The position numbers were made by a program, and so were the translations under genes. DNA of 64,000 nt from Candidatus Moranbacteria bacterium GW2011_GWE2_35_2-. GTDB lineage: Bacteria > Patescibacteriota > Minisyncoccia > Moranbacterales > UBA9337. Shown in pieces: positions 1-64,000 of this stretch. Location of the stretch: the NCBI GenBank assembly GCA_000990585.1, contig LBQD01000002.1, forward strand, positions 184,016-248,015. Direction: 5' to 3'. How positions within the stretch are numbered: the first letter of the stretch is position 1; the number at the start of each line of letters is the position of its first letter. The notes below the pieces were generated by a model. That model had not been told where the DNA came from and made no database searches. It was given only the letters and a program-made list of their open reading frames with translations.

Positions 1-2904
1 AGCGTGATGAAAGATGTGGTGCCGCGATATTGGACGATGCGCGGAAAATATGTCGAGCGAAAATGGGGCTGGGATTGCCATGGTCTTCCAATTGAAAATA
101 TCGTGGAGAAAGAACTTGGTTCAAAAAAGAAAAAAGACATCGAGGAAATGGGCGTGGAGAAATTCAACGAGCTGTGTCGAAGCAAAGTTTTGGAATATGT
201 CGATATTTGGAAAAAAGTGATTTCCCGGCTCGGACGCTGGGCGGATATGGAAAATGCCTACAAAACGATGGATTTGCCGTATATGGAATCGGTTTGGAAC
301 GTTTTCAAACAGCTCTATGACAAGGGTTTGATTTATGAAGGCTACCGCTCAATGCATATTTGCACGCGCTGTGAAACGACTTTATCGCAACAGGAGGTTT
401 CCGAAGGGTATAAGGATATTAAGGATTTGTCGGCGATCGCGAAATTCGAATTAGTGAAACCCTCACCCCTAACCCCTCTCCCGGAGGGAGAGGGGGATAA
501 GGTTTTCGTTTTAGCTTGGACGACGACACCTTGGACATTGATTGGGAATGTGGCGCTGGCAGTAGGAAAGGATATTGATTATGTGGAAATTGGAATTAAG
601 AATCAAGAATCAGGAATTAGAGAAAACTATATTTTAGCCAAAGACAGAATTGCGGATGTGGCGAGAGATAAAGAGTATGAAATTATAAAAGAATTCAAGG
701 GTAGCGAATTAGTCGGTAAAGAATACAAACCGCTATTTGATTATTATCAAAACAAAGGTTTGCAAAACGAAGAGAATGGCTGGAAAATTTATGCCGGAGA
801 TTTTGTGACGACTGATGAGGGAACTGGCGTGGTGCATATCGCGCCGGCATTTGGAGAGGATGATTTGAAATTGGGACAAAAAGAAAAATTGCCGTTTGTG
901 CAACACGTTGGGTTGGATGGCGTGATTAAAAAAGAAGTTGGAGATCCTGAAGCACAGCAATCTGGCTATAGGGCAAGTTTTGCGGGACTTTCAGTCAAGC
1001 CGATGACCGGGGAAAAAGACAGCCATCAAAAAACCGATATCGAAATCATCAAATATTTGGCGCACAAGGGTTTATTGTTTTTTAAGGAAAAATATGAACA
1101 CAGTTATCCGCATTGCTGGAGGTGTGACACGCCGCTAATTAATTACGCGACAAGCTCTTGGTTTGTGGCGGTGGAAAAAGTGAAAGACGAAGCGTTGGAA
1201 TTGGCAAAAGAAATAAATTGGTCGCCATCCCATATGAAAGAAGGACGGTTTGGAAAATGGCTGGAAGGCGCGCGCGATTGGTCGATTTCCCGGCAGAGGT
1301 TTTGGGCGAGTGTGATGCCGATTTGGGTTTGCGATCAATGCGGAGAAGTTAGGGTGTTTGGGGGCGTTGGGGAGTTGGAAGAAATTTCCGGAGAGAAAAT
1401 CACTGACATCCACAAGCATATCGTGGATAAAATCATTTTCAAATGTGAAAAGTGCGCTTCGACAGGCTCAGCGCAAGTAGGGACAATGAAACGGGTGCCG
1501 GATGTTTTGGATACTTGGTTTGACAGTGGCTCGATGCCGTATGCTCAGATGCATTATCCATTTGAAAATGTGGAAAAATTCGAAAAAAGTTTTCCGGCGG
1601 ATTTCATTGCCGAAGGGCAGGATCAGACCCGGGCGTGGTTTTATTATCTTCATATTCTAGGCACGGCGCTCAAAAACAAGCCGGCTTTCAAGAATGTGAT
1701 TGTCAATGGAACTGTTTTAGCGGAAGATGGAAAGAAAATGTCAAAAAGGTTAAGTAATTATCCCGATCCTATGGAGATGTTTGAAAAATACGGCGCGGAC
1801 GCGGTGCGATTCTATTTGATGAGCAGCCCCGTCGTGGCGGCGGAAAATTTGAATTTCAAAGAGGCGGATGTGGCGGACGTGGTTCGTGGGATGATGCGGA
1901 TGCTTTGGAATTCATATTCATTTTTTGTGTTGTATGCAAACATTGACGGCTTTGCGCCGCAAGATACAAGATACAAAATACAAGATACAAGCAGTCTTTT
2001 GGATAAGTGGATTATTTCGGAATTGCATACGCTGATTCGGGAATTCAATTTGCATATGGAAAATTATGAGCTTAACCGGGCGTGCCGTTTGGTGCCTAAA
2101 TTCGTGGACAATCTTTCCAATTGGTATGTGCGCCGATCAAGAAAAAGATTCTGGAAATCGGAAAATGACAATGATAAAAATGAGGCATACGCGACTTTGC
2201 ACTATGTTTTGGTGGAACTTTCCAAAGTAATGGCATCGTTTACACCGTTTATTTCGGAAGAGATTTATAGAAATTTGAAGAGCCCTTACCCCAACCCTCT
2301 CCCAGAGGGAGAGGGGGATTTAGTGTCGGTGCATTTGGCTGATTTTCCGATGGCGGATGAGAAGTTGATTGATGAAAAGTTGAATGAGCAAATGCAAAAA
2401 ACTCGCGAAATTATTACGGAAGCGTTGCAACTTCGCGCCAAAGCGGGAATCAAGGTGAGGCAACCTTTGGGTCAATTTTCAATTTTCAATTTTCAATTTT
2501 CAAACAATGAAAAAGAATTTTTAAATATAATAAAAGAGGAAGTTAATGTGAAAAATGTTGCGATTAGCGGAGAAGAAGAAACGGAAGGGAAATGGGCGGT
2601 TGGCGATGCCGGAGGAGTCAAAGTGTCTTTGAATACGGAAATAACGGATGAGTTGAGGATGGAGGGGCAGGCGCGGGAGGTTGTTCGCTTTATTCAGGAA
2701 ATGCGCAAAGAAGCGGGATATGAAGTTGACAATCGCATCCAAGTGTGCTATGATGGACAGTCGGATGTTTTTGAAAAATTCGGTTCTTTGATAACTAAAG
2801 AAGTGTTGGCAGACAAACTGTCTGCCGAAAAATTGGAAAAAACAGACCTGCAAAAAGAATTCAATCTGGATGGCGAAAAAATCCGGATTGGGATTTGCAG
2901 ATAA
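1..2904 (+). CDS. ileS: isoleucyl-tRNA synthetase, 5' truncated at window edge
   Basis: WDCHGLPIE, WSISRQRFW and KMSKRL (KMSKS-type) motifs; long C-terminal anticodon-binding/Zn region; frame open to base 1. Confidence 0.85.
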   Translation, partial: SVMKDVVPRYWTMRGKYVERKWGWDCHGLPIENIVEKELGSKKKKDIEEMGVEKFNELCRSKVLEYVDIWKKVISRLGRWADMENAYKTMDLPYMESVWNVFKQLYDKGLIYEGYRSMHICTRCETTLSQQEVSEGYKDIKDLSAIAKFELVKPSPLTPLPEGEGDKVFVLAWTTTPWTLIGNVALAVGKDIDYVEIGIKNQESGIRENYILAKDRIADVARDKEYEIIKEFKGSELVGKEYKPLFDYYQNKGLQNEENGWKIYAGDFVTTDEGTGVVHIAPAFGEDDLKLGQKEKLPFVQHVGLDGVIKKEVGDPEAQQSGYRASFAGLSVKPMTGEKDSHQKTDIEIIKYLAHKGLLFFKEKYEHSYPHCWRCDTPLINYATSSWFVAVEKVKDEALELAKEINWSPSHMKEGRFGKWLEGARDWSISRQRFWASVMPIWVCDQCGEVRVFGGVGELEEISGEKITDIHKHIVDKIIFKCEKCASTGSAQVGTMKRVPDVLDTWFDSGSMPYAQMHYPFENVEKFEKSFPADFIAEGQDQTRAWFYYLHILGTALKNKPAFKNVIVNGTVLAEDGKKMSKRLSNYPDPMEMFEKYGADAVRFYLMSSPVVAAENLNFKEADVADVVRGMMRMLWNSYSFFVLYANIDGFAPQDTRYKIQDTSSLLDKWIISELHTLIREFNLHMENYELNRACRLVPKFVDNLSNWYVRRSRKRFWKSENDNDKNEAYATLHYVLVELSKVMASFTPFISEEIYRNLKSPYPNPLPEGEGDLVSVHLADFPMADEKLIDEKLNEQMQKTREIITEALQLRAKAGIKVRQPLGQFSIFNFQFSNNEKEFLNIIKEEVNVKNVAISGEEETEGKWAVGDAGGVKVSLNTEITDELRMEGQAREVVRFIQEMRKEAGYEVDNRIQVCYDGQSDVFEKFGSLITKEVLADKLSAEKLEKTDLQKEFNLDGEKIRIGICR
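458..498 (+). repeat. GC-rich palindromic 38-bp element, copy 1 (in frame inside ileS)
   Basis: AACCCTCACCCCTAACCCCTCTCCCGGAGGGAGAGGGGGAT; stem CCCTCTCCC/GGGAGAGGG; encodes PSPLTPLPEGEGD. Confidence 0.8.
1960..1992 (+). repeat. heptanucleotide tandem array (CAAGATA)x4-5 inside ileS
   Basis: caagatacaagatacaaaatacaagatacaagc, in frame (QDTRYKIQDTS). Confidence 0.8.
2281..2319 (+). repeat. GC-rich palindromic element, copy 2 (in frame inside ileS)
   Basis: AGCCCTTACCCCAACCCTCTCCCAGAGGGAGAGGGGGAT; encodes SPYPNPLPEGEGD. Confidence 0.8.
2472..2503 (+). repeat. heptanucleotide tandem array (TCAATTT)x4 inside ileS
   Basis: tcaattttcaattttcaattttcaattttcaa, in frame (FSIFNFQFSN). Confidence 0.8.
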
Positions 2905-2937
2905 AATATAAAAACCGTAAATACGAGAGGTGCGTTT

Positions 2938-3084
2938 ATGGACATTGCAATCAAATTTTTTTTGGATGTATGTGAAGTTCCGCCGATTGTTCTATATGTG
3001 TTTTTTGGCGGAGGCTTTTTAATCATTTCGTTTTTCTTGCTCGCAACGGCGGGCGGGGAAAAAAATAAGGAGGGAAAGAAATGA
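2938..3084 (+). CDS. small hydrophobic peptide (48 aa), hypothetical
   Basis: ATG at 2938 preceded by gagagg; TGA stop overlaps ATG of next ORF (ATGA coupling); single TM segment. Confidence 0.3.
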   Translation: MDIAIKFFLDVCEVPPIVLYVFFGGGFLIISFFLLATAGGEKNKEGKK

Positions 3085-3335
3085 TAGTGGAATGGTTTTT
3101 TACCCTGCCCATGGATTTTAAAATCCTTGCGTGGGTAGGTTCTTTTTTGGCAACAGCTTTTTGCTGTATGTTCTGGGGAGCGTTTTTTCTCCCCCAAAAA
3201 AAATGTTTAAGATGTGATAACTTGGATGATCCTCACGAGATGTTTCGTGAAGCGGATGGGAGTCTTCTCTGCCGGAGTTGTAAGGCAGAAAAGATTGCCG
3301 CTTCGATCGTTTCAGGGTGCGAGCATTGTCATTAA
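3081..3335 (+). CDS. small membrane protein with C-terminal CxxC...CxxC zinc-ribbon
   Basis: 84 aa ORF, N-terminal TM helix, CLRC...CRSC...CEHC cysteine pairs; translationally coupled to upstream peptide. Confidence 0.4.
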   Translation: MIVEWFFTLPMDFKILAWVGSFLATAFCCMFWGAFFLPQKKCLRCDNLDDPHEMFREADGSLLCRSCKAEKIAASIVSGCEHCH

Positions 3336-3427
3336 CTTTGACAAGTGAGCTTGCCCCGAGGCTTGACTCTACGTAATGTGGAGTTGAGCTTTTTTTATTT
3401 TCTTGGAAATTTTAATATTTTTCTAAG

Positions 3428-3465
3428 AACCCTCACCCCAACCCTCTCCCAGAGGGAGAGGGGGA
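3428..3465 (+). repeat. GC-rich palindromic element, copy 3 (intergenic, upstream of recO)
   Basis: GAACCCTCACCCCAACCCTCTCCCAGAGGGAGAGGGGGAA. Confidence 0.8.
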
Positions 3466-3517
3466 AATAATGCTATGATAATAGAATATTGAGATGTTAG
3501 TATGTTAAAATGATTTT

Positions 3518-4231
3518 ATGGAATACAAATATACGGGAATAATTTTGGGAAAATATGATGTCGGGGAGACCGACCGGATTTATGTTATTTACACCTTGGA
3601 GCAAGGAAAAATTCGCGCGCTTGCCAAAGGGGTGCGCAAGATGCATGCTAAACTGTCAGGATCACTGGAGAGTTTCAATTTGGTTGATATTTTGATTGCG
3701 CGCAACAGGGGGATGGGAAAGATAAAATCAGCGATTGTGGAGAGAAACTTTTCCGTTATTAAAAACAATTTTGAACTGTTGGAAAAGGTTTTTCAAGTTA
3801 TTGGAATTTTCGGTCGTTTAATGGAAGATGAACAAAAAGACGAAGAAGCGTTTTTTTTGCTTGCGCAATATTTGAAAATGATGAATGAAAAAAACGGAGA
3901 TGATTTTTTGCGTTTTAGGATAATAACGCAGGGATTTTTGCACCAACTTTTTTCTTTATTGGGATATCAATTAGAAATTTCCGGTTGTGCGGTTTGTCGG
4001 GAAAAAATAAAAGCCGGCGGTAATTTTTTTTCAATGAGTTGCGGCGGAGTTGTTTGCCATAAGTGTGGCAATGATGTGGTTGAGAAAATGCGCGTTACGG
4101 ACAATACAATCAAGGCGATGCGTATTTTTTCTTCGAATAATTTGAAGTCCTTATTAAAGTTAAAAATAAAAAAAGAGGAAATAACAGAGTTGGAAAGAGT
4201 ATCCGATTTGTTTTATCGATGGATTGTATAA
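3518..4231 (+). CDS. recO: DNA repair protein RecO
   Basis: N-terminal OB-fold region (GIILGKYDVGETDRIYVIYT), C-terminal CAVC...CHKC zinc motif typical of RecO. Confidence 0.8.
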   Translation: MEYKYTGIILGKYDVGETDRIYVIYTLEQGKIRALAKGVRKMHAKLSGSLESFNLVDILIARNRGMGKIKSAIVERNFSVIKNNFELLEKVFQVIGIFGRLMEDEQKDEEAFFLLAQYLKMMNEKNGDDFLRFRIITQGFLHQLFSLLGYQLEISGCAVCREKIKAGGNFFSMSCGGVVCHKCGNDVVEKMRVTDNTIKAMRIFSSNNLKSLLKLKIKKEEITELERVSDLFYRWIV

Positions 4232-4267
4232 GTTGTCTTGTTGGGAAGAAAAAAATTTGATAAAATA

Positions 4268-6214
4268 ATGATACAATCTAATTGTTATATAGTTATTCGA
4301 ATAAAATTTTTTATGTCTCTTGATAACTTAAACAAAAAAATAAATAATCCCAATGAGTTGATTGATAATAGTGAAATTTACGGGGAAAAAAAATTACCAG
4401 TAGAGAACAAATTTATTATTGGTGATGGAAAAAAATGGAAGCGAACTAACGGTTGGCTGGATGAAGGAACATTGAAAATTATTAAAATTGCGATGATGGT
4501 TCTTGCCGGATTTTTTGTACTGGCGGCGATCGTTTATGGTGTTTTTCGGTACAGTCAAACTTCTTTTAGCGAGGAACGAGTGCTTGTTGAAATTGAGGGA
4601 CCGGCGGATATTAACAGTAGTGAAGTTGTAAAGTATAAAATAAAATATAAAAACAACAACCGAGCTGAACTTGAAAATGCGGAATTTGTGATTAGCTATC
4701 CTGAGAATTTCAATCCGGAAGGAAATTCTAATTTTCAAATTCAAGGGGAAAATAATAGTGTGGTTAAGGTGGGAAAAATAAAGTCTCGTGGTGAAGGTTA
4801 CGTGGAGATTAGTGGGCGTTTTTATGCGCCGATAAATTATACATTAATAATGAAAGCTTCATTGAAATACATGCCTTCAAATTTTAGCAGTCAATTTCAA
4901 TCTAGCACGCAAAAAGGTCTTAGCGTAAAAACTTCTCCGTTGGTAATTTCCATCAATGCTCCGATGGAGATTCTCAGTGAAAGTAAAATTAGTTATGTAA
5001 TCGGATACCAAAACACAAGTTCTATTTCTTTTGATGATTTGAAACTTGAAGTTGATTTTCCGAAAGGGTTTGAAATTCAAAATTCGGAAGTTTCTATTTT
5101 TAAAGAAAACAGCATTTGGAATGTTGGAAGGTTGGAGGCGGGGCAAAAAGGAGAAATCAAAATCGAGGGGATTATTCAAGGCGTAAGAGGTGATGTCAAA
5201 TCCATAAATGTCGCTATTGGACAGTTTAGGCAAGATAAGGAGTTGCTGGTGTTTGATAAAAGAGAAGCAATTTCTAAAATAGTGGTACTTCCTTTGTCCA
5301 TTTCACAAACAATAAATGAGCAAAAATCGCTTAATATCAATTCTGGGGAGAATTTGAATTATCGTTTGCATTATCGAAATGATGGAGATGTCGGATTGCG
5401 GGATTTGATTATAACGATGAAGATAGATTCTCCGGTTTTGGATTTTTCCAAGTTGAATTTGAGTGGCGGAGGTTCGTATGATTCGGAAAAAAAAGAAATT
5501 GCATGGAAAGCTTCTGATGTTTCTCAACTTGCCAAGCTTGATCCGGGTCAAGGAGGATCAGTAAGTTTTTCCATTCCAGTAAAAGACAAGATTGAAGTGA
5601 ACAGTAAGGAAGACAAAAATTTTTCAATTGAATCAATTGCTAAGATTGATAGTCCGGATGTGGCATATCCAGCGATAGGAGTAAATGAGAGTGCGAGCAG
5701 AGCGCTTGTAAAGGTCAATTCGAAAGTTATTTTAGAAACCGTCGGATATTATAAGGATGCGAATATTGCAACGTCCGGACCGATTCCTCCGGAAGTAGGC
5801 AAGGAAACGGAATATATTATTCATTGGTTAGTTACTAATATTTCCAATGATATTGATAATGTCTCGGTTTCCGCTTTTCTTCCGACGGGAGTGAAATGGA
5901 AAAACGAAATTTATTCAAAAACCGAGGATGTGAAATATAATGAAAGAACCAATGAGATTATTTGGAATCCGGGAAAAATTGAAAACGGAACCGGAATTTT
6001 GGGCAAAGTAAGAGATGTGAGTTTCAAAGTTTCGATAGTTCCACAAATAAATCAAGAAGGGAAAGCGGTTGTTCTTTTGGGAAAAACGACACTTAGGGCG
6101 AAAGACTTGTTTACTGGAAATGAAGTGTTAAAAGAAATTGCAGAAAAAAATACAGAACTTCGGGAAGATAGTAGTATTACATCTGCTGGTTATCAAGTGA
6201 AAAAAGGAGAGTAG
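4268..6214 (+). CDS. large N-terminally membrane-anchored surface protein, hypothetical (start uncertain; track start 4238 is TTG)
   Basis: single TM helix near residue 90 followed by ~550 aa beta-rich repeat-like domain; no catalytic motifs seen. Confidence 0.5.
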   Translation: MIQSNCYIVIRIKFFMSLDNLNKKINNPNELIDNSEIYGEKKLPVENKFIIGDGKKWKRTNGWLDEGTLKIIKIAMMVLAGFFVLAAIVYGVFRYSQTSFSEERVLVEIEGPADINSSEVVKYKIKYKNNNRAELENAEFVISYPENFNPEGNSNFQIQGENNSVVKVGKIKSRGEGYVEISGRFYAPINYTLIMKASLKYMPSNFSSQFQSSTQKGLSVKTSPLVISINAPMEILSESKISYVIGYQNTSSISFDDLKLEVDFPKGFEIQNSEVSIFKENSIWNVGRLEAGQKGEIKIEGIIQGVRGDVKSINVAIGQFRQDKELLVFDKREAISKIVVLPLSISQTINEQKSLNINSGENLNYRLHYRNDGDVGLRDLIITMKIDSPVLDFSKLNLSGGGSYDSEKKEIAWKASDVSQLAKLDPGQGGSVSFSIPVKDKIEVNSKEDKNFSIESIAKIDSPDVAYPAIGVNESASRALVKVNSKVILETVGYYKDANIATSGPIPPEVGKETEYIIHWLVTNISNDIDNVSVSAFLPTGVKWKNEIYSKTEDVKYNERTNEIIWNPGKIENGTGILGKVRDVSFKVSIVPQINQEGKAVVLLGKTTLRAKDLFTGNEVLKEIAEKNTELREDSSITSAGYQVKKGE

Positions 6215-6233
6215 TATCGTTTTATTTCAAAAT

Positions 6234-7397
6234 ATGGAAATTTTTTCCGAAAAAAGAGTAAGAGTGAAAAAAATAAAAACGAAAAGCGGAGAATTGCAAA
6301 CTCCGTTTTTTATGCCTGACGCTACACGAGGATTTATCAAATCTATGAGCGGAAAAGATTTGAAAGATGCAGGGGTTGGTCCGATGGTAGTCAATACATA
6401 TCATTTGTATTTGCAACCCGGTATGGAATTGATTAAGAAATCCGTCAGTCCTTGTCAAAATTTTGACGGACAAGGAAATATTCATAAATTTATGAATTGG
6501 GACAAGCCCTTGCTTTCCGATAGTGGAGGATATCAAGTTTTTTCTTTGATACACAAGAATCCGCAAATGGGAAAAATTACCGATGATGGCGTGGAATTTC
6601 GTTCGCCTTTGGATGGTTCAAAACACTATATTACTCCGGAAAAAGCGATTCAAATTCAGTTTGATTTGGGAGTGGATATGATGGTGTGCCTGGATGATCC
6701 GCCTCCAAACAGTCATACGAAAGAAAAAATTGAAGCGGCCGTTGATCGGACTTTGGCTTGGGCGAAAAGGTGTATGATAGAGTATAAAAAACAAATTAAA
6801 GAAAGGAAAATTGAAAAAGAAAATAAACCTTTGATTTTTTGCGTTATTCAAGGCGGTGAATATTTGGATTTGAGGAAAAAATGCGTTGAGGGATTGATTG
6901 AAATCGGGTTTTCCAAAGAAGGCGGACCGGCTATGCGATGGGATGGATATGGATTTGGTGCGCGGCATGTTGACAGCGAGGGCAATTTTTTGGAGAAAGT
7001 TTTGGAATATACTGCCAAGTTGATTCCGGAAGATTCTTTGCGTTTTGCTTTGGGAATCGGAACACCGGAGGATATTGTCCGTTCGGTGCAAATGGGATGG
7101 GATATGTTTGATTGCGTAATTCCGACGCGAGAGGCAAGACATGGAAAAATATTTTTATGGAAAGACGATAATTTGGAAGGGGAGTTTTATAAAACTGTGA
7201 ATATTACTAATTCGAAATTTAAGGATGATTTTAGCGCGATAGATGAAAATTGTGATTGTGAACTTTGTCTAAATTATTCACGGGCATATTTGCATCATAT
7301 TTTCAAAATGAAAGATCCTTTGGCGGCACGTATTGCTTCGATTCACAATTTGAAATTCTATACGAATTTGATGAAAAAAATCCGCGGGGAGATGTAG
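6234..7397 (+). CDS. tgt: queuine tRNA-ribosyltransferase
   Basis: GGYQVFSL, DCVIPTR, CDCELC...H zinc site and YLHHIFKMKD motif. Confidence 0.9.
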   Translation: MEIFSEKRVRVKKIKTKSGELQTPFFMPDATRGFIKSMSGKDLKDAGVGPMVVNTYHLYLQPGMELIKKSVSPCQNFDGQGNIHKFMNWDKPLLSDSGGYQVFSLIHKNPQMGKITDDGVEFRSPLDGSKHYITPEKAIQIQFDLGVDMMVCLDDPPPNSHTKEKIEAAVDRTLAWAKRCMIEYKKQIKERKIEKENKPLIFCVIQGGEYLDLRKKCVEGLIEIGFSKEGGPAMRWDGYGFGARHVDSEGNFLEKVLEYTAKLIPEDSLRFALGIGTPEDIVRSVQMGWDMFDCVIPTREARHGKIFLWKDDNLEGEFYKTVNITNSKFKDDFSAIDENCDCELCLNYSRAYLHHIFKMKDPLAARIASIHNLKFYTNLMKKIRGEM

Positions 7398-7747
7398 GCT
7401 TTTTTTGTAGAATTATTGTAGGTTTGAATTTAAAAAATCGAATGTTCTTTTTGAATAAAAAATTATCATAGAAGGTTAAAATAGGGAAAAAACTGAATTT
7501 CTCATAGCCAACCTCATGAAAAAAAGAAAAAGTTGGTAGTAGATAAAAATAACCGATTTTGTAAAAAAATCAAATTTAATGTTGAAAATGAAAGAATGTT
7601 ATGACTCATATCATCAAAATTTGCGTTCGTATTTTTATTTGATCCAAAGACAAGTTCTTAGATGATTATTAAAAAAAATGTCACAGGCTGATTTTCTTAT
7701 TATATTCGAGTCTTTTTTTATTTCATTTTTAAGGATATAATGAAAAT

Positions 7748-9025
7748 ATGAAAAAAATAATTCCACAAAAATTGAAAAATTATTATCATCTACTTTACGC
7801 CGTGGTGGCTAATTTTTGGTACGGATTTCCGTCAAAAAAAATAAAGGTAATTGGCGTAACGGGAACTAATGGAAAAACAACAACCGTGCAAATGATAACC
7901 AAGATTTTGGAAGAAGCTGGATTTGATGTGGCAATGGCTTCAACGATCAATTTCAAATTAAACGGTAAAGAAAAAGTTAATAAAACAAAATTCACAACCC
8001 TCTCGGCATTTGCGGTACAAAAATTTATTATGGATGCGGTTTTGGGTGAACATGATTTTGTGGTCTTGGAAACTTCATCGCATTCGCTAGATCAATACAG
8101 AGTGTGGGGAGTGGAATATGACACAGCAGTGATTACCAATGTGACGCGTGAGCATTTGGATTATCACAAGACAATGGAACAGTATCGAAAAGCCAAAAAA
8201 ACATTATTTAAAAAAGCGGAAAATATTGTGGTTAATTTGGATATGGAGAAACCGGAATATTATTTGAGTGCGGATGTCGAGAAAAAATATGGATATAGTA
8301 TTGAGAATCAAGAATCAAGAATCAAGAATCAGGATTTTTATAAAATGATAAAAGCAGAGAATATAAAACTAGATATCAATAAATCTGAATTCATAATTCA
8401 TAATTCTCAATTCTTATTAAATTTGCCGGGTAAGTTCAATATTGAAAATGCACTGGCGGCAACTTGCGTCGGAATGATTTATGATATTAAAAATGATGTT
8501 ATCGCGCGAGCTTTGGAAAAAATCAATGGAATTCCAGGAAGAATGGAAAGTGTTTCAAATGATAGAGGTTTAAATATTATAATTGACTACGCCGTGACTC
8601 CGGATTCATTGGAAAAATTGTATAGACTAATCAGAGAGTTTCGAAATACTGAAGACGGAAAAATCATTGCGGTATTTGGTTCTTGCGGAGAGCGTGATCG
8701 CGGCAAGCGTCCGATAATGGGAGAAATTGTTTCGCGTACTGCCGACTATGTCATTGTGACTAATGAAGATCCGTATGGAGAAGATCCGCAAAGAATTATT
8801 GATGAGGTGGCAAGCGGGGTGAAAAACAAAAAAGAGAATGAAAACTTTTGGAAAATAACGGATCGCCGCAGGGCAATCAAAAAAGCATTGCAAATTGCAA
8901 GGCCGGGGGATTTTGTGATTGTGACCGGCAAGGGGGCGGAAGAAACAATGGCAGTCGGCGCCACCGAAAGAATTTCTTGGAGCGATAAGAAAATTATCCG
9001 AGAAATATTGCAAGAATCAATGTAA
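7748..9025 (+). CDS. Mur ligase family protein, MurE-like, lacking the usual N-terminal UDP-binding domain
   Basis: P-loop VIGVTGTNGKTTT only ~35 aa from N-terminus; C-terminal GSCGERDRGKRP...VTNEDPYGEDP resembles MurE DNPR region. Confidence 0.65.
   Translation: MKKIIPQKLKNYYHLLYAVVANFWYGFPSKKIKVIGVTGTNGKTTTVQMITKILEEAGFDVAMASTINFKLNGKEKVNKTKFTTLSAFAVQKFIMDAVLGEHDFVVLETSSHSLDQYRVWGVEYDTAVITNVTREHLDYHKTMEQYRKAKKTLFKKAENIVVNLDMEKPEYYLSADVEKKYGYSIENQESRIKNQDFYKMIKAENIKLDINKSEFIIHNSQFLLNLPGKFNIENALAATCVGMIYDIKNDVIARALEKINGIPGRMESVSNDRGLNIIIDYAVTPDSLEKLYRLIREFRNTEDGKIIAVFGSCGERDRGKRPIMGEIVSRTADYVIVTNEDPYGEDPQRIIDEVASGVKNKKENENFWKITDRRRAIKKALQIARPGDFVIVTGKGAEETMAVGATERISWSDKKIIREILQESM
8303..8331 (+). 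repeat. heptanucleotide tandem array (AGAATCA)x4 inside Mur ligase gene
   Basis: gagaatcaagaatcaagaatcaagaatcagg, in frame (ENQESRIKNQD). Confidence 0.8.
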
Positions 9026-9446
9026 GAACAAAACCGAAAATCGCTCCGGCGATCGCTTCTTCCGGACGATGCCCCATTCTTTCTTTGAGGCGGGTATATT
9101 CTTTTTCATCAACACCGATTTTATCAGTGAGCATATTAATATAGCGGCTGTGTTCTCCCATATAGACGCGAAGTCTTGTGGCGTCGTCAATAATCAAAAT
9201 CGCCAAAACAAAAGCAATGGCGAATTCTCCTGAGTCGATTCCGGAGAAATATCCAACGGAAGTTACCAAGGAAATCATTAAAGCGCTATGCACGCTGGGC
9301 ATATGTCCATATGTCATTGCGTGGTCAAGCGTATATTTGAAATTATTTCCGTGTTTGACGTAGAATATGATAAATTTCAAGATTCTAGCGAAAGCCAAAA
9401 CGATCAAAGGAATGATAAACATTGCATAATTTGAAAAAATATCCAT
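8994..9446 (-). CDS. divergent PAP2 (YuiD-like) family membrane protein
   Basis: HMPSVHSA motif and multi-TM topology; ATG at 9446 (track start 9464 is TTG); 3' end overlaps Mur ligase 3' end by 32 bp. Confidence 0.55.
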   Translation of the reverse strand: MDIFSNYAMFIIPLIVLAFARILKFIIFYVKHGNNFKYTLDHAMTYGHMPSVHSALMISLVTSVGYFSGIDSGEFAIAFVLAILIIDDATRLRVYMGEHSRYINMLTDKIGVDEKEYTRLKERMGHRPEEAIAGAIFGFVLTLILAIFLG

Positions 9447-9576
9447 TTTATTTGAAATTAACAATTTAACATTTTAATTATAGCACAAAAAAACGGAAAA
9501 AACAGGAATATTTTATTTTTTGCCAAATAGTGTATAATTAAAGATACAGTATAATAATTAAAATAAAAGTAAAAAT

Positions 9577-10128
9577 ATGGGAATTGGATTGATTTTATTA
9601 ATTGTTCTTATTATTGTGGCGGTGTGGGTTCTTGGGATTTATAACAGTTTAATCAAATTGAAAAATAGAGTGGATGAAGCATGGAGCGATATTGATGTGC
9701 AACTCAAAAGGCGTTATGATTTAATTCCGAATTTGATCAACACTGTTAAGGGTTACGCAACGCACGAGAAGGAATTGTTTGAAAAAATAACGCAGGCTCG
9801 AACGGCGGCAATGGGAGCGAAAAATCCGGCAGAAAAAGAACAAACGGAAAATATGCTTTCCGACACCTTAAAATCGCTTTTTGCGGTGGCGGAAAATTAT
9901 CCGGATTTAAAAGCCAATCAAAATTTTTTGGAATTGCAACGCGAACTTTCTGATACAGAGAATAAAATTCAGGCATCCAGAAGATTTTACAATGGCAATG
10001 TTCGTGATTTCAATACTAAAATTGAGGTTTTTCCAAATAATTTGATTGTCGGAATGTTGAATTTTACCAAGCGCGAATTTTTTGAAGCTGAGGAGAGGGA
10101 GAAAGAAAATGTGAAAGTGGAATTCTAA
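9577..10128 (+). CDS. lemA: LemA family protein
   Basis: N-terminal TM then NSLIKLKNRVDEAWSDIDVQLKRRYDLIPNL signature. Confidence 0.85.
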   Translation: MGIGLILLIVLIIVAVWVLGIYNSLIKLKNRVDEAWSDIDVQLKRRYDLIPNLINTVKGYATHEKELFEKITQARTAAMGAKNPAEKEQTENMLSDTLKSLFAVAENYPDLKANQNFLELQRELSDTENKIQASRRFYNGNVRDFNTKIEVFPNNLIVGMLNFTKREFFEAEEREKENVKVEF

Positions 10129-10237
10129 TCAAGTTTTTTATTTATAAAATATAAATAGCGTGAAATTTAGTAATAAAGAAAAAGAGGGAATAAAATCTTC
10201 TTTGGGTTGTGAAGGAAATTGTTTTTTAATTTTTACG

Positions 10238-10822
10238 ATGACTCTCACTGTGGTTTTTTTATTAGTGGTTGCCTTTGCATTGTATGAAATTAAGGAGATG
10301 TTAGGAATTCATTTGATTGAAGATGAGAGAAAATATGAAACAGTTAGTGTTAATAATGATAACAGTGCTAATGTTAAATGGAATTTTTTTCAAGACAAAA
10401 ATAAGGATTTCAAGATTTACTATCCGGCTGATTGGATTATGGAAAAAAACAGTGAAAATTCAATTGTTTTAAAGAGAATTCAAGCAGAAGAAATCGGAGA
10501 TTATAAAATGGAATCAATGCTTCTGCGTCTTTCTGTTGATTATTTAAAAAAAGATGAAAATGAAAGTTTGGATGAATTTGTGGCGAAAAATAAAAAAGAT
10601 GGCGATCAATACGAGGTGGTTGTTCCAGGTAAAGATGAAATAAATATAGAAGGGATGGCTATTAATAATTCCATTCCATTTGAATTGCATTGTTTTGACG
10701 GAGATAGTGCGGTTTTGTGTCTCAAAGTTGATTATTATCGAGTCGGAAACACGGAAAAATGTCGCGATACATTCAGGGAAATTGTAGCAAAAGTTGAAAT
10801 AAATAAAGAAAATAAGGAGTAA
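10238..10822 (+). CDS. hypothetical membrane-anchored protein
   Basis: ATG at 10238 followed by TM helix (track start 10160 is GTG); lies between lemA and htpX. Confidence 0.35.
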   Translation: MTLTVVFLLVVAFALYEIKEMLGIHLIEDERKYETVSVNNDNSANVKWNFFQDKNKDFKIYYPADWIMEKNSENSIVLKRIQAEEIGDYKMESMLLRLSVDYLKKDENESLDEFVAKNKKDGDQYEVVVPGKDEINIEGMAINNSIPFELHCFDGDSAVLCLKVDYYRVGNTEKCRDTFREIVAKVEINKENKE

Positions 10823-10826
10823 AAAA

Positions 10827-11714
10827 ATGGCAACATTGTATACGCAAGCCGATCGAAATATAAGACTTACCTGGTTGTATATAACCGGTTTTTTGATATT
10901 CGTAATTGGTGTTGGTTATGTTTTTGCCGGGGCGATGGGGAATAGTACGATTTTGTATGGTGCGGTGATTTTCTCGGTAGTGATGAGCTTCGGATCATAT
11001 TGGTGGAGCGACAAAATCGTTTTGGCGATGAGCGAGGCAAAGGAATTGACCCATGACAACAATCGGGAAATATACCATCTGGTGGAAAATCTCTGCATTA
11101 CCGCCGGCCTTCCTGTTCCCAAGATTTATATCATCCAAGACAGCGCGCCGAACGCTTTCGCGACCGGGCGCGATCCCAAGCACGGGGTTATTTGCCTGAC
11201 GACTGGGATCGTTGAAAAATTAGAAAAGACCGAATTGGAGGGTGTAATCGCGCACGAACTTTCGCATATCGGGAACCGGGATATTCTGCTTTCCACGGTG
11301 GTCGTGATTTTGGTAGGCTTCGTTACGCTTTTGGCGGATTGGTTCCGGCACTGGGCGTTTTTCGGCAGGCGTGGAAGTGATCGCGAAGGTGGTGGGCAAT
11401 TGCAGATTATCCTGATGGTTGCGGCGATTGCGCTTTCGATTTTGGCTCCGATCGCGGCGGTGTTGATGCAATTGGCGATTTCTCGAAAAAGGGAATTTTT
11501 GGCGGATGCCTCCGCAGCCATTCTGACGCGCTATCCGGACGGATTGGCACGCGCTCTGGAAAAGATTTCCGCCGATCAAGAACCGCTGGAAGCCGCTAAC
11601 CGGGCTACGGCGCATCTGTATATCGCCAATCCCTTTAAAAGAAAGAAAGTTTCAAAACTGTTTATGACTCATCCGCCGATCGAAGAAAGAGTTAAGGCGT
11701 TGCGAAATATGTAA
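10827..11714 (+). CDS. htpX: zinc metalloprotease HtpX (peptidase M48)
   Basis: HELSHIGNRD HExxH motif, 4 TM helices, AAGGAG RBS; classic lemA-htpX neighbourhood. Confidence 0.9.
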   Translation: MATLYTQADRNIRLTWLYITGFLIFVIGVGYVFAGAMGNSTILYGAVIFSVVMSFGSYWWSDKIVLAMSEAKELTHDNNREIYHLVENLCITAGLPVPKIYIIQDSAPNAFATGRDPKHGVICLTTGIVEKLEKTELEGVIAHELSHIGNRDILLSTVVVILVGFVTLLADWFRHWAFFGRRGSDREGGGQLQIILMVAAIALSILAPIAAVLMQLAISRKREFLADASAAILTRYPDGLARALEKISADQEPLEAANRATAHLYIANPFKRKKVSKLFMTHPPIEERVKALRNM

Positions 11715-11739
11715 ATATTATTTGCTTGCAATATAATTT

Positions 11740-12174
11740 ATGGAAAGAGAAAAAATAATTCAACCGGAGAAGGCGGAAAACCTCTCGGATGAATTGATAA
11801 GAACCATTTTTGGAAGTACGGATAATTTCAAACAAAGAATAAAACAGGCAACAAAAGAATTGAAAGAAAACGGAACGGAGATGTCCGAGTGTGATTTTGC
11901 AAGATATGTTATTGGAAATGGAAATGCCAATGAATTATCTGAAAAAGAATTTGCAATGATAAAAAGGGAAATAAAAAAAGTGATTAAAGATGCAGACAAG
12001 GGGGATAAGATAAAAAAAATAAGCAAGGGAGGCAGAAAATTATCTTTGCATATTGGGAGAGGGGAGGAAATAGCTACGGATGAAATGGAAAAAGAAGCGA
12101 GGATAAAAGAGGAAAACGAGGAATTGACAGAAACGGGGTTTGATCCGGAAGAAATTCGAAAAGAATTAAAGTAA
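11740..12174 (+). CDS. hypothetical charged protein
   Basis: 144 aa K/E-rich ORF, no recognisable motifs. Confidence 0.3.
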   Translation: MEREKIIQPEKAENLSDELIRTIFGSTDNFKQRIKQATKELKENGTEMSECDFARYVIGNGNANELSEKEFAMIKREIKKVIKDADKGDKIKKISKGGRKLSLHIGRGEEIATDEMEKEARIKEENEELTETGFDPEEIRKELK

Positions 12175-12197
12175 GATATTTTCGAAAAAAATAAAAA

Positions 12198-12227
12198 AAC
12201 GAGTCCGATGTAGGGGCTCGTTATTTT
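12198..12227. terminator. hairpin between convergent genes, putative bidirectional terminator
   Basis: AACGAGTCC-gatgtag-GGGCTCGTT stem-loop followed by T-rich run. Confidence 0.4.
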
Positions 12228-12252
12228 AGTAAGAAAGATACTTTCATCTAGA

Positions 12253-12636
12253 TTACCAATAGTCGATCATATTACTGATTTCTTTTCTTTGATTCTTGGA
12301 AAATTTTTGAAGGAAATCTTTTTTGACACGTAATGCTCTGTTTAAAGCTAGATTTCCTTTAATAACAATAAAAATCAAAACAGCAATTAACATCAAGAGA
12401 TAATATTCATATCTGAATGTTAAAAAACCCTTAATTTGCAAAAACATTGCAATAAGAGTTAATAGAAGAGAAAGAATTAATGTATAAATACAAAAACGAT
12501 GAAAGTTTTTTCTTGGTTGGAAATCCGAGTGGTTTTCTCGAAATTCCAAAAAATCATTGTTGAGTAGATTTTTGTGTTTCAGATATTTTAAATATCCATC
12601 TTGGATATTGCAAAAGTTTTTATCTGATTTTTCCAT
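12253..12636 (-). CDS. hypothetical membrane protein
   Basis: 127 aa ORF with two TM helices. Confidence 0.3.
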   Translation of the reverse strand: MEKSDKNFCNIQDGYLKYLKHKNLLNNDFLEFRENHSDFQPRKNFHRFCIYTLILSLLLTLIAMFLQIKGFLTFRYEYYLLMLIAVLIFIVIKGNLALNRALRVKKDFLQKFSKNQRKEISNMIDYW

Positions 12637-12721
12637 GAACTTTCTCCTTGTTATTATGTTAAATTACTATACGATTTGTGTTATTATTAGGGTAGTTTAA
12701 TATTTGCTATTTGTAAAGGCT

Positions 12722-13153
12722 ATGCAATTTAAGATACCTCGGGATAATGACAAATATCAGTGGACGGCGCATTCGGTGATGAAGATGCGGCAGTATGGGC
12801 TGAGCGCCCAGCGGATTTTGCGCGTGGTGCGCGCTCCGCACAGAAAGGAAGAAGGAATTGTGAAAAAAACCGTTGCCGTGATGCAACCGGTTTCATTTAA
12901 GACTGATAAGGAAGGTAAGCGTACTTGGGGAAGTGAGATTTGGGTGATGTATCAACTAAAAAGAATTAAGAATAAAGAATTAGGAATTAAGGATAATAAT
13001 TCAAAGAAAAATATTCTCAATTCTCAATTCTCAATTCTCAATTCTGCGAGTCAGAAAATTCGCATAATAAGCGCTTGGAAATATCCCGGGGTAAGTCCGA
13101 AAAACAACCCTGTTCCGGAAGATATTTTGCGGGAATTGGAGGATATTGTGTAA
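12722..13153 (+). CDS. hypothetical protein
   Basis: ATG at 12722 (track start is TTG); contains two in-frame heptamer tandem arrays. Confidence 0.3.
   Translation: MQFKIPRDNDKYQWTAHSVMKMRQYGLSAQRILRVVRAPHRKEEGIVKKTVAVMQPVSFKTDKEGKRTWGSEIWVMYQLKRIKNKELGIKDNNSKKNILNSQFSILNSASQKIRIISAWKYPGVSPKNNPVPEDILRELEDIV
12961..13044 (+). repeat. two adjacent heptamer arrays (AAGAATT)n and (ATTCTCA)x4 inside hypothetical gene
   Basis: aagaattaagaataaagaattaggaattaagg ... attctcaattctcaattctcaattctcaattct. Confidence 0.75.
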
Positions 13154-13226
13154 TTTTTATTGTCGTGATAAAATAAAATAAATAGATAATAGTTTATTTA
13201 ATATAAGCATTAATGACAATAAAAAT

Positions 13227-13646
13227 ATGGAAGAATTAAAAAATGCCAATAATGATGAAAAGCAAACAGGAGTAGAAGATAAAAAAGAGGATTTTCAATC
13301 AAATGAAGACATTAAAAAATCTTCAAACGAGAATAAAGGAGCAGAAACGGGCAATGATTCTCAGGAAAATAAAGCGATCGCTTTATTGAGTTATATCTCA
13401 ATTCTTTTTCTGATTCCTCTTTTATTAAAAAAAAGCAGTGCTTTTTGTCAATTTCATGCGAAGCAAGGTATGGTTTTGTTTATTGTTGAAGTTGTCGGAT
13501 GGTTTCTAACTCCATTTTTCGGATTGGGAGTTTTGGTTAATCTTTTTGCGCTGATTCTGATGATTATGGGAATTATTAATGTGCTTAATAATGAAACAAA
13601 GAAGCTTCCTTTGATTGGCGATTTTGCGGATAAGTTTAACTTGTAG
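13227..13646 (+). CDS. DUF4870-like small membrane protein
   Basis: acidic N-terminus then LLSYISILFLIPLLL...HAKQG TM core typical of DUF4870. Confidence 0.4.
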   Translation: MEELKNANNDEKQTGVEDKKEDFQSNEDIKKSSNENKGAETGNDSQENKAIALLSYISILFLIPLLLKKSSAFCQFHAKQGMVLFIVEVVGWFLTPFFGLGVLVNLFALILMIMGIINVLNNETKKLPLIGDFADKFNL

Positions 13647-13748
13647 ATCTGGTTATTTTTTGCAATAAATCTTTCAAAGCAGGCGGTTTTTAGAAAGTTG
13701 CCTGTTTTGATTTAGAGAGAAGTGCGATAAAATCAAAATAGAAAAAAT

Positions 13749-15200
13749 ATGCAAATTGAAGAAATATCCCGTTCATACAACAAAAAAACAAAAATAGTAG
13801 CAACAATTGGGCCAGCATCTGAGTCTGAAGAAAAATTGGAAAAAATGATAAAAGCGGGGATGAATGTCGCTCGGCTTAATTTTTCTCATGGGACGCACGA
13901 ATGGCATGGAAAAATAATTAAGAGAATTAGAAAAATTTGCGCAAAACTAAATGCCAACATTGGAATTCTGGCTGATTTACAAGGTCCGCGTATTCGCGTA
14001 CAAACAAATGGCGATATTGATGCAAAAAGAGGAAAAGAAATTTTAGTGAGCGATGTTCGTTATCGTAAGGTGGTTTCCGATATGTCTGCGAGCATATTTT
14101 TCTTGGATCATCCCGGAATTATCGATGGGATTAAAGAAGGGAATGAAATTTTAGTGGAAGATGGATTGATAAAAGTCAAAGTGATAAAAAAAGAGAAGAA
14201 TTTTTTGCGAACAAAAGTTATTGATGGAGGAATGATCAAAAATCGTAAAGGAGTAAATATTCCGGATGCCCAATTGAATATTGGAGTAATAACTAAAAAA
14301 GATGATTTGGATTTGAAATTTTCTCTTGAAAACGGAGTGGATTTCGTTGCTCTTTCATTTGTCAGCAGCGCGAAAGATATTTTAGATTTGAGAAAAAAGA
14401 TGAAACGTATTTTAGGAAAAAAAGATAGTCCTCAGATTATTGCAAAAATAGAAAGAAAAGAAGCGATTAAAAATCTGGATGAAATAATTGAACAAACCGA
14501 TATAGTAATGGTAGCACGCGGAGATTTGGGGATTGAATTAGATCCGAGCAAGGTAGTGATTTGGCAGAAAGAAATAATCAAAAAGAGTCTCAAGAAAGCC
14601 AAGCCAGTAATTGTGGCAACACAAATGCTTAATAGTATGATTGAAAATCCTCGTCCAACCAGAGCGGAAGTAAGTGATGTTTCAAATGCGGTAATCGATC
14701 ATACGGATGCGGTGATGCTCAGCGGTGAATCTGCCAGTGGAAAATATCCGATTGAAAGCGTGAAAATGATGACAGAAATCATTAAAAATACGGAAGAATC
14801 GCCTTTTGATGACGTATATAAATATATGGATTTGCATATTACCACTGAATATGCGACAGTGGTTCGCAGCGCCTATGAAATTGCTAAAAGTTATGATGTG
14901 AAAGCGATTGTGATGATAAGTCTTAGTGGATTTACAGCTAGGCTGGTTTCCCATTTTCGCCCTGATCAAAATATTTTGGTTGTGACGAATAATACTAAAA
15001 CTTTCAATCAATTTTCTTTAGTTTGGGGGATAAGTGGTTATCTTTTTGAAGGCGATGAAAAATTGGAAACTTTAATTGATAAGATGCTTGTCAAAGCAAA
15101 AAAAGAAAAGTGCGTGAATGCCGGTGACAATGTGGTGGTAATTGTCGGTAGAGATTGTAGCGGAAATAAAATGCGTCTAGTTGGAATTCGTAGAGCTTGA
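13749..15200 (+). CDS. pyk: pyruvate kinase
   Basis: KTKIVATIGPAS...NVARLNFSHG, MVARGDLGIE motifs. Confidence 0.9.
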   Translation: MQIEEISRSYNKKTKIVATIGPASESEEKLEKMIKAGMNVARLNFSHGTHEWHGKIIKRIRKICAKLNANIGILADLQGPRIRVQTNGDIDAKRGKEILVSDVRYRKVVSDMSASIFFLDHPGIIDGIKEGNEILVEDGLIKVKVIKKEKNFLRTKVIDGGMIKNRKGVNIPDAQLNIGVITKKDDLDLKFSLENGVDFVALSFVSSAKDILDLRKKMKRILGKKDSPQIIAKIERKEAIKNLDEIIEQTDIVMVARGDLGIELDPSKVVIWQKEIIKKSLKKAKPVIVATQMLNSMIENPRPTRAEVSDVSNAVIDHTDAVMLSGESASGKYPIESVKMMTEIIKNTEESPFDDVYKYMDLHITTEYATVVRSAYEIAKSYDVKAIVMISLSGFTARLVSHFRPDQNILVVTNNTKTFNQFSLVWGISGYLFEGDEKLETLIDKMLVKAKKEKCVNAGDNVVVIVGRDCSGNKMRLVGIRRA

Positions 15201-15279
15201 CTTTTGGTTATAAATAAGTATTATTAACTCTGATTAGCGAGGGTATAATTTAGTTATTGTTTTTGCGCGCATAAAAAAA

Positions 15280-15364
15280 GGAGAGGTGGCCGAGCGGTTT
15301 AAGGCGCACGCTTGGAAAGCGTGTTGAGGGAAACTTCACGCAGGTTCAAATCCTGTCTTCTCCG
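15280..15364 (+). tRNA. tRNA-Ser (anticodon GGA)
   Basis: acceptor GGAGAGG/CTTCTCC, anticodon stem CACGC/GCGTG with loop TTGGAAA, long variable arm, T-arm GGTTCAAATCC. Confidence 0.85.
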
Positions 15365-15365
15365 C

Positions 15366-17159
15366 ATGAATTCCAATACTGAAGAAATTAAGGCGAGGGT
15401 AAATATTGTCGATTTTATCGGTGGATATGTTCGCTTGCAAAAAGCCGGCTCAAGTTGGAAAGCTTGTTGCCCTTTTCATAATGAAAAAACACCTTCGTTT
15501 GTCGTTAATGAGGAAAAACAATTTTGGCATTGTTTCGGTTGTGGAAAAAGCGGAGACATCTTCACTTTTTTGATGGAAATGGAAGGAATCGATTTTCGTG
15601 AAGCACTTAAGGTTTTGGCCGATAGGGCGGGAGTGGAGCTTCCGGAATATAATCCGCAAAAAGAAAAAGAAAAAAATCGAGGTGCGGATATTTTGGAACT
15701 TTCCGCAAAATTTTATGAAAAACAACTTTGGGAAGGAATGGGAAAAGTAAAAACATTTGAATATTTGAGGCAAAGAGGATTGAAAGATGAAATAATTAAA
15801 GAATTTCGTTTGGGATATGCTCCTGACGGATGGCGGAATTTGCTGGATTTTTTGCTTAGTCGGGGCTATAGAATGGAAGAAATTTCCAAAACCGGAGTAG
15901 TAGTTATTAAACAAGATAATTCGCAGCGTTTTTATGACCGCTTTAGAAACAGGATTATTTTTCCCATTGCCGACGCAATGGGAAAAATTGTTGGTTTTAC
16001 GGCGAGAGTGGCTCCAGGAGACGATGAATCGCAGGCAAAATATGTAAATACTCCAGAATCGGAGTTTTATCACAAAAGTCGGATTTTATATGGAATTGAT
16101 AAAGCTAAGGGAGAAATAAAAAGCAAAGATCGAGCGATTTTAGTAGAGGGGAATATGGATGTTATTGCTTCGTATCAAGCCGGAATAAAAAATACGATTG
16201 CAGTTTCCGGTACGGCGCTCACGCAGCAACAAATAGATATCATTAAGCGTTACACGAAAAACTTATACTTGTTTTTTGATGCTGATACGGCTGGTCGGCA
16301 GGCGGCGGTGCGAAGTTGTGAGATGGCTTTTGCAAATGATTTGAATGTTTTTATTATCGAACCTTCCGAAGGAAAGGACGCAGCTGACATTGCGCAGAAA
16401 AACCCCGCTGATTTGTTGAAATTGACAGAAGAAGCTGTTGAGGCGATGGAATATTTTTTGCAAAAATTTTTCAAAAAATATAATCCGGAAAACATTATTG
16501 AAAAGAAGAAAATTGTTCAGGATTTTGTTGCGCTGATAATTAATTTTCCCAAAGAAATCGATCGTCAACATTGGGGAAAAAAATTGGCCGAGCGGCTGGG
16601 TATTAATGAAAAAGTTATTTATGAAGAAATATCTTTAGCGAGTAACAGAGCGAATGTATATCCAAAAACAAAATTACGACAAGAAGCGGGTGTTTTTTCC
16701 AAAACAGAAAAAAGAAGTACTGTTATCGGAGAAAAAATATTTTCCTTATTTTTTGGAAATGAGGATGTTTGGAGAATGGCGGAAGAGAAACGTGGAAAGG
16801 AAATAGCGGAATATTTTGCGGATAATGTTTTTTTTGCAAATATTTTATCGCTGGGCAGAGAAAATGATTTTAAATTTGATAAATTTGAATTATTGATTGA
16901 TGATGAAAAAGAGCGGAAATTTTTAAGGAAAATGAAATTTTCAAGCGCTGAAGAGAATATTAATAAAGGCAATGACGTGCTATTTGACGAGGAATGGAAA
17001 TATTTCGAACAATTGATGGAGGAATTGAAAAAAGAAAAAAAGAAGGAATATGTCGATTTTTTGGTCAAAGAGATTGCGTTGGCTGAAAAAGATGGGGATA
17101 AAGAGAGAGTAAAAAAAATAGCGCAGAAATTGTCAGAGTTGTCTCGGGAAGATAAATAA
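15366..17159 (+). CDS. dnaG: DNA primase DnaG
   Basis: CPFHNEKTPSF...WHCFGCGKSGD CHC2 zinc finger and Toprim region; ATG at 15366 abuts tRNA-Ser 3' end (track start 15312 lies inside the tRNA). Confidence 0.9.
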   Translation: MNSNTEEIKARVNIVDFIGGYVRLQKAGSSWKACCPFHNEKTPSFVVNEEKQFWHCFGCGKSGDIFTFLMEMEGIDFREALKVLADRAGVELPEYNPQKEKEKNRGADILELSAKFYEKQLWEGMGKVKTFEYLRQRGLKDEIIKEFRLGYAPDGWRNLLDFLLSRGYRMEEISKTGVVVIKQDNSQRFYDRFRNRIIFPIADAMGKIVGFTARVAPGDDESQAKYVNTPESEFYHKSRILYGIDKAKGEIKSKDRAILVEGNMDVIASYQAGIKNTIAVSGTALTQQQIDIIKRYTKNLYLFFDADTAGRQAAVRSCEMAFANDLNVFIIEPSEGKDAADIAQKNPADLLKLTEEAVEAMEYFLQKFFKKYNPENIIEKKKIVQDFVALIINFPKEIDRQHWGKKLAERLGINEKVIYEEISLASNRANVYPKTKLRQEAGVFSKTEKRSTVIGEKIFSLFFGNEDVWRMAEEKRGKEIAEYFADNVFFANILSLGRENDFKFDKFELLIDDEKERKFLRKMKFSSAEENINKGNDVLFDEEWKYFEQLMEELKKEKKKEYVDFLVKEIALAEKDGDKERVKKIAQKLSELSREDK

Positions 17160-17239
17160 AATATTGTTTTTGAAGTAAAAGTAGTATAAAATTAGTAGCA
17201 GAAAAACCTTTCAGTTCTTAATGTAAAAATATATAAGTT

Positions 17240-18589
17240 ATGAGCAAGACAACTAAGAAAAAAAGTAAAATAAAGAAGACTAAAAAAACAATGCCTAAAA
17301 AGTTGACAAGCAAAGTTGCAAAGAAGCAAAAGGCAAGGGTTGGGCAAAAAAAGCGCAATGTTAAGAAAATAAAGAAAATTGCAAATAAAAAGAAGTCTAC
17401 TGCAAAAAAGATGGTAAGGAAAACCGGCGGTTTGTTGCGTGCGAAAAAAACAACCGGTAAATCGGCAAAATTAAAACAGTCGCAATCAAAAAAAGAAAAT
17501 TTATTGGAAGAACTTGTATCTCGAGGGAAAATTAGAGGGTTTATAACCGAGGATGAAATTATTCATATAATTCCGGAAATAGAAAAAGATTTGGATGATC
17601 TGGAGAATTTATACGAAAAATTGGAAACCAACGGAATTAGAGTGGTGGGATCGGGCGAAATGATAAAGATGGAAGTGGACGCGACAGCAGAAAACTTCGA
17701 GAAAGAAAAAAATAGAAAAGAAAAAGAAAGACAGACGATAATTAACGAGGGAGAAGCTAATTCTTCCGATTCAGTACAAATGTATTTGAAAGAAATTGGA
17801 AGAGTTCCATTGCTTAAGACTGAGGATGAAATTCGTTTGGCGAAATTGAACGAAAAAGGTGATTTGGCCGCTAAAAAACAGCTTACAGAAGCTAATTTGC
17901 GGTTGGTGGTAAGTATTGCTAAAAAATATGTAGGGCGTTCGCATAATTTGGGCCTCTTGGATTTGATTCAGGAAGGAAATATTGGATTGTTTCGGGCGGT
18001 CGAAAAATTCGATTATCGTAAGGGGTATAAATTTTCCACTTATGCGACTTGGTGGATTCGTCAGGCGATTACGCGTGCGCTGGCCGATCAATCCAGAACA
18101 ATTCGTATTCCGGTGCATATGGTGGAGACTATCAATAAATATATTCAAATAACGCGCCGCCTTGTTCAGGAATTGGGACGCGAACCTTTGGCGGAAGAAA
18201 TTGCAGCAGAAATGGATATGGAAGTGGATAAAATCAGGCATATACAAAAAATTTCGCAAGAAACCGTTTCCTTGGAAACCTCAGTTGGAGATAGTGATGA
18301 TGAAAGTGTATTAGGTGATTTTATCGAGGATACAGAAACAATTATGCCTAATCAGGCGGCTTCAAGAAAATTACTTACCGGTCATGTTGTTGAAGTTCTT
18401 AGTGAGCTTACTCCGCGTGAGCAAAAAATTCTCAAAATTCGTTTTGGATTGGAAGATGGAGTGACTCATACATTGGAAGAAGTCGGGCAGGAATTCGGAG
18501 TAACGCGAGAACGTATTCGTCAAATCGAAGCCAAGGCTTTGGAGAAAATTCGTGATCATTCCGGAGTAGGTAAGTTGAGAGATTATTAG
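17240..18589 (+). CDS. rpoD: RNA polymerase sigma-70 factor RpoD with lysine-rich N-terminal extension
   Basis: [40 protein letters not shown] region 2, region 4 HTH at C-terminus. Confidence 0.9.
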
Positions 18590-18600
18590 AATTTTTTTAA

Positions 18601-18652
18601 AATAGATAAATACAAAAAAGACACAATGTGTCTTTTTTGTATTTATCTATTT
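18601..18652. terminator. near-perfect 51-bp palindrome, bidirectional terminator between rpoD and M23 peptidase
   Basis: AATAGATAAATACAAAAAAGACACA-A-TGTGTCTTTTTTGTATTTATCTATT, 25-bp arms. Confidence 0.6.
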
Positions 18653-19930
18653 TAGTAGTGAGTTGTATTTTTCTTTTATTTTTTCAAATTCTGGCATTTT
18701 GTCCGCGTTGAGTATGTTTCCTTTGGGAAGATTTAGCGCCATCGGATTGATCGGATTTCCATTAAGACGCATTCCATAGTCAAGATGCGGTCCGGTCGAC
18801 CAGCCAGTGGAACCGACATAGCCGATTATTTGACCTTGAGAAACTTGCGCGCCGGATTTTATTCCTTTACCGAAGGCGCTGAGATGTCCGTAATGGGTAG
18901 TATATCCATTGGCGTGACGGAGTCGGACTATATTTCCCCAGCCACTTTCCCAACCGGCACTGACAACATCTCCACGAGCAGTGGCGACAACCGGAGTTCC
19001 GGTAGGGGCGGCGTAGTCAATTTGATAGTGAGCGCTCACGGTTTTGGTGATAGGATGAACCCTGGCTCCGGTGTAGCCGGAGGTTATTTGGCGATAACTG
19101 AGCGGAGCGCGCAGAAATTGGCGAACTAGAAAATGTCCTTCGCTATCATAATGTCCATCATCTTCGCCGCCGTTAAAATAATATCCATAGTAATCATTTC
19201 CGGCGTTTGTGAATTTTGCCGCCAAAACTTTTCCGTCCGAAGCTTCTCTTCCATCTCGGATTCTTTTTTCATAAACAATGATAAAACTGTCTCCTTGGCG
19301 AATTTCTGTGGTAAAATCTATGTCAAAAGAAAAGATATCGGCAATTTCCAAAATGGTGGATTCGCTTATTCCGGCATTGAGCGCATCAATGTATAAAAAA
19401 TTATCAATATTTACTCGGGAGGTTTTTTGAGAGATTTCATATTTGATTTCTTCTTCGTGAACTTCAAAAGAATCTCCATTTTTTTGGGCGACAATCATTG
19501 TCTCCGTGTTGCGGTCATATTCAATACGGGTAGCACAATTATTCTTATTGTCAAAATAAAAACGAATATTCTTTCCGATTTTGATGTTTGTGAAATCGTA
19601 AGTATCTTTCGAAGCTGTCAAAAGGGCAATGATATCATTGGCATCCAACTTTCCGTGTTCGCTAAAAACTTCCGCTGGAATATCTCCCTCGGAAATAGTG
19701 TGGATTATTGGAGCTTTTTCTTGTTTCTCCGCGGGCGAAGCATTTTCTATAACCGCATCGTTCGGAGAAATGGAGGATTCCAGGGTGATTTCTTTTGAAC
19801 TGGAAAATTTGTCAAACAAGAGATAGATGGCACAAATAAAAAAAATACCAAGCAATAGTTTGAATTTGTGTTTGTTTTTTGCAGGTTTTTCCGATTGCAA
19901 AAATACTTTTTTGTTGTTATATATTTTCAT
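18647..19930 (-). CDS. M23 family peptidoglycan metalloendopeptidase, membrane-anchored
   Basis: HYQIDYAAPTGTPV...GHLS...GSTGWSTGPHLDY LytM-type motifs; N-terminal TM. Confidence 0.8.
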   Translation of the reverse strand: MKIYNNKKVFLQSEKPAKNKHKFKLLLGIFFICAIYLLFDKFSSSKEITLESSISPNDAVIENASPAEKQEKAPIIHTISEGDIPAEVFSEHGKLDANDIIALLTASKDTYDFTNIKIGKNIRFYFDNKNNCATRIEYDRNTETMIVAQKNGDSFEVHEEEIKYEISQKTSRVNIDNFLYIDALNAGISESTILEIADIFSFDIDFTTEIRQGDSFIIVYEKRIRDGREASDGKVLAAKFTNAGNDYYGYYFNGGEDDGHYDSEGHFLVRQFLRAPLSYRQITSGYTGARVHPITKTVSAHYQIDYAAPTGTPVVATARGDVVSAGWESGWGNIVRLRHANGYTTHYGHLSAFGKGIKSGAQVSQGQIIGYVGSTGWSTGPHLDYGMRLNGNPINPMALNLPKGNILNADKMPEFEKIKEKYNSLLK

Positions 19931-20155
19931 TGCTATAAAATACTACGTCTCAATTTCATTCATTATTCATACTGGCATTTTTTTTGGAAATTGACAACCA
20001 AAAATATCCAATCGTGCGGAAAATAAGGTTGCATCTGACATGAAAGAGAACGCGGGGTTGACAAAGTAAACAGGGAGTGATATACTTGACTTTTATGTGA
20101 ATACTTCTTGCGGTATATCAACATAAAACGATTTAATTTTTTATGTTGAAATATC

Positions 20156-21361
20156 ATGTACAACAGAACAAACACACGACAGCCGCGTGCTAATAACGGC
20201 TGGAAAAAAAGACCGTTTCGAAATAATTCTCAATCGAGAAGCAGAAGATTTACGGGAAACACAATAGATATCAGACGCTTTGTTAATAAGGCGGAAAAAG
20301 TGAAAACAGAAGAAATTTTCAAACCAAGGTATTCCTTTGCAGAATTGGAGATTTCCGATGTATTGAAGCGATCCATTATTGGTCGCGGATATAAAACTCC
20401 TACTCCTATTCAAGATAAAGCGATCCCGGTTGTCTTGTCTGGACGAGATGTTATTGGTTTGGCCAATACGGGAACCGGAAAAACAGCAGCTTTTTTGATT
20501 CCGATAATTAACAAAATATTGAATAATCCAGAAGAAAAGGTTCTTATTGTTGTTCCAACAAGAGAATTGGCGATTCAAATAAAGGAAGAATTTTCTTTAT
20601 TCACAAGAGGAATGGGTATTTATTCTGTCGTTGTTGTTGGGGGTGCCAGTATTCAAAGACAGATTATGGAACTGCGATCGCGGCATAACGTGGTAATTGG
20701 AACGCCAGGAAGATTGAAGGATTTGATTGACCGAAAGGTGCTTAATTTATCTCGAGTCGGGAATGTAGTTCTTGATGAGGCCGACAGAATGTTGGATATG
20801 GGATTTATTAATGATGTTAAATTACTTTTATCGCTTGTGGCGAAAGAAAGACAAATAATGCTTTTCTCCGCAACATTTTCAGCGGAAATCGAAAAATTAG
20901 TAAGACAGTTTTTGGTTAACCCAGAACGAATCTCTATTGTAACCAGAGAAACCTCCAAACAAATCGATCAGGATATTGTTCGTGTGGCGGGAGGCGAAGA
21001 TAAAATTGAAGTTTTATGCGGAATGCTTGTTCAAACTCATTTTGAAAAGGTGCTGGTATTTACTCGCACAAAGCATGGAGCGGATAAACTTTGCAAAAGA
21101 CTGTATGAAAAAGGATTGAAATCGGAAGCTATTCATGGTAATAAACCACAAAATAGACGTCAGCGAGCACTTAAAATGTTTAAAGATAGCATGATCAATA
21201 TTCTCGTAGCGACTGATGTTGCAGCTAGGGGATTGGATATTCCCAACGTGAGTCACGTCATTAATTTTGATGTTCCGGCTACGTATGAAGATTATGTGCA
21301 TCGAATTGGACGTACCGGTCGGGCGGATCAAAAAGGAATAGCATTGACTTTTGTTGATTAG
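20156..21361 (+). CDS. DEAD-box ATP-dependent RNA helicase
   Basis: Q-motif, ANTGTGKTAAF, VLDEADRMLDMGF, SAT, HRIGRTGR motifs. Confidence 0.9.
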   Translation: MYNRTNTRQPRANNGWKKRPFRNNSQSRSRRFTGNTIDIRRFVNKAEKVKTEEIFKPRYSFAELEISDVLKRSIIGRGYKTPTPIQDKAIPVVLSGRDVIGLANTGTGKTAAFLIPIINKILNNPEEKVLIVVPTRELAIQIKEEFSLFTRGMGIYSVVVVGGASIQRQIMELRSRHNVVIGTPGRLKDLIDRKVLNLSRVGNVVLDEADRMLDMGFINDVKLLLSLVAKERQIMLFSATFSAEIEKLVRQFLVNPERISIVTRETSKQIDQDIVRVAGGEDKIEVLCGMLVQTHFEKVLVFTRTKHGADKLCKRLYEKGLKSEAIHGNKPQNRRQRALKMFKDSMINILVATDVAARGLDIPNVSHVINFDVPATYEDYVHRIGRTGRADQKGIALTFVD

Positions 21362-21372
21362 AGTAAGAAATA

Positions 21373-21407
21373 AAAAAGCATATCTTTCGGGATATGTCTT
21401 TTTTATT
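21373..21407. terminator. hairpin between convergent helicase and ABC-F genes
   Basis: AAAAAAGCATATC-tttcggg-GATATGTCTTTTTT. Confidence 0.5.
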
Positions 21408-21432
21408 TATGCTTTTAAAAATATTCGCCCAG

Positions 21433-22884
21433 TTATTTTTCTAAGTTCAATATTTCATCAATGCGGATTTGCTGGACGAATTCATTGACATGGCTCACTA
21501 GAATCATCGCGCCCTTGTAATCATTCAGGGCTTTGGCGATGATTGGCAGATGGCGGAAGTTTATGTGATTGGTCGGTTCATCCAAAATGAGCAGTCCCGG
21601 TTGTTGGAGTGTTAGGCGGGCAAAAGCCACTAACCCTTTTTGTCCTTCGGAAAGTGATCCGATTTTGGTGCCGATAATTTTTTTATCAATAAGAAATCCG
21701 GAGGCGACAGAGCGCATCACTTCTTCGTCTTTTTTCTCCATTACTTCCAAAAGCGAGTCGCGAACCGTATCTTCAAAATTGAGCGTTGAAAAATCTTGGC
21801 GATAATATCCAACCTTGATTCCTTTGGATATTTTGGCATTTTCGGATCTTCCTGATGCCAGTGATTCAAGTAGGGTGCTTTTTCCGATTCCATTGGGTCC
21901 GGCAAGTAGTAAGTGAGTATTTTTTTTGAGCGAAATTTCTACTTTCTTTTCTTCAATTTGGTGATTTTTAACGATTGTGAGTGAATCAATACTCAATATT
22001 TCTCCTATCAGTTCTTCTTGGGAGGGGATGGTGAAATTTCTAATCGCTTTATCTTCTCGGCGGATATCAACTTTGGCTTCTTCCATCTCTTGCGCTTTTG
22101 TACGCATTTTTCGTGCGACCAAACGCATTTTTCCTCCCTTGTTGGCAAAGAAGTTCGCCTTTTCTTTGTTGGCGATAATTTCTTTTTCGTATTGAGCGTT
22201 TTTCATTTTTTCTTTTTCAATTCGATCTGCGATTTCCGCTACCACAACATAATAATCTCCGAGATATTGTTCGATTTTGTGCGTAAAAATATCCAAATAA
22301 AGCACTCCATCTGTGAAAGAATTCAAAAAGTCCGCGTCATGGGAAATTACGATGCAAGTTTTGTCATAGTTTATTAAAAATTGGGTGAGGTGGGCGATTC
22401 CTGCTTTGTCCAAGTTGTTTGTCGGTTCGTCCAGGATGAGCAGATCGGGATTTTGAATTAATGCGGAAGCCAAAAGAAGTCTAGCTTGCTGTCCGCCGGA
22501 AAAACTCTTGATTATTTTTTCGTGCGGCGCTTTCAAATTTACCAAATCAAGTACTTTGTCGATTTTTGGAGCAATGCTGTATATTTTTTCATCGAAACAT
22601 TTTTCGAAAAATTCTTTGACAGTTATCTCCATCTGCTCGCGCGGAATGACTTGTTTGGCGTAGGCGATTTTGAGGTCTGGATCGACATAAATTGATCCGT
22701 CATCCGCTTTGAGCGAGCCGGTGATTAAATTGAGGATGGTGCTTTTTCCGGCGCCGTTTTGTCCCATGATTGTCATTTTTGTTCCGGCGCGAAGCGCAAA
22801 AGAAGCCTCATCGAGGATTGGTTTGTCGTGCCCGTATTCAAATGAAACCTTGTTAAAACGTATCGCTACATTATCTTTCGCCAT
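21433..22884 (-). CDS. ABC-F family ATPase (two ABC domains, no TMD)
   Basis: two Walker A (GQNGAGKST, GPNGIGKST), two LSGGQ/LSEGQ signatures, ILDEPTN Walker B. Confidence 0.85.
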   Translation of the reverse strand: MAKDNVAIRFNKVSFEYGHDKPILDEASFALRAGTKMTIMGQNGAGKSTILNLITGSLKADDGSIYVDPDLKIAYAKQVIPREQMEITVKEFFEKCFDEKIYSIAPKIDKVLDLVNLKAPHEKIIKSFSGGQQARLLLASALIQNPDLLILDEPTNNLDKAGIAHLTQFLINYDKTCIVISHDADFLNSFTDGVLYLDIFTHKIEQYLGDYYVVVAEIADRIEKEKMKNAQYEKEIIANKEKANFFANKGGKMRLVARKMRTKAQEMEEAKVDIRREDKAIRNFTIPSQEELIGEILSIDSLTIVKNHQIEEKKVEISLKKNTHLLLAGPNGIGKSTLLESLASGRSENAKISKGIKVGYYRQDFSTLNFEDTVRDSLLEVMEKKDEEVMRSVASGFLIDKKIIGTKIGSLSEGQKGLVAFARLTLQQPGLLILDEPTNHINFRHLPIIAKALNDYKGAMILVSHVNEFVQQIRIDEILNLEK

Positions 22885-23010
22885 ATTTTTTGATTTATAC
22901 GCTGAGTTTCAATAATAGCGTGTTTTTTAAATTTTGTAAATATAAAAACTTACGCACCGGAAATTTAGTGCTTATTAATATGCGGTATAAATTTTATAAG
23001 CACATAAAAA

Positions 23011-23799
23011 TCAATCAATAACGATCATAACTTTTTTACCTGTATCAACATCGCCATTATTCCAATCATGGATGGCATTCATAATAATATCTTGTTTGTA
23101 AATATAATCAGCACCTTTTTTGGTTCCTGGATCGTTAGTTATGAAGTCTCCATTTTTTGTGTATCCTTTGATCACTAGCATATGATATAGCGGTCCTGGT
23201 TGGCGAAAATTAGGATTTCCAAGTTGTTGTCCGGCAAAAGGAAGAATAATAGCTTTGTTTTTTGTCAAGGCGCTTTTGATATCCATGGCAGATGGATTAT
23301 AGACAACAGTCGTATTTCTTAAGTTAAAGTATTCCCGGAGAATTATAGCTGTTTCTTCGGCAGTGGTATCTTGATAAAATCCAAATCTGTCCATTTCGAA
23401 TTTTTGCAGCGCTTTTAATTTTTTGTCGGCGTCTTCCGGACTGGAAATCTTTTGACCTTTGGCATAGCTGGCCGCCATCAGCATCGATGCTTCCTCACAA
23501 AATTCTTGGTAGGGCATATCCCAATTTTGGTGTGGCGCCTGGGAAGTGAAAGGGATTTTCAAATTTATTTCTTGCGGCAATTCGGCGGGATTTTTTTCTG
23601 TTGGTTGCGCCTTGGGAACTTTTGTCGGTTCATTTGTTTGGGGGTTTTCTTTTTCCGCGCTCGTGGTTGTGTCTGAAATCGGGGTATGTATGATTTCAGG
23701 AGGGAGAGGCGGATTGTTTTTTGCTGCAAACAGAAAAACCGTTCCTGTAATGAAAAACGCCGCAAGAAGTATGACAATGTATTTTTTAAAATGGGACAT
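23011..23799 (-). CDS. secreted protein with C39-like papain-fold peptidase domain (putative)
   Basis: signal/TM, Pro-rich linker, SQAPHQNWDMPYQEFCEEASMLMAASY (Cys), HMLVIKGY (His), NDPG. Confidence 0.4.
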   Translation of the reverse strand: MSHFKKYIVILLAAFFITGTVFLFAAKNNPPLPPEIIHTPISDTTTSAEKENPQTNEPTKVPKAQPTEKNPAELPQEINLKIPFTSQAPHQNWDMPYQEFCEEASMLMAASYAKGQKISSPEDADKKLKALQKFEMDRFGFYQDTTAEETAIILREYFNLRNTTVVYNPSAMDIKSALTKNKAIILPFAGQQLGNPNFRQPGPLYHMLVIKGYTKNGDFITNDPGTKKGADYIYKQDIIMNAIHDWNNGDVDTGKKVMIVID

Positions 23800-23853
23800 A
23801 TTTTCAATTATATACTACTTTTCATTTTTCGACATACTTCTATTGAAAATTTT

Positions 23854-23883
23854 TTGCGACAAAGCGAAAAAATGTGCTATACT
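23854..23883 (+). promoter_or_regulatory. putative sigma-70 promoter with extended -10 for ytxH-like gene
   Basis: TTGCGA -18- TGcTATACT. Confidence 0.35.
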
Positions 23884-23994
23884 AAAAATATAGAAACGGT
23901 GATTTTTCGTTTGTTTTTCCTTCGGCAAGAAAAAGAAATTTCAACAAAAAGAAAGAGAAGAAATAAGGTAATAATTTTTTTAAAATAAAAAACA

Positions 23995-24396
23995 ATGCAA
24001 AAGAAAAAAAACAATTCAAAAGTAGTAGGGTTGGCAGTAATTGGCGCAAGTTTGGCTGCTATTGCGGCGACAGCTTATTTCCTTTTTGGACCGAAAGGAA
24101 AAAAGCACAGACAGCAAGCGAAAGCATGGGTTATCAAAATGAAAGGGGAGGTTATCGAGAAGTTTGAAAAGGCGCGGGAGATTACCGAGCCGGTTTATCA
24201 GGAGATTATCGATACCGTGGCAAGTGAATACAAAAAAGGAAAAAAAGCGAGCCAGCCGGAAATTGATGCGCTGGCAGTTGATCTCAAAAAACATTGGAAA
24301 TCAATGAGCAAATTGGCATCTTCCGCCAAGCAGAAAATATCCAAAGATGCTTCGCGAGTAGCCAAGACAATCAAGAAAGCAGGCAAAGAAAAATAA
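23995..24396 (+). CDS. YtxH-like membrane-anchored protein
   Basis: GLAVIGASLAAIAATAYFLFGPKGKKHRQQAK glycine-zipper N-terminus followed by helical K/E-rich tail. Confidence 0.4.
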   Translation: MQKKKNNSKVVGLAVIGASLAAIAATAYFLFGPKGKKHRQQAKAWVIKMKGEVIEKFEKAREITEPVYQEIIDTVASEYKKGKKASQPEIDALAVDLKKHWKSMSKLASSAKQKISKDASRVAKTIKKAGKEK

Positions 24397-24422
24397 TTTC
24401 AAAGATATCCAGATAAAAAACT

Positions 24423-24650
24423 ATGTATAATTTTAATCCGTTTATTCATTTGTTTGCTCCGGTTTTTCCGTTATTTTTGTTGTGGAGTATTTTCTGGAAA
24501 GGTCTGGCGCTTTGGCATTCAGGAAGAAGAGGGCAGGAATGGTGGTTTTTAATCCTTTTGTTGATAAATACTCTTGGAATTTTGGAAATCATCTATCTTT
24601 TTGCCATCATCAAATTGAAACCGGCGGAACTTTTCAGTAGGAAAATGTAA
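24423..24650 (+). CDS. small membrane protein, hypothetical
   Basis: 75 aa, two TM helices. Confidence 0.25.
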   Translation: MYNFNPFIHLFAPVFPLFLLWSIFWKGLALWHSGRRGQEWWFLILLLINTLGILEIIYLFAIIKLKPAELFSRKM

Positions 24651-24682
24651 GAAATGATTGTGCGGGAAAAAAATAAAAAAAT

Positions 24683-24712
24683 ACGCAAAATTTGCGTATT
24701 TTTTGTTGCTTT
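24683..24712. terminator. bidirectional rho-independent terminator
   Basis: AAATACGCAAA-ttt-TGCGTATTTTTT. Confidence 0.55.
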
Positions 24713-24782
24713 GAAGTCTGAAAAAATAGAAAACCCACCACCGAAGTAGTAGGTTTCTACCTTAATTCGATAGCGGGTTATT

Positions 24783-25547
24783 TCAGTGCCGCTTAGATAC
24801 GGCGCTGATTTCATCCCAACAAATCTGAGTCATTTTTTCAAAATCAATCGGGATGTTGACAGCAGCACGCTTCATCATGTGCAAAAGGGCGATAAGTGTC
24901 TTGTGCCATTTAATCACAGCATTCATCAGTGGCCACCTTTCTTTTGTCAGAAACTTTCCATATTTTAGGTACAGTTCACTGCCCTTAATAGTCAGCCCTG
25001 AATCTTGGCTAATTCCATTCACAACAGCACCGATTGAAAGCCTATCCATCATGTGGGAAGTACCACTTACAGATATGGAGTCATCCCAAAAGAAATGAGG
25101 ATAATTTTCGGGGTCGAGTATTCTCTCTTTGTCATCCTCTTTGATTGTTATAGTAATGGAAAGCCGATCAAGAAATTCGTGTAATAGATTTCTGTTGAAA
25201 TTTTTTTCACGCTCTCTGATTACGTCAATTTTCTTTCCAACATCCTTCTCTTGGATAATGAAGGGTTGGTTTCCTCTACACCACTTTTCCCACTCTTGTG
25301 AATGAAGACTTAGTTGTATTGGATAACCATCAACGAAGTTTTTCTCTCCATTTGTTATTTTCAATTCTACTGATCCCCATGGCAATTCACTTATTTTCCC
25401 AGTAATTACTTGAGGAATTTCTTTGGGTCTCAAGTAAAACCCAGTGATTCCATTATCAATAGAATCAAGAAGTATTCTGCCTGGATGTGGAAGAGATTTC
25501 AGTAATTTTGCAATTTTAACTTGGCCATTCTCAAATTCTTGTTTCAT
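24783..25547 (-). CDS. hypothetical protein, GC-rich (likely horizontally acquired)
   Basis: 254 aa, ATG with AAGGAG RBS; local GC ~45% versus ~33% background; no motif recognised. Confidence 0.4.
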   Translation of the reverse strand: MKQEFENGQVKIAKLLKSLPHPGRILLDSIDNGITGFYLRPKEIPQVITGKISELPWGSVELKITNGEKNFVDGYPIQLSLHSQEWEKWCRGNQPFIIQEKDVGKKIDVIREREKNFNRNLLHEFLDRLSITITIKEDDKERILDPENYPHFFWDDSISVSGTSHMMDRLSIGAVVNGISQDSGLTIKGSELYLKYGKFLTKERWPLMNAVIKWHKTLIALLHMMKRAAVNIPIDFEKMTQICWDEISAVSKRH

Positions 25548-25746
25548 GGTACACGCTCCTTCGAAGAAGAGAACCTGTTCTTCTTCATTTGATTTTTGTG
25601 AAAAGAACTAGTTTTCCACATTAGCCACAATAGCTACTGCTATTAATATAAAAAATCTAGCACGAAAATGATTTTTGTCAAAATAGTTAGTAGAGCCGTG
25701 GGTGGTTCACCGCACGGTTCTATCAGTGTCTTACAGGTACTCATCT

Positions 25747-26331
25747 TTATAGGCGAGTCAGGGCGTCCTTTACCCTTGCCTGTCCATCAGACGAGACCAT
25801 TCCTGGATACCATCGTTTGAAACGCTCCAGTAGCTGGTCTTCTTCTTCAGTTCTTCCATTCTTCTTTCCCCCAAGTGCGGGATTGGTCAAAGGAAGGCTC
25901 CATTTCTTTGTGAGTCTCGACAGAAAGTCGTCTTTCATGACGAGATAGTTGCAGCCATTATGATGCGTACAATATACTTCGAATTGCTTTGGCTGTTCCG
26001 CTTCCTTGGCAGTCATTATACCGGTGTGAATAAGAGCATTTAAAATACTAAACTCTCCGCCATTATGACTTTTCCACTGGAAATAACCGCTCAATCCATT
26101 GACCAATAACTCAAAGGCTAAGCACTGCATCATATTCCCAGAGACAGACTCGGGAATGAATGCAGCTATAGCAAATCCTGTGTTAGAGTAGGATGGATGT
26201 GGCCTAGACTGTAAATCCGTAAAGAGAGCCTTTGCAGCGATTATGGTAAGATGATCATTTTCTTTGATTGGACCATTGCCAATTGCTTCAGTGATTATTT
26301 GTTGTGCAGTTTTTTGCCAGGATGTATACAT
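25747..26331 (-). CDS. hypothetical protein, GC-rich (likely horizontally acquired)
   Basis: 194 aa, ATG with AAGGAG RBS; co-directional with 24783..25547; no motif recognised. Confidence 0.4.
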   Translation of the reverse strand: MYTSWQKTAQQIITEAIGNGPIKENDHLTIIAAKALFTDLQSRPHPSYSNTGFAIAAFIPESVSGNMMQCLAFELLVNGLSGYFQWKSHNGGEFSILNALIHTGIMTAKEAEQPKQFEVYCTHHNGCNYLVMKDDFLSRLTKKWSLPLTNPALGGKKNGRTEEEDQLLERFKRWYPGMVSSDGQARVKDALTRL

Positions 26332-26706
26332 AGCTAGCTCCTTCGTTCACTTGATTGGTCACATGATTGTTAGTATTTTTTGAAAAAGATGACAATAAAT
26401 CTGAAAGGTCCACTATTTACTTATTTCAGAGTAAGCGTTTTTTATATACACTCGGTTTCTTGAGTCTACGTAGCTCAAGTTCTGTGCATTTTTCTAGGTT
26501 TATTTTCATGCCATTTCCTCCTGAGTGGTGGTTGTGGGGGTTTTTGCTTAATTTTTTGAAATTTATTTGTTAAAAAACTGATTAGGTAGTATATGAAATT
26601 CCCAGGCTCGTGTCAATTTTTTCTAGTCTCGATTTTTCTAAATCACTAATATCGGAATTTAAGAGAATCTTTTGCTTTTTGGAATAAATTCAAATTTTGT
26701 GTTTTT

Positions 26707-27009
26707 TTAATTCCATATCAAAATAAATTCGCATCCTTCGGAACCTGCCTTGAGAAAATGCTTGGAACCTTTTTCATTTATAAGCAGATCTCCTTTTTGA
26801 TACGTTTGATTTTCATCAGACATACTTCCTTTTAAAATATAGTTATATCTTGTATCTGTGTGATTATGCAATGGAATTTTCTTGTTCGGCTTAATTTTTA
26901 AAATGGAAAAATTCAATCCATTTTTATTCGTAACGCATTGTTTTTCAAAAACATCTTTCTGTATTTCTTCCCATTTAATGGTTGTTGTTTTTACATATTT
27001 GTCACTCAT
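26707..27009 (-). CDS. cupin domain protein
   Basis: 100 aa with LHNHTDTRYNYILKG...GSKHF cupin-2 type His/Glu motifs. Confidence 0.55.
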   Translation of the reverse strand: MSDKYVKTTTIKWEEIQKDVFEKQCVTNKNGLNFSILKIKPNKKIPLHNHTDTRYNYILKGSMSDENQTYQKGDLLINEKGSKHFLKAGSEGCEFILIWN

Positions 27010-27077
27010 TTTTTTGTAAATTTATTTTATTACTCGCTTACCATACTACGATTTAACTATAAAAACAAGACTAGAAA

Positions 27078-27108
27078 TAAAAGGGGTAAGGCACCTTTTT
27101 TGTTAAAT
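27078..27108. repeat. ~30-nt upstream motif AAAAGGGGTaAGGcACCTTTTTTGTTAAATA (copy 1 of 4)
   Basis: near-identical copies at 33612, 34575 and 36867, each 40-90 nt upstream of a minus-strand gene start. Confidence 0.5.
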
Positions 27109-27324
27109 AGATCGCAAGTTAAAATATAAATGGAATCAGCGTCTTAACCTTATTTTTATATTCAAGATAGTCTGGAAAGTAGTTTATCAATATCCTTTCT
27201 TCTTTCTGAGCTTTATAATAAGCACCAAAGAAAAATATTACAAAAAATATTAGCCAGCCCAATGTATCAACATACAAAACAATTCCCAAGACCATTAAAA
27301 TCTCATTTTTTCTGCGTAATTTAC

Positions 27325-27360
27325 AAAAGCCGCCCTCATTAATGAGGCGGCTTTGTTATT
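27325..27360. terminator. rho-independent terminator downstream of DUF1428 gene
   Basis: AAAGCCGCCCTCATT-AATGAGGCGGCTTT hairpin flanked by A/T runs. Confidence 0.6.
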
Positions 27361-27371
27361 TTAAGTCAGTC

Positions 27372-27752
27372 CTATCCTTCTACTTCAACTTGAAAACCGC
27401 CGTAAGCCATTCGTTTCATGTCAAAAGGCGCGGACATATCTTTGTTTTCTTCCATCTTCTTGTTCATTTCTTCCATCACTTTAGCATTGACCTCATTTCG
27501 ATGTTCTTTGGATTTAAAGACTATGAAAGAAAACCAAATCGTATCCTCACTCGTTGCCTCAGTCATTTCAGGAAATGCACGTGCTTTTTCACCACCCATT
27601 TCTTGTGCAGCAAGGTCATCACCTTTGCATTCATAGTATTCAAGCGCGCCATACTTTATCCACATATCGCGACCGTCTTGGGCCATTTTCTTGTATTCCT
27701 CAACTTTGTCTTTTGGAACTACAAGCACGAATCCGTCTACATATTTTTCCAT
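27372..27752 (-). CDS. DUF1428 (YbaA-like) family protein
   Basis: 126 aa; MEKYVDGFVLVVPKDKVEEYKK...WIKYGALEY pattern typical of DUF1428. Confidence 0.45.
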   Translation of the reverse strand: MEKYVDGFVLVVPKDKVEEYKKMAQDGRDMWIKYGALEYYECKGDDLAAQEMGGEKARAFPEMTEATSEDTIWFSFIVFKSKEHRNEVNAKVMEEMNKKMEENKDMSAPFDMKRMAYGGFQVEVEG

Positions 27753-28031
27753 AATTTATTCACCACCTTTCTAGTATCTATTTTCGCTATTATTATACTA
27801 TTTACCAAAATCAATCGCAATGCATATTTATTTGAAATAGTAGTGAAAAAATTAGACCTAGTCGAAGATAGATATTGATTTTTATTATGATAAGTTTTAT
27901 TTAGATCAAGCAAGATAATTAAAATTATACTCAATTGCTTTTATCATTTGTTGGATAATTTATCAATATTGCAATAATTGTCAAACGAGAATAGTATTTA
28001 TATAAATATTAAATATAAAAATCTAATACTT

Positions 28032-29099
28032 ATGGGCAAGAATAATACTGCTAAAAAACGTATTGCCGTGATTTTTGGCGGACGATCGGGTGAACACGAG
28101 GTGTCTTTGAAATCAGCCTACCAGGTAATAAGTGCTCTTGATAAGAATAAATACGAAATTATTCCGGTGGCGATAACCAAAGTCGGTTATTGGCTGGTCG
28201 GGGAAAAGGGACGGAAATATTTGGAGGATAATTTGGGGCAGACGGGGAAGCAAGGTGGTGTGAAAAGTGAAAATAATTTTGAAGATAGAAATAAATTTCC
28301 GGAAAAATTCCCATCGGTTGATTTAGTATTGCCAATTATGCATGGCACATTCGGAGAAGATGGAAAATTACAAGGAATGCTTGAAATGTTGGGACTGCCA
28401 TATGTTTTTTCCGGAGTTTTGGCGAGCTCCCTGGCGATGAATAAAAGGAAAACTAAAATTATTGCAAAAGCTTCTGGTCTTAAAATCGCGAAAGACGTCA
28501 TAGTTATTAGGGGTAAAAAATTTAATACGGAGAAAATTATTGCCAAATTAAATTTTCCAATTGTCATTAAGCCGAGTGAGTTAGGTTCATCGGTCGGAAC
28601 TAGTTTGGCTAACGCCAAAGAAGAATTAGAAAATGGAATTAAAGAAGCTTTTAAATATGGTGAAGAAGTTTTACTTGAGCAATTTGTGAAGGGACGCGAA
28701 CTGACAGTGACGGTGATGGGAGATAAATCTCCAAAAGCTCTGCCGGTCATTGAAATTATTCCGAAAATTTCCGGCTGGTTTGATTATCGGGCCAAATATG
28801 AAACCGGCGGATCGGAGGAAGTTTGCCCGGCTGAAATTTCAGAAGAAATTCTAAAAAAAATTCAGCGCTATGCGGTCAAAGTTTTCAAAGCGGTGGGATG
28901 CCTTGATCTTGCTCGGGCAGATTTTATTTGGAGCGCCGAAGATGGCAAATTATATTTTCTCGAAATCAATACTATCCCCGGCATGACCGCCACAAGCCTC
29001 GCCCCGCAAGCGGCCGCCGCCGCCGGAATGGAATTTTCGGTTTTTTTGGACAAATTAATTGAGGGAGCAATAAGAAGAAATGAAAAAGAACAGAGTTAA
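28032..29099 (+). CDS. ddl: D-alanine--D-alanine ligase
   Basis: KRIAVIFGGRSGEHEVSLKSA N-terminus, ATP-grasp core, C-terminal EINTIPGMT; ATG at 28032 (track start 27978 extends upstream). Confidence 0.9.
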   Translation: MGKNNTAKKRIAVIFGGRSGEHEVSLKSAYQVISALDKNKYEIIPVAITKVGYWLVGEKGRKYLEDNLGQTGKQGGVKSENNFEDRNKFPEKFPSVDLVLPIMHGTFGEDGKLQGMLEMLGLPYVFSGVLASSLAMNKRKTKIIAKASGLKIAKDVIVIRGKKFNTEKIIAKLNFPIVIKPSELGSSVGTSLANAKEELENGIKEAFKYGEEVLLEQFVKGRELTVTVMGDKSPKALPVIEIIPKISGWFDYRAKYETGGSEEVCPAEISEEILKKIQRYAVKVFKAVGCLDLARADFIWSAEDGKLYFLEINTIPGMTATSLAPQAAAAAGMEFSVFLDKLIEGAIRRNEKEQS

Positions 29100-29269
29100 C
29101 CCTGTATTTTTTAAAATGCTCCCCCTGCAGGGTATGTTCCGCCACCTCAATATCGCTCAAATGGAGATGGAATTAAGCCTGTTTGCTTTTCAAGCCGTTT
29201 AATACTTAATAGAATTGTATAAAAATCAAAAGAGACTAAAAAATTTAGTCTTTCTGATTGTATGGGTAC

Positions 29270-29530
29270 TTATTTTATCCAGTCCCAATACTCTTTGTTA
29301 AGCCATCCATCCTTGTTTGTCGTAACCTGAATAACCAATAGGCTATCATTTTGGTCGATTTCGCTCCTTAATATAGCGGATATTTCAGACGTAGACTTAG
29401 TTGTTTTAAACAACCAAACAGATTCGAGTGGTTTGATATAATCTGTAGAAATTCGGTTTTTCAAAGATTCATACAACTTTGCATAATTTTTTCCGGGTGC
29501 CTTGAGATCATAACTTACTAGTACAATCAT
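29270..29530 (-). CDS. Cas2/VapD-fold small protein (orphan, putative nuclease/toxin)
   Basis: 86 aa; MIVLVSYDL...YAKLYESL...ESVWLF...DSLLVIQV matches Cas2/VapD beta-alpha pattern; no cas1 or CRISPR array in window. Confidence 0.4.
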   Translation of the reverse strand: MIVLVSYDLKAPGKNYAKLYESLKNRISTDYIKPLESVWLFKTTKSTSEISAILRSEIDQNDSLLVIQVTTNKDGWLNKEYWDWIK

Positions 29531-29700
29531 AATACTTACTATTAAATTGTCTTTTTGTGTTTCTTTTGCTAAAATGAATTAAGGAAAACATTTGTGAGAT
29601 GTAAAATAAAATACGAGTCGACCAATCTTTTACTTCAAAATATCCTCACAATATTTCAAAGTAAAAGCACTCTTATGTTTTACTAGCATTTGGAAACACG

Positions 29701-29727
29701 AAAAAGCTACCTCAAAGTAGCTTTTTT
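29701..29727. terminator. hairpin terminator at 3' end of ImmA gene
   Basis: AAAAAGCTAC-ctcaaa-GTAGCTTTTTT, 7-bp perfect stem with flanking A/T runs. Confidence 0.55.
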
Positions 29728-30383
29728 CTATTTCCAATAAAACCTAGATCTTCCAATCTAATTTGAAAAGCTTTTTTTGAGATACCGAATCGTTCTTTTA
29801 TTTTCGGATACACAAAATCAAGGTTTAATACTGATTTCAATCCTCCATTTTCAACCAATCCAAGTTGGGAAAAATAATTTACTAAATCAAATTTAGGTAC
29901 AAGCAAAGTGGAAGCGTATTTGTTTGCTTGCCATTCAAGTCTTTTTTCTCGTCCATCGGAAACAACTTTATTACTTTGAGATGGCAAAGGTTTTCCCTGC
30001 CAACCAACAACTTCACCATTTTCAAGACGCATCATTGAAAGGTGCAAAGAGAGGTGCCCCGCTTCGTGTGCCACGGTAAAATTTATTCTTTCAGGCGAAC
30101 AATTTGGATTAACATATATGATTTTGTTTTCAGGATCCAGATATCCCCAAATTTCATCATCTGATGTATCGGGCACAATTTCGTGAAAGACAATTTGAAA
30201 GCCCCACATTATTTCAATATAATTATCAATATCAAGTTTTTCAGAAGGAGCTTTATTAAATTTTTTTTGATAAATTTCTTTATATTTCCTAATATCCTGC
30301 ATAACCTGAAATTCAATCTCATCTTTCGTGAGTCGATATGTATCCACAAAGGGTATCCAATTTTTATGCAGTTTAATCTTCAT
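29712..30383 (-). CDS. ImmA/IrrE family metallopeptidase (COG2856)
   Basis: VAHEAGHLSLH HExxH motif in 223 aa protein; start overlaps XRE gene end by 11 bp. Confidence 0.75.
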   Translation of the reverse strand: MKIKLHKNWIPFVDTYRLTKDEIEFQVMQDIRKYKEIYQKKFNKAPSEKLDIDNYIEIMWGFQIVFHEIVPDTSDDEIWGYLDPENKIIYVNPNCSPERINFTVAHEAGHLSLHLSMMRLENGEVVGWQGKPLPSQSNKVVSDGREKRLEWQANKYASTLLVPKFDLVNYFSQLGLVENGGLKSVLNLDFVYPKIKERFGISKKAFQIRLEDLGFIGNRKKLL

Positions 30384-30708
30384 TTCCGCTAATTTTATTA
30401 TTTTTTATTTTTCGAAAAAGCTCCCCCATCATTTTTTCTTTATCTTTCATTTCTGGCCATTCTTTTTTTATTTCGACCGCAAGATAGCTAGTTATCAAGT
30501 CTTCAAACTCTTCTTCAGTTAAACCATACTTGGCTTTTATCTCATAAAGAAATTTTTTTGAAGGCGTTGCGAGTCCTGCTTCTATCTTACTTAAATAAGT
30601 AAAAAAATTACTATTTGGTTTGATTTTATCGCCTACAGTTCGCAAGCTTTCGCCAGGGAAGTACTTTTCCCTCAGACTCTTTAATTTGTCGCTAAAATTT
30701 ACCTCCAT
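30373..30708 (-). CDS. XRE-family helix-turn-helix transcriptional regulator
   Basis: SLREKYFPGESLRTVGDKI...YLSKIEAGLATPS HTH_3 pattern; ATG at 30708 (track start further upstream). Confidence 0.65.
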   Translation of the reverse strand: MEVNFSDKLKSLREKYFPGESLRTVGDKIKPNSNFFTYLSKIEAGLATPSKKFLYEIKAKYGLTEEEFEDLITSYLAVEIKKEWPEMKDKEKMMGELFRKIKNNKISGNED

Positions 30709-30743
30709 AGAGATTAGATTAAAAATTGTTATCCCTGTTGAAT

Positions 30744-30772
30744 ATAATATCAACAGTTGAAAAATTTGTCAA
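30744..30772 (-). promoter_or_regulatory. putative promoter and operator of XRE-ImmA operon
   Basis: minus strand TTGACA -17- TATTAT; spacer/-10 contains palindrome TTCAACTGTTGA and half-site TCAACAGG (autoregulation-type operator). Confidence 0.45.
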
Positions 30773-30805
30773 CACTCTTGTTCTTTATAATAAAAATGGC
30801 TTTAG

Positions 30806-31276
30806 TTAGCCATTTTTCATTGAGTCAGTTATTTTTTTGAGCCCTATGGCTTTATTTTTCTTTATTCCGTGTTCCCAAATTCTGATTACTTTCCAGCCAT
30901 TTCTCCTTAAGTATGCCGTTGTTTTACGGTCTCTTGTTCGATTATTATTTATTTTATCCCGCCAAAAATCATTTTTCAAAGTATTTTTCCACCTTGGAAA
31001 TTGCCAACCGTGCCAGAAATCACTATCAATAAACACGCAAATTTTTTTAGATTTAAAAACGATGTCAGGATTACCCTTGATGCTTCTTTGATGCGTCAAG
31101 AATCGGTATTTTGTTTCTTTTTTTAATAATTTTATAAACTCAATTTCAAGCTTAGTTTCTTTGGAGCGTATTTTCGACATTAACGCCGATCGCTTCTCTT
31201 CAGAAAGTTTATCCTTCAAATTTTTTCGCTGGAAATTTCTTCCAAGATAATTTCTTATTTTACGCTTTTTTACCAT
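30806..31276 (-). CDS. vsr: very short patch repair endonuclease Vsr
   Basis: TKLEIEF...GNPDIVFKSKKICVFIDSDFWHG Vsr catalytic core. Confidence 0.8.
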   Translation of the reverse strand: MVKKRKIRNYLGRNFQRKNLKDKLSEEKRSALMSKIRSKETKLEIEFIKLLKKETKYRFLTHQRSIKGNPDIVFKSKKICVFIDSDFWHGWQFPRWKNTLKNDFWRDKINNNRTRDRKTTAYLRRNGWKVIRIWEHGIKKNKAIGLKKITDSMKNG

Positions 31277-32303
31277 ATTTTAAGCCTGCTTCAAATATTT
31301 CAACCGCATCTTTTCCAGCTGTTTTTCGTAACATACCTTTCCAATGAGCTAGCTTATCGCTTGGAATTTTGGATATTCTCCAATAGTAAGAAATCCTTTC
31401 TTCATCTATTTCGTTTATGACGGATGCGATATTCGATGCGTTTGAATAAAGGTTAAAATAAATTTTAGGAACCAGTTTTTCTTTTCCTTTCAATTGAATA
31501 TTTTGTTGTCCTCCAGCCGTGAATTTATCTCGTAAGCTAGATGAAACAGTGTTATAAGCGGTTATCAAGTACGCAGCCACTCGCTCGAATTTTGTTTGAG
31601 TTCGTCCAAAAATTTCGGGAAATAATATCATTGATTCGATAAAAAATTTCTCTCGCTCCTTTCTTTCTAAAGTATCGTAGGACTTAATGATAGGTGCGAC
31701 GGTTCCTTCCTCGGACATTTGGTCAATCCACCATAATTCTTCACCGTCTTTCAATTGACTCCTGTAGTAATCCTTAACTTTAGCTATTAGGTTCGATTGT
31801 GAGCGAAACAACTCATAATCAATTTTCATTTTATCGAAAATAGATTTACCAATCTCTAACTCCATATTTATTTTGTACCTAGGCGAATGAGTCACGCCAA
31901 TATCGTAAAGGCACTCTTCATAAAGGCGAAACCTTATGTCCGTATCGCCGCCGAGCTTTCCAAAGAAAAGAAAGATTCTTTTTACGTCATCTATTCTTGT
32001 TGTTTCAAGGACGCTATTTCCAGTCGAAACCCATTTATTTCCAGTTGTGACTTTGACTTCCACTCCAAAATATTTTTTTGCGATAATATCGGGAAAAGCG
32101 TGCGCGCCCGTTTGTTTTACTGTATTTTCAAATTCAGTCCCAACTGACGATTCTTTCATTTTTTCAAAAACAAAAGTTTCAAACTCATCACCGCTCATAC
32201 CGCTATTTCTGCCTGAAAGAATATTTAATGAGTTTTCTCTTGTTTTTTCCAAAAGGGCAACAAAGTTTTCCTCCTGTATCCCGTTTTTATTGATATAAAT
32301 CAT
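31260..32303 (-). CDS. type II restriction endonuclease (PD-(D/E)xK) partner of Dcm
   Basis: FPDIIAKKYFGVEVKV = PD...EVK motif; gene between C5-MTase and vsr, overlapping both by a few codons. Confidence 0.5.
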   Translation of the reverse strand: MIYINKNGIQEENFVALLEKTRENSLNILSGRNSGMSGDEFETFVFEKMKESSVGTEFENTVKQTGAHAFPDIIAKKYFGVEVKVTTGNKWVSTGNSVLETTRIDDVKRIFLFFGKLGGDTDIRFRLYEECLYDIGVTHSPRYKINMELEIGKSIFDKMKIDYELFRSQSNLIAKVKDYYRSQLKDGEELWWIDQMSEEGTVAPIIKSYDTLERKEREKFFIESMILFPEIFGRTQTKFERVAAYLITAYNTVSSSLRDKFTAGGQQNIQLKGKEKLVPKIYFNLYSNASNIASVINEIDEERISYYWRISKIPSDKLAHWKGMLRKTAGKDAVEIFEAGLKYGKKA

Positions 32304-32310
32304 TGCTTTA

Positions 32311-33345
32311 TTACTTTAAATTTTTATCAAGAAATTTTTGAATCGCAGTCGCTATATGCCAAGCCATAACTGGGGGAACCGCATTGCCGACTTGCTTATA
32401 TGCGGAAGATGTTGAAGGGAAGAAAATGAAGTCGTCCGGAAATGATTGGATTCTGGCTGCTTCTCTAGCCGACAACCTTCTTTTCCCATTGTAATGATAT
32501 TCAATATTTCCGTGATGCTCAGTCCGCATTGTTGGTCCTGGTTTCAATGCGGATACAATATTGTTACCTTGCCCATTATTTTTTTTCGCCTTTGACCAAA
32601 AGTGGTTATCAAATCCCCCTTCTTCTAATTTCTCTAAATCACCAATAGCTTTTTTCAAAGGAATCCAATTTTCTTTACTAAATAATTCTTTCGGATAGTC
32701 TTCATTTTCAAATTTAGGAAGTTTTCCTTTTATTGTTCCAACAATTATGACACGCTCCCTAGTTTGCGGAACACCATAATTTGCAGCGTGCAATAATTTG
32801 AAGTTAACGTTATATCCCAATGTCGCAAAGTCTTTTACGATTGTATCAATAGCTTCTCCCTTGTTCATTGTGAGAAGTCCTTTGACGTTTTCAGCGACAA
32901 ATAAAACAGGCTTTGTGCGCTTGATTACTTCCATCATACTTTGATAAAGAATACCTCTTTTGCTTTCAAAGCCCTTTCTTTTTCCAGCGTGACTGAAATC
33001 CTGACAAGGAAATCCTCCTAAAACTATATCTACCTTTTGCGGCAGTTGTTTATCAAAAAGTTTTTTTGTTCCCTTTTCACTAAGAATATCTCGAATGTCA
33101 CCACAAACAATATCGTGTCCAAAATATTTTCTGTAAGTTTCACAGCTAGGAGAATCTATATCATTCGACCATTCCATTTCAAAATTCCTTTTTGCGTACT
33201 TCTTTCCTAAATAATCAAATCCGCCTCTAAAACCAAGATCGAGCCCTCCACACCCCGCAAACAATGAAGCTATTTTATATTTCTTCTTTTGTTCCTTTTT
33301 TGTATTCACAGTTTTGCTTATCGCCATATTATTGATTATTTTCAT
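32311..33345 (-). CDS. dcm: DNA (cytosine-5)-methyltransferase
   Basis: motif I LFAGCGGLDLGF, motif IV GGFPCQDFS, motif VI ENVKGL, C-terminal TRD. Confidence 0.9.
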   Translation of the reverse strand: MKIINNMAISKTVNTKKEQKKKYKIASLFAGCGGLDLGFRGGFDYLGKKYAKRNFEMEWSNDIDSPSCETYRKYFGHDIVCGDIRDILSEKGTKKLFDKQLPQKVDIVLGGFPCQDFSHAGKRKGFESKRGILYQSMMEVIKRTKPVLFVAENVKGLLTMNKGEAIDTIVKDFATLGYNVNFKLLHAANYGVPQTRERVIIVGTIKGKLPKFENEDYPKELFSKENWIPLKKAIGDLEKLEEGGFDNHFWSKAKKNNGQGNNIVSALKPGPTMRTEHHGNIEYHYNGKRRLSAREAARIQSFPDDFIFFPSTSSAYKQVGNAVPPVMAWHIATAIQKFLDKNLK

Positions 33346-33550
33346 TATGTTTTAAGAATTTTGCTATTTCTTTTTTGGAATACCTCATTAATTTTTTCTC
33401 CCCAATTCTTATAGCAACCAATATTCCTTTTGTGTCCCATTGTCTCAAGGTGTTTGGATGACATTTTAATAAACCGCAAGCCTCCTTTAGTGTGAGCAAC
33501 TCCGGGATGTCTTTATCGTTTTTTTGATCTTTGGTCATTGATTTTTTCAT
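33329..33550 (-). CDS. small HTH DNA-binding protein (MerR/excisionase-type HTH_17), possible controller of the R-M operon
   Basis: LLTLKEACGLLKCHPNTLRQWDTKGIL..IRIG; ATG at 33550 preceded by promoter; overlaps dcm start by 17 bp. Confidence 0.5.
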   Translation of the reverse strand: MKKSMTKDQKNDKDIPELLTLKEACGLLKCHPNTLRQWDTKGILVAIRIGEKKLMRYSKKEIAKFLKHNENNQ

Positions 33551-33563
33551 AACATTTGATAAC

Positions 33564-33593
33564 ATTATAATACATAAATGACCTTGGCTGCAA
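33564..33593 (-). promoter_or_regulatory. putative promoter of HTH-dcm-REase-vsr operon
   Basis: minus strand TTGCAG -18- TATAAT immediately upstream of ATG 33550. Confidence 0.4.
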
Positions 33594-33611
33594 ATGAGCG
33601 TTTTAAGGCAA

Positions 33612-33638
33612 TTGGGGTCAGGTACCTTTTTTGTTTTA
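33612..33638. repeat. ~30-nt upstream motif copy 2 (TTGGGGTCAGGTACCTTTTTTGTTTTA)
   Basis: see 27078..27108. Confidence 0.5.
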
Positions 33639-33688
33639 GTGCACAGCAAGGACGAGCCTAGACTAATCTTACAAACGAACTCCGCAAA

Positions 33689-34495
33689 TCATTTGCTGCT
33701 AAAATTTGTCAGAATAACGACTTCTTTCTCATGGATATGTCCATCTTTACTGTGTCTTTTGATAAAAAACTTCCTAGCACTTTCTTTGATTTCAGCCGAC
33801 ATATCATGCAGATGCCGCATGCCTATCCACTCCAAGACCATATTGCCGTTTTTATTAAGGATATTGCCTTTTGTCAAAACACCGGAAAATATCGTATCAA
33901 ATTTTTTGACTTTGATCCTATGCGCGCTAAGCCCGTTCAGTAACGAATCAACTTCATTCCTTGACGACGCATATTGATCGTCGGTTATTTTTTTAAGCCC
34001 GCCCAAAAAAGAATTTGCGTCATTCACCACGAAAACTGCGACTCCATCTTTTTTAAGCATTTTTCTTATTTTATCCAGATATGAGTTATTTCTAAAGGTA
34101 TAGATACTATGGATAAGAAAAATGATATCGTATTTGCTCTGGGTGGAAAATTTTTCGAAAGTACTCTTTTTTGTGGCAATGGGATACTTTTTCTTGGCCG
34201 ATTCCCTAATGCAGTTTTTTATAAATTCTTCTGAAGGCTCCACCAGATCAGCTTCGGCAATTATTTCTTTTTGTTTAAATAAATCAAGAAAATGCCTAAG
34301 TCGTTTGCCATCACCGCCACCGACATCCAATATCTTTAGTTCTTTTTTATTTCTAATTTTAGGATAGACAATATCAAAAACACTAAGAATCAATGAATCT
34401 TTTTTGCCATAAAGTATGTTTTTGAATTCGTTGTATTTACGGGCTCCTTCCGAGGAATTCAAATAATCCAAGTACTGTTTCTTTACATCTTTCAT
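33689..34495 (-). CDS. class I SAM-dependent methyltransferase
   Basis: ILDVGGGDGKRL motif I, acidic motif II DLVEP; ATG at 34495 (track start is TTG). Confidence 0.65.
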   Translation of the reverse strand: MKDVKKQYLDYLNSSEGARKYNEFKNILYGKKDSLILSVFDIVYPKIRNKKELKILDVGGGDGKRLRHFLDLFKQKEIIAEADLVEPSEEFIKNCIRESAKKKYPIATKKSTFEKFSTQSKYDIIFLIHSIYTFRNNSYLDKIRKMLKKDGVAVFVVNDANSFLGGLKKITDDQYASSRNEVDSLLNGLSAHRIKVKKFDTIFSGVLTKGNILNKNGNMVLEWIGMRHLHDMSAEIKESARKFFIKRHSKDGHIHEKEVVILTNFSSK

Positions 34496-34574
34496 AAACA
34501 AAGTCTAATACTTTATTGTGCCCTTGTCTAATGTTGGAGCCTGTTTTATAGCAAAAAAGAGCCTTCATTTGAAT

Positions 34575-34605
34575 AAAAGGGGTCAGATATATTTTTTGTT
34601 AAATA
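34575..34605. repeat. ~30-nt upstream motif copy 3 (AAAAGGGGTCAGATATATTTTTTGTTAAATA)
   Basis: see 27078..27108. Confidence 0.5.
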
Positions 34606-34757
34606 AATCATCTTCCGATTAGAATAAGGGAACTGCTTAAAAATTGCACTGTTGCTTTTTTTTATTTCATGCCTTCTGGAAATCCGGCTTAAGGTAATCG
34701 ATAACAGTCCTTAATTAGGCTAAACAAAAAAAGCCATTTGCTGGCTCTTTTGAGATT

Positions 34758-34867
34758 TGCTCCCGTTAGTTGATGTGTTCAGAAGACTTGAATTAAGGAA
34801 AATGGAGGAATCTTTGGAGATATTAAAAATAAGCGTGCCACAATTTTCTATGTAGAGCAGGCTCTAT
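34758..34867. repeat. 110-bp repeat, copy A (GCTCCCGTTAGTTGATG...TAGAGCAGGCTCTAT)
   Basis: ~80% identical direct repeat of 35714..35822; ends in hairpin TAGAGC-agg-GCTCTA. Confidence 0.7.
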
Positions 34868-34890
34868 GATTTTTTTTATTAAAATATTTT

Positions 34891-34930
34891 TAATAAAAAA
34901 GACGGTTATTGACTTGTTAGTCTCACCGTC
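34891..34930. terminator. hairpin downstream of membrane-protein gene
   Basis: AAGACGGT-(18 nt)-ACCGTCTT followed by T-rich run on minus strand. Confidence 0.45.
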
Positions 34931-34959
34931 TTTCAATTTCTTAAATCAGGAAGCTTGGA

Positions 34960-35550
34960 CTACCTGAAAAACTCAATTCGCACCATAAGCCCAATAATGG
35001 CACTTACCAGAATTACAGCCCTTGAGGCGTAAAGCAGTGCGAACCAGTCTTTCTCTTTAATTGGATTATAGAGGGCAGTCAGGTTGGAAATCAAAACGAT
35101 TACCCATACCGAGAAAGACTCGGTATTTTCGGTTGCCTTCCACAACCAAACTATAGTAGGAAGATAACCAATAACCAGAATAAAGTTTATTGCGATATTC
35201 GCCGCATTCGCTCTCTTGCTGATTCTCCAATAAATTAAAACTGCGACAACCGACGCAATGCACAGGATTTCAAAAGGGCTGAAAGCATAGCGAGTGTCTT
35301 TTCCGAAAAACAAAAGGAATAGCAGTATTGACCACGTCGCAAACACATCTGTTGTGTTTGCAATATTGGTAATGACATCCTTTTTGGAATCAGCACGCAT
35401 ATACGTCCATATTCCTACGCCTGTAGCCAGTGAAAACAAAAGCCAGGTAGCAAGAACAGGATGGATTTCTCCCAATTTTATTAAATAGCAATATCTGATA
35501 GCGACCACCGCCATCAGAAATGAGACAACGACAGCCGTTATTCTTTTCAT
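34960..35550 (-). CDS. polytopic membrane protein, hypothetical
   Basis: ~6 TM helices; ATG 35550 with GGAGGG RBS (track start TTG 35643); flanked by the two 110-bp repeats. Confidence 0.4.
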   Translation of the reverse strand: MKRITAVVVSFLMAVVAIRYCYLIKLGEIHPVLATWLLFSLATGVGIWTYMRADSKKDVITNIANTTDVFATWSILLFLLFFGKDTRYAFSPFEILCIASVVAVLIYWRISKRANAANIAINFILVIGYLPTIVWLWKATENTESFSVWVIVLISNLTALYNPIKEKDWFALLYASRAVILVSAIIGLMVRIEFFR

Positions 35551-35713
35551 TTTATCCCTCCTATAGGTAGAAATTTTTCTTATAATCCAAAGGATTTTGT
35601 TGAAAAAAGAACTGACGCATAAGTTTATAACAAAATAAGGCAAAAGTCAAGCATAAGTTCTAATCCTGCCCGAGGTATAAAAAATAACCCTTTAGATAAG
35701 GGTTATTTTAGGT

Positions 35714-35822
35714 GCTCCCGTTAGTTGATGTATTCAGAATGCTTAACTTAAGGAAAATGGAAGAATCTTTGGAAACACTTAAATAAGTTTATCTCAATAT
35801 ACAATGTAGTGCCTGCTCTATA
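35714..35822. repeat. 110-bp repeat, copy B
   Basis: direct repeat of 34758..34867; terminal hairpin variant TAGTGC-ctg-CTCTA. Confidence 0.7.
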
Positions 35823-35834
35823 TTGCTGGATAAA

Positions 35835-36779
35835 TCAAATCACTTGTCTCAAAACTCTCATCCAGTTGTCATAGAATATCTTCTTTACAACTTTTTTATC
35901 TAATTTTTGAAGTAGAAAATCTTCTATTCCATTAAGAATCAATACGTCCTTATGTCCCTCCAAGAAAGGATACTTTTCTAAGGGATAAATATCTGAACTG
36001 ATTGCCACATAATCATCACCCCATTTATTTATAATATATTCTATGTGTTTATAAAACTCATCAAAAGTTCCATTTTGCCCAGTCTCTGCAGAAAATGGAA
36101 ATAATGAAATTACACCTCTCCTGTCAACTACCAATTGAATCTCTTCATCAGTTAAATTATGTATCGTATTGCAAACTGAACGAACATTACTGTGCGTTGA
36201 AACGATCATACCTTTAAATATGTCGCTTACATCTTTCACGGACTTTTCACTTAAATGAGCAATATCTACAATTAAGGGCTTGCTATTCATTTTTTCCAAA
36301 ACATCAATACCTTTTTGACTAACACCTGTATCATTTTTTGAATTTCTTCCGCTGGCATAGTCATTGCTTTCTTCCCAGGTTAATCCAAAAATTCTTACGC
36401 CCAAATCATAAAAATGGTCAAAGTCTTCTGGGTTGCGAAAACACTGAATACCCTCAATAGTATAAATGCAAACTATATCATTTGATTTTTCATTTATCTC
36501 TCTAAAACTAGTGCTTGTTTTAATTTCCGAACTGATAGAGAAGAGCTCTTCATACCATTGGTGAAAATTATTAACTCCATCATAAAAACTAGTCTTGAGA
36601 AAACTTTCATCAAAATACAGCGAAACTCCTAAAACTTTAATCCCGGCTTTTTGAAGTTTACTCAGAGTTACTGGTAAATCTTTCTGGGAATAAAAATCAC
36701 TCTGTCTATATTTAAACAGCCGATACATATCAGCTATATCTATATGAGAATCAATTTTATGTATTCTTTTATTACCCAT
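35835..36779 (-). CDS. membrane dipeptidase (peptidase family M19)
   Basis: KIDSHIDIAD (HxD), LGVRIFGLTWE, VDIAHLSEK, STHSNVRSVCN...HNLTDEEI, YDNWMRV motifs; ATG at 36779 (track start TTG 36851). Confidence 0.65.
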   Translation of the reverse strand: MGNKRIHKIDSHIDIADMYRLFKYRQSDFYSQKDLPVTLSKLQKAGIKVLGVSLYFDESFLKTSFYDGVNNFHQWYEELFSISSEIKTSTSFREINEKSNDIVCIYTIEGIQCFRNPEDFDHFYDLGVRIFGLTWEESNDYASGRNSKNDTGVSQKGIDVLEKMNSKPLIVDIAHLSEKSVKDVSDIFKGMIVSTHSNVRSVCNTIHNLTDEEIQLVVDRRGVISLFPFSAETGQNGTFDEFYKHIEYIINKWGDDYVAISSDIYPLEKYPFLEGHKDVLILNGIEDFLLQKLDKKVVKKIFYDNWMRVLRQVI

Positions 36780-36866
36780 ATAAGTAATTATGCTTGAATC
36801 AATGTTGTTTGCAATTTTATAAATAAAATAATCAGTGGTCCAGAAGTCCAATCTAAATAAAAGAAT

Positions 36867-36889
36867 AAAAGGGGTCAGGTACCTTTTCC
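36867..36889. repeat. ~30-nt upstream motif copy 4 (AAAAGGGGTCAGGTACCTTTTCC)
   Basis: see 27078..27108. Confidence 0.5.
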
Positions 36890-37183
36890 TATTTCTTCCA
36901 ATCCTTGATTAAAATCCCGCCCCGGACTTTTTTTACTACGACTTTTTGTTTTTCTTTCCATCCCAAATCCCGAATCATTTCAATAGGGAGGGTGACAGCA
37001 AGACTTGTTTTTCCTACGCGCGTAATTTTTCTGGTGTTTTTGTCTTTGAGTTTCATCCTTCTTTTTATTTTAAGAATTAATTTTAATACTTACCAAAGTA
37101 AGTATTAAAATTATACATCCCTAAAACAGGAAAAGCAAAAAAATAAGCACTCTTTTAATTCAAAGAATTTCTGATCATTTGCT

Positions 37184-37474
37184 TCAAGCTGCTTTTTCCC
37201 TTGGTGGTTTTGAAGTATTTTCTTTAAAATAATGTCGCAGTTGTTTTTTGAGATATGTTCGACCGGAACCACTCTTGAGAAATTTTTCTCGTCCGACCGC
37301 ATCAGCTTTATTGAGATATGCTTCGTAATAAATTAATTTCCAATTTTTCTTCAAAGAAGTTGTTCTGCATCCATATCCTCTTTGATGATCATTAACTCTG
37401 GTTTTCAAATCATTAGTATATCCAATATACCAAGAATTATCATTTTGACACTCTAATAAATAGGCGTAATACAT
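37184..37474 (-). CDS. GIY-YIG nuclease superfamily protein (UPF0213-like)
   Basis: YYAYLLEC...WYIGYTNDLKTRVNDHQ...KLIYYEAY...REKFLK. Confidence 0.7.
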   Translation of the reverse strand: MYYAYLLECQNDNSWYIGYTNDLKTRVNDHQRGYGCRTTSLKKNWKLIYYEAYLNKADAVGREKFLKSGSGRTYLKKQLRHYFKENTSKPPREKAA

Positions 37475-37725
37475 GATTTTAAATTAGTGAATTATGTTTT
37501 AATTATACAGTAAAAAAAGACCTGTCGCGCCACGAAAAATGGCTTCGCCATCTCGTGGCCACGAAAAACTTACAAAAAAGGTGGAGTTATATAGTTTTGT
37601 AAAATATGGCGGCGCCACGAGATGAAAAACTTGTCACGCAAAATTCGCTTCGCTCATCGCGTGACTGCGGAAAACTTGCAAAAAAGGTTATTATATAGGC
37701 GATATTCCATATGGCGTGCTGCGAG

Positions 37726-37765
37726 ACGAAAAAAAGACTATCCCGTCAGGGTAGTCTTTTTTGAG
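37726..37765. terminator. hairpin terminator downstream of tRNA-Asn
   Basis: AAAAAAGACTAtCCC-gtca-GGGTAGTCTTTTTT. Confidence 0.6.
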
Positions 37766-37775
37766 TTTTTCGCAG

Positions 37776-37847
37776 CTCCGACGGTAGGATTCGAACCTAC
37801 GACCAAGTGATTAACAGTCACCTGCGCTACCACTGCGCCACGTCGGA
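37776..37847 (-). tRNA. tRNA-Asn (anticodon GTT)
   Basis: minus strand TCCGACG acceptor, GCGCAGTGGTAGCGC D-arm, anticodon loop CTGTTAA, GGTTCGAATCC T-arm. Confidence 0.85.
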
Positions 37848-37901
37848 ATATATTCTATTTTTAAACGACACAATCCCATTATATAGAAAAAGAAAAATAA
37901 A

Positions 37902-38537
37902 TCAAGAGCGAGAGGGGTGGTGGAATATTATTATTGGAATTATCAAAATTATTCCAATGATAAACGCGATAATTTGGTAATAAACCGGAATGGATCCGAT
38001 ATAGGTCAATGTGACAGTGGTGGGGATAACTCCAATAAGAGTGGTAAAAAAATATATTTTCCAGCTGATATCCGTGAAAAGTCCCAAGGCGTAGCTGAGA
38101 ATGTCAACCGGAGTTATGATGCGTAAAAAAATCAAATACCAAAAAAGATTTTTTTCCGGAATATATTTGTAGTGCTCTTTGATTTTCTCCAGGGAAATAA
38201 ATTTTTTCACAATCCCGCTTCCATATTTTCTAGCAATCCAAAATGCCATCATTGATCCGAGCGTCCATCCGAAAGTGCTAATAATAATAGTCCAAAATAT
38301 TCCCCATAAACTCACGGATAAAGGTATGAGCGGAATACTGGTAAACGGAGCGACAACGATTGCCAAGACGATGGCAAAAATGTAAAAAATGATTCCTAAT
38401 AAGTCATATCCCATAATCAATTCACGGATAGCCTCGGTATATTGTTGAGTCAAAAAAACGGACAGCACAAAAATTCCACCAATAATGATAATTGGAAAAA
38501 GATCTTTGAGTGGATTTTTTTCAGGCGTGTTTTTCAT
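37902..38537 (-). CDS. DedA/TVP38-TMEM64 family membrane protein
   Basis: multi-TM with ...FTSIPLIPLSVSLWGIFW... core; ATG at 38537 (track start GTG). Confidence 0.6.
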   Translation of the reverse strand: MKNTPEKNPLKDLFPIIIIGGIFVLSVFLTQQYTEAIRELIMGYDLLGIIFYIFAIVLAIVVAPFTSIPLIPLSVSLWGIFWTIIISTFGWTLGSMMAFWIARKYGSGIVKKFISLEKIKEHYKYIPEKNLFWYLIFLRIITPVDILSYALGLFTDISWKIYFFTTLIGVIPTTVTLTYIGSIPVYYQIIAFIIGIILIIPIIIFHHPSRS

Positions 38538-38764
38538 AATTCTAGCATAGCATCGTTGGCGATTTGAGGAAAGCCGCTTTAAAGAAATATTTGTCACAAT
38601 TATTCGTATTACAAAATAACAAGGACGCAGTTGTCTGATTATTTAATTTGTTTAAAGCGCATGTGGAGCTAATAGTTTTTTTGAAAAAGTTTTCGCTTGT
38701 GTTAAACTGTTTATACAATCAATTTTTTTAGATAAAGTTTGCAATAAAAATTAAGCTAAAAAAT

Positions 38765-39268
38765 ATGTCAAAAACACAAGAAAATTTGAAAGCGGCTTTT
38801 GCCGGAGAGTCTCAGGCGAATCGAAGATATTTGGCTTTTGCCAAGGTGGCGGAAAAAGAAGGAAAGATGAATTTGGCAAAATTGTTTCGAGCGGTGGCGG
38901 AAGGGGAAACAGTTCACGCTCTCAAGCATTTTGATGTCTTGGGCGAAATTGGAGATAGTGCGGAAAATCTGAAGGCGGCGATAGAAGGGGAGACGTATGA
39001 AATTGAAAAGATGTACCCAACGTTTATTTCTGAAGCCGTGGAAGAAGAAAACGCTTTGGCGGAAATGAGTTTTGATAAAGCGAATGAAGTAGAAAAAAGA
39101 CATCAAGAAATATATTCACAGGCTTTGGAAAAAATTGAAGCGGGTGAGGATATCGACGAGAAGAAATATTTTGTTTGCGGAGTTTGCGGATATTTGTCAG
39201 AAAACGAAGCGCCCGACAATTGCCCGGTTTGCAACGCGCCCAAAGAGAAATTCTCCGAGGTTATATAA
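38765..39268 (+). CDS. rubrerythrin
   Basis: N-terminal ferritin-like diiron domain (ENLKAAFAGESQANRRY...EGETYE) and C-terminal rubredoxin CGVCGY...CPVC. Confidence 0.85.
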   Translation: MSKTQENLKAAFAGESQANRRYLAFAKVAEKEGKMNLAKLFRAVAEGETVHALKHFDVLGEIGDSAENLKAAIEGETYEIEKMYPTFISEAVEEENALAEMSFDKANEVEKRHQEIYSQALEKIEAGEDIDEKKYFVCGVCGYLSENEAPDNCPVCNAPKEKFSEVI

Positions 39269-39363
39269 GATGAAATAAAAGCAGTGCTTATTAAGAGCGC
39301 TGTTTTTTATTTTTCCGCTAGCGTGGTATACTGGGAGTATAAAAAGAAAAATTTAAAATAAAA

Positions 39364-39765
39364 ATGGAAACAAAAAAAGGATTGGTTTTTTTTATGGAGG
39401 ATGATGGGGAGATTAGAAAAAAGTATTCGGAATTTTTAGAAAAGAACGGATTTGTCGTTCGGGAATCGTGCAATGGAAAAGAGGGATGTTGTTGTTTGAA
39501 AGCGGCGCAAAAATCCACTGTTTTTCCGGAAGTTATCATAATGGATTTAATAATGCCGAAAATGGATGCTATTGATGTTTTAAAAAGAATAAAAAAACAC
39601 GAAGGATGTAACACGATTCCAGTTATTGTTTTGAGCGAATCTGAAAGCAAGGAAGACAAAGAATATGTGCTTAGTATGGGAGCGGATGAATTTTTGCTAA
39701 AATCGGAACTCACGCCGGAAATATTAATGGACGCGATAAAGAAAGCCACTACCTCTGTTGTATAA
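39364..39765 (+). CDS. stand-alone response regulator receiver domain (CheY-like)
   Basis: 133 aa; phospho-acceptor context IIMDLIMPKMDAID, conserved Ser/Lys positions. Confidence 0.7.
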   Translation: METKKGLVFFMEDDGEIRKKYSEFLEKNGFVVRESCNGKEGCCCLKAAQKSTVFPEVIIMDLIMPKMDAIDVLKRIKKHEGCNTIPVIVLSESESKEDKEYVLSMGADEFLLKSELTPEILMDAIKKATTSVV

Positions 39766-39782
39766 TAAAGCAGGCGAATAAT

Positions 39783-40520
39783 ATGAAAAAAATATTGGCA
39801 ATAATTATTTTTGTTATTTTTTTAGTTGGATTGAATTCTTGGGTTTGGTCGAATTTGAAAAAAAATGAAATCAAATCCGCAAATAGTAACATTGTTTCTA
39901 TTTCAGATATTCAATCAAATGCAAGCAATGGTAATAATAATGTTGATGGTGCTACTGATACGCCACAGGAAGACGATCCGCTTGTTGATTGGGCGCCTGC
40001 CGATAGTCAGAATTCGGATTATAATCCGCCTCTTTTGCATATCGATATTTCCAAAAAACCTTTCGGAATTTTGGTAAGCTCGGAAAATTCTCCGGTTTCT
40101 CCTGAAAAATTTTCCGGGTATCACACCGGGACTGATTTTGAAATCGCTATGGAAGATTCTGATAAGGACGTTTCAGTTTTTGCGGTTTGTTCCGGGGATG
40201 TGGAAAGCGTGAAAATAATCAGCGGATACGGCGGGGTGATGGTGCAAAAATGCACATTGAATGATGAGGATATCAGAGTGCTTTACGGGCATATTAATAT
40301 TGATAAGATTTTCATCAAGGAAGGCGAATATTTGCCAAGCGGCAAAGAATTTGCTATTCTGGCAGACAATGCGAGCGAGCTTTCCGGAGGAGAAAGAAAG
40401 CATTTGCATTTGGGAATTTGGAAGGGAACAAAGATTGATGTGCAGGGATATGTGCAAAATGAAAGCGAACTTTCAAAGTGGATTGATTTTGAAACTGTTA
40501 TAGATTTGTCTAATACGTAG
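39783..40520 (+). CDS. M23/LytM-like peptidase, membrane-anchored
   Basis: HTGTDF...GDVESV...GHIN...HLHLGIW motifs after N-terminal TM. Confidence 0.55.
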   Translation: MKKILAIIIFVIFLVGLNSWVWSNLKKNEIKSANSNIVSISDIQSNASNGNNNVDGATDTPQEDDPLVDWAPADSQNSDYNPPLLHIDISKKPFGILVSSENSPVSPEKFSGYHTGTDFEIAMEDSDKDVSVFAVCSGDVESVKIISGYGGVMVQKCTLNDEDIRVLYGHINIDKIFIKEGEYLPSGKEFAILADNASELSGGERKHLHLGIWKGTKIDVQGYVQNESELSKWIDFETVIDLSNT

Positions 40521-40574
40521 GACGATTATTTTTTAATATCAAAGTTTGTTTTTAATTTGTAGGTTTTATATTTT

Positions 40575-41546
40575 ATGTTGATTGATGATGTGATAATTGA
40601 AACGGAGGCGGGAAACGGAGGTGATGGAATTGTTGCTTTTAACAAAAATATGCTTAGTCTTGGTCCGACCGGAGGAGATGGCGGAAAAGGAGGAGATGTT
40701 TTTTTGGAGGGCGTGGCGAATATCGGAGCGTTGAAAGTTTATCGAAATCAAAAGGTATTTCATGCCGAGGACGGGAAAAGAGGAGGGCAGCAGAGAAAAA
40801 TTGGAAGAAACGGAGAGAATTTGTATTTGAAAGTTCCGGTAGGCACAGTGATTCATTTTGCCAATGGAACAACCCGGGATGTTTTTTATGTCGGAGAAAA
40901 AGTTTTAGTGGCAAAAGGAGGAGAAGGCGGAAGGGGAAATTTTTCTTTTCGTTCATCAAGAAACACCAGCCCAAAAGAATCGACTCCGGGAACGGAAGGT
41001 AAAAAAAATAAATTGCGTTTGGAACTTAAATTGATCGCTGATGTGGGATTTGTGGGACTTCCGAATGCTGGAAAATCCAGCTTGCTTAACGAACTTACCA
41101 ATGCCGGAAGCCGGGTTGGGAATTATAATTTCACAACTTTGGAGCCGAATTTGGGGGCGTATTATGATTTGATTTTGGCGGATATTCCAGGGCTTATTGA
41201 GGGGGCATCAGAAGGAAAAGGTTTGGGACACAAATTCCTCCGCCATATTGAACGCACAAGAATTATTTTTCATTTTGTTTCCTGCGAGTCTGATGATGTG
41301 GCAAGGGATTATGAAACAATCAGAAAAGAATTGGAAGCGCACAATCCGGAACTTTCTCAAAAAGAAGAGCATGTTTTTTTGAGTAAAAGTGATTTGCTTT
41401 CGGAAAAAGAATTGGCAAAAAAAATAAAAGCTTTGCAAAAAGCCGGTCCGAAGCCAGTCGCTATTTCCATTATTGATGAAAACAGTCTTGAAAAAGTCAA
41501 AAAAATCCTTTCGCAAGTGGCAAAAGACAAAAAAATAAAAGAATAA
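40575..41546 (+). CDS. obg: GTPase Obg/CgtA
   Basis: glycine-rich Obg fold (GNGGDGIVAF...GGDGGKGGDV), G1 GLPNAGKSSLLN, G3 DIPGLIEGA. Confidence 0.9.
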   Translation: MLIDDVIIETEAGNGGDGIVAFNKNMLSLGPTGGDGGKGGDVFLEGVANIGALKVYRNQKVFHAEDGKRGGQQRKIGRNGENLYLKVPVGTVIHFANGTTRDVFYVGEKVLVAKGGEGGRGNFSFRSSRNTSPKESTPGTEGKKNKLRLELKLIADVGFVGLPNAGKSSLLNELTNAGSRVGNYNFTTLEPNLGAYYDLILADIPGLIEGASEGKGLGHKFLRHIERTRIIFHFVSCESDDVARDYETIRKELEAHNPELSQKEEHVFLSKSDLLSEKELAKKIKALQKAGPKPVAISIIDENSLEKVKKILSQVAKDKKIKE

Positions 41547-41574
41547 AAAATGTACAATTAATTGTACATTTTTT
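41545..41574. terminator. perfect palindromic hairpin terminator after obg
   Basis: AAAAAATGTACAATTAATTGTACATTTTTT. Confidence 0.6.
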
Positions 41575-41648
41575 GTATAAGTAGCGGGGTGTTGCGGGAA
41601 AAATAAATAGTGATATAATTAAGATATAATATCACCAAAATAAATAAA

Positions 41649-42449
41649 ATGAAAAACAAAATTTTTGAAGAAATTAAAAAGGTTAATGAGAACGGAATTG
41701 AATATTGGTCATCGCGCGATTTGGCGAAGGTTTTAGGATATTCAAATTATAGTAAGTTTTTAAATGTAATTACCAGGGCCAAAGAGGCTTGTAAGAATAG
41801 CGGACAAGTTATTCACAACCATTTTTCCCATATGGACGAAATGGTCAAAATAGGGTCTGGAGCCGAAAGATCAGTTGATACCATACATCTTTCACGCTAT
41901 GCCTGCTATCTGATTGTTCAGAATTCTGATCCATCCAAAGAAATTGTCGCTCTGGGGCAAACTTATTTTGCCGTGCAAACTCGAAGACAAGAAGAATGTG
42001 ATCAATTGATTGAAGACGAAAAAAGATTGTATTTGCGCGGTGAAGTTAAGAAACATAACACATCTTTAGCTGAAGCGGCTGGAAACGCGGGGGTGAAAAA
42101 TTACGGGAAATTTCAAAATTTTGGGCATAAAGATTTGTATGGCGGATTGGATGCAAGCGATATTCATAAAAAGAAAAAGTTGAAAAAATCTCAAAAAATT
42201 CTTGATTACATGGGAAGCGAAGAGTTGGCGGCGAATTTGTTTCGTGCCACTCAAGCGGATGCGAAACTTCGAAGAGAAAATATTCAAGGTGAAGAAAATG
42301 CAAATTTAACGCATTATTCCGTGGGAAAAAAAGTCCGCAAAGCAATCAAAGAATTAGGAGGAACAATGCCCGAAGAGCTTCCAAAAGCAGATGGAATTAG
42401 CAAAGCCAACAAAAGGATCGAAAAAAGTGAAAAGAAGATGATAAATTAA
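41649..42449 (+). CDS. dinD: DNA-damage-inducible protein D homolog
   Basis: collinear match to E. coli DinD blocks: TRAKEACKNSG, MVKIGSGAERS, LSRYACYLIVQN, GQTYFAVQTRRQE, LYGGLD, ELAANLFRATQ, GGTMPEELP. Confidence 0.75.
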   Translation: MKNKIFEEIKKVNENGIEYWSSRDLAKVLGYSNYSKFLNVITRAKEACKNSGQVIHNHFSHMDEMVKIGSGAERSVDTIHLSRYACYLIVQNSDPSKEIVALGQTYFAVQTRRQEECDQLIEDEKRLYLRGEVKKHNTSLAEAAGNAGVKNYGKFQNFGHKDLYGGLDASDIHKKKKLKKSQKILDYMGSEELAANLFRATQADAKLRRENIQGEENANLTHYSVGKKVRKAIKELGGTMPEELPKADGISKANKRIEKSEKKMIN

Positions 42450-42475
42450 TATACTAATTTAATTGATAAAAGAAG

Positions 42476-43606
42476 ATGGAGAGCGAACATATTTGTATGT
42501 GGTGTGGAAAAAATACTTTTGATAATAAGTCTAAAGAGCATATTTTTCCTGAGTGTATTGGCGGTAATATAAAATTAATTAAGGAATGCGTGTGTGATGA
42601 ATGTAATAATAAATTTAGTCGGGATGTTGATGAAGCGTTAAAAAAAGAGCATCCTATTATGATGGATGCATATCAAGATAGCTGTTTTATAGAAAATAAA
42701 ATAATTGGCAAAAAGGGAAATAAAGAAAGAAAAGAAAGGAAGAAAAAAGAAAGATATGATATCAAGGGAATTGGTGAAGCAGAAAATGTGAGAGTGTATA
42801 GAGATGATAAAGGGAAAGACATTAATTTTTGTGGCGCATCTTTTGTGGTTAATTCTCCGAAATTTGTCAGATCATTACATAAATGTGCGGCGAATGTGTT
42901 GTGTTCTGTATATGGACCATCTTATATGAGAAATAATTATAAAGAGTTGCTAGATTTTGTTAAAAATGGAAAAAATATAGAGAGCTGGAGTTATGCTGTC
43001 AGTTATAGGAATTATAATGATAGATTTTCAATGGAGCCAAGAGTGATGTTTTCCAATAAAAAAAATAAAATTGTTGTTGACATTGAATATGGTCAATATG
43101 AAATTGTTTGTTTTATCCACACATCCGGAATTTGGATTATAGGTTCATATCCGTATTTAATTAATAAAGAAATTATTGAATATGTTGATCGCGAGATTTT
43201 TGAGGAATTAAATAAAAGGAATGAATTTAAGGGGCATAATATAAAGGAATTATTCGGCGGATTTGGTTTTATGATTGATAACAGAGAATTTATTGGAAAG
43301 TTGAGATTTTTGTGGTGTAAAAAAGAGTTGGAAGGGAAATCAAATAATGATTTTTTTTATTTATTAACAAGATGTAAGATTTGCGGACAAAAGACTCCTA
43401 CCGGTATTACAATTTCTAAAGATGTGCTTCGCAATTATAAAGGTGGGTGTTTTGATATGAATATGAATAGCTGGAATTATACAATACGGGGAATTCCCCT
43501 TGGGTTAAATCAATATGTAAGAAATTTGAAGATTAATAATTGTATATGTAAATGTATTGGTTGTGGTAATTTAATAAAATATAATGCAAGCAATTGTTTT
43601 ATTTAG
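42476..43606 (+). CDS. HNH-type endonuclease domain protein with additional Cys-rich C-terminus
   Basis: N-terminal CMWCGK...EHIFPECIGG...CDECNN (CxxC-H-CxxC-N HNH-like); starts 27 bp after dinD stop. Confidence 0.45.
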   Translation: MESEHICMWCGKNTFDNKSKEHIFPECIGGNIKLIKECVCDECNNKFSRDVDEALKKEHPIMMDAYQDSCFIENKIIGKKGNKERKERKKKERYDIKGIGEAENVRVYRDDKGKDINFCGASFVVNSPKFVRSLHKCAANVLCSVYGPSYMRNNYKELLDFVKNGKNIESWSYAVSYRNYNDRFSMEPRVMFSNKKNKIVVDIEYGQYEIVCFIHTSGIWIIGSYPYLINKEIIEYVDREIFEELNKRNEFKGHNIKELFGGFGFMIDNREFIGKLRFLWCKKELEGKSNNDFFYLLTRCKICGQKTPTGITISKDVLRNYKGGCFDMNMNSWNYTIRGIPLGLNQYVRNLKINNCICKCIGCGNLIKYNASNCFI

Positions 43607-43665
43607 ATGATTTTGAGTCTGATTATTTCGTAGCTGTTAGAAAACGATTAGGTTGAAATAAGAAA

Positions 43666-44019
43666 TTATTTTATCTTTTTGAAAACTACTTTGTAGACTG
43701 GTTCGTATTCGTTTTGGTATTCGTCGGTGATGGAGATCGGTTTTCCTTCGGCGACGCTGGAGATGGCAATATCGCTAATCATTTCATTGAGCTTTTCGAT
43801 TTCAAGTTTGAGGTCTTCCATTCTTTGCCAGCGAAGACCCATTTTGGTTTGTACGATAGCCTCGATTTGTTTTTTCTTTTCACGAAGCTCAGTGGCTTTG
43901 TCGATAATCACTTCATAATCATCAGCTTGAGCGAGCATATCTTTGTATTCTCCGCGAATGTCTTTTTGCTCCTTTTTTATTTCCCTGATCTGATCAAAAA
44001 TTTGTTGTATGTTCTGCAT
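43666..44019 (-). CDS. hypothetical coiled-coil protein
   Basis: 117 aa, K/E/Q-rich heptad pattern. Confidence 0.3.
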   Translation of the reverse strand: MQNIQQIFDQIREIKKEQKDIRGEYKDMLAQADDYEVIIDKATELREKKKQIEAIVQTKMGLRWQRMEDLKLEIEKLNEMISDIAISSVAEGKPISITDEYQNEYEPVYKVVFKKIK

Positions 44020-44329
44020 ATTTTTTTTTATTGAAAATTAAATTGTTATTTTTTTAACACGACAAAATTTATTGTAGCACAGGAATTAAAAAACAAAAAA
44101 TTTTCGTTATTTTCTTTCAGTTGTGGTATAATTTAATTAAGGGAAAGAGTTTTATCGGAATAAAGGCTTGTTAGAAGGATATAAAAGAGTTTAATTTAAA
44201 TCAGTTAAGGTTGAATTCATTTAATTTAAATCAATCATTTAAGCAATAATTTTTTAATCAATTAAAATTCTGGATTCCCGCTTCTCCTCCAAAGGCGGAC
44301 AGGCGCGGGAATGACACAAACAAAAAGCT

Positions 44330-44668
44330 ATGAAAAAACATCTTATCCATTGGGCGGTTTCTATTTTGGCAATAATATTCGTCGCATATTTGATTCCTGG
44401 CGTGTATGTGAGTGGAATTTTCACAGCTTTGGTGGTGGCGGTGGTGCTGGGACTTTTGAATATTTTTATTCGTCCAATTTTTTTGATTTTCACTTTACCG
44501 ATTAATATTCTAACACTGGGACTTTTTACTTTGGTTATCAATGCGGCTATGGTCATGCTTACAAGTCGCATTGTGGAAGGATTTTCCGTTTCCGGATTCT
44601 GGGCAGCTCTTATTTTCGGATTGATTTTATCCTTAGTGAATCATATTTTACATCTCGGGGGTAAATAA
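44330..44668 (+). CDS. phage holin family 4 (DUF360/YvlD-like) membrane protein
   Basis: 112 aa, 3-4 TM, ...GLLNIFIRPIF...LTLGLFTLVINAAM... pattern. Confidence 0.5.
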   Translation: MKKHLIHWAVSILAIIFVAYLIPGVYVSGIFTALVVAVVLGLLNIFIRPIFLIFTLPINILTLGLFTLVINAAMVMLTSRIVEGFSVSGFWAALIFGLILSLVNHILHLGGK

Positions 44669-44747
44669 TAGTTGATGTAAATTTTTATTTTATTTTTTTC
44701 ATTCGTAGATTTGTTTTAATTTGTTGATTTGAATTGAGTTAAAAATT

Positions 44748-45386
44748 ATGAAAAATTATCTTTTAATTTGGAAAAAAACAGAATCAAAAAAAACAAAGGC
44801 GAACAAATTTTTTAAAAAATTTCAAAAATTTGATCAGGAAAAACTCAGATTTTTTTTGGTTTTACTGGTTGTTGTCCTTTTGGATGTTATGGTGATTTTT
44901 GTATATTTTTTCAAGACTGAAACTGACCGAGAAATTGTTGTTAAAACGTTTAATTTTCCTAATAATTCAAAATTAAGAGGCGAGTTGGTGGAAATGACGA
45001 AAGGTTATCCGATTGAAAAAATGATTCCGTTGATTTCGCGTCAAGATGAAGAAATTGCCGCTTTTTTGATTAGTATTGCCAAAAAAGAAAGTAACTGGGG
45101 AAAGAGAGTTCCAAGATTGAATGGAGAAGATTGCTATAATTATTGGGGCTATAGAGGAATTCGAGAAAAAATGGGAACAGGCGGACATACTTGTTTTGAC
45201 AGTCCGCAAGATGCAGTGCGGACTGTTTCGGCAAGAATCAAAAAACTTATTGAGCAGGATGTCAATACTCCTTCCAAGATGGTTGTTTGGAAGTGCGGAT
45301 ATTCTTGCAATGGACATAGTGATTATAGTGTGAAAAAGTGGATCAACGATGTGGATTATTATTTTGGGAAAATTAACGGTTCCTAA
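44748..45386 (+). CDS. membrane-anchored hypothetical protein, possible lysozyme-like (SLT-type) domain
   Basis: N-terminal TM; AAFLISIAKKESNWG resembles lytic transglycosylase catalytic E-S region; C-terminal Cys pairs. Confidence 0.3.
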   Translation: MKNYLLIWKKTESKKTKANKFFKKFQKFDQEKLRFFLVLLVVVLLDVMVIFVYFFKTETDREIVVKTFNFPNNSKLRGELVEMTKGYPIEKMIPLISRQDEEIAAFLISIAKKESNWGKRVPRLNGEDCYNYWGYRGIREKMGTGGHTCFDSPQDAVRTVSARIKKLIEQDVNTPSKMVVWKCGYSCNGHSDYSVKKWINDVDYYFGKINGS

Positions 45387-45398
45387 CTAATTTATTTG

Positions 45399-48062
45399 AT
45401 GAAAAAAAATATTTTATATCATTCGATTTCAGCAAGCGAGACATTGAAAGAGATGAATTCTGAAAAGAGTGGTCTTTCGGTTGCAGAGGCGGAAAAAAGA
45501 TTAAAGCTTTGGGGGAGAAACGAACTTCCTTCCGGAAAGAAGCTTTCACATTTTCATCTTTTTATCCGACAATTCAATAGCCCTTTGATTTATCTTATTT
45601 TAGTGGCAACTTTTCTTTCTTTTTTGATCGGACATATATTGGATGCCATTTTTATTATTGTTGTTATTTTTGTAAATACGATTGTTGGTTTTTTACAGGA
45701 AATGAAAGCTGAAAAAGCTTTGGAGAAATTAAGTAAATCGGTAAAATTTTTTTGTCGTGTTATTCGTGGTGGAAAGATGCGTCAAATTTCTAGCGAAGAT
45801 ATTGTTGCGGGTGATATTATTGAATTGAGAGAGGGGGATAAGGTTCCGGCTGACGGGAGATTGTTGGAGTGTCGCGGATTGAAAGTAAACGAAGCGACGC
45901 TCACTGGAGAATGGGCGGCTGTTGCCAAAAACGATGAAATTTTAGCGGAGGACAGCGGAATTTCTGATCAGAGAAATATGGTTTTTATGGGAACAATTGT
46001 TGAAGAAGGCAAGGGTGTTTTTTTAGTGACCGCAATCTCTGGTGATACACAGATTGGAAAAATAGCCAGACTTGTAAATCAAGCTCATGAAACACAAACG
46101 CCTATTCAGAAAAAATTTAAGCAACTTTCCAGAATTTTGGGCGGAGGAATTTTAGTAATAATTACTATTTTTTCTTTAATAAATATTTTTAGAGGTGAAG
46201 ATTGGTACGTTGTTTTTACTACGGCAATTGCTTTGGTTGTGAGTGCGGTTCCCGAGGGATTGCTTCCGGCGATTACCGTAATTCTTGTTTTAGGAATGCG
46301 CCGATTGGCGCGGCACAAAGCCTTGGTGCGTAAATTGAATGCGACGGAAGGAATGGGGGCAGTTTCTGTTATTTGTATGGATAAAACCGGGACACTCACG
46401 AAAGGGGAAATGCAAGTGAGTCATATTTTATCCGGAACTAGAGAGCTTTTATACAAGAAAAAGGCATTTGAAAATGAAAATAATATTCAGGCACATATAA
46501 AAACTCTAGAAACAGCTCTTTTAATTCAAGACGCATATGCGGAAAATCCTGATGATGATTTTTCTGATTTGGTAGTTCGCGGTAATTTGACTGCACGGGC
46601 AATTTTTTTGGCGGGAATAAGTGCGGGAATAACGAAAGAATCTTTGCAAGAAAAAATGAAGTTGCGTTTTTTAGAAAGTATTGATTTTAGTTCAGAAAAA
46701 AAATATTCAGCTAATGTATATGAAAAGGAAGATGGTAGAATTTTATTTTGCGTTATGGGGGCTCCGGAAAAGATAATTGATTTTTCTTCAGAAGTTGATG
46801 TTGATGGGAAAAGCTTTCATATATCATCGGATGATTCAAAAAAACTTTTTCTCAGAGTGGATAATTTAGCCTCTAAGGGATTGCGAATTTTGGCGTGCGC
46901 TTTTGGGGATTTTTCACGCGAAGAATATGAAAATCGCAAAGGTAATTTAGAGAAATTGAAATTGGTAGGATTTTTGGCATTTAAAGATCCTTTGCGAAAA
47001 GAAGTGGCGGTTTCAATAGCGGATGCTAAAAGAGCCGGAATACGCCCGATAATAATTACCGGAGATCATAAAAATACGGCAAAGGCGATTGTAAGTGAAT
47101 TGGGAATGGAAATAGGTGATGATGAAATTATGGAAGGGAAAGATTTGGATAATTTCAGTGATTGGGAATTGGAAAAGATTGTGGAAAAAGTTTCGATTTT
47201 CGCGCGTGTAATTCCTGAGCATAAAATTCGTATTGTAAAGGCACTTCAAAGAAAAGGAGAAGTTGTGGCGATGGTGGGGGATGGAGTGAATGATGCTCCG
47301 GCGCTCAAGGCGGCAGATATTGGAATTTCAGTCGGAAGCGGGACGGATATTGCTAAGGAAGTTTCAGATATTGTACTGACGGATAGCAGTTTTTCTGTGA
47401 TTATCAAGGCGATTGAACAAGGAAGACTGATAAAGGAAAATATTCGTAGAATTGTGGTATATCTTTTGGCGGATGATTTTTCAGAATTGTTTTTGTTTTT
47501 TGGAGCAGTCGCGTTGGGGATGCCGTTTCCTCTTTATCCGGTACAAATTCTTTGGATAAATTTGGTTGAGGACAGTTTCCCTGATATTGCGCTTACTACG
47601 GAAAAAGATACTGCCGGGTTGATGAATCAAAAACCGGCAGCGGCTGGTGATCCGCTACTGAACAATAAATATAAAAAATTTATGTTAGCGGTTTTCCTTA
47701 TTTCCGGAATAGCCGCCTTCTCTGTTTTTTATTTCTCTTGGAAAATATCGGGAGATTTGGATCGAGCGCGAACAATCACTTTTGCTTTGGTTGCTTTTGA
47801 TTCTTTAGTATTTGCTTTTATTGTACGATCATTTAGGCAGAGTTTTTTTTCTCGCCATATTTTTTCCAATAAAATATTAAATGGTGCGATTTTTATTTCT
47901 TTAGTTTTATTATTGATTGGGTTGTATTTTCCTCCGATGCAAAAAATACTTAACGTTGTACCTTTAAGTATTTTCGGATGGGTGATTATTTTAGGAGTGA
48001 GTTTTGCAGAGTTGGTTATTTTGGAATTTTTTAAAAAGAAATTATTACGAGATAATGCTTGA
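45399..48062 (+). CDS. cation-transporting P-type ATPase (type IIA/IIB, Ca2+-type)
   Basis: ICMDKTGTLT phosphorylation site, TGDHKNTA, VAMVGDGVNDAPALKAADIGISVG hinge, 10 TM; ATG 45399 (track start TTG). Confidence 0.9.
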   Translation: MKKNILYHSISASETLKEMNSEKSGLSVAEAEKRLKLWGRNELPSGKKLSHFHLFIRQFNSPLIYLILVATFLSFLIGHILDAIFIIVVIFVNTIVGFLQEMKAEKALEKLSKSVKFFCRVIRGGKMRQISSEDIVAGDIIELREGDKVPADGRLLECRGLKVNEATLTGEWAAVAKNDEILAEDSGISDQRNMVFMGTIVEEGKGVFLVTAISGDTQIGKIARLVNQAHETQTPIQKKFKQLSRILGGGILVIITIFSLINIFRGEDWYVVFTTAIALVVSAVPEGLLPAITVILVLGMRRLARHKALVRKLNATEGMGAVSVICMDKTGTLTKGEMQVSHILSGTRELLYKKKAFENENNIQAHIKTLETALLIQDAYAENPDDDFSDLVVRGNLTARAIFLAGISAGITKESLQEKMKLRFLESIDFSSEKKYSANVYEKEDGRILFCVMGAPEKIIDFSSEVDVDGKSFHISSDDSKKLFLRVDNLASKGLRILACAFGDFSREEYENRKGNLEKLKLVGFLAFKDPLRKEVAVSIADAKRAGIRPIIITGDHKNTAKAIVSELGMEIGDDEIMEGKDLDNFSDWELEKIVEKVSIFARVIPEHKIRIVKALQRKGEVVAMVGDGVNDAPALKAADIGISVGSGTDIAKEVSDIVLTDSSFSVIIKAIEQGRLIKENIRRIVVYLLADDFSELFLFFGAVALGMPFPLYPVQILWINLVEDSFPDIALTTEKDTAGLMNQKPAAAGDPLLNNKYKKFMLAVFLISGIAAFSVFYFSWKISGDLDRARTITFALVAFDSLVFAFIVRSFRQSFFSRHIFSNKILNGAIFISLVLLLIGLYFPPMQKILNVVPLSIFGWVIILGVSFAELVILEFFKKKLLRDNA

Positions 48063-48116
48063 AATAAAAGATATTTTACAGTATACTTAGAATGCTTAAA
48101 AAATAAATATTTTTTT

Positions 48117-49382
48117 ATGATGCAATTATTTGAAATAAACGGAGGAAAAAAGCTTTCCGGGGAAATTGAAGTGCGGGGCAGTAAAAACGCGGCCGCACCT
48201 ATTATTGCGGCAGCTTTGCTTACCAAAGAGCCTTGCGTTATTTCCAATATTCCTTTGATTGAAGATATATTCAAGCTTTTGAAAATAATTGAAAGTATGG
48301 GCGCCAAAGTTGAATGGATAGGAGAAAGGGAAATAAAAATCACCGCGCGGGACTTGGATGCGGAAAAAATGGATTATGATCTTGTGAAAGAAATCAGAAT
48401 GTCCATCCTTCTTTTGGGATCGTTGAGCGCCAGATTTGAGAAATTCAAACTTGCAAATCCAGGAGGATGCAAGATTGGAAAAAGACCGCTAGGAACTCAT
48501 TTTAATGCTTTGGAGAAAATGGGTATCAAAATTGAACAAGATGAAAAAAATTATTCGGTAGATGCTATCGATAGAAAAGCCGCAAAAATTATTTTGCGGG
48601 AATTTTCCGTAACGGCTACTGAAATTGCCATGATGTTGGCAGCGGGAATTCCCGGAAAAACTATTATCAAAATTGCCGCCGCTGAACCGCATGTTGAAGA
48701 TTTGGGGAGGTTTTTGAAAAAGATGGGTGCCAAGATCGGAGGTTTAGGTACGCATACGATTGAAATTGAAGGAGTGGAAAAATTATCAGGAGTGCAACAT
48801 GAAATTATTTCGGATGCCAATGAGGCGGCAACATTTTTGATTATGGGCGTGGCACTGTCCAGTCCGATTAAAATTAAAAATGCCAGGGAAGAAAATCTTG
48901 ATTTGGTTTTGGAAAAACTTAGAGAAATGGGAGCGGATTTTGTTGTAAGCGAGAATATGATTGAAGTTGTGCCCACAAAAAAAATAAAGGCGCTGGAAAA
49001 AATAGAATCCAGAATTTATCCCGGAATTCCGACAGATAACCAAGCACTTTTTGGAGTCTTGGCGACGCAAGCGGAAGGTGAAACTTTGATTTTCGATACT
49101 CTTTTTGAGGGAAGATTTAGCTATGTGGCGGAAATTGAGAAAATGGGAGCTAAGGCGAAAGTTCTTAATCCCCATCAAGTGATAATTTCCGGTCCAACCC
49201 ATCTTTATGGTGATACTATTAAAAGTTATGATCTTCGAGCCGGAGCTTCGTTGATTTTGGCAGCTCTTTTAGCAAAGGGAAAAACAATAATTGAAGATAT
49301 TTATCAGGTAGATAGGGGTTATGAAAAGATAGAAGAAAGACTTCAAAAAATTGGTGCGGATATAAAAAGGATAACCAAATAA
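48117..49382 (+). CDS. murA: UDP-N-acetylglucosamine 1-carboxyvinyltransferase
   Basis: LSGEIEVRGSKNAA...EPCVISNIP active-site Cys region and EPSP-synthase fold length. Confidence 0.9.
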   Translation: MMQLFEINGGKKLSGEIEVRGSKNAAAPIIAAALLTKEPCVISNIPLIEDIFKLLKIIESMGAKVEWIGEREIKITARDLDAEKMDYDLVKEIRMSILLLGSLSARFEKFKLANPGGCKIGKRPLGTHFNALEKMGIKIEQDEKNYSVDAIDRKAAKIILREFSVTATEIAMMLAAGIPGKTIIKIAAAEPHVEDLGRFLKKMGAKIGGLGTHTIEIEGVEKLSGVQHEIISDANEAATFLIMGVALSSPIKIKNAREENLDLVLEKLREMGADFVVSENMIEVVPTKKIKALEKIESRIYPGIPTDNQALFGVLATQAEGETLIFDTLFEGRFSYVAEIEKMGAKAKVLNPHQVIISGPTHLYGDTIKSYDLRAGASLILAALLAKGKTIIEDIYQVDRGYEKIEERLQKIGADIKRITK

Positions 49383-49407
49383 TTTGTGTAAGTATAATTA
49401 TGAGGAT

Positions 49408-49854
49408 ATGAAAAAAATAAAACCAGGATATGATTATATTGGAGTAGGCGGGGGAGTTTTTATTTTTAATAAAAAGAAAGAGGTCCTTTTGATGAAAAGA
49501 GCAGGGAAGGTGAGAAATGAATCTGGCTGGTGGTCAAAACCGGGAGGAAAGGTGAGTTATGGCGAGAAGACTATGAATGCTATGAAAAGAGAGATCAAAG
49601 AAGAGCTCGGAGTAGAAATTGATATCTGGGGTCTTCTTCCGCACACGGATCATATTATCAAAAAAGAAAATCAGCATTGGGTGGCTATAAATTATTTGGC
49701 TGACATTAAATCAGGAGAGCCAAGAATAATGGAACCGCATAAATGTGAGGAAATTGGCTGGTTTAAAATAAACAAGATTCCGTCAAAGACAACTCAAACA
49801 ACCAAAGAACCGGCAAAGTATTTTTTGGAGAAAAAATTTATTAAATTAAAGTAG
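49408..49854 (+). CDS. NUDIX hydrolase
   Basis: Nudix box GGKVSYGEKTMNAMKREIKEELGV; ATG 49408 with GAGGA RBS (track start TTG). Confidence 0.75.
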   Translation: MKKIKPGYDYIGVGGGVFIFNKKKEVLLMKRAGKVRNESGWWSKPGGKVSYGEKTMNAMKREIKEELGVEIDIWGLLPHTDHIIKKENQHWVAINYLADIKSGEPRIMEPHKCEEIGWFKINKIPSKTTQTTKEPAKYFLEKKFIKLK

Positions 49855-49855
49855 T

Positions 49856-50179
49856 ATGGAAAAATATTACGAAGCAATAAAAAAGTTTCATGAAAAATTT
49901 GAGATGAAAGGAACGAACAATGAGGATATGAATTTTCGGCTTAATCTTTTAATTGAAGAGTTGGGGGAGTTGGCGCAAGCGGTTACCAAAGGGAAATCGC
50001 GGGAGGAAATTATGGAGGAGAATATTGACTTGCTCAATTTGATTATCGGAAATTTTGTGAGTATAGGAGCTTCTTTGGATGAGATAGATTCGGCATTTTG
50101 GAAAAAGCATGATAAGATAATGAACCGGAAGAAAAAGAGAATAGAGGGAGGGAATTATCGAGTAAGTGAATTTAAGTAG
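49856..50179 (+). CDS. MazG-like nucleotide pyrophosphohydrolase domain protein
   Basis: LLIEELGELAQAV EExxE-type motif in 107 aa all-helical protein. Confidence 0.5.
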   Translation: MEKYYEAIKKFHEKFEMKGTNNEDMNFRLNLLIEELGELAQAVTKGKSREEIMEENIDLLNLIIGNFVSIGASLDEIDSAFWKKHDKIMNRKKKRIEGGNYRVSEFK

Positions 50180-50255
50180 AAGTTTAATTATCAAAATTAT
50201 TAATGATCAATTATTAATTAATGTTCAATGAAATAATTTTCAAAAATATTAAAAA

Positions 50256-50304
50256 ATTGAAAATTATAAATTGATTGTAAATTGAAAATTGTGAATTGAA
50301 ATTT
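50256..50304 (+). repeat. intergenic heptamer array (AAATTGA)n upstream of mreB, reverse complement of the TCAATTT array in ileS
   Basis: aaaattgaaaattataaattgattgtaaattgaaaattgtgaattgaaa. Confidence 0.7.
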
Positions 50305-50313
50305 TTTTCAGAT

Positions 50314-51321
50314 ATGTTTTTACGAAAAATTGGAATTGATTTAGGAACAGCGAATATTTTGATTTTTATTCCTGGTAAGGGGGTGGTAATCAATGAACCG
50401 TCGGTAGTGGCGGTTTCTTTGGCTGAGAACAGGGTTTTGGCGGTGGGTAATGAAGCTAAAGAAATGCTCGGACGTACTCCGGATACGATTATTGCCAGTC
50501 GTCCACTCAAAGATGGGGCGATCGCGGATTATCGTATTACTGAAGCTATGCTTAAATATTTTATCAATAAAGTAAGTGGAAAATTTCGCTTGTTTCGTCC
50601 GGAGGTGATGATTTCTGTTCCGGCAGGGATTACTTCAACGGAAAAAAGAGCGGTGATTGATGCGGCGGTTAAAGCGGGTGCCAAGGCGGCCTATGTTCTC
50701 AAAGAGCCGATTTTGGCGGCAATTGGGGCGGGAATTCCAATCAATAACGCACAAGGGAATATGATAATCGATATTGGTGGCGGAACATCAGAAGTGGCGG
50801 TAATTTCTTTGGGTGGAGTGGTGGCGGCTCATAGCGCGCGTGTTGGAGGAAATAGATTTGATCAAGCGATTGCTGACTATATCAAACGCAAGCACGGATT
50901 GGCAATCGGAGACCGCACGGCGGAGGATATTAAAATTCAAATTGGCAGTGCTATTGCGCAAGTTAAGGAAGAATATGCAGAAGTAAAAGGGAGGGATTTG
51001 ACTGGTGGACTCCCCAAGATAATTAAAGTTTCTTCCAATGAAATTACCGAAGCATTGCAAGATGAACTTCGCGAGGTGATTAATGCGATTAAAAAAGTCC
51101 TGCAAGAAACTCCCCCGGAATTGGCGGCGGATATTATGGATAAAGGGATGGTTCTTTCAGGAGGAGGAGCGCTATTGCGCAATCTTGATCAACTTATTAC
51201 GAAAACTATTAACGTTCCTTGTTATGTAGCGGATGATGCGCTCCTTTGTGTGGTAAAAGGAACCGGAAAAGCCTTGGAAAATTTAGATTTGTATAAAAAG
51301 ACCTTATTGATGAGCAAATGA
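50314..51321 (+). CDS. mreB: rod shape-determining protein MreB
   Basis: IGIDLGTANI, NEPSVVA, actin-fold phosphate/adenosine motifs; ATG 50314 (track start TTG). Confidence 0.9.
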   Translation: MFLRKIGIDLGTANILIFIPGKGVVINEPSVVAVSLAENRVLAVGNEAKEMLGRTPDTIIASRPLKDGAIADYRITEAMLKYFINKVSGKFRLFRPEVMISVPAGITSTEKRAVIDAAVKAGAKAAYVLKEPILAAIGAGIPINNAQGNMIIDIGGGTSEVAVISLGGVVAAHSARVGGNRFDQAIADYIKRKHGLAIGDRTAEDIKIQIGSAIAQVKEEYAEVKGRDLTGGLPKIIKVSSNEITEALQDELREVINAIKKVLQETPPELAADIMDKGMVLSGGGALLRNLDQLITKTINVPCYVADDALLCVVKGTGKALENLDLYKKTLLMSK

Positions 51322-52463
51322 AAATAGGTATTGATGGTTCGCGGGCGTTTTTGAAAAATCGCACGGGAATCGAAGAATATTCTTATCAAGTTATCAAACA
51401 CCTGAGGGACAAATTAGAAAGTCATCAGGTGATTTTGTATTTGAGGAAGAATCAAGAATTGAGAATCAAGAATCAGGGCTTTGAATTGCCGGAAAATTGG
51501 AAAGTGAAAGTGATAAGTTTTCCAAGGTTTTGGACTCAGATCGGATTGTCCTTGGAAATGCTTTTGCGTCCGATAGATGTGCTTTTTGTGCCGGCGCACA
51601 CAGTGCCGATCATTCATCCCAGAAAAACAATCGTGACAATTCATGGATTGGAATACGAATTTTGTCCCAAAGCTTATTCATTTTGGGAAAAAATTTATAT
51701 GCGCTGTTCGATAAAATTTTCTTGCAAGTGGGCGAGTAGGATTATTTCTGTTTCGGAAAATACCAGGAAAGATTTGATGAGATTGTATAATGCGCCGGAA
51801 AATAAGATTGAAGTTATTTATGAGGGATACAATTTTAATTTCCAATTTCCAATTTCCAATTTTCAATCAATTTCCAATGATAAAATTTTAAATTCAAAAA
51901 ATAAGTATCTACTGTTTATTGGCAGGCTGGAAAAACGGAAGAATACTCTGGGAATCATTAAGGCATTTGAAATTTTAAAAGAAAAATATCAAATTCCGCA
52001 CAAACTGATTTTGGCGGGAAAAGGCGGGTATGGAGAAGAGGAAATTAAAGATAAAATTGAAAAATCAAAATATAAAGAGGATATTATTTTACCGGGTTTT
52101 ATTGCCGAAGAAGAAAAATGGGAATTATTGAAAAATGCAGATGTTTTTTTGTTTCCGACTTTTTATGAGGGTTTTGGAATTCCGATTTTAGAAGCGCAAA
52201 GCGTCGGCACTCCTGTGGTGGCTGGAAACAATTCCTCAATTCCGGAAGTGGTGTCAGTAAAACAGGGAAGTATTGAATTGTCAGATCAAAAGTCAGCTTT
52301 GCTTGTGGATGTTAATAGCGCGGAAGAAATCGCCGAAGCAACTTATGAGCTTATTAACGATAATGATTTGAGAGAAAAAATAATTAAAATGGGATTGGAA
52401 AACGTCAAAAGATTTTCTTGGGAAAAATGCGCATCTTCTATTACTAAATTATTGAATAAATAG
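51318..52463 (+). CDS. glycosyltransferase family 4 (GT-B)
   Basis: C-terminal EGFGIPILEAQSVGTPVV EX7E region. Confidence 0.8.
   Translation: MKIGIDGSRAFLKNRTGIEEYSYQVIKHLRDKLESHQVILYLRKNQELRIKNQGFELPENWKVKVISFPRFWTQIGLSLEMLLRPIDVLFVPAHTVPIIHPRKTIVTIHGLEYEFCPKAYSFWEKIYMRCSIKFSCKWASRIISVSENTRKDLMRLYNAPENKIEVIYEGYNFNFQFPISNFQSISNDKILNSKNKYLLFIGRLEKRKNTLGIIKAFEILKEKYQIPHKLILAGKGGYGEEEIKDKIEKSKYKEDIILPGFIAEEEKWELLKNADVFLFPTFYEGFGIPILEAQSVGTPVVAGNNSSIPEVVSVKQGSIELSDQKSALLVDVNSAEEIAEATYELINDNDLREKIIKMGLENVKRFSWEKCASSITKLLNK
51447..51474 (+). repeat. heptanucleotide tandem array (AAGAATC)x4 inside glycosyltransferase gene
   Basis: aagaatcaagaattgagaatcaagaatcagg, in frame (KNQELRIKNQG). Confidence 0.8.
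51837..51880 (+). repeat. heptanucleotide tandem array (AATTTCC)x3-4 inside glycosyltransferase gene
   Basis: aatttccaatttccaatttccaattttcaatcaatttccaat, in frame (NFQFPISNFQSISN). Confidence 0.8.
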
Positions 52464-52536
52464 ATTGTTTGAAAGCTTTTTTTAGTGTTTTGGCGTAAGC
52501 AATAAATAAAAGATTTAATCGGGGCAAATTTTATTT

Positions 52537-53295
52537 TTATTTTACATTAATATATTTGCAAGAAAAATCCTTATCTCCTCCGGTAAGTCCAGCGGTAATG
52601 TGTCCTGGCGTAAAATTTCTTCCCTTGGAAGAGTGATATAAATAATATTTTTCTAATTGCTGTGCTGTTAGGTTTTTTTGTTTCAATATTTGAATAGCTT
52701 TTAATTCACCCGTTGCTCCTGGACCAAATTTTTCATCCAAACAATTATAAATAGCAACCAGTTGATTTTCAAAATTTTCATTGGCTGGCGAGGGGCTAGC
52801 TATAATTTTATCTACGATACCTGAATAAACTTTCAAAACATCTTGGGTGTCACTTTCGGTTTTTATATCTTTCTTGACTTTTGTTTGGCATAAACTCATA
52901 TCCTTATCATTGCAAATAGAGCCTCCGGTCACAAATCCCGCACCATGAAAATTAGAACAATTAAAACCACATTCATCTTCTTTACAACTCGGCTCTGCTC
53001 TTAATTCGAGGCAAAGTTTTTGATTTTCCTCTTTAATTTGTTTGGAATCTATAGAATTTGCCCAACCAAAAATTATCCACCCCACTAAACATCCAAGCAA
53101 AAATATATTTTTTTTGAAAGCAAGTAACCCAAAAACTATAGCTAACAAATAGCCGAAAATAGCGAATTGAAAATAATGATTATAAAACAGTGCTGGAATG
53201 GTAGAGGCTGCACCAAGTAAAAAAATAAAACCAAGCAATGCGACTGCTACTAAGTTTATAATTTTTAAAAATCCGATGATTTTGTCTTTATTCAT
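52537..53295 (-). CDS. membrane protein with Cys-rich extracytoplasmic domain, hypothetical
   Basis: 4 N-terminal TM helices then Cys-rich ~150 aa domain. Confidence 0.35.
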   Translation of the reverse strand: MNKDKIIGFLKIINLVAVALLGFIFLLGAASTIPALFYNHYFQFAIFGYLLAIVFGLLAFKKNIFLLGCLVGWIIFGWANSIDSKQIKEENQKLCLELRAEPSCKEDECGFNCSNFHGAGFVTGGSICNDKDMSLCQTKVKKDIKTESDTQDVLKVYSGIVDKIIASPSPANENFENQLVAIYNCLDEKFGPGATGELKAIQILKQKNLTAQQLEKYYLYHSSKGRNFTPGHITAGLTGGDKDFSCKYINVK

Positions 53296-53365
53296 GTATT
53301 TAAAATAAAAAAATAAAATTTGCCTCGATTAAATGCCCGATAGGGTCGAAAAGAATTTTTTAATA

Positions 53366-53540
53366 TTTCGCCTAACGTATCGGAGTATGCGAAGTTCGCT
53401 TTTTGGGTTTATTGATTATTATTTGAATTATCTGGTTACTATTTTAGATGATTTTTGCTTAAATTACCACCAAACAGAGAAAAGCGAATTTGGGAAAAAT
53501 TCGAGCCGAGCCTTTTTCCGCATACTCGGTGTTAGGCGAG
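53366..53540 (+). repeat. attC-like structured repeat R1
   Basis: left CGCCTAACGTATCGGAGTATGCGAAGTTCGC, right GCGAATTTGGG...CCGCATACTCGGTGTTAGGCGAG; inner stems pair within the copy. Confidence 0.7.
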
Positions 53541-53618
53541 GGTGAGCGGAACGGAGTGGAGCGAAAGCGCAGCGTCCCAGTAGCGTTTTCTTTTAAATTA
53601 TTTTTTGCGGTCGCGGGC

Positions 53619-53647
53619 TTGACAGATTATTCCTTATCTGCTATACT
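53619..53647 (+). promoter_or_regulatory. consensus-like sigma-70 promoter P1 inside cassette W
   Basis: TTGACA -17- TGcTATACT; near-identical module to P2 at 54648. Confidence 0.55.
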
Positions 53648-53742
53648 AAACGGTCAATAGTTGAGAAATCGTTTTTTAACTCAAAAGAGTGGTTTCTTGC
53701 TATTGCGAGGACTTACTCTATTTGGAGGAGGGAGGAGAAAAA

Positions 53743-53892
53743 ATGAAGAAAACAATAAAGATTTTGGCCGCAATAAATGCTGTATTAACTGTAGTAAATG
53801 CCGCAGTTAATATAAAGCCACTTACTGTGGCAGCTGCGGTGTTTTTCATTTTAATCACAATCATCATTTTTTCGATACCATCGAAGAAGTGA
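53743..53892 (+). CDS. small hydrophobic peptide (49 aa)
   Basis: GGAGGAGGGAGGAG RBS, ATG 53743, single TM peptide MKKTIKILAAINAVLTVVNAAV...; strong terminator follows. Confidence 0.35.
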   Translation: MKKTIKILAAINAVLTVVNAAVNIKPLTVAAAVFFILITIIIFSIPSKK

Positions 53893-53911
53893 TGATCCAC
53901 AGTTCCAATTC

Positions 53912-53945
53912 AAGGCGTTAGCTGTACAGCTAACGCCTTTTTTTC
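53912..53945 (+). terminator. rho-independent terminator
   Basis: AGGCGTTAGCTG-ta-CAGCTAACGCCT 12-bp perfect stem followed by TTTTTTT. Confidence 0.7.
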
Positions 53946-53972
53946 ATGAGCAAAAAATAATTTGAAAGAAAA

Positions 53973-54060
53973 TGTCGCCTAACGTTTACGCATCATCTGA
54001 AGTGCGAAGCATTTGAGTGAAGCGTAGCGAAACCGGATATGGGCTGTTGGGCGATGTAAG
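53973..54060 (+). repeat. attC-like repeat R2 (short, degenerate)
   Basis: left TGTCGCCTAACGTTTACGCATCATCTGAAG, right CTGTTGGGCGATGTAAGG. Confidence 0.55.
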
Positions 54061-54070
54061 GTTTGGCAAT

Positions 54071-54334
54071 TTATTTTTGTTTATTAAAATTTTTAACTGG
54101 AAAAAATAGTATCAAGCAGAAAGCTACCAAGCTATCAATATACGGAATTAACGGACAAATATTTTTTGAATAATAAATTTTTTTTTCACAATCTAAATCG
54201 CCGACTACACATGCGAGTTTCAATGTGCAATTACTTCCATATAAAAATTTATCGAAAATAACAAAAACCAGGACGGCGATAATTAAAGCGATGATAAATT
54301 TAATTTTAGTTGGTTTAAAAATTTTAATAAACAT
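54071..54334 (-). CDS. small membrane protein, hypothetical (cassette gene)
   Basis: 87 aa, two TM helices, Cys-containing loop; sits between R2 and R3. Confidence 0.3.
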   Translation of the reverse strand: MFIKIFKPTKIKFIIALIIAVLVFVIFDKFLYGSNCTLKLACVVGDLDCEKKIYYSKNICPLIPYIDSLVAFCLILFFPVKNFNKQK

Positions 54335-54373
54335 ATTTTTTTTTACTTATTAAAAATAAATTGCCAGACCTTA

Positions 54374-54594
54374 TTTCGCCTAACGTTTAAGAATATCTGA
54401 AGTCCTGCACTTTGGTTTTTATACACAAAACCTTGATATTCCTACTTTATTTGTTAATCTCATTATACTCTAATTTACAGCAAAACGGAAAAGTGCAGGA
54501 TTTGGGAGAGAAAAATTTGCCCTCCTTTTAGTTTTAACTGTGGCAAATTTTTTGAACCAGATATTCTTTGTTATCGGATGTAGCAAAAAACAAA
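54374..54594 (+). repeat. attC-like structured repeat R3
   Basis: TTTCGCCTAACGTTTAAGAATATCTGAAGTCCTGCAC...GTGCAGGATTTGGGAGAGAAAAATTTGCCCTCC...GGCAAATTTTTTGAACCAGATATTCTTTGTTATCGGATGTAGC. Confidence 0.75.
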
Positions 54595-54647
54595 CATTCC
54601 TTATTGTATTTATTTTTTTTCAAGCCCTTTTAAAATTTTTTGTGGTC

Positions 54648-54676
54648 TTGACAGGCTGGCTTTTTTCTGCTATACT
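54648..54676 (+). promoter_or_regulatory. consensus-like sigma-70 promoter P2 inside cassette X
   Basis: TTGACA -17- TGcTATACT, then AAAAGGAGG RBS before ATG 54736. Confidence 0.55.
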
Positions 54677-54735
54677 AACTTGATACTAATTTTGGTGTCT
54701 GTACATTACAAAACTCGAGAAAAAGGAGGTTTACA

Positions 54736-55296
54736 ATGGAACTCAAGAGTATATTGTCGGTAATTTCTGGCGTGTTGTTCGTTGCGGGATTCGTTCCCTA
54801 CATTATCGCAATACTGCGTGGTGAAACGAAGCCTGCAAAGGCCTCGTGGATAATCTGGGCAAGCCTTGACTATATTGTCTTGGCTGGCATGATTGCTGAA
54901 AAAACAGTCAACGGACAAATCCTTGGGGCTGTAATCGGAGCAACAATCGTCATCGGTCTGGCCATGAAATACGGAGCTTCGGGTTGGACAAGAACGGATA
55001 AATTTTGTCTCATCGGTGCAATGCTTGGCATTTCATTATGGATGATTTTTAAAAATCCAACCTTCGGCATCATGACAAGCTGCATTGTCGCATTTATCGG
55101 TTCTTTTCCCACGTTTATATCTGCGTGGAAAGACCCCAGTAAAGAAAACAGGCTTGCGTGGACTATTTTCTGGATTTCCTGCGTTTGCGCAATGATAGCC
55201 ATTCCGCGCATGACCTTTGCTGATGCAGCACAGCCCACAACCTTTTTTCTAATTGAAAGCGTCATGATGTATATTTTGTACTTTCGCGCTCGCTAA
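54736..55296 (+). CDS. polytopic membrane protein, hypothetical, GC-rich (foreign-looking)
   Basis: 186 aa, ~6 TM; strong promoter and RBS; GC ~48%. Confidence 0.5.
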   Translation: MELKSILSVISGVLFVAGFVPYIIAILRGETKPAKASWIIWASLDYIVLAGMIAEKTVNGQILGAVIGATIVIGLAMKYGASGWTRTDKFCLIGAMLGISLWMIFKNPTFGIMTSCIVAFIGSFPTFISAWKDPSKENRLAWTIFWISCVCAMIAIPRMTFADAAQPTTFFLIESVMMYILYFRAR

Positions 55297-55411
55297 ACTC
55301 GCAAGCGACATTATTGTAAGGTCATCAGTTGGATACTGGTGGCCTTTTTCTTTTTCTAAAATTTTAAAAGGGCTTGAAAAAAAATATTAATAAAAGGTTT
55401 GTTTTTTGCTA

Positions 55412-55440
55412 TTTCCGATAACGTAAGTGATATCTGAAGT
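55412..55440 (+). repeat. attC-like repeat R4, left arm (interrupted by cassette Y)
   Basis: TTTCCGATAACGTAAGTGATATCTGAAGT pairs with right arm at 55877. Confidence 0.55.
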
Positions 55441-55495
55441 TTTTATTTTCTTTCCTTATTATTTTTAAAAAAGGGAAAATAAAAATTTGGGTGGA

Positions 55496-55874
55496 GTGAA
55501 AGAAAAATATTATTTAATATCGATTAGAACAGCATCAACTTCTTCATCAGAAACAAACGCTCTGGTAACTTGCTCACATTGAATTTCATCAAAAATTTTC
55601 ACCACCACATATGTTCCAATGGTTTTTCCTTCGCCTAAAGTATATTTGGTTATGACACATCTGCCATAAGCATTCCAGTTTTCATCTCGCAGATCCATTG
55701 GAACTTTGATTTGATAAAGCCTGTGCCCGTTTTTACTAAAATTATACTTTTTGCCAATCTCGAGCGGATTAGGAATATCCTTTTTGTCCATTCTGAGACA
55801 GGCTTGCAATTCAAATGGGTTGCCCATAAATTTTTTGATATTAACGGAGATATTAAATAATATTTTTCTTTCAC
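55496..55874 (+). mobile_element. TIR-bounded mini-cassette Y carrying a 105-aa gene, inserted inside repeat R4
   Basis: 26-bp TIRs GTGAAAGAAAAATATTATTTAATATC / GAGATATTAAATAATATTTTTCTTTCAC; left TIR overlaps stop codon of the gene. Confidence 0.55.
55510..55827 (-). CDS. hypothetical protein (cassette gene)
   Basis: 105 aa soluble protein, no motif recognised. Confidence 0.4.
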   Translation of the reverse strand: MGNPFELQACLRMDKKDIPNPLEIGKKYNFSKNGHRLYQIKVPMDLRDENWNAYGRCVITKYTLGEGKTIGTYVVVKIFDEIQCEQVTRAFVSDEEVDAVLIDIK

Positions 55875-55876
55875 GT

Positions 55877-55907
55877 AACCAGATATTACTTGTTATCGGA
55901 TGTGGCG
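55877..55907 (+). repeat. attC-like repeat R4, right arm
   Basis: AACCAGATATTACTTGTTATCGGATGTGGCG. Confidence 0.55.
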
Positions 55908-55922
55908 AATACTTGGAGCTAT

Positions 55923-56042
55923 TTCCGATAACGTTTCAGTATATCTGATGTTTGCCAAAATTCCTTTAAAAATCAATAAGTTTTTGGCAAATATGGGTCG
56001 AGCGAGGGCACGAGCGAGCCAGATATACTGTGTTGTGCGAGG
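55923..56042 (+). repeat. attC-like repeat R4b (short complete copy)
   Basis: TTTCCGATAACGTTTCAGTATATCTGATG...TTTGCCAAAA/TTTTGGCAAA...AGCCAGATATACTGTGTTGTGCGAGG. Confidence 0.65.
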
Positions 56043-56175
56043 GTTATTTTCTGGAGTGATAACGGAAGAAAATCAAGTGCAACGACCCCGAAGCGTATTT
56101 TTCAATATTTTTTCATTCCTTATTATTTTGTTGAAGAATTTTATCATTATTTGGAATTTTTATTTTTTCGTTTTT

Positions 56176-56212
56176 CTTTTTCCAAGAGGGGTTAGGGGTG
56201 AATTGGAAAAAG
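56176..56212. repeat. hairpin with G-rich loop GAGGGGTTAGGGGTGAA (half copy of the ileS GC-rich element), at 3' end of IIG gene
   Basis: 10-bp stem CTTTTTCCAA/TTGGAAAAAG around loop. Confidence 0.5.
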
Positions 56213-56221
56213 AAAAACACC

Positions 56222-58642
56222 TTATTTTAAATATTTCTTTAACTCATCAAAACCATAACTATTTTCTACAATATTTTTTATATACTCCAAATCTAACTCC
56301 TTGTCGTTTTTAAAAGGCATTGGAATATTCATTTTTTTAAGTTTTGTTAAATTTAATTTTCTGTAATAATTATATCTCCATTGATGATTTTTTATCATTA
56401 CTGAAATATAAAATAATAAATATGGATTATATTCATTTTTTAATGTTAGAACTGCATTATCTCCGCTAGTTATAAAATCATCAAATTGAAAAAATGTTTC
56501 TCCAACACTTCCGTTTAATGCCACAGTTAGACATTTGCCTTTAAAATTTGGATCTTCATCGTAATAACCGGATACTCCATTATTTAGCGATGAAGTAGTA
56601 ACATATGGAATATTACCTATTTCTAAAGAATTTTGAGGCAAGGCTGTTTTTTTGTTTATAATACATAAACCATTTTCTTGCTCTTCTTTTATATAAATTA
56701 CTGGTATAAATTTTATTTTAGGCTGTTTCCCTATATGTTTACTTCTCCATTTTTTAGTTTTTATTAAATATGTTAATGATTCTTTTATAGCATTGTCTAA
56801 TTGTTCTTCGACTTCTTTAATATCAGGTATTTTATTATCTATATAAACCTCGGGGGTAAGTTCTATGTTTACATCATTATTATCAAGCTTACAAATTTTC
56901 TTAAATTCTGGAGCGTCTTCAAATTTTAGATTTTGATTAACTAAAAATGCTTTCAATTCTTCTTTTATTTCTTTTATTTGATTTCTTTCTCTTTCTTCAT
57001 CAAAAATTCTTTTTCCTTTCTTTTTTCTATATCCGTCCGTAACACCTCTTGCAAAATATACATTTTGACTATTAAAATTATGAGGAACACCCTTTTTTAT
57101 AAATACTCCTATTGTTCCAACACTAACAGGATAAAATAGATCTTCTGGCAAAGTAACAACCGATAATAAAGTATTATTTTCTAGTAAATCTTTTCTCCAA
57201 GATTTTCCACCTCCACCTTCAACCATTACAGAGATTGGAACAATGGCAAAAAGAATACCACCGTCTTGCATTTGAGATAATGCATGATCTATAAAATGTC
57301 TTTCTTTTTCATCTCCTTTTTTAAGAGCAAAAGGAGGGTTCATTAATACTTTAGTGATAACTGGATTTTTAGTTAATTCATTACCTATTCTTTTTACAAA
57401 TTCACCTGTTTGATTTCCTTTTTTATTAGTTAATTCTATATTTTTTTGAAAACAATTTCCCTCACTCATATTATTTCTTCCATCTCCCCTAAAAATCATA
57501 TTTACAAGTGCAAGTGCTACGACTTCATCGTCCTGTTCAATTCCAAAAAGATTATAATTTTTAAATTTTTCTATTTGTTTATCGCTTGAATTTTTTTTGA
57601 TATGATCAAAAGAAGAAACTAAAAAACCACCTGTACCACAAGTCGGATCAAGAACATAATCATTGTGATTTACATCTAAAACTTCAACTGCAAATTCTGT
57701 TATATGTCTAGGAGTTAAAACGATACCTATCTCTTTTGCACCATTTCCATATTTCAAAAATTTTTCATAAAATTCTCCTAAAATATCTTTACCAGAAGCC
57801 ATTGCATTCTTAATATCTAAAGCCTCTAATTCTTTAATTGTTTCCTTGATTGCGTCCCTATATTTTATGTGATTCTCTCTGCTTGGTGGTAATTCTAATT
57901 TTAGAAAATTAAAAAAACTTTCTTTTTCTACTTCTCTTAGTTTTTTATTGATTAATGAATTAACACTTTCAACTAATGTTGTTGTATCATTTTCTTTTAG
58001 ATTGATAAAAGAATTATCTGCCAAAGAAAGTACAAGTCCTGCAATGAATCTAGCTCTTTTATTTTTATTTATCCCTGCATTATGTAAAATTTCATTTATT
58101 TCTAATGCTGAATCTATATATTTTTCTTCTGGCAAATCTGGAAACTCCGACCATTCTGGCTTATCGTGTTCTAAAATATATTGAGCTTGTTTTTTTGAAA
58201 GTAAGATATTTTTTATCTTTCCTTTTTCCAAAAGCACATTTTCCCATTTCCCATTTTTTAAATATTGATTTTTGACTATATAACCATCTGTATCATTTCC
58301 AGCTACTCCAGAAATTAAAACACATTTAATTTTTTTACTTTTGTTAATCTTTTTCGCATATTGATTTTTTGCCTCATCAAGAGCTTGTTCTATCATATCT
58401 CTATCTCTCTTGCTTTCAATTGCCCAAAATTCTTCACTATTAAGTTTTACCACAGCTTCTGGCATATCTCTATCCAGAAGATTTTTTAGTTCTTTATGGT
58501 ACAAAACTTCATTTTGCTTATAAACTTCACCATCAGAAACCCTAGCAGGATTTTTTACAATCCAACCTAATTTATCAAGCTCTTCCTTGATATAAGTATA
58601 AGCATCAACCTCACTATTTTTTGGTTTAGATGAATGAGTCAT
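56222..58642 (-). CDS. Type IIG-like restriction-modification fusion protein (N6-adenine MTase + TRD, putative N-terminal nuclease)
   Basis: MTase motif I DPTCGTGGFL, motif IV NPPF, HsdM-like GEFYEKFL...TPRHI; C-terminal HsdS-type TRD; N-terminal PE...IESK possible PD-ExK; very AT-rich codon usage. Confidence 0.55.
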   Translation of the reverse strand: MTHSSKPKNSEVDAYTYIKEELDKLGWIVKNPARVSDGEVYKQNEVLYHKELKNLLDRDMPEAVVKLNSEEFWAIESKRDRDMIEQALDEAKNQYAKKINKSKKIKCVLISGVAGNDTDGYIVKNQYLKNGKWENVLLEKGKIKNILLSKKQAQYILEHDKPEWSEFPDLPEEKYIDSALEINEILHNAGINKNKRARFIAGLVLSLADNSFINLKENDTTTLVESVNSLINKKLREVEKESFFNFLKLELPPSRENHIKYRDAIKETIKELEALDIKNAMASGKDILGEFYEKFLKYGNGAKEIGIVLTPRHITEFAVEVLDVNHNDYVLDPTCGTGGFLVSSFDHIKKNSSDKQIEKFKNYNLFGIEQDDEVVALALVNMIFRGDGRNNMSEGNCFQKNIELTNKKGNQTGEFVKRIGNELTKNPVITKVLMNPPFALKKGDEKERHFIDHALSQMQDGGILFAIVPISVMVEGGGGKSWRKDLLENNTLLSVVTLPEDLFYPVSVGTIGVFIKKGVPHNFNSQNVYFARGVTDGYRKKKGKRIFDEERERNQIKEIKEELKAFLVNQNLKFEDAPEFKKICKLDNNDVNIELTPEVYIDNKIPDIKEVEEQLDNAIKESLTYLIKTKKWRSKHIGKQPKIKFIPVIYIKEEQENGLCIINKKTALPQNSLEIGNIPYVTTSSLNNGVSGYYDEDPNFKGKCLTVALNGSVGETFFQFDDFITSGDNAVLTLKNEYNPYLLFYISVMIKNHQWRYNYYRKLNLTKLKKMNIPMPFKNDKELDLEYIKNIVENSYGFDELKKYLK

Positions 58643-58864
58643 AAGTTTAGATTATTATAAATATAAATTTATTATAGCATGTAGCAACATATTAATAAAA
58701 AAAATTAAATTTTCAATTATGGTTTTATTAAATAATCATTTTTTGCGGAGGAACGGAGCAAAAAATATCCGCTTATCCCCCTCATAAAAATAAAAAAATA
58801 AAAATTCCATTCCTTTTTAAATTCTTCAACAAAATTTTCATTTGAGAAAAAATATTGAAAAATA

Positions 58865-59064
58865 TGTCGCACAACGTATCGGCATCATCTGAAGTTGCGC
58901 CCATATTTATTGGCTAAAACTTCAACTTTCTATCTACTTTAATTATATCACTAAATTTTGTCCTATCACAGCGCAATTTGGGAGAGAAAATTTTTCAAAC
59001 CTTGGCGTTAAAAGATATAAAGGTGAAAAATTTCCGAACCAGATATGCCGTGTTAGCTGATGTA
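58865..59064 (+). repeat. attC-like structured repeat R5
   Basis: TGTCGCACAACGTATCGGCATCATCTGAAGTTGCGCCC...CAGCGCAATTTGGGAGAGAAAA...GAACCAGATATGCCGTGTTAGCTGATGTA. Confidence 0.75.
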
Positions 59065-59128
59065 TTTTTTTTGTCTTCTATTTTATTGGTACAAATTTTG
59101 TTTATTCTAAAAGAAAATTTGATTTTTG

Positions 59129-59177
59129 TTTTGGATTTTGGGCAGAGGGGTCAGGGGTGAATGCCCAAAATCCAAAA
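59129..59177. repeat. hairpin with G-rich loop GAGGGGTCAGGGGTGAA, at 3' end of 59185..59664
   Basis: 16-bp perfect stem TTTTGGATTTTGGGCA/TGCCCAAAATCCAAAA. Confidence 0.55.
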
Positions 59178-59184
59178 CTCCTTT

Positions 59185-59664
59185 TTATTTTTCCTCTAGA
59201 TCTTTACCAGATATCCATGCTTCATACAATATTTCATCACGAGTTTTATAATGGCTTTCTTCAATTTTAACATCTTCCATTCTTTTCATATAAGCTGCGT
59301 ACAAAGGAGACTCTTTTTTCATATATTCAATGTATGCATCATCAATTCCGTTGTAAGTTGGGTCTGCCATCATTTTTTGTACACGATATTCATCCTTTCC
59401 CTTTTCTAGCTTTTTCCACTCTTGGGCTAATTCTTCATCACTACGATTATCACCAGCCAACCTTGCTCTGTTGATGTAAATATCCGTTCTTTCTTTCTCT
59501 AACTTCTCCATCTCTACAATATCCTGCTCCTCAGTTTGCTCATAATCTCTTGTGCCTGGATTAAAATCTCTTTCCATAGCTTCTAACCCTTCTATGTGGG
59601 CAGTTTCAGCATCTTTACTGCCTGGCTCTGGAGTAAAACTCCCAAAATTTTCTTTGTTTCCCAT
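59185..59664 (-). CDS. acidic hypothetical protein (cassette gene)
   Basis: 159 aa, E/D/K-rich, no motif recognised. Confidence 0.35.
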   Translation of the reverse strand: MGNKENFGSFTPEPGSKDAETAHIEGLEAMERDFNPGTRDYEQTEEQDIVEMEKLEKERTDIYINRARLAGDNRSDEELAQEWKKLEKGKDEYRVQKMMADPTYNGIDDAYIEYMKKESPLYAAYMKRMEDVKIEESHYKTRDEILYEAWISGKDLEEK

Positions 59665-59679
59665 ATTTTTTTACTTAAA

Positions 59680-60285
59680 TTAATTAATATTTATTACTTT
59701 TATTATTTCATCAAAACTAGAAACTATTTTGAACGGTTTTCCTTTTTCGAGTCTGTCTTTTTTGTGAAAGCCAAAATCGACTGCAATTGTTTTGACTCCG
59801 ACTTTATTCCCTTCTATAATATCTCCCAGAGTATCAGTCACAAAAACACAATCTTCAGCTTTGAATTTGTATTTTTCAAATAAGTATTTGAATTTTTCAA
59901 CTTTAGATTGATGTGTTTCAGCTCCCAATATTTCCTTAAAAATGTGAACGAATTTATTGTTTTGAAAATAAATATTCAACGCCTCCTCTTGATTGGATGA
60001 AATAATAAACAAAAGATATCTCAGTGATAGTTTTTCTAAATTACTTTTAACACTCGCGTCTATTTTAAGATGCTCGAACGCTTTATTTTGCAACTTATAA
60101 AATTGCTCGCTATCCGCCTTTTCCTTTTCCTCATCAACCACTACTTTTTCAAAGATATTTCCATTGAAAAAATCCCTATGTTGTTCTCGAGTTAGATTCC
60201 CGCCAGAAATCTTAAGGTTTATTTGATAGGCCATTTCATATGTATCATGAATTACACCATCAAAATCAAAAATAATTGCTTTCAT
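59680..60285 (-). CDS. HAD superfamily hydrolase (subfamily IA-like)
   Basis: motif I IIFDFDGVI, motif III K, motif IV VFVTDTLGDIIEG. Confidence 0.7.
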   Translation of the reverse strand: MKAIIFDFDGVIHDTYEMAYQINLKISGGNLTREQHRDFFNGNIFEKVVVDEEKEKADSEQFYKLQNKAFEHLKIDASVKSNLEKLSLRYLLFIISSNQEEALNIYFQNNKFVHIFKEILGAETHQSKVEKFKYLFEKYKFKAEDCVFVTDTLGDIIEGNKVGVKTIAVDFGFHKKDRLEKGKPFKIVSSFDEIIKVININ

Positions 60286-60429
60286 AGGTTATTTGCTATA
60301 AATAGTTTTTTTATGCCTCTTTGTAGGCAGAAAAAACACCTTTTACCCCTCTATAAATAAATTAAAAATCAAATTTTCTTCGTGGTTCAACGCACAAATC
60401 TCAAAATTATCACCAAAGACAAAAAAATA

Positions 60430-60547
60430 TTTCAGCTAACGTTTGCGTGTATCTGAAGTTGCGCCCGTTATTTTTTTGGCTAAACTTCAATATTCACTTG
60501 TCTGAATTATATCACCGAACCCCAATTATTAGAAGGCGCAATTTGGG
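60430..60547 (+). repeat. attC-like repeat R6, left part (interrupted by cassette Z)
   Basis: TTTCAGCTAACGTTTGCGTGTATCTGAAGTTGCGCCC...GGCGCAATTTGGG. Confidence 0.7.
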
Positions 60548-60610
60548 CGAAGCCAGAGAATGAATTTATAATTTTTTTCCTTATAAAAAAGGCTCTTTTT
60601 GATTTTTTCG

Positions 60611-60639
60611 TTGACAGAACGGTTTTTTTCGTTTAAGGT
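60611..60639 (+). promoter_or_regulatory. putative sigma-70 promoter P3 inside cassette Z
   Basis: TTGACA -17- TAAGGT, then AAGGAGG RBS before ATG 60684. Confidence 0.45.
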
Positions 60640-60683
60640 AACCTCAGTACAAAATCCATAAACCCAGAAAAGGAGGAAATAAA

Positions 60684-61160
60684 ATGAAGCTCTTTAATAT
60701 CTTCAAGAAAAAAATCGTGGCTGGTTGCGGACACGAAACGCTGAAAAAGGACAAGGTGACGGCTTTCGGTGCAAGTTGCGAAACCAAAATCCCGATCGCT
60801 GACGGCAAAACCGACTATTGTCATCGTTGTCTCGAGAAAATGGCAATTAGGTGCGCCTGGTGCGGTGAAGTCATTTTCATCGGCGACCCGATTACTCTCT
60901 ATTCTCCGAAAGACAAAGACCGTAAGATGCCTGATTATGCTGTACCTCACAACAAAGAACACAATTCCTACGTGGGATGCTTCCGTTGGAACTGTGCCGA
61001 GACAGGCGCGGATAGAGCTGGATTTTGGTATCCGCCAGGCAAGGTTTACCGTGTTCCGACGCCGATTGAGATGTGCATGAAGAACATGCAAAACGGCGGT
61101 GATGGCGTAATTTGTGTCGGCGATCTCAGTGATCGCAAGGAGGCAGTGAGAGGCTTGTAA
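60684..61160 (+). CDS. Cys-rich hypothetical protein, GC-rich (foreign-looking)
   Basis: 158 aa with >=12 Cys (CxH..C, CHRC, CAWC, CFRWNC...); ~50% GC; overlapping ORFs on other frames are shadows. Confidence 0.45.
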   Translation: MKLFNIFKKKIVAGCGHETLKKDKVTAFGASCETKIPIADGKTDYCHRCLEKMAIRCAWCGEVIFIGDPITLYSPKDKDRKMPDYAVPHNKEHNSYVGCFRWNCAETGADRAGFWYPPGKVYRVPTPIEMCMKNMQNGGDGVICVGDLSDRKEAVRGL

Positions 61161-61215
61161 AAAATCAAAAAGAGCCTTTCAAAAATAAGAAAAAATTATA
61201 AATTCATTCTCTGGC

Positions 61216-61247
61216 GTAGCCAGATACACGCTGTTAGGCGATGTAAA
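61216..61247 (+). repeat. attC-like repeat R6, right arm
   Basis: GTAGCCAGATACACGCTGTTAGGCGATGTAAA. Confidence 0.65.
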
Positions 61248-61333
61248 TTTTAGCTAAACGCTATATTACATCGCCTTTTTTATTGGTAGATGTAAAAGTA
61301 AAAACAATAAATATTTTTATTAAGCTAAAATTT

Positions 61334-61531
61334 ATTTCGCCTAACGTATCGGCATCATCTGAAGTTGCGCCCGTAGTTATTAGCTAAAACTTCAAATATC
61401 TACCTGTTTTTGATTATATCACTAAATTCTAACAAACGTCAGCGCAATTTGGGAGAGAAAAATTTGCCCTCCTTTTAGTTTTAACTGAGGCAAATTTTTT
61501 GAACCAGATATGCCGTGTTGTGCGATGTAAA
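61334..61531 (+). repeat. attC-like structured repeat R7
   Basis: TTTCGCCTAACGTATCGGCATCATCTGAAGTTGCGCCC...CAGCGCAATTTGGGAGAGAAAAATTTGCCCTCC...GGCAAATTTTTTGAACCAGATATGCCGTGTTGTGCGATGTAAA. Confidence 0.8.
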
Positions 61532-61536
61532 ATTTT

Positions 61537-61794
61537 TTATCGTTTGCTATGGGTTAACTTTAATATTAACAAAGACAGTGTGAGAGACGCTTCAATTGTA
61601 GTAAAAATCATTATGGGACGACTATGCAATCCAATGCCATATATTATAAATAGAATCAGCCCGATTAAAAGCAAGGAATTCCACAACAAAGAAATATCTT
61701 CTGTTGATTTAGTTGTCCATGATTTAATCACCTGAGGCACAAGGGCTGATGCGATGATTGCCGAACCAGCAAAACCTACGATTTCAATATCCAT
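61537..61794 (-). CDS. SemiSWEET/PQ-loop family small transporter (putative)
   Basis: 85 aa, 3 TM, ALVPQVIKSWTTKSTEDISLLW PQ-loop motif. Confidence 0.5.
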   Translation of the reverse strand: MDIEIVGFAGSAIIASALVPQVIKSWTTKSTEDISLLWNSLLLIGLILFIIYGIGLHSRPIMIFTTIEASLTLSLLILKLTHSKR

Positions 61795-61915
61795 AATGAT
61801 TTTTACGTTAGTTAATAAAAAATTTTATTTCGCACAACTGGTTTTATCCGTACCTGCCAATAATTTGGCTTGGATTAAGGTTTGTGGTATGATTTTGATG
61901 TAATCATACTGTCTT

Positions 61916-62773
61916 ATGAATGAATATTATCATAAAAGAAAAAATGCGACAATGACAGAAATGGACTCATTAAACAGATTGGAACGAGAATTGAAAATTC
62001 GTGGATTTAGTTTAAAAACCGTCAAGTCTTATTTGATGTATAATAGGCTATTTTTGGAATTTATAAAGAAAAGTCCTAAAGCGATTACAAATGATGACAT
62101 TCGTCAATATTTATTATCTCTGAAAAATAAAAATTGCGCTAATTCCACTTTAAACGTGGCGCTTAATGCTTTGAAGTTTTATTATCGAGGAATACTTAAA
62201 AGAAAATTCTTTTTTGATATAAAAAGCGCTAAAAAAACTAACTATTTGCCGACGGTTCTTAGTAAGGAAGAAGTTAAGAGAATGTTAGAGATGACCACAA
62301 ATCCAAAACATAATTTTTTCATAGCCTTGATGTATTCGTCCGGTTTGCGTGTTAGCGAGGCAGTCAAAATAAGGATGTGTGATTTTGATTTAGATAGAAA
62401 AATAATCACAGTGCGGCAAGGAAAGGGTGCAAAAGATCGCTGCACGCTTCTGTCGGAAAAACTTATACCGACATTAAAAAAGCAACTAACACTTAAAAAA
62501 TCAAATGATTATTTATTTACTGGGGCAGGTGGAAACGGACATCTAACTGTTGAAAGTGCCGAAAAAATAATTAGAAAGGCAGTTGAGTCAGCCAATATCG
62601 TTAAAAAAGTTTCTTGTCACAGTTTGCGACATTCTTTTGCCACTCATCTTCTGGAATCTGGTACGAGTATTCGGTATATTCAAGAACTTTTAGGGCATGC
62701 TAGACTGGAAACAACACAAATTTACACTAAAGTTGCCAATAATAATTTACAAAATATCCAAAGTCCGTTATGA
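61916..62773 (+). CDS. tyrosine site-specific recombinase, XerC/XerD-like
   Basis: GLRVSEAVKIRMCD (Arg I), VRQGKGAKDR, HSLRHSFATHL (His/Arg II), LGHARLETTQIYTKV (catalytic Tyr); no IntI-specific insertion. Confidence 0.8.
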   Translation: MNEYYHKRKNATMTEMDSLNRLERELKIRGFSLKTVKSYLMYNRLFLEFIKKSPKAITNDDIRQYLLSLKNKNCANSTLNVALNALKFYYRGILKRKFFFDIKSAKKTNYLPTVLSKEEVKRMLEMTTNPKHNFFIALMYSSGLRVSEAVKIRMCDFDLDRKIITVRQGKGAKDRCTLLSEKLIPTLKKQLTLKKSNDYLFTGAGGNGHLTVESAEKIIRKAVESANIVKKVSCHSLRHSFATHLLESGTSIRYIQELLGHARLETTQIYTKVANNNLQNIQSPL

Positions 62774-63918
62774 AAAGAGATATAAAAGTAGCGTTGGTGC
62801 ATGATTTTTTGGTTGATTTCGGGGGAGCGGAAAGGGTTTTTGAGGTTTTGTGTGAAATGTTTCCTGAGGCTCCGATTTACACCTTGCTATATGACAAAGA
62901 TAAAATGTCCGCCAAGAGTGAACCAGCCTTTGACTGGAATAAGCGGGAAATTCATACTTCATTTCTTCAAAAATTTCCTCGTTTTTTGCGTAATCATAAA
63001 AAATGGTTATTGCCGTTTCTTCCGGTAGCGCCGGAAACTTTTGACTTGCGTGATTTTGATTTGGTGATTTCATCTTCCGGAGCTTGGAGTAAAGGAATTA
63101 TTACGCGACTCAATACAATTCATGTTGCCTATATCCACAGTCCGATGAGGTTCGTGTGGGATTATAACAGCGCCAAATATCTCAAGGAAAACAAGAAGAG
63201 TAAGTTCGGTTTTTGCGTGCAGCCATTTTTGAATTATCTCCGGATTTGGGACAAGCAGGCGGCAGATCGTCCGGATTATATCATCGCTAATTCACAATAC
63301 ACACAAAAAAGAATTGCGAAATATTATCGGAAGGACAGCGAGGTGGTTTATCCGCCAACTCAAAATTTTCAATTTTCAAATGTTAAAATAAATTATGATT
63401 CGGGAAATTCAAAATTTTTTTTGATTGTTTCCCGGCTTTCGCCGTATAAACGAGTGGATTTGGCGGTAAGGGTTTTCAATAAATTAAATCTGCCTTTGGT
63501 GGTAATTGGCGATGGAGAGCAAAAAAAATATTTGCAAAAAATCGCCAAAGAGAATGTAAAAATTTTGGGATGGAAAGATGATGCGGATGTTGCAAAATAT
63601 TATCAAAATGCGCGTGCTTTTATTTTTCCGGCAGTGGATGATTTTGGAATGACAATGGTTGAAGCAAACAGCTTTGGTGTTCCGGTTATTGCATATCGAA
63701 AAGGCGGAGCTTTGGATATTGTCAGAGAAGGAGAAAATGGAGAATTTTTTGATATACAAAGTGCGGAGAGCTTGATTTCTTGTGTGAAAAAATTTATTGA
63801 AAAAGAAGATGAATATAATAAAGAAGTGATTGTAAAATCGGCAGAAAGGTTTTCCAAAGAAATGTTTAAAAAAGAATTTAATAGATATTTGAATAAAATT
63901 TATGTTTATCGGAAATAA
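62770..63918 (+). CDS. glycosyltransferase family 4
   Basis: C-terminal EANSFGVPVIAYRKGGALDIV EX7E-type motif; start overlaps recombinase stop (ATGA). Confidence 0.8.
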   Translation: MKRDIKVALVHDFLVDFGGAERVFEVLCEMFPEAPIYTLLYDKDKMSAKSEPAFDWNKREIHTSFLQKFPRFLRNHKKWLLPFLPVAPETFDLRDFDLVISSSGAWSKGIITRLNTIHVAYIHSPMRFVWDYNSAKYLKENKKSKFGFCVQPFLNYLRIWDKQAADRPDYIIANSQYTQKRIAKYYRKDSEVVYPPTQNFQFSNVKINYDSGNSKFFLIVSRLSPYKRVDLAVRVFNKLNLPLVVIGDGEQKKYLQKIAKENVKILGWKDDADVAKYYQNARAFIFPAVDDFGMTMVEANSFGVPVIAYRKGGALDIVREGENGEFFDIQSAESLISCVKKFIEKEDEYNKEVIVKSAERFSKEMFKKEFNRYLNKIYVYRK

Positions 63919-64000
63919 AAAAATAGTTGATTATTTGAATAAAATATCCGAGAGTGGAAAAATTTCTCAAGCATATATTTTTTCCGGTCCAGAAGGGGTG
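63902..64000 (+). CDS. holB: DNA polymerase III delta-prime subunit, N-terminal fragment (3' beyond window)
   Basis: MFIGNKKIVDYL...ISQAYIFSGPEGV matches HolB N-terminus leading to AAA+ P-loop. Confidence 0.45.
   Translation, partial: MFIGNKKIVDYLNKISESGKISQAYIFSGPEGV

Follow-up and report, generated by a model that had tools for sequence, protein, structure and literature searches.

A 64,000-nt stretch of the genome of Candidatus Moranbacteria bacterium GW2011_GWE2_35_2 (GCA_000990585.1, LBQD01000002.1:184016-248015; referred to as the window in this text) carries a short GC-rich palindromic sequence three times, and two of these copies lie in the reading frame of ileS, an essential gene. 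What is this sequence, how could it come to lie there, and does anything keep it in place? The features concerned are the following.

4..2904, plus strand: ileS (isoleucyl-tRNA synthetase), with copies 1 and 2 inside it; the window border truncates it at the 5' end
458..498, plus strand: BoxC/TMECO-type copy 1, in frame in ileS, with the C-rich strand on the plus strand
2281..2319, plus strand: BoxC/TMECO-type copy 2, in frame in ileS
3428..3465, plus strand: BoxC/TMECO-type copy 3, intergenic, oriented like the coding copies

We could confirm the three full copies at the coordinates given by the initial annotation. The motif CCCTCTCCC-N3-GGGAGAGGG has three matches with 0 mismatches in the window (0.00 expected, 100 shuffles). 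All three copies in the 64 kb fall inside 3.5 kb, the third between a small ORF (3081..3335) and recO (3518..4231); related loci of 6–23 kb have 0–3 copies each. The stems are perfect in all window copies. A 9-bp inverted repeat had been ascribed to every copy, which holds for copies 2 and 3, while copy 1 has a stem of 10 bp, with one extra T and one extra C in its left part. Copy 1 is a variant with 10-nt blocks and TTA as second loop, and its G-strand pattern is located on the minus strand at 460–494. The copies are flanked by AAA, AG or AA on the 5' side and by GGAT or GGAA on the 3' side. Inverted pairs of type A and type B do not occur in the window. The G+C content of the window is 36%, not the 33% that had been given for the genome.

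The unit has three blocks of 9–10 nt: a C-rich one, a G-rich one that is its inverted complement, and another G-rich one. The published TMECO pattern reads 5'-CCCTCNCCC N3-6 GGGNGAGGG N3 GGGNGAGGG-3', with one stem mismatch permitted (Holder et al. 2015, PMC4666352). Copy 3 fits it exactly, and so does copy 1 if its second loop is read as 5 nt with 10-nt blocks (0 expected in both cases); copy 2 shows one mismatch (GGGTAAGGG). The element is identical to E. coli copies at 34 of 36 positions (94% over 36 nt), and the E. coli comparison gave matches in 5400 of 5426 genomes, at a median of 14 places per genome. Among the matches listed in this comparison, no annotated features lay beneath the element. 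An exact 28-base core is shared by members of more than 10 phyla, among them Myxococcota, Planctomycetota, Proteobacteria, Acidobacteriota, Verrucomicrobiota, Chloroflexota and Omnitrophota; it was found at at least 120 GTDB loci. Judged by its sequence, the 36–41-bp unit is a member of the BoxC/PIT/TMECO ("triplex motif") family. BoxC/PIT (potential intrastrand triplex)/TMECO has been known since the 1990s (earlier work by Bergler, Bachellier and Hoyne/Maher, as cited in PMC4666352 and PMC5100583). The element had been described beforehand as a dispersed REP-like GC-rich palindromic repeat, which is correct, and as unusual, which it is not, given its pattern and its identity to the E. coli copies.

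With the BoxC of E. coli it shares the C9-N3-G9-N3-G9 architecture, a near-identical sequence and presence/absence polymorphism among close relatives, and it may likewise be dispersed in many copies. It differs in its host, a low-GC CPR bacterium, whereas the published TMECO survey covered 262 proteobacterial genomes. The 10-nt blocks of copy 1 are a further departure from published BoxC. Moreover, two of the three copies are intragenic and in frame, whereas all 23 copies of E. coli K-12 are intergenic. Copies 1 and 2 thus lack that location, which is a descriptive trait of K-12 outside the sequence definition.

As had been claimed, the ileS frame is kept through copies 1 and 2, where the ORF reads KPSPLTPLPEGEGDK and KSPYPNPLPEGEGDL. 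Both inserts are a multiple of three long and stop-free in this frame, and the element peptide is rich in Pro, Gly and Glu (P-H/Y-P-N-P-L-P-E-G-E-G-D). At site 1, 48 nt encoding KPSPLTPLPEGEGDKV take the place of an ancestral stretch of 15 nt (V-DEPGT). Copy 2 is a clean in-frame insertion of 36 nt or 12 codons, CCTTACCCCAACCCTCTCCCAGAGGGAGAGGGGGAT, at 2284–2319 of ileS. The proposal that these are lineage-specific insertions in surface loops and not ancestral sequence was upheld by homologue alignment, empty relatives and structural data. The closest relative, L001 (84% aa identity), is without all three copies, and site 2 is an exact 36-nt gap in L001 and in a further relative, L003. About 100 of 120 homologues have a short ancestral loop at both sites; most of the 120 read VDEPGT at site 1 and LTG-KE-SVHL at site 2. 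In an HMMER alignment to the solved IleRS structure 8c8v, the inserts fall precisely on gaps of 11 and 13 residues, and the AlphaFold model has coil with pLDDT<50 at aa 157–163 and 762–771. According to this model, the ileS inserts sit in disordered surface loops. The same two loops harbor unrelated short insertions in other lineages, and the residues beside the insert show systematic differences from the corresponding ones in empty alleles. Copy 3 has an orthologous copy in another relative, L002, while L003 has a different palindrome there.

In-frame copies were also found in argS (L130) and tgt (L127), as well as in cobN, a radical-SAM gene and uvrA of other phyla. The latter three, which lie in three different reading frames and on both strands, are the only cases retained as coding among 125 elements from high-GC genomes, namely those with Pfam domains on both sides. 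Long stop-free frames are unreliable as a coding criterion, since 38 of the 125 elements had them.

The ileS copies recall the Rickettsia palindromic elements (RPE), which are about 100–150 bp long and restricted to Rickettsia. They reportedly insert in frame into coding sequences and end up on the surface of the protein (Ogata et al. 2000, Science). Both systems put a palindromic repeat in frame into housekeeping genes and add a tolerated peptide at the protein surface, but the unit described here measures 36–41 bp, has the BoxC sequence, which is unrelated to that of RPEs, occurs in many phyla and has a Moranbacteria host; it is not a member of the RPE. REP/BIME repeats, on the other hand, are mobilised by RAYT (IS200/IS605-like Y1) transposases. 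We know of no RAYT gene for BoxC. A non-systematic look at the loci studied here noted none either. REP/BIME are, like BoxC here, short GC-rich palindromic dispersed repeats (see Di Nocera et al. 2013, PMC3733652), but the window copies have no GTAG/CGTC tetranucleotide adjoining the stem, and the third repeat block of BoxC is absent from REPs.

Two further sites in the window had been listed as half copies of the element. They belong to a cassette array at about 53–62 kb.

56176..56212, minus strand: hairpin of a separate family, with a 16-bp A/T-rich stem and a 17-nt loop
59129..59177, minus strand: hairpin of the same cassette family, with a 17-bp stem of other sequence and T>C in the loop
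61916..62773, plus strand: tyrosine recombinase of the integron-integrase/XerA type, where the cassette array ends

The recombinase is context and not a part of the BoxC element. The shared sequence GAGGGGTYAGGGGTGA lies on the plus strand at 56186–56201 and 59145–59160 (0 expected); the loop of the first hairpin reads GAGGGGTTAGGGGTGAA on the plus strand and UUCACCCCUAACCCCUC on the gene-sense minus strand. On the gene-sense strand the two hairpins fold with z = -3.5 and -6.9. We found this family at more than 119 metagenome loci, with a strongly covarying stem and a near-invariant loop that varies by at most 1–2 bases over more than 100 distinct copies. What had been taken for half copies is the conserved loop of another hairpin family, one associated with integron-type cassettes, and the reading as decayed BoxC units was dropped because the loop is near-invariant while the stems covary. 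Copy 1 and this loop share an identity of 17 nt.

The placement of the hairpins directly 3' of genes was borne out, as they start about 8–10 nt past the stop codon of minus-strand genes. The first lies about 10 nt past the TAA of a methylase/specificity gene (56222..58642, minus strand), the second directly past the stop codon of an ORF at 59185..59664 (minus strand). Downstream of them are attC-like sites at about 55927–56039 and 58868–59060, respectively, which have GCCTAAC/GTTAGGC-type ends and lie 70–150 nt from the hairpins. As read from the sequence, the hairpin opens a conserved cassette 3' module of stop codon, hairpin, spacer and attC-like site. The attC-like sites were assessed by conserved-motif counts and direct reading; a generic attC detector (AAC...GTT arms, local alignment) was too insensitive and did not separate the downstream regions from controls.

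By our criterion, an attC site is an imperfect palindrome R''(RYYYAAC)...R'(GTTRRRY) with extrahelical bases. The hairpins resemble attC sites in lying inside integron-like cassettes and in keeping a structure while the stem sequence varies. They are nevertheless an element separate from attC, because they are perfect (GTTTT..AAAAC, without bulges, extrahelical bases or R''/R' boxes), have a near-invariant loop of 17–19 nt and stand apart from the attC-like site that follows. An intrinsic terminator was considered and rejected: a terminator scan called neither hairpin, and the loop has 17 nt, not 3–8. Whichever strand is read, the 5' arm of the stem is rich in U and the 3' arm rich in A, unlike the 3' U-tract of a terminator. 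Rfam (4227 covariance models, gathering threshold) returned only two tRNAs for the whole window, and on 55900–59400 at E<=10 all matches were far under the gathering scores. The literature searched contained nothing relevant on integrons or in-frame palindromic insertions in CPR/Patescibacteria.

The site-2 insertion is not confined to this genome. In a 121-sequence IleS tree, at least 7 scattered lineages of Moranbacteria carry a near-consensus element at the same codon position and in an identical frame, while the sister lineages of these carriers are empty. Orthologues from unrelated taxa with the same peptide had been named in advance as a sign of ancestral sequence; what we found is a site-2 peptide shared by scattered Moranbacteria with empty sisters, which is not the case that was meant. 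Element identity is 0.91 vs 0.76 in the flank, and third codon positions are conserved at 0.93 in the element vs 0.54 in the flank. Identity between the window and L002 is 0.90–0.98 in the surroundings of sites 1 and 2 and only 0.3–0.6 in the part of ileS downstream of site 2; for adjacent ileS segments, identity to L001 is 0.9–1.0. The gene is a mosaic of segments nearest to L001 or to L002, and these alignments demonstrate that close relatives exchange element-bearing patches via homologous recombination, so that presence or absence is an allele state. L001 (empty) and L002 (filled) come from one and the same metagenome sample. Outside ileS, BoxC is sparse: about 200 kb of these genomes contain about 3 independent copies, and 119 other low-GC loci contain none. 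In all Moranbacteria copies seen, the C-rich strand is the sense strand.

Random insertion with a filter for permissive loops does not easily predict the recurrence at site 2, which suggests targeting, selection or an old allele that recombination has spread. On balance, we regard the BoxC unit in Moranbacteria as probably tolerated DNA, selfish or neutral, with no demonstrated function. It entered ileS at two disordered surface loops; IleRS would tolerate the inserted peptide, and the element may persist by being harmless at these positions while its sequence is held near consensus. This upkeep could be due to repeated re-seeding from other copies, to gene conversion or to a hairpin constraint.

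It is possible, but unlikely, that the element is a targeted mobile unit, for which a trans-acting machinery recognises the site-2 region of ileS, with the core GAGGGGTTAGGGGTGA as recognition sequence and the hairpin loop core serving the same factor. The single codon position filled with near-consensus DNA in at least 7 scattered lineages would be expected under this explanation, and the 17-nt identity between copy 1 and the hairpin loop and the exact 28-base core in more than 10 phyla are in line with it. However, neither a target-site duplication nor a conserved target sequence emerged when filled sites were compared with empty ones, and no transposase or HUH-type gene was noted beside any copy in a non-systematic look. 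In addition, the directly shown recombination of patches can account for the patchiness among related lineages, and the copies in other genes and phyla have other frames and orientations.

We consider it unlikely that a hairpin, triplex or G-quadruplex regulates ileS (through translation, replication or transcription pausing, or mRNA stability) and is maintained by selection on the nucleotides themselves. The four-run G-quadruplex pattern of the initial annotation does exist: a regex for canonical G3+N1-7 x4 motifs found exactly three in the window, all on the minus strand, and these are the three elements. The idea itself, though, is already published and contested. A G-quadruplex was proposed for E. 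coli copies ('HPG1-HPG2'), with G4/hairpin formation in vitro by CD (Kaplan et al. 2016, PMC5100583), whereas by NMR E. coli oligonucleotides form an intrastrand triplex, not a G-quadruplex (Holder et al. 2015, PMC4666352). The 'telomere-like' TTAGGGG is merely loop 2 of the BoxC motif. Besides these in-vitro structures, the perfect stems, the uniform orientation and the third-position conservation (which could equally reflect a functional nucleic-acid structure) speak for such a role. Against it, the coding copies fold with energies that are ordinary given their composition (z = -0.8 to -1.5), the element is absent from the closest relative and from about 100 of 120 homologues, and the same BoxC unit occurs in unrelated genes as well as between genes. 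Work on the E. coli copies detected neither a non-B structure in vivo nor promoter or terminator activity (Holder et al. 2015, PMC4666352), and we found no sign of the regulatory role suggested earlier.

Selection could also act on the peptide, PxPxPLPEGEGD being favored as a flexible acidic linker of IleRS and the resemblance to BoxC reflecting only its source. The constant frame and position in all IleS cases and the systematically different residues beside the insert fit this idea. It is very unlikely all the same, as peptide selection leaves the synonymous-position conservation unexplained, an intergenic copy of the same sequence lies 500 bp downstream of ileS, the sister lineages lack the insert and the loop is disordered according to the model. 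An assembly or sequencing artefact, with a chimeric join made where a GC-rich repeat lies, has hardly any credibility: such repeats do break assemblies, and several matches in other MAGs are at contig ends, but the same in-frame insertions recur in independent JGI, NCBI, ENA and Logan assemblies, with intact ORFs and collinear flanks.

The gain for the BoxC/TMECO family is a modest one: its range is extended to CPR bacteria. Strictly intergenic in E. coli K-12, BoxC can sit in frame in essential genes (ileS, argS, tgt, cobN, uvrA) in the manner of RPEs. The recurrent occupancy of one ileS codon, together with a sample that contains filled and empty alleles, offers a concrete system for how BoxC units move. 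The 17-nt core GAGGGGTTAGGGGTGA, common to BoxC and the cassette hairpin loop, might be what a conserved trans-acting factor or a mobilisation mechanism recognises, with BoxC actively targeted and the hairpin functional in cassette recombination or expression. We judge this improbable; if true, it would explain both the occupancy in at least 7 lineages and the near-identity from E. coli to CPR. The hairpins, a by-product of this analysis, may matter more than the element itself, as they represent a large, structured, unannotated family at the 3' ends of integron-type cassettes, which is hosted by low-GC, presumably CPR genomes and adjoins an integron-integrase-like recombinase.

We could confirm three copies of a GC-rich motif in the window, as the initial annotation had proposed. 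A scan with the pattern CCCTCTCCC-N3-GGGAGAGGG returned three matches without mismatch, while 100 shuffled sequences returned none. The copies, and two hairpins that had been read as half copies of the same 38-bp element, are located as follows:

458-498, plus strand: copy 1, inside ileS (site 1)
2281-2319, plus strand: copy 2, inside ileS (site 2)
3428-3465, plus strand: copy 3, intergenic
56176-56212, minus strand: hairpin
59129-59177, minus strand: hairpin

Each copy is preceded by a left arm CCCT(C/T)ACCCC(T)AACCC(C). The ileS ORF (4..2904, plus strand) is open through copies 1 and 2, which are thus in frame as had been stated and read as KPSPLTPLPEGEGDK and KSPYPNPLPEGEGDL; the stretch NLKSPYPNPLPEGEGDLVSVH is predicted peptide from an ileS insert. 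The window has a G+C content of 36%, and its only canonical four-run G-quadruplex motifs are the three elements, all on the minus strand.

The kind of element proved to be known already. A 36-nt query matched 5400 of 5426 complete E. coli genomes with up to 94% identity, at a median of 14 places per genome and with no annotated feature under the matches listed. A full-text literature search with the stem sequence pointed us to Holder et al. (2015, PMC4666352), where the unit is named BoxC, equivalent to the PIT element and TMECO, with the pattern CCCTCNCCC-N3-6-GGGNGAGGG-N3-GGGNGAGGG. Copies 1 and 3 fit this pattern exactly, copy 2 with one mismatch. Using an exact 31-nt pattern from the window (28 specified bases), we scanned one genome per GTDB species and found the core at a minimum of 120 loci. 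The matches listed include Myxococcota, Planctomycetota, Alpha-, Beta- and Gammaproteobacteria, Acidobacteriota, Verrucomicrobiota, Chloroflexota, Omnitrophota, Binatia, Desulfobacterota, a Vampirovibrio and others; the exact core is also present on 8 IMG/VR viral contigs. Judged by these matches, the range of BoxC/TMECO is wider than that of the 2015 survey, with its 262 proteobacterial genomes (PMC4666352). What is new is the Moranbacteria host and the coding context.

The best matches to the IleS protein come from Candidatus Moranbacteria (CPR), with at most 84% identity. We compared the syntenic loci of nine homologues (gene order argS, GT4 glycosyltransferase, ileS, small ORF, recO), among them three related Moranbacteria loci, L001 (the closest relative), L002 and L003. 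Aligned at the DNA level, site 2 shows a clean insertion of 36 nt (12 codons) that L001 and L003 do not have. At site 1, 48 nt replace an ancestral 15 nt; the window and L002 carry the element, L003 has a degenerate form and L001 has none. Around 100 of 120 IleS homologues have short loops at these positions (VDEPGT and LTG-KE-SVHL), and alignment with the solved IleRS 8c8v gives gaps of 11 and 13 residues precisely at the two inserts. An AlphaFold model (mean pLDDT 69) shows coil with pLDDT <50 at residues 157-163 and 762-771, and in other lineages both loops hold short insertions of unrelated sequence. In agreement with the initial annotation, both ileS copies are thus insertions specific to the lineage and located in permissive, disordered surface loops. 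Some Moranbacteria-type IleS proteins hold a histidine-phosphatase domain (PF00300) within the synthetase (IleS homologues P0022, P0071, P0104, P0105, P0111 and P0120, 1133-1180 aa; also locus L127, 917-4441). Among the compared loci, copy 3 is common to the window and L002 only. At the orthologous spot of L003 (~13530-13580) lies a different GC-rich palindrome, ATTCCCGC...GCGGGAAT, so this spacer gathers different palindromic repeats.

Coding copies were also found in other genes. The argS of another locus, L130, contains a BoxC variant, APSSGPMGHLLPEGEGE, and the tgt of L127 contains one in another frame, PLTLTPSPSGRGW. In the GTDB set, three ORFs span the element in frame and have Pfam domains on either side of it:

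L007, 2253-5741: cobN (CobN), Acetobacteraceae
L075, 776-3358: radical-SAM YgiQ-like gene, Sulfuricella
L124, 3-2735: uvrA (UvrA), Planctomycetia

These three use three different reading frames and both strands, and five of the six frames of the BoxC unit are open. Tolerance of in-frame copies is thus a feature of the unit in general. In this effect, though not in sequence, BoxC is like the Rickettsia palindromic elements.

The window also holds eight heptanucleotide tandem-repeat arrays of 4-7 copies each (1960-1991, 2472-2503, 8304-8331, 12961-12991, 13013-13045, 50253-50301, 51447-51475 and 51837-51878), and at least two of these lie in frame within ileS. (CAAGATA)n codes for QDTRYKIQ, which is also found in the ArgS of L130, and (CAATTTT)n for QFSIFNFQF; in L001-L003, the first of the ileS positions has a different heptamer, (AAAGCGA)n.

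Sliding-window identity to L001, L002 and L003 showed the window ileS to be a fine-scale mosaic that switches every 100-600 bp between ~100% identity to L001 and ~95% to L002. Segments 447-600 (site 1) and 2261-2350 (site 2) are 0.90-0.98 identical to L002, and neighbouring segments (e.g. 2051-2200 and 2351-2700) 0.9-1.0 identical to L001; 3' of site 2, identity to L002 is only 0.3-0.6. L001 (empty) and L002 (filled) come from one metagenome, 3300037810. The mosaic pattern therefore shows that element-bearing patches of 100-200 bp are exchanged between related populations by homologous recombination. Our preferred explanation is that an ordinary BoxC/TMECO member would be tolerated in permissive loops, as selfish or neutral DNA, and recombined among relatives, which we consider probable.

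This explanation is weakest where it has to account for the recurrence at site 2 and the conservation of synonymous sites. The BoxC-derived peptide is confined to two positions in a set of 121 IleS sequences, always in one orientation and frame: at site 1 in three sequences (one clade) and at site 2 in 14. The site-2 carriers occupy at least seven separate places on a neighbour-joining tree, with empty sister lineages, and the element DNA is near consensus in each carrier lineage. Over 10 pairs among five lineages, nucleotide identity was 0.91 in the element and 0.76 in the adjacent conserved flank; at third codon positions the values were 0.93 and 0.54. Outside ileS, Moranbacteria loci hold about three independent copies in ~200 kb, and none was found in 119 other low-GC loci. 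Recurrence at site 2 and sparse copies elsewhere thus make site 2 a hotspot, which could reflect a laterally spread old allele, a target struck repeatedly or a selected state. We regard it as unlikely that BoxC is a targeted mobile unit; homologous recombination is the sole dispersal step directly shown.

That the copies serve as a functional nucleic-acid structure appears quite unlikely. The suggestion of a G-quadruplex-forming element holds as far as the motif, present in all three copies. The idea itself has been published: on CD evidence, Kaplan et al. (2016, PMC5100583) interpret the E. coli BoxC sequences as a G-quadruplex-hairpin-duplex switch. However, by NMR the lone G-rich strand formed an intrastrand triplex and not a G-quadruplex, and DNA was duplex in the presence of the complement; no in vivo protection was seen (Holder et al., PMC4666352). 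The proposal is therefore neither new nor settled. Earlier work cited by Holder et al. (PMC4666352) found no promoter or terminator activity of BoxC, and the same authors link BoxC to local genomic instability. An adaptive peptide is very improbable, and an assembly artefact has a negligible chance.

The two hairpins are not half copies. The 16-mer GAGGGGTYAGGGGTGA is found again at 56186 and 59145, and the hairpin loop and copy 1 have 17 identical bases in common. Both hairpins have a 17-nt loop on a 16-17-bp stem, and each lies 3' of the stop codon of a different minus-strand gene. Scanning metagenomes with the loop AGAGGGGTYAGGGGTGAAT yielded at least 119 loci, nearly all with 28-45% G+C. 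Nearly all loci listed share one layout, in which conserved flanks on the left and right enclose a stem base GTTTTG/CAAAAC, a variable upper stem and the near-invariant loop (17-19 nt). In 98 distinct aligned copies, 10 of 11 predicted pairs show compensatory changes (one pair being GC in 45, UA in 43, AU in eight and CG in one). A covariance model recovered further copies with loops differing by 1-2 bases; within the window it picked up nothing beyond the two known copies, and in the ileS loci nothing at all. An Rfam search with the hairpins gave no match. A canonical terminator was rejected, the loop being 17 nt long and the stem having no U-tract after it on either strand. In 84 of 121 cases listed, an ORF of at least 40 codons (median 234) ends 5-50 nt, mostly 18-32 nt, before the loop on the C-rich strand, usually at the TAA of a conserved AATAAGGAG; the upstream proteins are mutually unrelated. 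An attC-like imperfect palindrome (e.g. ...CTAAC-ACGGCATATCTGG...CAGATGATGCCGATAC-GTTAGGC) follows 70-150 nt downstream. Conserved layout, covariation and attC-like neighbour therefore identify the supposed half copies as the loop of a distinct structured element, which is part of the 3' module of integron-type cassettes.

Both hairpins lie in an integron-like array (~53000-62800) with at least seven attC-like imperfect palindromes that have GCCTAAC/GTTAGGC-type ends, the whole array inserted between two GT4 glycosyltransferase genes. Its 1-3-kb cassettes carry, among others, a type I methylase/specificity fusion, a HAD hydrolase and a DUF2584 protein. At the end of the array stands a tyrosine recombinase of the integron-integrase/XerA type (285 aa, 61916-62773), which scores above threshold for the NCBIfam 'site-specific tyrosine recombinase/integron integrase' and just below it for TIGR02249 integron integrase. 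Upstream of the HAD hydrolase cassette, 60333-60380 may be what is left of a hairpin module, degenerate and in the opposite orientation (…AAAAACACCTTTTACCCCTCT…AAAAATCAAATTT…). A 79-nt inverted repeat (56096-56174/58786-58864, 73% complementary) sits just inside both ends of the methylase cassette, with the hairpin or promoter region on one side and the attC-like sites on the other. Our literature search found no paper that deals with integrons in CPR bacteria.

Separate follow-up is merited for both the hairpin family of the cassettes and the integron-like array of this CPR genome; the BoxC element itself is of moderate interest. The ileS mosaic indicates frequent homologous recombination among co-occurring Moranbacteria.

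Follow-up and report, generated by a model that had tools for sequence, protein, structure and literature searches.

The 64-kb stretch of Candidatus Moranbacteria DNA analyzed here, which we refer to as the window, contains ten arrays of period 7 that are probably heptanucleotide simple-sequence repeats, generated by slippage, kept by selection on the reading frame and turned over, without a regulatory function. As such, they would belong to a repeat class already known from bacteria, in a variant found within coding sequence, rather than being a mobile element or a gene switch. The arrays were detected with Tandem Repeats Finder and our own scans (Table 1), nine of them within four genes whose identities are backed by Pfam, namely, ileS, a MurE-type ligase gene, a conserved hypothetical gene and a GT4 glycosyltransferase gene, and one upstream of mreB. 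Perfect arrays of at least three copies numbered four for period 7 and zero for periods 6 and 8-15. Five arrays had a periodicity score of at least 14, compared with a mean of 0.01 and a maximum of 1 in 100 dinucleotide-preserving shuffles; a chance origin is excluded. An assembly artefact is also excluded, because the independent ENA, NCBI, JGI and Logan assemblies carry the same arrays, which thus did not vanish on re-assembly, an outcome that a previous sequence-only reading of the window had allowed for.

Table 1. Period-7 arrays of the window, with their host regions, units and encoded peptides.
Position	Strand	Host region	Unit and copies	Encoded peptide
593-617	+	ileS	GAATTAA/GAATCAA/GAATCAG, imperfect (Tandem Repeats Finder: period 7, 3.6 copies, 88% matches)	GIKNQESGI (residues 197-205 of window ORF)
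1960-1991	+	ileS	CAAGATA x4.6, 32 nt, one mismatch	QDTRYKIQDTS
2472-2503	+	ileS	TCAATTT x4.6, 32 nt, perfect	GQFSIFNFQFSN
8304-8331	+	MurE-type ligase (7748-9025), site A	AGAATCA x4, perfect	ENQESRIKNQ
8380-8416	+	MurE-type ligase, site B	AATTCAT AATTCAT AATTCTC AATTCTT, imperfect	NKSEFIIHNSQFL
12961-12991	+	Hypothetical gene (12704-13153), 5' arm of inverted pair	AAGAATT x4.4, imperfect	KRIKNKELGIK
13013-13045	+	Hypothetical gene, 3' arm of inverted pair	ATTCTCA x4.7, 33 nt, perfect	ILNSQFSILNS
50253-50301	.	Intergenic, between MazG-like gene and mreB	AAAATTG/AAATTGA, ~7 copies with indels, imperfect	
51447-51475	+	GT4 glycosyltransferase (51318-52463)	AAGAATC x4.1, imperfect	KNQELRIKNQ (residues 44-53)
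51837-51878	+	GT4 glycosyltransferase	AATTTCC, 26 nt perfect, then decayed	NFQFPISNFQSISN (residues 174-187)
63364-63379	+	Second GT4 gene	AATTTTC x2.3, 16 nt, marginal	NFQFSN

Heptamer arrays were found at every place named by the sequence-only reading, with period 7 confirmed by both approaches, and the ileS array at 593-617 was absent from its list. We could also verify the low complexity that it had ascribed to the encoded peptides (QFSIFNFQFS, ENQESRIKNQ and ILNSQFSILNS), as well as the correspondence by which the AAATTGA unit upstream of mreB is the reverse complement of the TCAATTT unit of ileS. The run in the second GT4 gene, which had been counted as an array, is at chance level with its 2.3 copies: in related DNA, 33 period-7 runs of 16 nt were counted over ~1.04 Mb, a density of about two in 64 kb, and this run is therefore not significant on its own. 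It lies in an inter-domain linker equivalent to that of the first GT4 gene, and is possibly a decayed array or a chance occurrence.

Period 7 also predominates in relatives, where 957 kb from 80 MurE-linked loci yielded 102 arrays of this period, compared with 22, 3, 5, 4 and 1 for periods 4, 5, 6, 8 and 9, respectively. About 87% of these period-7 arrays lie within ORFs, with fpg, femAB and dnaG-region genes among their hosts. The lengths of perfect coding runs show a sharp peak at 31-33 nt (15, 10 and 9 cases of 31, 32 and 33 nt, respectively; ~4.5 copies), with a trough at 21-29 nt and zero above 34 nt, and this peak fits a seed of 10-12 nt plus 21 nt, that is, three units or seven codons. 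The earlier suggestion that only multiples of three units keep the frame holds in that, with a unit of 7 nt, an array can change viably in length only by steps of three units, but not for the arrays themselves, which hold four to five copies; what comes in threes is the number of added units, not the copy number. Non-coding arrays are broad in length in Cyanobacteria (21-110 nt) and in Bacteroidota, and cyanobacterial arrays reach 200 nt in the sampled loci. The perfect non-coding arrays from CPR, the group to which the host belongs, span 25-45 nt and, at about nine, are too few to tell frame selection from a quantisation intrinsic to the mechanism.

Units in coding arrays are cyclically stop-free in 91 of 98 cases (93%), with no stop in any of the three frames. 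Stops are found in AAAATTT, the commonest non-coding unit, and in AAATTGA, the intergenic unit of the window, where TGA is present in the given orientation. Within the hypothetical gene, a perfect AAGAATT array at 12961 would hold an in-frame TAA, which is avoided by a T-to-A variant at the second junction. The 91 stop-free coding arrays comprise 34 different units, and their sense strand is rich in C and poor in G: 70 of the 91 lack G altogether, versus 39 expected under an AT-matched, stop-free null. Array starts tend toward a (C)AA register, codon phase is uniform among 90 arrays, none being preferred, and no flanking motif was detected among 90 arrays (at most 0.17 bit per position). The distributions of length and stops show that the arrays are filtered.

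The sites that host the arrays appear to be permissive. In an AlphaFold model of the MurE-type ligase, site A is predicted to be a surface loop (residues 185-194; 10-residue block means of pLDDT 73-77), the location that the sequence-only reading had proposed to look for in modelled structures, and site B a beta-hairpin (strands E213-217 and E220-224) preceding LNLPG. The ileS and GT4 arrays were placed between Pfam domains: catalytic and anticodon-binding for ileS 1960-1991, Anticodon_1 and DUF5915 for ileS 2472-2503, and, for GT4 51837-51878, the linker that joins two Rossmann-type domains (Pfam limits 17-172 and 185-358). When aligned to the solved IleS 8c8v, the array at 593-617 faces a gap of ~5 aa, whereas across the 1960-1991 segment the window protein exceeds 8c8v by 3 residues only, and therefore there is no 7-aa insertion there. 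The peptide of the 2472-2503 array pairs gaplessly with QSLSLVVTEEDV of 8c8v, and judging from this alignment the array is an apparent in-place replacement of native sequence. Two ileS arrays and MurE site B replace native sequence with no net change in length relative to homologs, for which simple insertion is insufficient, and a compensating deletion or a conversion-like process is needed.

Once in place, arrays contract, re-expand and decay, and because of this turnover orthologous sites differ in unit, each site being internally homogeneous. At MurE site B, for instance, other lineages have homogeneous AAAATTC, AAACTAC or CAGTTCT arrays, or a decayed AAATACC array, at constant length. At site A, a relative with 84% MurE identity (L011) has seven copies, a gain of 21 nt or exactly three units. 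At 13013, a strain 99.96% identical over 19 kb, with one SNP (L001), has exactly one ATTCTCA unit fewer; this loss of 7 nt, the sole indel in the 19 kb, frameshifts the hypothetical gene and shortens its product from 149 to 112 aa. These two changes, together with the clustering at 31-33 nt, bear out the earlier description of the arrays as slippage-type tandem repeats. In this hypothetical family, loop lengths are concentrated at 18 and 32-33 aa. In the comparison of related strains that had been suggested as a check, 13013 is the only window array that varies, and the others showed no variation in 4-6 independent assemblies. The short allele at 13013 occurs in one contig, versus ~25 with an intact frame. 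There is little direct evidence of hypermutability: variant alleles amount to one among ~48 array-by-contig comparisons, and copy number is unchanged between paired relatives whose nucleotide identity is 99.6-99.9%.

We infer that the arrays originate from a replication or repair process that would strongly favour 7-nt register shifts, a preference described before in many bacteria, and duplicate a heptamer, starting where 3-5 nt recur 7 nt apart. With ~90% of the host genome coding, the majority of events would therefore fall in genes, where three filters may operate. Net gains of three units (21 nt, seven codons) would survive, giving an array of 31-33 nt and ~4.5 copies, as would stop-free units and orientations, namely, AT-rich words in which a C parts a T run from an A run; and survival would be favoured where the protein tolerates a seven-residue peptide rich in N, Q, S, K, F and I, namely, in loops, in linkers between domains or in a strand-turn-strand hairpin. 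A one-unit slip is a frameshift in essential genes, so that passing from 1.5 to 4.5 copies would need three slips at once or intermediates. The arrays would then be a mutational by-product and a source of length variation in protein loops, rather than a means of regulation, except perhaps in the hypothetical gene, which is non-essential and whose product is truncated by a one-unit loss.

It is very unlikely that the arrays are contingency loci, selected as slipped-strand on/off switches. The one-unit loss in L001 does frameshift its gene, any change of one unit is out of frame because arrays hold four to five copies, and heptanucleotide tracts are reported to drive phase variation elsewhere, for example in neuO of E. 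coli and the HMW adhesins of H. influenzae. Yet the majority of arrays lie in essential housekeeping genes, to which fpg, femAB and dnaG-region genes of relatives are also counted, where an OFF state would be lethal, and with ileS and murE as hosts the phase variation put forward by the sequence-only reading is implausible as a general role. The single out-of-frame allele in ~26 contigs and the invariance of the other arrays also argue against it, as does their position mid-gene in loops, rather than close to the 5' end of a surface or restriction-modification gene; the window has one gene of the latter kind, of type I (56222-58642), and it has no heptamer array. A function as nucleic-acid elements, either as hairpins (terminators, RNA-stability or regulatory stems) or as protein-binding sites, is unlikely. 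A reverse-complement partner lies within 160 nt of 33-40 out of 199 arrays from cross-phylum loci, versus one in distant controls; a dG of -22.4 kcal/mol (z=-5.6) is predicted for the hairpin of the inverted pair in the hypothetical gene; and intergenic pairs in CPR relatives, which separate co-directional genes, form very stable predicted folds (-35.4 and -29.6 kcal/mol in L200 and L203, z about -7.7), with a T run closing the pair in L182. A role as sites for a translational regulator has moreover been suggested for TAACTGA repeats (PMC4679880). However, coding arrays in CPR loci are single, without a partner; the MurE pair folds no better than shuffles (z about -1), and the predicted fold upstream of mreB is not significant (z=-1.15); the units are too diverse for one binding protein; and quantisation and stop avoidance indicate constraints at the protein level.

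The resemblance among window units, with AAGAATC/T at four loci and AATTTYC also at four if the marginal run at 63364 and the reverse-complement intergenic array are counted, could suggest a single family propagated across loci by a short mobile element or by ectopic gene conversion. An identical unit is indeed shared about twice as often within one locus as between different loci (7.4% versus 3.5%, p=0.04), and the in-place replacement of native sequence by some arrays is what conversion would produce. We nevertheless regard this as highly improbable, given the diversity of units among the 91 arrays, the differing units at orthologous sites, the lack of conserved flanks, termini or target duplications, and the fact that arrays of ~32 nt with unrelated flanks offer no homology for recombination. 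AT-richness and stop avoidance account for much of the resemblance, and the look of a shared TCAA core, on which the proposal of one propagating family or mobile remnant had been built, stems largely from stop avoidance requiring a C between T run and A run; nor is there a single conserved motif, as the uptake or recombination signals also proposed would have. Very doubtful, too, is a dedicated process, distinct from generic slippage and limited in length, that would write heptamer repeats in stretches of ~32 nt, in many cases in place and with a single orientation with respect to replication. It would account for the sharp peak that ends abruptly at 34 nt, the replacement at unchanged length, the C-over-G strand bias exceeding the null, the (C)AA start register and the near absence of arrays from minority-strand genes (96 versus 1 overall, and 15 versus 1 in loci with a 61:39 base split). 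However, lineage is a confounder of the strand asymmetry, which is only marginal after correction, non-coding lengths are broad in other phyla and spread out even in the few CPR cases, no candidate enzyme was found, and frame selection alone predicts the peak.

As probable products of slippage filtered by the reading frame, the arrays find their closest precedents among other heptamer repeats. In most genomes, no long simple-sequence repeats are more abundant than heptamers, for which an origin by slippage of the polymerase has been proposed (Mrazek 2007, as summarized in PMC4692102 and PMC4679880); for repeats inside genes, unit lengths that are multiples of three were reported to prevail (Mrazek, Guo and Shah 2007, same summaries). 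As far as these summaries go, those repeats share with the arrays here their head-to-tail 7-nt units, a period 7 far commoner than its neighbours, the proposed slippage origin and a sporadic occurrence in many phyla; AATTYYC arrays matched Cyanobacteria, Bacteroidota, Acidobacteriota, Xanthomonas and CPR in our scan. They differ in that arrays here are mostly in genes, essential ones included, and quantised at ~4.5 copies; the survey, moreover, had no CPR genomes to draw on. The cyanobacterial STRR and the GGGAATC / GGGGAYT repeats of Xanthomonas and Nostoc (PMC4692102) also have 7-nt units at many loci, lengths that vary between relatives and occasional inverted stem-loop pairs, but they are mainly intergenic, G-rich, often long and with quadruplex potential, unlike the short, AT-rich coding arrays of this study, in which G is scarce on the sense strand. 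The TAACTGA direct repeats of Beggiatoaceae, Cyanobacteria and Bacteroidetes (MacGregor 2015, PMC4679880) are alike in their 2-6 copies and stop-dictated orientation: no frame of the forward unit is free of stops, the reverse unit can be read as the seven-residue repeat LSVISYQ, and the copies that succeed within genes are peripheral in the protein structure. However, they have one dominant unit per genome, mostly right upstream of start codons and with the suggested regulatory role, unlike the many units found here, mostly mid-gene and with no link to start codons.

The Borg amino-acid tandem repeats (PMC9879509) are likewise perfect, recent in-ORF nucleotide repeats that encode low-complexity peptides with the frame intact, but their units are longer and divisible by three, whereas here the frame is kept only through three added units. 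The contingency loci of Haemophilus, Neisseria and Campylobacter share in-ORF tandem repeats in which a one-unit change shifts the frame, as in the 13013 allele, and differ from the arrays here in that the latter have essential housekeeping hosts, short tracts, rare out-of-frame alleles and no enrichment in surface or restriction genes. Rickettsia palindromic elements, dispersed copies of ~100-150 nt of one conserved palindromic sequence, provide a case of short repeated DNA tolerated in frame at structurally permissive sites of essential genes. The arrays here share this in-frame tolerance, but without a conserved sequence. A GC-rich palindrome is also present in the window, at 458-497, 2281-2318 and 3428-3465, and it is a closer analogue of the Rickettsia elements than the heptamer arrays.

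The window comes from a Candidatus Moranbacteria (candidate phyla radiation, CPR) population genome, and its period-7 arrays are not a product of one assembly. Positions 1-19025 are 100% identical to LBSS01000002.1 (GCA_000992055.1), and contigs near-identical to the window are present in ENA, JGI, NCBI and Logan assemblies; as the same arrays recur in independent assemblies, the artefact that would have undone the sequence-only reading is ruled out. Using Tandem Repeats Finder, we recovered a period-7 array at every place named by that reading, plus one more, the first of the ileS arrays in the table below. Pfam searches bore out its gene names, the encoded peptides match its description, and the intergenic array before mreB is, as claimed, the reverse complement of the ileS unit and contains TGA in that orientation. 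The array assigned to the second GT4 gene spans only 16 nt, which is chance level. Ten head-to-tail arrays, four of which are perfect, have between 3.6 and 7 copies and count as simple-sequence repeats (unit of 1-11 nt); they are longer and more frequent than composition predicts. Namely, perfect arrays of at least three copies number four at period 7 and zero at periods 6 and 8-15, and five arrays reach a periodicity score of at least 14, where 100 dinucleotide-preserving shuffles gave 0.01 such arrays on average and never more than 1, which rules out chance.

Features of the window and inverted pairs of other loci
Feature	Position	Remarks
ileS	4-2904	truncated by window edge; Pfam
ileS arrays	593-617; 1960-1991; 2472-2503
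MurE-type Mur ligase gene	7748-9025	Pfam
MurE site A	8304-8331	AGAATCA x4
MurE site B	8380-8416	AATTCAT/AATTCTC, imperfect
Hypothetical gene	12704-13153	149 aa; no match in Pfam search
Hypothetical gene, first array	12961-12991	AAGAATT
Hypothetical gene, second array	13013-13045	ATTCTCA
Hypothetical gene, inverted pair	12961-13045
Hypothetical gene, long imperfect hairpin	12955-13050	in coding sequence
mreB	50296-51321	Pfam
First GT4 glycosyltransferase gene	51318-52463	Pfam
Second GT4 glycosyltransferase gene	62770-63918	Pfam
GC-rich element, copies in ileS	458-497; 2281-2318	in frame
GC-rich element, third copy	3428-3465	intergenic, upstream of recO
Terminator-like hairpin	18600-18650	after sigma-70 gene
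20-nt indel	56061-56080	in 3' part of the 137-aa ORF
137-aa ORF	55900-56313
Type I restriction-modification gene	56222-58642	strand opposite to the 137-aa ORF
Dispersed repeat region	61333-61511
Dispersed repeats, first pair	61447-61511; 54500-54564	98% identical
Dispersed repeats, second pair	61333-61465; 58863-58994	83% identical
Tyrosine recombinase gene	61916-62773
Inverted pair, locus L200	8060-8150
Inverted pair, locus L203	6720-6803
Inverted pair, locus L182	1485-1604
Inverted pairs, loci L017, L080, L085, L109, L116 and others

The arrays are a property of the lineage, and not of the window alone. In a relative with 84% MurE identity (L011), 21 kb of sequence contains five period-7 arrays, two of them in murE and the others in fpg, femAB and the hypothetical gene; periods 5 and 6 have a single array apiece, and periods 8-12 have none. 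Across 80 related loci (957 kb, 37-66% identity), obtained from a metagenome scan with a MurE alignment, 102 arrays have period 7, compared with 22, 3, 5, 4 and 1 at periods 4, 5, 6, 8 and 9, respectively, and almost none beyond, which amounts to roughly one period-7 array every 9 kb; 88 of the 102 lie within open frames of at least 300 nt. Heterogeneity of array density between lineages was not significant (chi-square 38, 28 degrees of freedom). A further scan for AATTYYC x3, using one genome per species, gave at least 119 stretches. Among the matches listed are Cyanobacteria, Bacteroidota, Acidobacteriota, Xanthomonas, at least 14 CPR genomes and others, and their loci hold additional period-7 arrays and hardly any of another period. 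These findings agree with the literature. According to Mrazek 2007, as summarised in PMC4692102 and PMC4679880, heptanucleotides outnumber all other long simple-sequence repeats in most prokaryotic genomes, and polymerase slippage over a 7-nt contact has been put forward to explain this. Specific cases are the cyanobacterial STRR and the GGGAATC repeats of Xanthomonas (PMC4692102), as well as the TAACTGA repeats of Beggiatoaceae, Cyanobacteria and Bacteroidetes (PMC4679880). In the literature that we searched, we found no description of the coding-embedded, frame-quantised form seen here.

Array length in the CPR loci carries the mark of the reading frame. Perfect period-7 runs fall off geometrically to 17 nt, are scarce at 21-29 nt, peak at 31, 32 and 33 nt (15, 10 and 9 cases) and do not extend past 34 nt; this peak is entirely coding. 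Non-coding arrays span 21-110 nt in Cyanobacteria and lack a peak in Bacteroidota. A run of 31-33 nt corresponds to a seed of 10-12 nt, made up of one unit plus a recurrence of 3-5 nt, with an addition of 21 nt, equal to three units or seven codons. The rule that only multiples of three units preserve the frame, as originally proposed, is therefore right, but for the units added to the seed and not for total copy number. In addition, 91 of 98 coding units are free of stops in all three frames that a three-unit array exposes, whereas AAAATTT, the commonest non-coding unit, does contain a stop codon, and the first array of the hypothetical gene, which if perfect would bring TAA into frame, escapes this through a T-to-A change at its second junction. 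The codon phase of array starts is uniform (37/30/30), which is expected because all three frames yield one cyclic peptide.

These constraints bear on the proposal that the units form one propagating family, which did not survive: the 91 stop-free coding arrays comprise 34 units and share no flank motif, since 40 nt on each side of 90 arrays gave at most 0.17 bit per position. A MITE- or RPE-like mobile element is likewise not supported: its copies would share a conserved sequence bounded by defined termini or by terminal inverted repeats, and both the flanks and the diversity of the units speak against this. A weak excess of identical units within one locus was recorded (7.4%, against 3.5% between loci, p=0.04). 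The resemblance between units comes from their being AT-rich (5-6 of 7 bases), as a run of A followed by a run of T can be closed without a stop only via C, giving AA-NNNN-C words and a recurrent TCAA junction. Composition and stop avoidance suffice only in part to explain the spectrum, however, for G-less units remain in excess, both under a plain null (76% observed, 18% expected) and under an AT-matched stop-free null (70 of 91 observed, 39 expected).

Strains and relatives differ by whole units. Copy-number variation, which the sequence-only reading had suggested looking for, was found at one array among near-identical assemblies, which show no variants at the other arrays, and at a further array in a more distant relative. 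At the second array of the hypothetical gene, exactly one ATTCTCA unit (-7 nt) is lost in L001, a strain whose only other difference over 19 kb is one SNP; this loss, seen on 1 of about 26 contigs, shortens the protein from 149 to 112 aa, and is the single exception among near-identical strains, whose arrays are mostly stable. MurE site A has four units in the window and seven in L011 (+21 nt). MurE, which has three recurrent array sites, one of them encoding a complete beta-hairpin, also shows turnover at constant protein length: depending on the lineage, site B is homogeneous for AAAATTC, AAACTAC, CAGTTCT or AATTCTC, or retains a decayed AAATACC-type periodicity. That one orthologous site has internally uniform yet mutually different arrays implies that these have repeatedly contracted and re-expanded, or have undergone conversion, and not that they changed by point mutation. 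Compared with homologs, some sites differ by 7 or 14 aa and others are replaced in place without a gap; indel sizes against the nearest homologs are clean at +/-7 aa for the closest pair and noisy for the remaining comparisons, because homologs have arrays or variable loops of their own.

The arrays are located where proteins tolerate them. A confident structural model of MurE (mean pLDDT 87) has a loop at site A (residues 185-194; block-mean pLDDT 73-77) and, at site B, a strand-turn-strand hairpin (E213-217/E220-224) ahead of the conserved LNLPG motif. Two ileS arrays fall between Pfam domains, and the second array of the first GT4 gene and the marginal one of the other GT4 gene both fall in the linker between two Rossmann-type domains. 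The hypothetical family (613 homologs) carries its arrays in a single variable loop, which lies between two conserved motifs, EIWVMY and IRIISAW. Heptamer-type peptides fill this loop in many lineages, and its length has one mode at 18 aa, with 22 sequences, and another at 32-33 aa, with 24. Against the solved IleS structure 8c8v, the third ileS array aligns without gaps, the second adds three residues only and the first is an insertion of about 5 aa; judged by this alignment, the second and third arrays replace native sequence in place, as does MurE site B.

A subset of arrays is paired. Within 160 nt, a reverse-complement array accompanies 33-40 of 199 arrays in the cross-phylum loci, compared with 1 in controls, in the layout array, spacer of 11-85 nt, reverse-complement array. 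Non-coding pairs in CPR relatives lie between co-directional genes and have a very stable fold (z about -7.7). The one such pair of the window, inside the hypothetical gene, folds at -22.4 kcal/mol (z=-5.6); its arms are near reverse complements, and the sole strain-level copy-number change affects its 3' arm. The MurE pair and the array upstream of mreB fold no better than shuffles. Inverted pairs may act as terminator-like stems or may have arisen by template switching across a hairpin, and, given the pairing and folding data, a hairpin-related origin or function is possible for paired arrays and not for single coding ones. By gene strand, 96 arrays are in plus-strand genes and 1 in a minus-strand gene, for 753 and 195 kb of gene bases (window and L131-L210), and counting only loci where minus-strand genes cover 3 kb or more leaves 15 and 1 arrays for a 61:39 base split. 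This near-absence from minority-strand genes is suggestive; we take it as a lead only, since most minus-strand genes are found in distant loci that are poor in arrays, and since MurE itself is part of the corrected contrast. An independent set showed no strand signal (n=6 for CPR).

Taken together, the arrays are probably a mutational by-product that selection has filtered. Their period specificity and whole-unit changes suggest that they are made by replication slippage; on an almost fully coding genome, selection then leaves a clear signature of units added in threes, words free of stops, and placement in loops or linkers. Simple slippage fits poorly in some respects: one-unit slips are frameshifts, an obstacle to going from 1.5 to 4.5 copies in ileS or murE; sequence is replaced in place at the second and third ileS arrays and MurE site B; and, as a lead only, arrays are nearly absent from minority-strand genes. 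It is tempting to speculate, although we regard it as improbable, that the arrays come from a dedicated, strand-oriented writing process instead of generic polymerase stutter, common to CPR, Cyanobacteria, Bacteroidota and others, which lays down local-heptamer blocks of about 32 nt (three helical turns), often overwriting in place and often as inverted pairs. If so, gene-dense CPR genomes would hold a built-in generator of 7-residue protein-loop variants. As a by-product filtered by selection, the arrays are a modest source of seven-residue loop variation.

The bacterial heptanucleotide excess has been known since 2007, its mechanism is not established, and it has been regarded as an intergenic phenomenon. 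This lineage shows the same process on an almost fully coding genome, at about one array per 6-10 kb within genes, including those of an aminoacyl-tRNA synthetase and a cell-wall ligase. Such genomes are a natural experiment on 7-nt slippage bias, on the origin of 7-residue insertions in proteins and on the mapping of insertion-tolerant sites. They also pose an annotation hazard for metagenome-assembled genomes, where one-unit differences split or truncate gene calls, as in L001.

Other elements were noted in the window. The GC-rich element, AACCCTCACCCCAACCCTCTCCCAGAGGGAGAGGGGGA, is about 38 nt long, folds as a 10-bp stem closed by a loop of 3 nt and occurs in three copies; the two within ileS (KPSPLTPLPEGEGD and SPYPNPLPEGEGD) are 11- and 13-residue insertions relative to 8c8v. 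Its core pattern has 24 matches (8.75 expected) and its strict palindrome none in 206 loci of other genomes; it resembles the small palindromic repeats of REP or RPE type, here tolerated by an essential gene. The terminator-like hairpin AAAAAAGACACAATGTGTCTTTTTT is a perfect palindrome, at which GCA_003508935.1 has NN and lacks 9 nt, an assembly gap. The indel ACGGAAGAAAATCAAGTGCA, present in the window and missing from LBSS01000002.1, lies just upstream of the overlap between its ORF and the 3' end of the restriction-modification gene. The dispersed repeats near the tyrosine recombinase gene, for which a tRNA check ruled out tRNA genes, may represent recombination sites, or what is left of an integrated element bearing the restriction-modification gene.

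Compared with known systems, DNA uptake or recombination signals (DUS/USS/Chi) consist of one conserved motif in many single copies, and the role suggested earlier on these lines is not supported: no motif is common to the arrays, whose units differ, and it is tandem periodicity itself that makes up the signal. Phase-variable loci have dispensable hosts, typically surface, restriction-modification or environment-facing, unlike the hosts here, namely ileS, the murE-type ligase and GT4, with fpg and femAB in one relative. In assemblies, which are consensus sequences only, the out-of-frame allele with its 112-aa product is on one contig, against about 25 intact, and other arrays show no variants. 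Borg-type amino-acid tandem repeats have units divisible by three inside ORFs, whereas the unit here is 7 nt, and periods 6 and 9 are nearly missing (5 and 1 arrays in 957 kb). The cyanobacterial STRR are long intergenic arrays of few genome-specific heptamers, whereas those described here are 25-50 nt long, about 87% coding and built from 34 units. The arrays are heptanucleotide simple-sequence repeats of a known bacterial class, and the imprint of reading-frame selection is their distinctive trait here.

Follow-up and report, generated by a model that had tools for sequence, protein, structure and literature searches.

Results

A three-gene cassette was examined in a 64,000-nt stretch of the genome of Candidatus Moranbacteria bacterium GW2011_GWE2_35_2- (contig LBQD01000002.1), referred to here as the window. 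On the minus strand, a strong promoter is followed by an XRE gene, an ImmA/M78 gene, a terminator, a spacer and a gene for an 86-aa protein (Table 1). With moderate confidence, we interpret the cassette as a mobile conflict module, in which XRE and ImmA would form a signal-responsive switch and the 86-aa protein, a predicted member of the Cas2/VapD superfamily, would be the single effector. A first-pass annotation, made from the letters of the DNA, had proposed such a damage- or phage-triggered toxin or defence module. That reading is supported by the analyses below, in which none of the refuting conditions named in the annotation was found to hold, with the toxicity and nuclease activity of the small protein and its regulatory link to the XRE-ImmA pair standing as predictions.

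Organization of the cassette

The ORF listing places the three genes on the minus strand, where the first-pass annotation had drawn them. The XRE and ImmA genes overlap by 11 nt, and a spacer of 181 nt separates ImmA from the small gene. No ORF of at least 40 aa was present in the spacer or directly downstream of the small gene, and the gene downstream of it is convergent and D-Ala-D-Ala-ligase-like. The GC content over the module is 0.32 versus about 0.36, a dip too slight to mark a clear island boundary.

Table 1. Features of the XRE-ImmA cassette and its spacer, in window coordinates.
Feature	Coordinates	Strand	Details
Hairpin terminator at the 5′ edge of the cassette (AAAAATGGCT/AGCCATTTTT)	30792..30817	-	perfect 10-nt inverted repeat
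Sigma-70-type promoter, TTGACA-17-TATTAT with TG extension, driving XRE-ImmA	30744..30772	-	11/12 consensus
Operator-like direct repeats flanking the −10: TTCAAC (30756-30761), TTCAACAG (30735-30742)	30735..30761	-	
XRE-family helix-turn-helix repressor (predicted), 111 aa	30373..30708	-	ORF and orthologue profile
ImmA/IrrE-type M78 zinc metallopeptidase, 223 aa	29712..30383	-	PF06114 E 7e-12, capP E 4e-17
Intrinsic terminator hairpin over the ImmA stop codon	29690..29737	-	21-nt arms, 86% complementary
Second, AT-rich hairpin in the spacer	29627..29667	-	17-nt arms, 88% complementary
Conserved non-coding boxes before the cargo start codon: GGTCGACT (29616-29623), TTTTAGCAAAAG (29563-29574)	29563..29623	-	
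Stand-alone 86-aa protein of the Cas2/VapD superfamily (predicted from fold), cargo position	29270..29530	-	

The promoter that had been proposed was the top site of our scan, and its −35 and extended −10 elements (TGTTGACA, GTTGATA..AT) are invariant across five to six homologous cassettes. The operator proposed together with it, the palindrome TCAACTGTTGA (30750-30760), is not conserved as a palindrome; it occurs exactly once in the window, with near-matches at chance frequency (21 versus 20.8 expected). The conserved element is instead the pair of direct repeats that spans it. The two repeats co-vary, being TTCAAC/TTCAACAG in the window and TTCTAC/TTCTACAG in three relatives (L087, L088 and L090), and related, less exact A-rich boxes occupy this position in L003 and L091. 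The hairpin at the 5′ edge overlaps the stop codon of the neighbouring Vsr gene. It recurs ahead of the XRE promoter in identical form in L003 and in similar form in L091, where the upstream genes differ.

The terminator hairpin that the first-pass annotation had placed after ImmA is present, is identical in L003 and occurs in all six cassette loci; an Rfam scan over it gave only a sub-threshold sRNA match. The second hairpin lies at the same place in the six loci with a different sequence, but pairing is kept, with compensatory changes in 7/8 pairs, and its predicted energy is weak. Downstream of it, GTCGA.T and TAGCA are invariant in six cassettes carrying four kinds of cargo, at a spacing of 32 to 47 nt, and an Rfam scan of these boxes gave no match at the gathering score. 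A search of the spacer upstream of the small gene for the palindrome and for the XRE repeat motif found neither. Given this conserved terminator and the absence of the XRE repeat motif from the spacer, XRE is a putative rather than an observed direct regulator of the cargo.

The XRE and ImmA proteins

The first-pass annotation had called the upstream gene an XRE helix-turn-helix protein. Pfam alone gives weak backing for this (HTH_3, E 0.011, below the cut-off), but a profile of six XRE orthologues matches solved XRE-family regulators with an E-value of 3e-5. The same profile matches structures of DdrO, the substrate of IrrE, weakly (E 0.03). In every homologous locus the XRE gene lies immediately 5′ of ImmA on the same strand.

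The assignment of the second gene to the ImmA/IrrE metallopeptidases was confirmed by PF06114 (45.6 bits, cut-off 22) and by the PADLOC capP profile, of which positions 22-151 of 242 only are matched; the C-terminus of the protein lies 12 residues past the end of this match. The protein contains HEAGH at residues 106-110 and a probable third ligand, E150, in EWQANKY, with no Cys in between.

Homologous cassettes with exchanged cargo

Relatives of the window XRE-ImmA pair (ImmA 40-61% identity) have the same promoter, terminator, second hairpin and GTCGA/TAGCA boxes. As cargo, the window, L003 and L087 carry the Cas2-like gene, L090 a SMODS and AGS_C (CBASS-like) operon, L088 and L089 a multi-pass membrane protein, and L091 two uncharacterised proteins. 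In all of these loci (the window, L003 and L087-L091), pair and cargo are on the same strand. CBASS-like and other cargo at one position would be expected of a portable defence regulator. The genes are syntenic in related genomes: L003 and L087, the closest two relatives found, both have XRE, ImmA, the spacer and the small gene in this order, between different flanks. A precomputed 'PycTM' label for the L088 cargo was not reproduced by a Pfam scan, and this cargo is treated as a membrane protein only.

In the window, matches to Vsr (E 2e-18) and Dcm (E 3e-77) confirm the adjacent vsr-containing restriction-modification (R-M) operon. Two further PADLOC matches in other parts of the window, 'RT_UG29' and 'MzaA', most likely represent DnaG and RpoD and not defence genes.

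The 86-aa protein

A Cas2/VapD pattern had been noted in the 86-aa protein. The pattern is real, but the protein scores below the curated Cas2 thresholds, with 20.9 bits against PF09827 (cut-off 23.8) and 16.1 against TIGR01573 (cut-off 24.5). Among 121 relatives, 33 reach E<=0.01 with the Cas2 profile, the best at 4e-6. A search of the family profile against all PDB sequences gave nothing significant (best Cas2 E 0.6), so sequence alone does not place the small protein.

The fold was modelled using AlphaFold with the 121-sequence alignment, replacing a mediocre model from three sequences (pLDDT 75.7). The model contains a ferredoxin-like β-α-β-β-α-β core, with an Asp ending strand 1 and a Ser/Thr in the turn between strands 2 and 3. 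This agrees with the predicted Cas2/VapD-like fold and places the protein in the Cas2/VapD superfamily at the level of the modelled fold, a level at which Cas2 and other ferredoxin-like proteins are not separable. Asp8 and Ser37, which correspond to the Cas2/VapD catalytic positions, are more than 90% conserved in the family. The N-terminal strand, (V/I)xYD(I/L), bears the putative catalytic Asp as in Cas2. Family members are further marked by a separate set of motifs and by a GWL..W.W helix at the C-terminus.

Occurrence of the small-protein family

A word-index search with the small protein returned only three proteins. An exhaustive profile search gave a family of 3,585 cluster representatives, which range across bacteria, CPR genomes and E. 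coli among them, and include one archaeon; loci were searched with a 22-sequence subset of the alignment. Pfam, NCBIfam and PADLOC contain no model of the family, whose members are labelled hypothetical in nearly all database records. Our literature search found no paper describing it, or tying Cas2-like genes to P2 hotspots or to CapH/CapP.

In E. coli and Klebsiella, P2-like prophages carry a family member adjacent to the portal gene, with the PADLOC candidate PDC-S42 alongside; the E. coli prophage homologue is WP_061348270.1. Family members also lie antisense within early operons of temperate Firmicutes phages, on 4.9-kb plasmids, and next to R-M systems in the window and L087. The family thus occupies sites where defence or addiction genes sit. 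From these sequence data, it is a widespread family of probable defence or toxin genes.

Discussion

Proposed mechanism

In our preferred reading, XRE would bind the co-varying repeats around its own −10 and keep the unit nearly silent. A stress or infection signal would activate ImmA, leading to cleavage of XRE; in the ImmA, IrrE and CapP proteins studied so far, the signal is DNA damage or single-stranded DNA. Transcription would then rise. Expression of the small gene would follow, either through transcription that reads past both hairpins behind ImmA or from the conserved element in the spacer. The small protein may act as a dimeric nuclease-type toxin through Asp8 and Ser37, causing nucleic acid damage and stopping the growth of the infected or stressed cell. 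Among the observations that count against the module, the pair is on the strand of its cargo, unlike CapH/CapP, and the Cas2 match lies below the curated thresholds.

A broader proposal, which we put forward tentatively, is that the proteins of about 90 aa with the pattern SYDL..PG.DY...LESTWL...D.ND...GWL..W.W form an unrecognised, widespread branch of the Cas2/VapD superfamily. They would be self-sufficient anti-phage or addiction effectors, or nucleic-acid sensors, plugged into several chassis: XRE-ImmA, NsnB/NsnC operons, membrane partners, P2 hotspots and antisense positions in temperate phages.

Alternative explanations

A non-toxic role of the small protein is possible, if on balance unlikely. 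The protein could be a non-catalytic nucleic-acid-binding sensor, adaptor or regulator, or a GhoS-like RNase antitoxin. Its partners would vary between loci, and in the case of the window the partner would be unlinked or a phage component. Cas2 itself is a scaffold in the Cas1-Cas2 integrase. The very different tight neighbours of the family favour such a role. In 11 Bacteroidales loci a family member lies directly 5′ of NsnB-like (E 4e-87) and NsnC-like (E 1e-47) genes, in the position of NsnA, the predicted sensor; an upstream single- or double-pass membrane protein is present in 13 loci, and other tight partners are a Cys-rich 81-aa ORF and DUF1883. In these Menshen-like operons another protein, NsnC, is the predicted effector (PMC12065111), which hints that the small protein may be a sensor or adaptor in them. 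VapW offers a precedent for a Cas2/VapD fold turned antitoxin (PMC11980593), but Asp8 and Ser37 are conserved here, unlike in the inactivated VapW. Moreover, the gene stands by itself in the XRE-ImmA-linked loci, at a position that is filled in other loci by entire effector systems. The gene has no tight partner and no visible antitoxin in 36 of 82 family loci, which speaks against this non-toxin reading and is also awkward for a constitutive toxin.

Less probably, the genes merely cluster in a defence island or mobile element. In that case XRE-ImmA would regulate itself or another target, and the small gene would be an independent unit under its own promoter. Clustering is usual for defence genes, and the cassette has an R-M/Vsr operon beside it. 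The conserved terminator after ImmA and the spacer without the XRE repeat motif fit this explanation, as does the lack of ImmA near the small gene in 70 of the 80 loci that were fetched via the small protein (L003-L082). In the other 10, an M78 peptidase gene precedes the small gene by at most 2.2 kb, and no M78 gene was found elsewhere in the approximately 12-kb loci. In five of the loci, from unrelated lineages (L022, L025, L054, L059 and L061), an ImmA-XRE pair is divergent from, and directly upstream of, the family member, an arrangement published as the CapH/CapP layout (preprint 10.1101/2022.04.27.489752). The L022 pair matches capP (5e-25) and capH (7e-10). An hhalign comparison of the window XRE profile with the L022 XRE gave no match, so the two XRE groups are not close, and independent pairs abut family members in these lineages. 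Three of these loci, L022, L025 and L054, lack an operon partner for the small gene, which would therefore have to be the effector. Mere clustering is further opposed by the spacer hairpin and GTCGA/TAGCA boxes, which travel with XRE-ImmA regardless of cargo, and by the retention of the trio in L003 and L087 despite their different flanks.

We consider it very unlikely that XRE-ImmA is the ImmR/ImmA-type immunity switch of a degraded prophage or integrative element, with the small gene as a passenger. In C. perfringens phage CP51 and B. thuringiensis phage phi4B1, family members do lie 1.3-2 kb from a repressor-metalloprotease-integrase block, on the same strand, and the window contains an excisionase-like HTH_17 ORF at 33329-33649. 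However, of the large ORFs between 18.6 and 38.6 kb, none was identified as an integrase, phage or conjugation gene, and the homologous cassettes carry CBASS-like or other cargo directly downstream, not excision or lytic genes.

Finally, that the small gene is the ordinary Cas2 of an adaptation module with cas1 and an array outside the window is improbable in the extreme, despite the weak Cas2 profile matches and two records reading 'CRISPR-associated protein Cas2' (one relative) and 'CRISPR-associated endoribonuclease' (one phage): it scores under all curated Cas2 thresholds, its family has a distinct motif set and C-terminal helix and is found in phages and on small plasmids, and no recurrent Cas1-sized or Cas1-like neighbour surrounds family members in related loci. 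The first-pass annotation had reported no CRISPR array or cas gene in the window, and this was borne out: no CRISPR-like or tandem array was found there, neither a CRISPR array nor a cas gene was detected in 86 related loci, and none of the 25 PADLOC families listed for the 55 ORFs of the window is a Cas family.

Significance

If the small protein is an effector, it would be a very small, single-gene addition to the defence repertoire, and would account for an unannotated gene that recurs in prophages of S. aureus and E. coli. The Menshen family would gain a variant without NsnA, and Cas2 would be linked to toxin or abortive-infection modules in a way that experiments can address. If the broader proposal is true, the family would show in living genomes the toxin-like origin that has been suggested for Cas2, and even reduced CPR genomes would contain a new single-gene defence system.

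Comparison with known systems

The likeness to Menshen (NsnA-NsnB-NsnC) concerns only the 11 Bacteroidales loci, where the Cas2-like protein replaces the canonical ParB-DUF262 NsnA, which is absent; the window has neither NsnB nor NsnC. This variant is not described in PMC12065111.

VapD has the catalytic pair D11/S46, with the Asp ending strand 1 and the Ser in the turn between strands 2 and 3, and some VapD genes are stand-alone, as in H. pylori (PMC11980593). Like VapD, the 86-aa protein is a small protein, assigned by its predicted fold to the Cas2 superfamily, that occurs outside CRISPR and has conserved Asp and Ser positions; no solved VapD chain is among the structural matches listed for it. 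Unlike VapXD, VapYD and VapWD, it has no adjacent VapX, VapY or VapW-like partner, and its motif set is distinct. BPSL1038 of Burkholderia pseudomallei (PDB 7VXR) is a stand-alone Cas2/VapD-like dsDNA endonuclease from a host without CRISPR, with a proposed catalytic arrangement D11...SST (PMC10491678). The 86-aa protein resembles it and has an Asp...Ser(Thr) arrangement, but lacks the D11(X20)SST motif and the detectable sequence relationship of that sub-family. With Cas2 it shares the fold, the (V/I)xYD(I/L) strand with its Asp and weak profile similarity, and it differs in the missing cas1 and array, the sub-threshold scores and the C-terminus.

A three-component system of Xre, a COG2856 protease and a toxin was predicted in 2009 by Makarova et al., with RelE or PIN as the predicted toxins and with Xre and COG2856 often fused (PMC2701414). 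The cassette likewise combines Xre, a COG2856 Zn protease and a small putative nuclease toxin in one locus with a patchy, mobile spread. It differs from that class in its Cas2/VapD-like toxin candidate and in having the regulators as two separate proteins.

In ImmR/ImmA (ICEBs1, phage phi105) and DdrO/IrrE (Deinococcus), a metalloprotease inactivates a repressor after DNA damage. The proposed logic of the cassette is the same, the XRE profile reaches DdrO weakly, and the size of the peptidase is closer to ImmA. Unlike these systems, the cassette has no mobile-element excision genes or DNA-repair regulon attached to it, and apparently one small effector is controlled.

CapH/CapP consists of an HTH repressor and an M78 peptidase activated by single-stranded DNA, and controls CBASS and other defence operons. 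CapP has a C-terminal GAF domain, and a third of CapPs have a cysteine-switch loop. The window peptidase differs in consisting of the peptidase part only, without the GAF region and without Cys between the ligands. The cassette differs in having its pair on the strand of the cargo, with a terminator and a hairpin between them, and in a cargo of one 86-aa protein. It is like CapH/CapP in its adjacent HTH and M78 genes with their capP match, a pairing kept in all homologous loci, in the SMODS/AGS_C operon of the homologous cassette L090, and in the divergent layout of five other family loci. A same-strand CapH/CapP-like cassette with its own conserved leader therefore exists in CPR bacteria. The switch logic of repressor and protease and the idea of a Cas2/VapD-like toxin were known already, and the protein family is new.

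Gene organization and regulatory proteins

The first-pass annotation of this CPR bacterium described three minus-strand ORFs, encoding an XRE-like protein, an ImmA-like protein and an 86-aa protein (the small gene and small protein). All three are present at the positions tabulated below, and its observation of a unit made of an XRE-ImmA pair with its own promoter, followed by a gap and the small gene (below, the cassette and its cargo), was confirmed as a whole. An identical 86-aa protein is recorded under Candidatus Moranbacteria GW2011_GWE2_35_2, where it is named a hypothetical protein. Downstream of the small gene is a convergent 373-aa gene whose sequence looks like that of a D-Ala-D-Ala ligase. 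A Dcm-REase-Vsr operon adjoins the cassette on its 5' side, both in the window and in L087, a locus from another genome carrying homologues of the pair. The REases differ, the window enzyme lacking a Pfam match and that of L087 being of the HpaII type. A type I/IIG-like methyltransferase ORF gives the window a second R-M-type gene.

The XRE protein matched Pfam HTH_3 weakly (E 0.011), and a profile of six XRE orthologues matched solved XRE-family regulators (E 3e-5) and DdrO (E 0.03), the substrate of IrrE. The window ImmA is clearly an M78 peptidase, matching Pfam PF06114 (E 7e-12) and PADLOC capP (E 4e-17), with HEAGH at residues 106-110 and E..AN at residue 150. The capP match covers the peptidase part only (positions 22-151 of 242), and no cysteine-switch residue was found in the window ImmA; the protein thus appears closer to ImmA than to CapP and IrrE, which are three-domain proteins (preprint 10.1101/2022.04.27.489752).

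The proposed promoter, TTGACA-17-TATTAT, is present, and with its TG extension is the top sigma-70-type site in a scan of the region. Six cassettes share TGTTGACA at the -35 and GTTGATA..AT at the extended -10, together with two further boxes, one between -35 and -10 (box 1) and the other just past -10. Both boxes vary jointly: the window has TTCAAC/TTCAACAG; L087, L088 and L090 have TTCTAC/TTCTACAG; and L003 and L091 carry related, less exact A-rich boxes. This joint variation is good evidence for a putative autoregulatory operator. The palindromic operator proposed previously is not conserved; the palindrome results from the direct junction of box 1 with GTTGA, an invariant part of the extended -10.

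A portable cassette

The XRE-ImmA pair appears to be linked to the small gene by two independent lines of comparison. A locus scan at one genome per species gave 164 confirmed loci, 80 of which were fetched; an M78 peptidase was present at most 2.2 kb upstream of the small gene in 10 of the 80, and none was found elsewhere in these ~12-kb loci. In L022, L025, L054, L059 and L061 the small gene diverges from an ImmA-XRE pair on the opposite strand, 47-157 nt away, which is the published CapH/CapP arrangement. L022 scores 5e-25 for capP and 7e-10 for capH, and in three of the five the small gene is alone. Homologues of the window ImmA, from 77-78% down to 40% identity, were each immediately preceded by an XRE gene of the same orientation. 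The differing cargo behind this one XRE-ImmA clade makes it a portable cassette with an interchangeable downstream slot; the Cas2-like gene is one of the cargoes, and a CBASS-like system is another.

The first cargo ORF in three cassettes encodes a conserved, very basic peptide of 40-41 aa (KIGRSSKNGRF..V..A....TVVETIKKK), which has no Pfam match and is absent from the window cassette; in L088 a related ORF of 57 aa forms a second copy. In L033 and L060 the small gene has two divergent neighbours some 100-1,200 nt upstream, one encoding an ECF-sigma-like protein of 191 aa and the other an M78 peptidase (271-273 aa); in L033 a 155-aa ORF separates them. These neighbours suggest a different protease-linked regulator beside the same small gene.

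In all six loci compared (window, L003, L087, L088, L090, L091), ImmA is followed in order by the terminator, a second hairpin, a GTCGA.T box and a TAGCA box. Pairing in the second hairpin is kept by compensatory changes in 7 of 8 pairs, with weak energy. Both boxes are invariant; TAGCA precedes the start codon of the first cargo ORF by 30-40 nt and is 32-47 nt from GTCGA.T. As these hairpins and boxes are common to the six cassettes, the spacer is part of the cassette. An Rfam scan of the spacer gave no family above threshold, and the spacer has no further copy of the XRE boxes; neither a sigma-70 promoter nor an Rfam family fits as an explanation of the conserved leader. The spacer may drive the cargo by read-through, processing or a second promoter.

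Fold, distribution and partners of the small protein

The Pfam, NCBIfam and PADLOC matches of the small protein are to Cas2 and all sub-threshold. An exhaustive profile search returned 3,585 cluster representatives at E<=1e-3, of which 849 pass the stricter limit of E<=1e-10. The representatives listed are, with few exceptions, 86-100 aa long, and almost every database entry bears the name 'hypothetical protein'. When 121 representatives are aligned, conservation is 90% or more at Y7, D8, L9, Y16, S37, W39, D62 and G75, and 33 of the 121 match Pfam Cas2 at E<=0.01 (best 4e-6). Foldseek with the earlier AlphaFold model, built from three sequences, retrieved almost only Cas2 chains among the matches listed. 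The predicted fold by itself is not decisive for family placement; the assignment to the Cas2/VapD superfamily is based jointly on the fold, the recurring Cas2 profile signal and two conserved residues, an Asp that ends strand 1 and a Ser in the strand 2-3 turn. These two positions are described as catalytic for VapD and proposed to be so for BPSL1038 (PMC11980593, PMC10491678).

The fetched loci cover Patescibacteria, Bacteroidota, Proteobacteria, Firmicutes, Actinobacteria, Planctomycetes and one Methanothrix. By crude gene calls on 82 loci (the 80 plus L001 and L002), a tight same-strand partner is absent in 36, the upstream gene is tightly coupled in 27 and the downstream gene in 22. Recurrent partners include a 236-296-aa single-pass membrane protein with an ATGA overlap with the small gene (10 loci) and a two-pass one of 115-140 aa (3 loci), neither matching Pfam or PADLOC; this pairing recalls the membrane toxin GhoT with the Cas2-like GhoS. 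In 11 Bacteroidales loci the small gene is directly followed by an NsnB-like AAA_15/DUF3696 ATPase (PADLOC 4e-87) and an NsnC-like protein (PADLOC 1e-47), with housekeeping genes 5' of the operons and differing insertion sites. All 11 lack the ParB-DUF262 protein NsnA, whose place the small protein takes; this Menshen-like variant falls outside the published Menshen census. DUF1883 is a further partner.

Prophage hotspots, phage early operons and small plasmids are usual sites of defence, exclusion and addiction genes. By tblastn the family occurs in 64 phage records and 87 plasmids. The portal gene is the immediate neighbour of the small gene in P2-like prophages of E. coli, Citrobacter, Kluyvera and Klebsiella, and a Cys-rich 81-90-aa ORF is a further partner in such enterobacterial prophages. 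By our own ORF calls it begins 3 nt upstream in L075 and L082; RefSeq does not annotate it in L083, a near-identical E. coli locus. The E. coli hotspot also carries the PADLOC candidate PDC-S42 beside the small gene. Among 5,426 complete E. coli genomes, only 8 have the small gene at 90-95% DNA identity. In the temperate Firmicutes phages phi13 (S. aureus), CP51 (C. perfringens) and phi4B1 (B. thuringiensis) the family member is antisense within an early/replication operon, sharing its strand in CP51 and phi4B1 with a repressor-metalloprotease-integrase block; some records leave the phage members without annotation, and others mislabel them 'rep'. A member is also found on ColE1-type plasmids of 4,863 bp in Klebsiella, Enterobacter, Citrobacter and E. 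coli, next to genes for an HTH protein and an ATP-binding protein of 432 aa. That so small a plasmid carries it hints at an addiction or exclusion role.

Features of the window and of loci (L-numbers) fetched from other genomes, phages and plasmids
Feature	Locus	Position (strand)	Remarks
XRE-like ORF	window	30373-30708 (-)	
ImmA-like ORF	window	29712-30383 (-)	11-nt overlap with XRE
Spacer, ImmA to small ORF	window		181 nt
Hairpin	window		21-nt arms; overlaps ImmA stop codon
Second hairpin	window		17-nt arms, AT-rich; within spacer
Leader behind ImmA	window	29563-29667	with its equivalents, kept irrespective of cargo
Small gene, 86-aa ORF	window	29270-29530 (-)	
Dcm-REase-Vsr operon	window	30806-33649 (with HTH_17 ORF)	
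Vsr	window		upstream of cassette; PF03852, E 2e-18
347-aa ORF	window		upstream of cassette; no Pfam match
Dcm methylase	window		upstream of cassette; PF00145, E 3e-77
HTH_17 ORF	window	33329-33649	overlaps Dcm start
PADLOC 'RT_UG29/RTasDnaG-like' match	window	15312-17159	probably housekeeping DnaG
PADLOC 'MzaA' match	window	17240-18589	probably housekeeping RpoD
Methyltransferase, type I/IIG-like	window	56222-58642	
Dcm-REase-Vsr operon	L087	699-3041	
Cargo after ImmA	L003		Cas2-like gene, 72% identity to window's
Cargo after ImmA	L087		Cas2-like gene, 65% identity to window's
Cargo after ImmA	L088/L089		40-aa basic peptide, membrane proteins
Cargo after ImmA	L090		peptide, 182-aa protein, SMODS and AGS_C (46 and 75 bits, both above threshold)
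Cargo after ImmA	L091		peptide, two unknown proteins (416 and 455 aa)
Basic peptide ORF	L088	1703-1828	
Basic peptide ORF	L090	2004-2129	
Basic peptide ORF	L091	2570-2692	
Membrane-protein partner	L001, L005, L013, L017, L027, L028, L031, L039, L040		directly upstream
Membrane-protein partner	L010		215-nt gap
Membrane-protein partner	L032, L035, L042		
Small gene with NsnB/NsnC	L007, L008, L009, L011, L018, L019, L023, L026, L029, L037, L052	~6001-6270 in most; ~2313-2558 in L023	
P2-like prophage	L075	5746-6264	
P2-like prophage	L082		
P2-like prophage	L083	5296-5565	
P2-like prophage	L093	3495-3764	
Phage member	L085	4001-4246	phi13
Phage member	L086	4001-4276	CP51
Phage member	L094	3501-3740	phi4B1
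Plasmid member	L084	2135-2422	4,863-bp ColRNAI plasmid pSZECL_e

Proposed mechanism and relation to known systems

We favour, with roughly even confidence, a derepressible single-effector module. XRE would repress the unit; upon a stress or infection signal ImmA would cleave XRE, by analogy with ImmR/ImmA, DdrO/IrrE and CapH/CapP; and the Cas2/VapD-like protein would then be made and act as a nuclease-type toxin. The first-pass reading of the trio, a damage- or phage-triggered toxin or defence module, is supported to the level that sequence analysis permits.

The Menshen-like and membrane-protein pairings support a sensor, adaptor or GhoS-like antitoxin in place of a toxin, a possibility that we consider rather unlikely. 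The conserved terminator supports simple clustering of the XRE-ImmA pair next to the small gene, which we regard as improbable, and a remnant of a mobile-element switch seems very improbable. A true Cas2 can practically be dismissed, since the scores are sub-threshold, no CRISPR array was found either in the window or at 86 related loci, no Cas family is among the PADLOC families listed for window ORFs, and no Cas1-like neighbour recurs in the family loci.

The kind of system is already known. A comparable three-component system of Xre, a COG2856 protease and a RelE or PIN toxin has been predicted (PMC2701414). In the libraries and literature searched, neither this effector family nor the same-strand cassette form is described.
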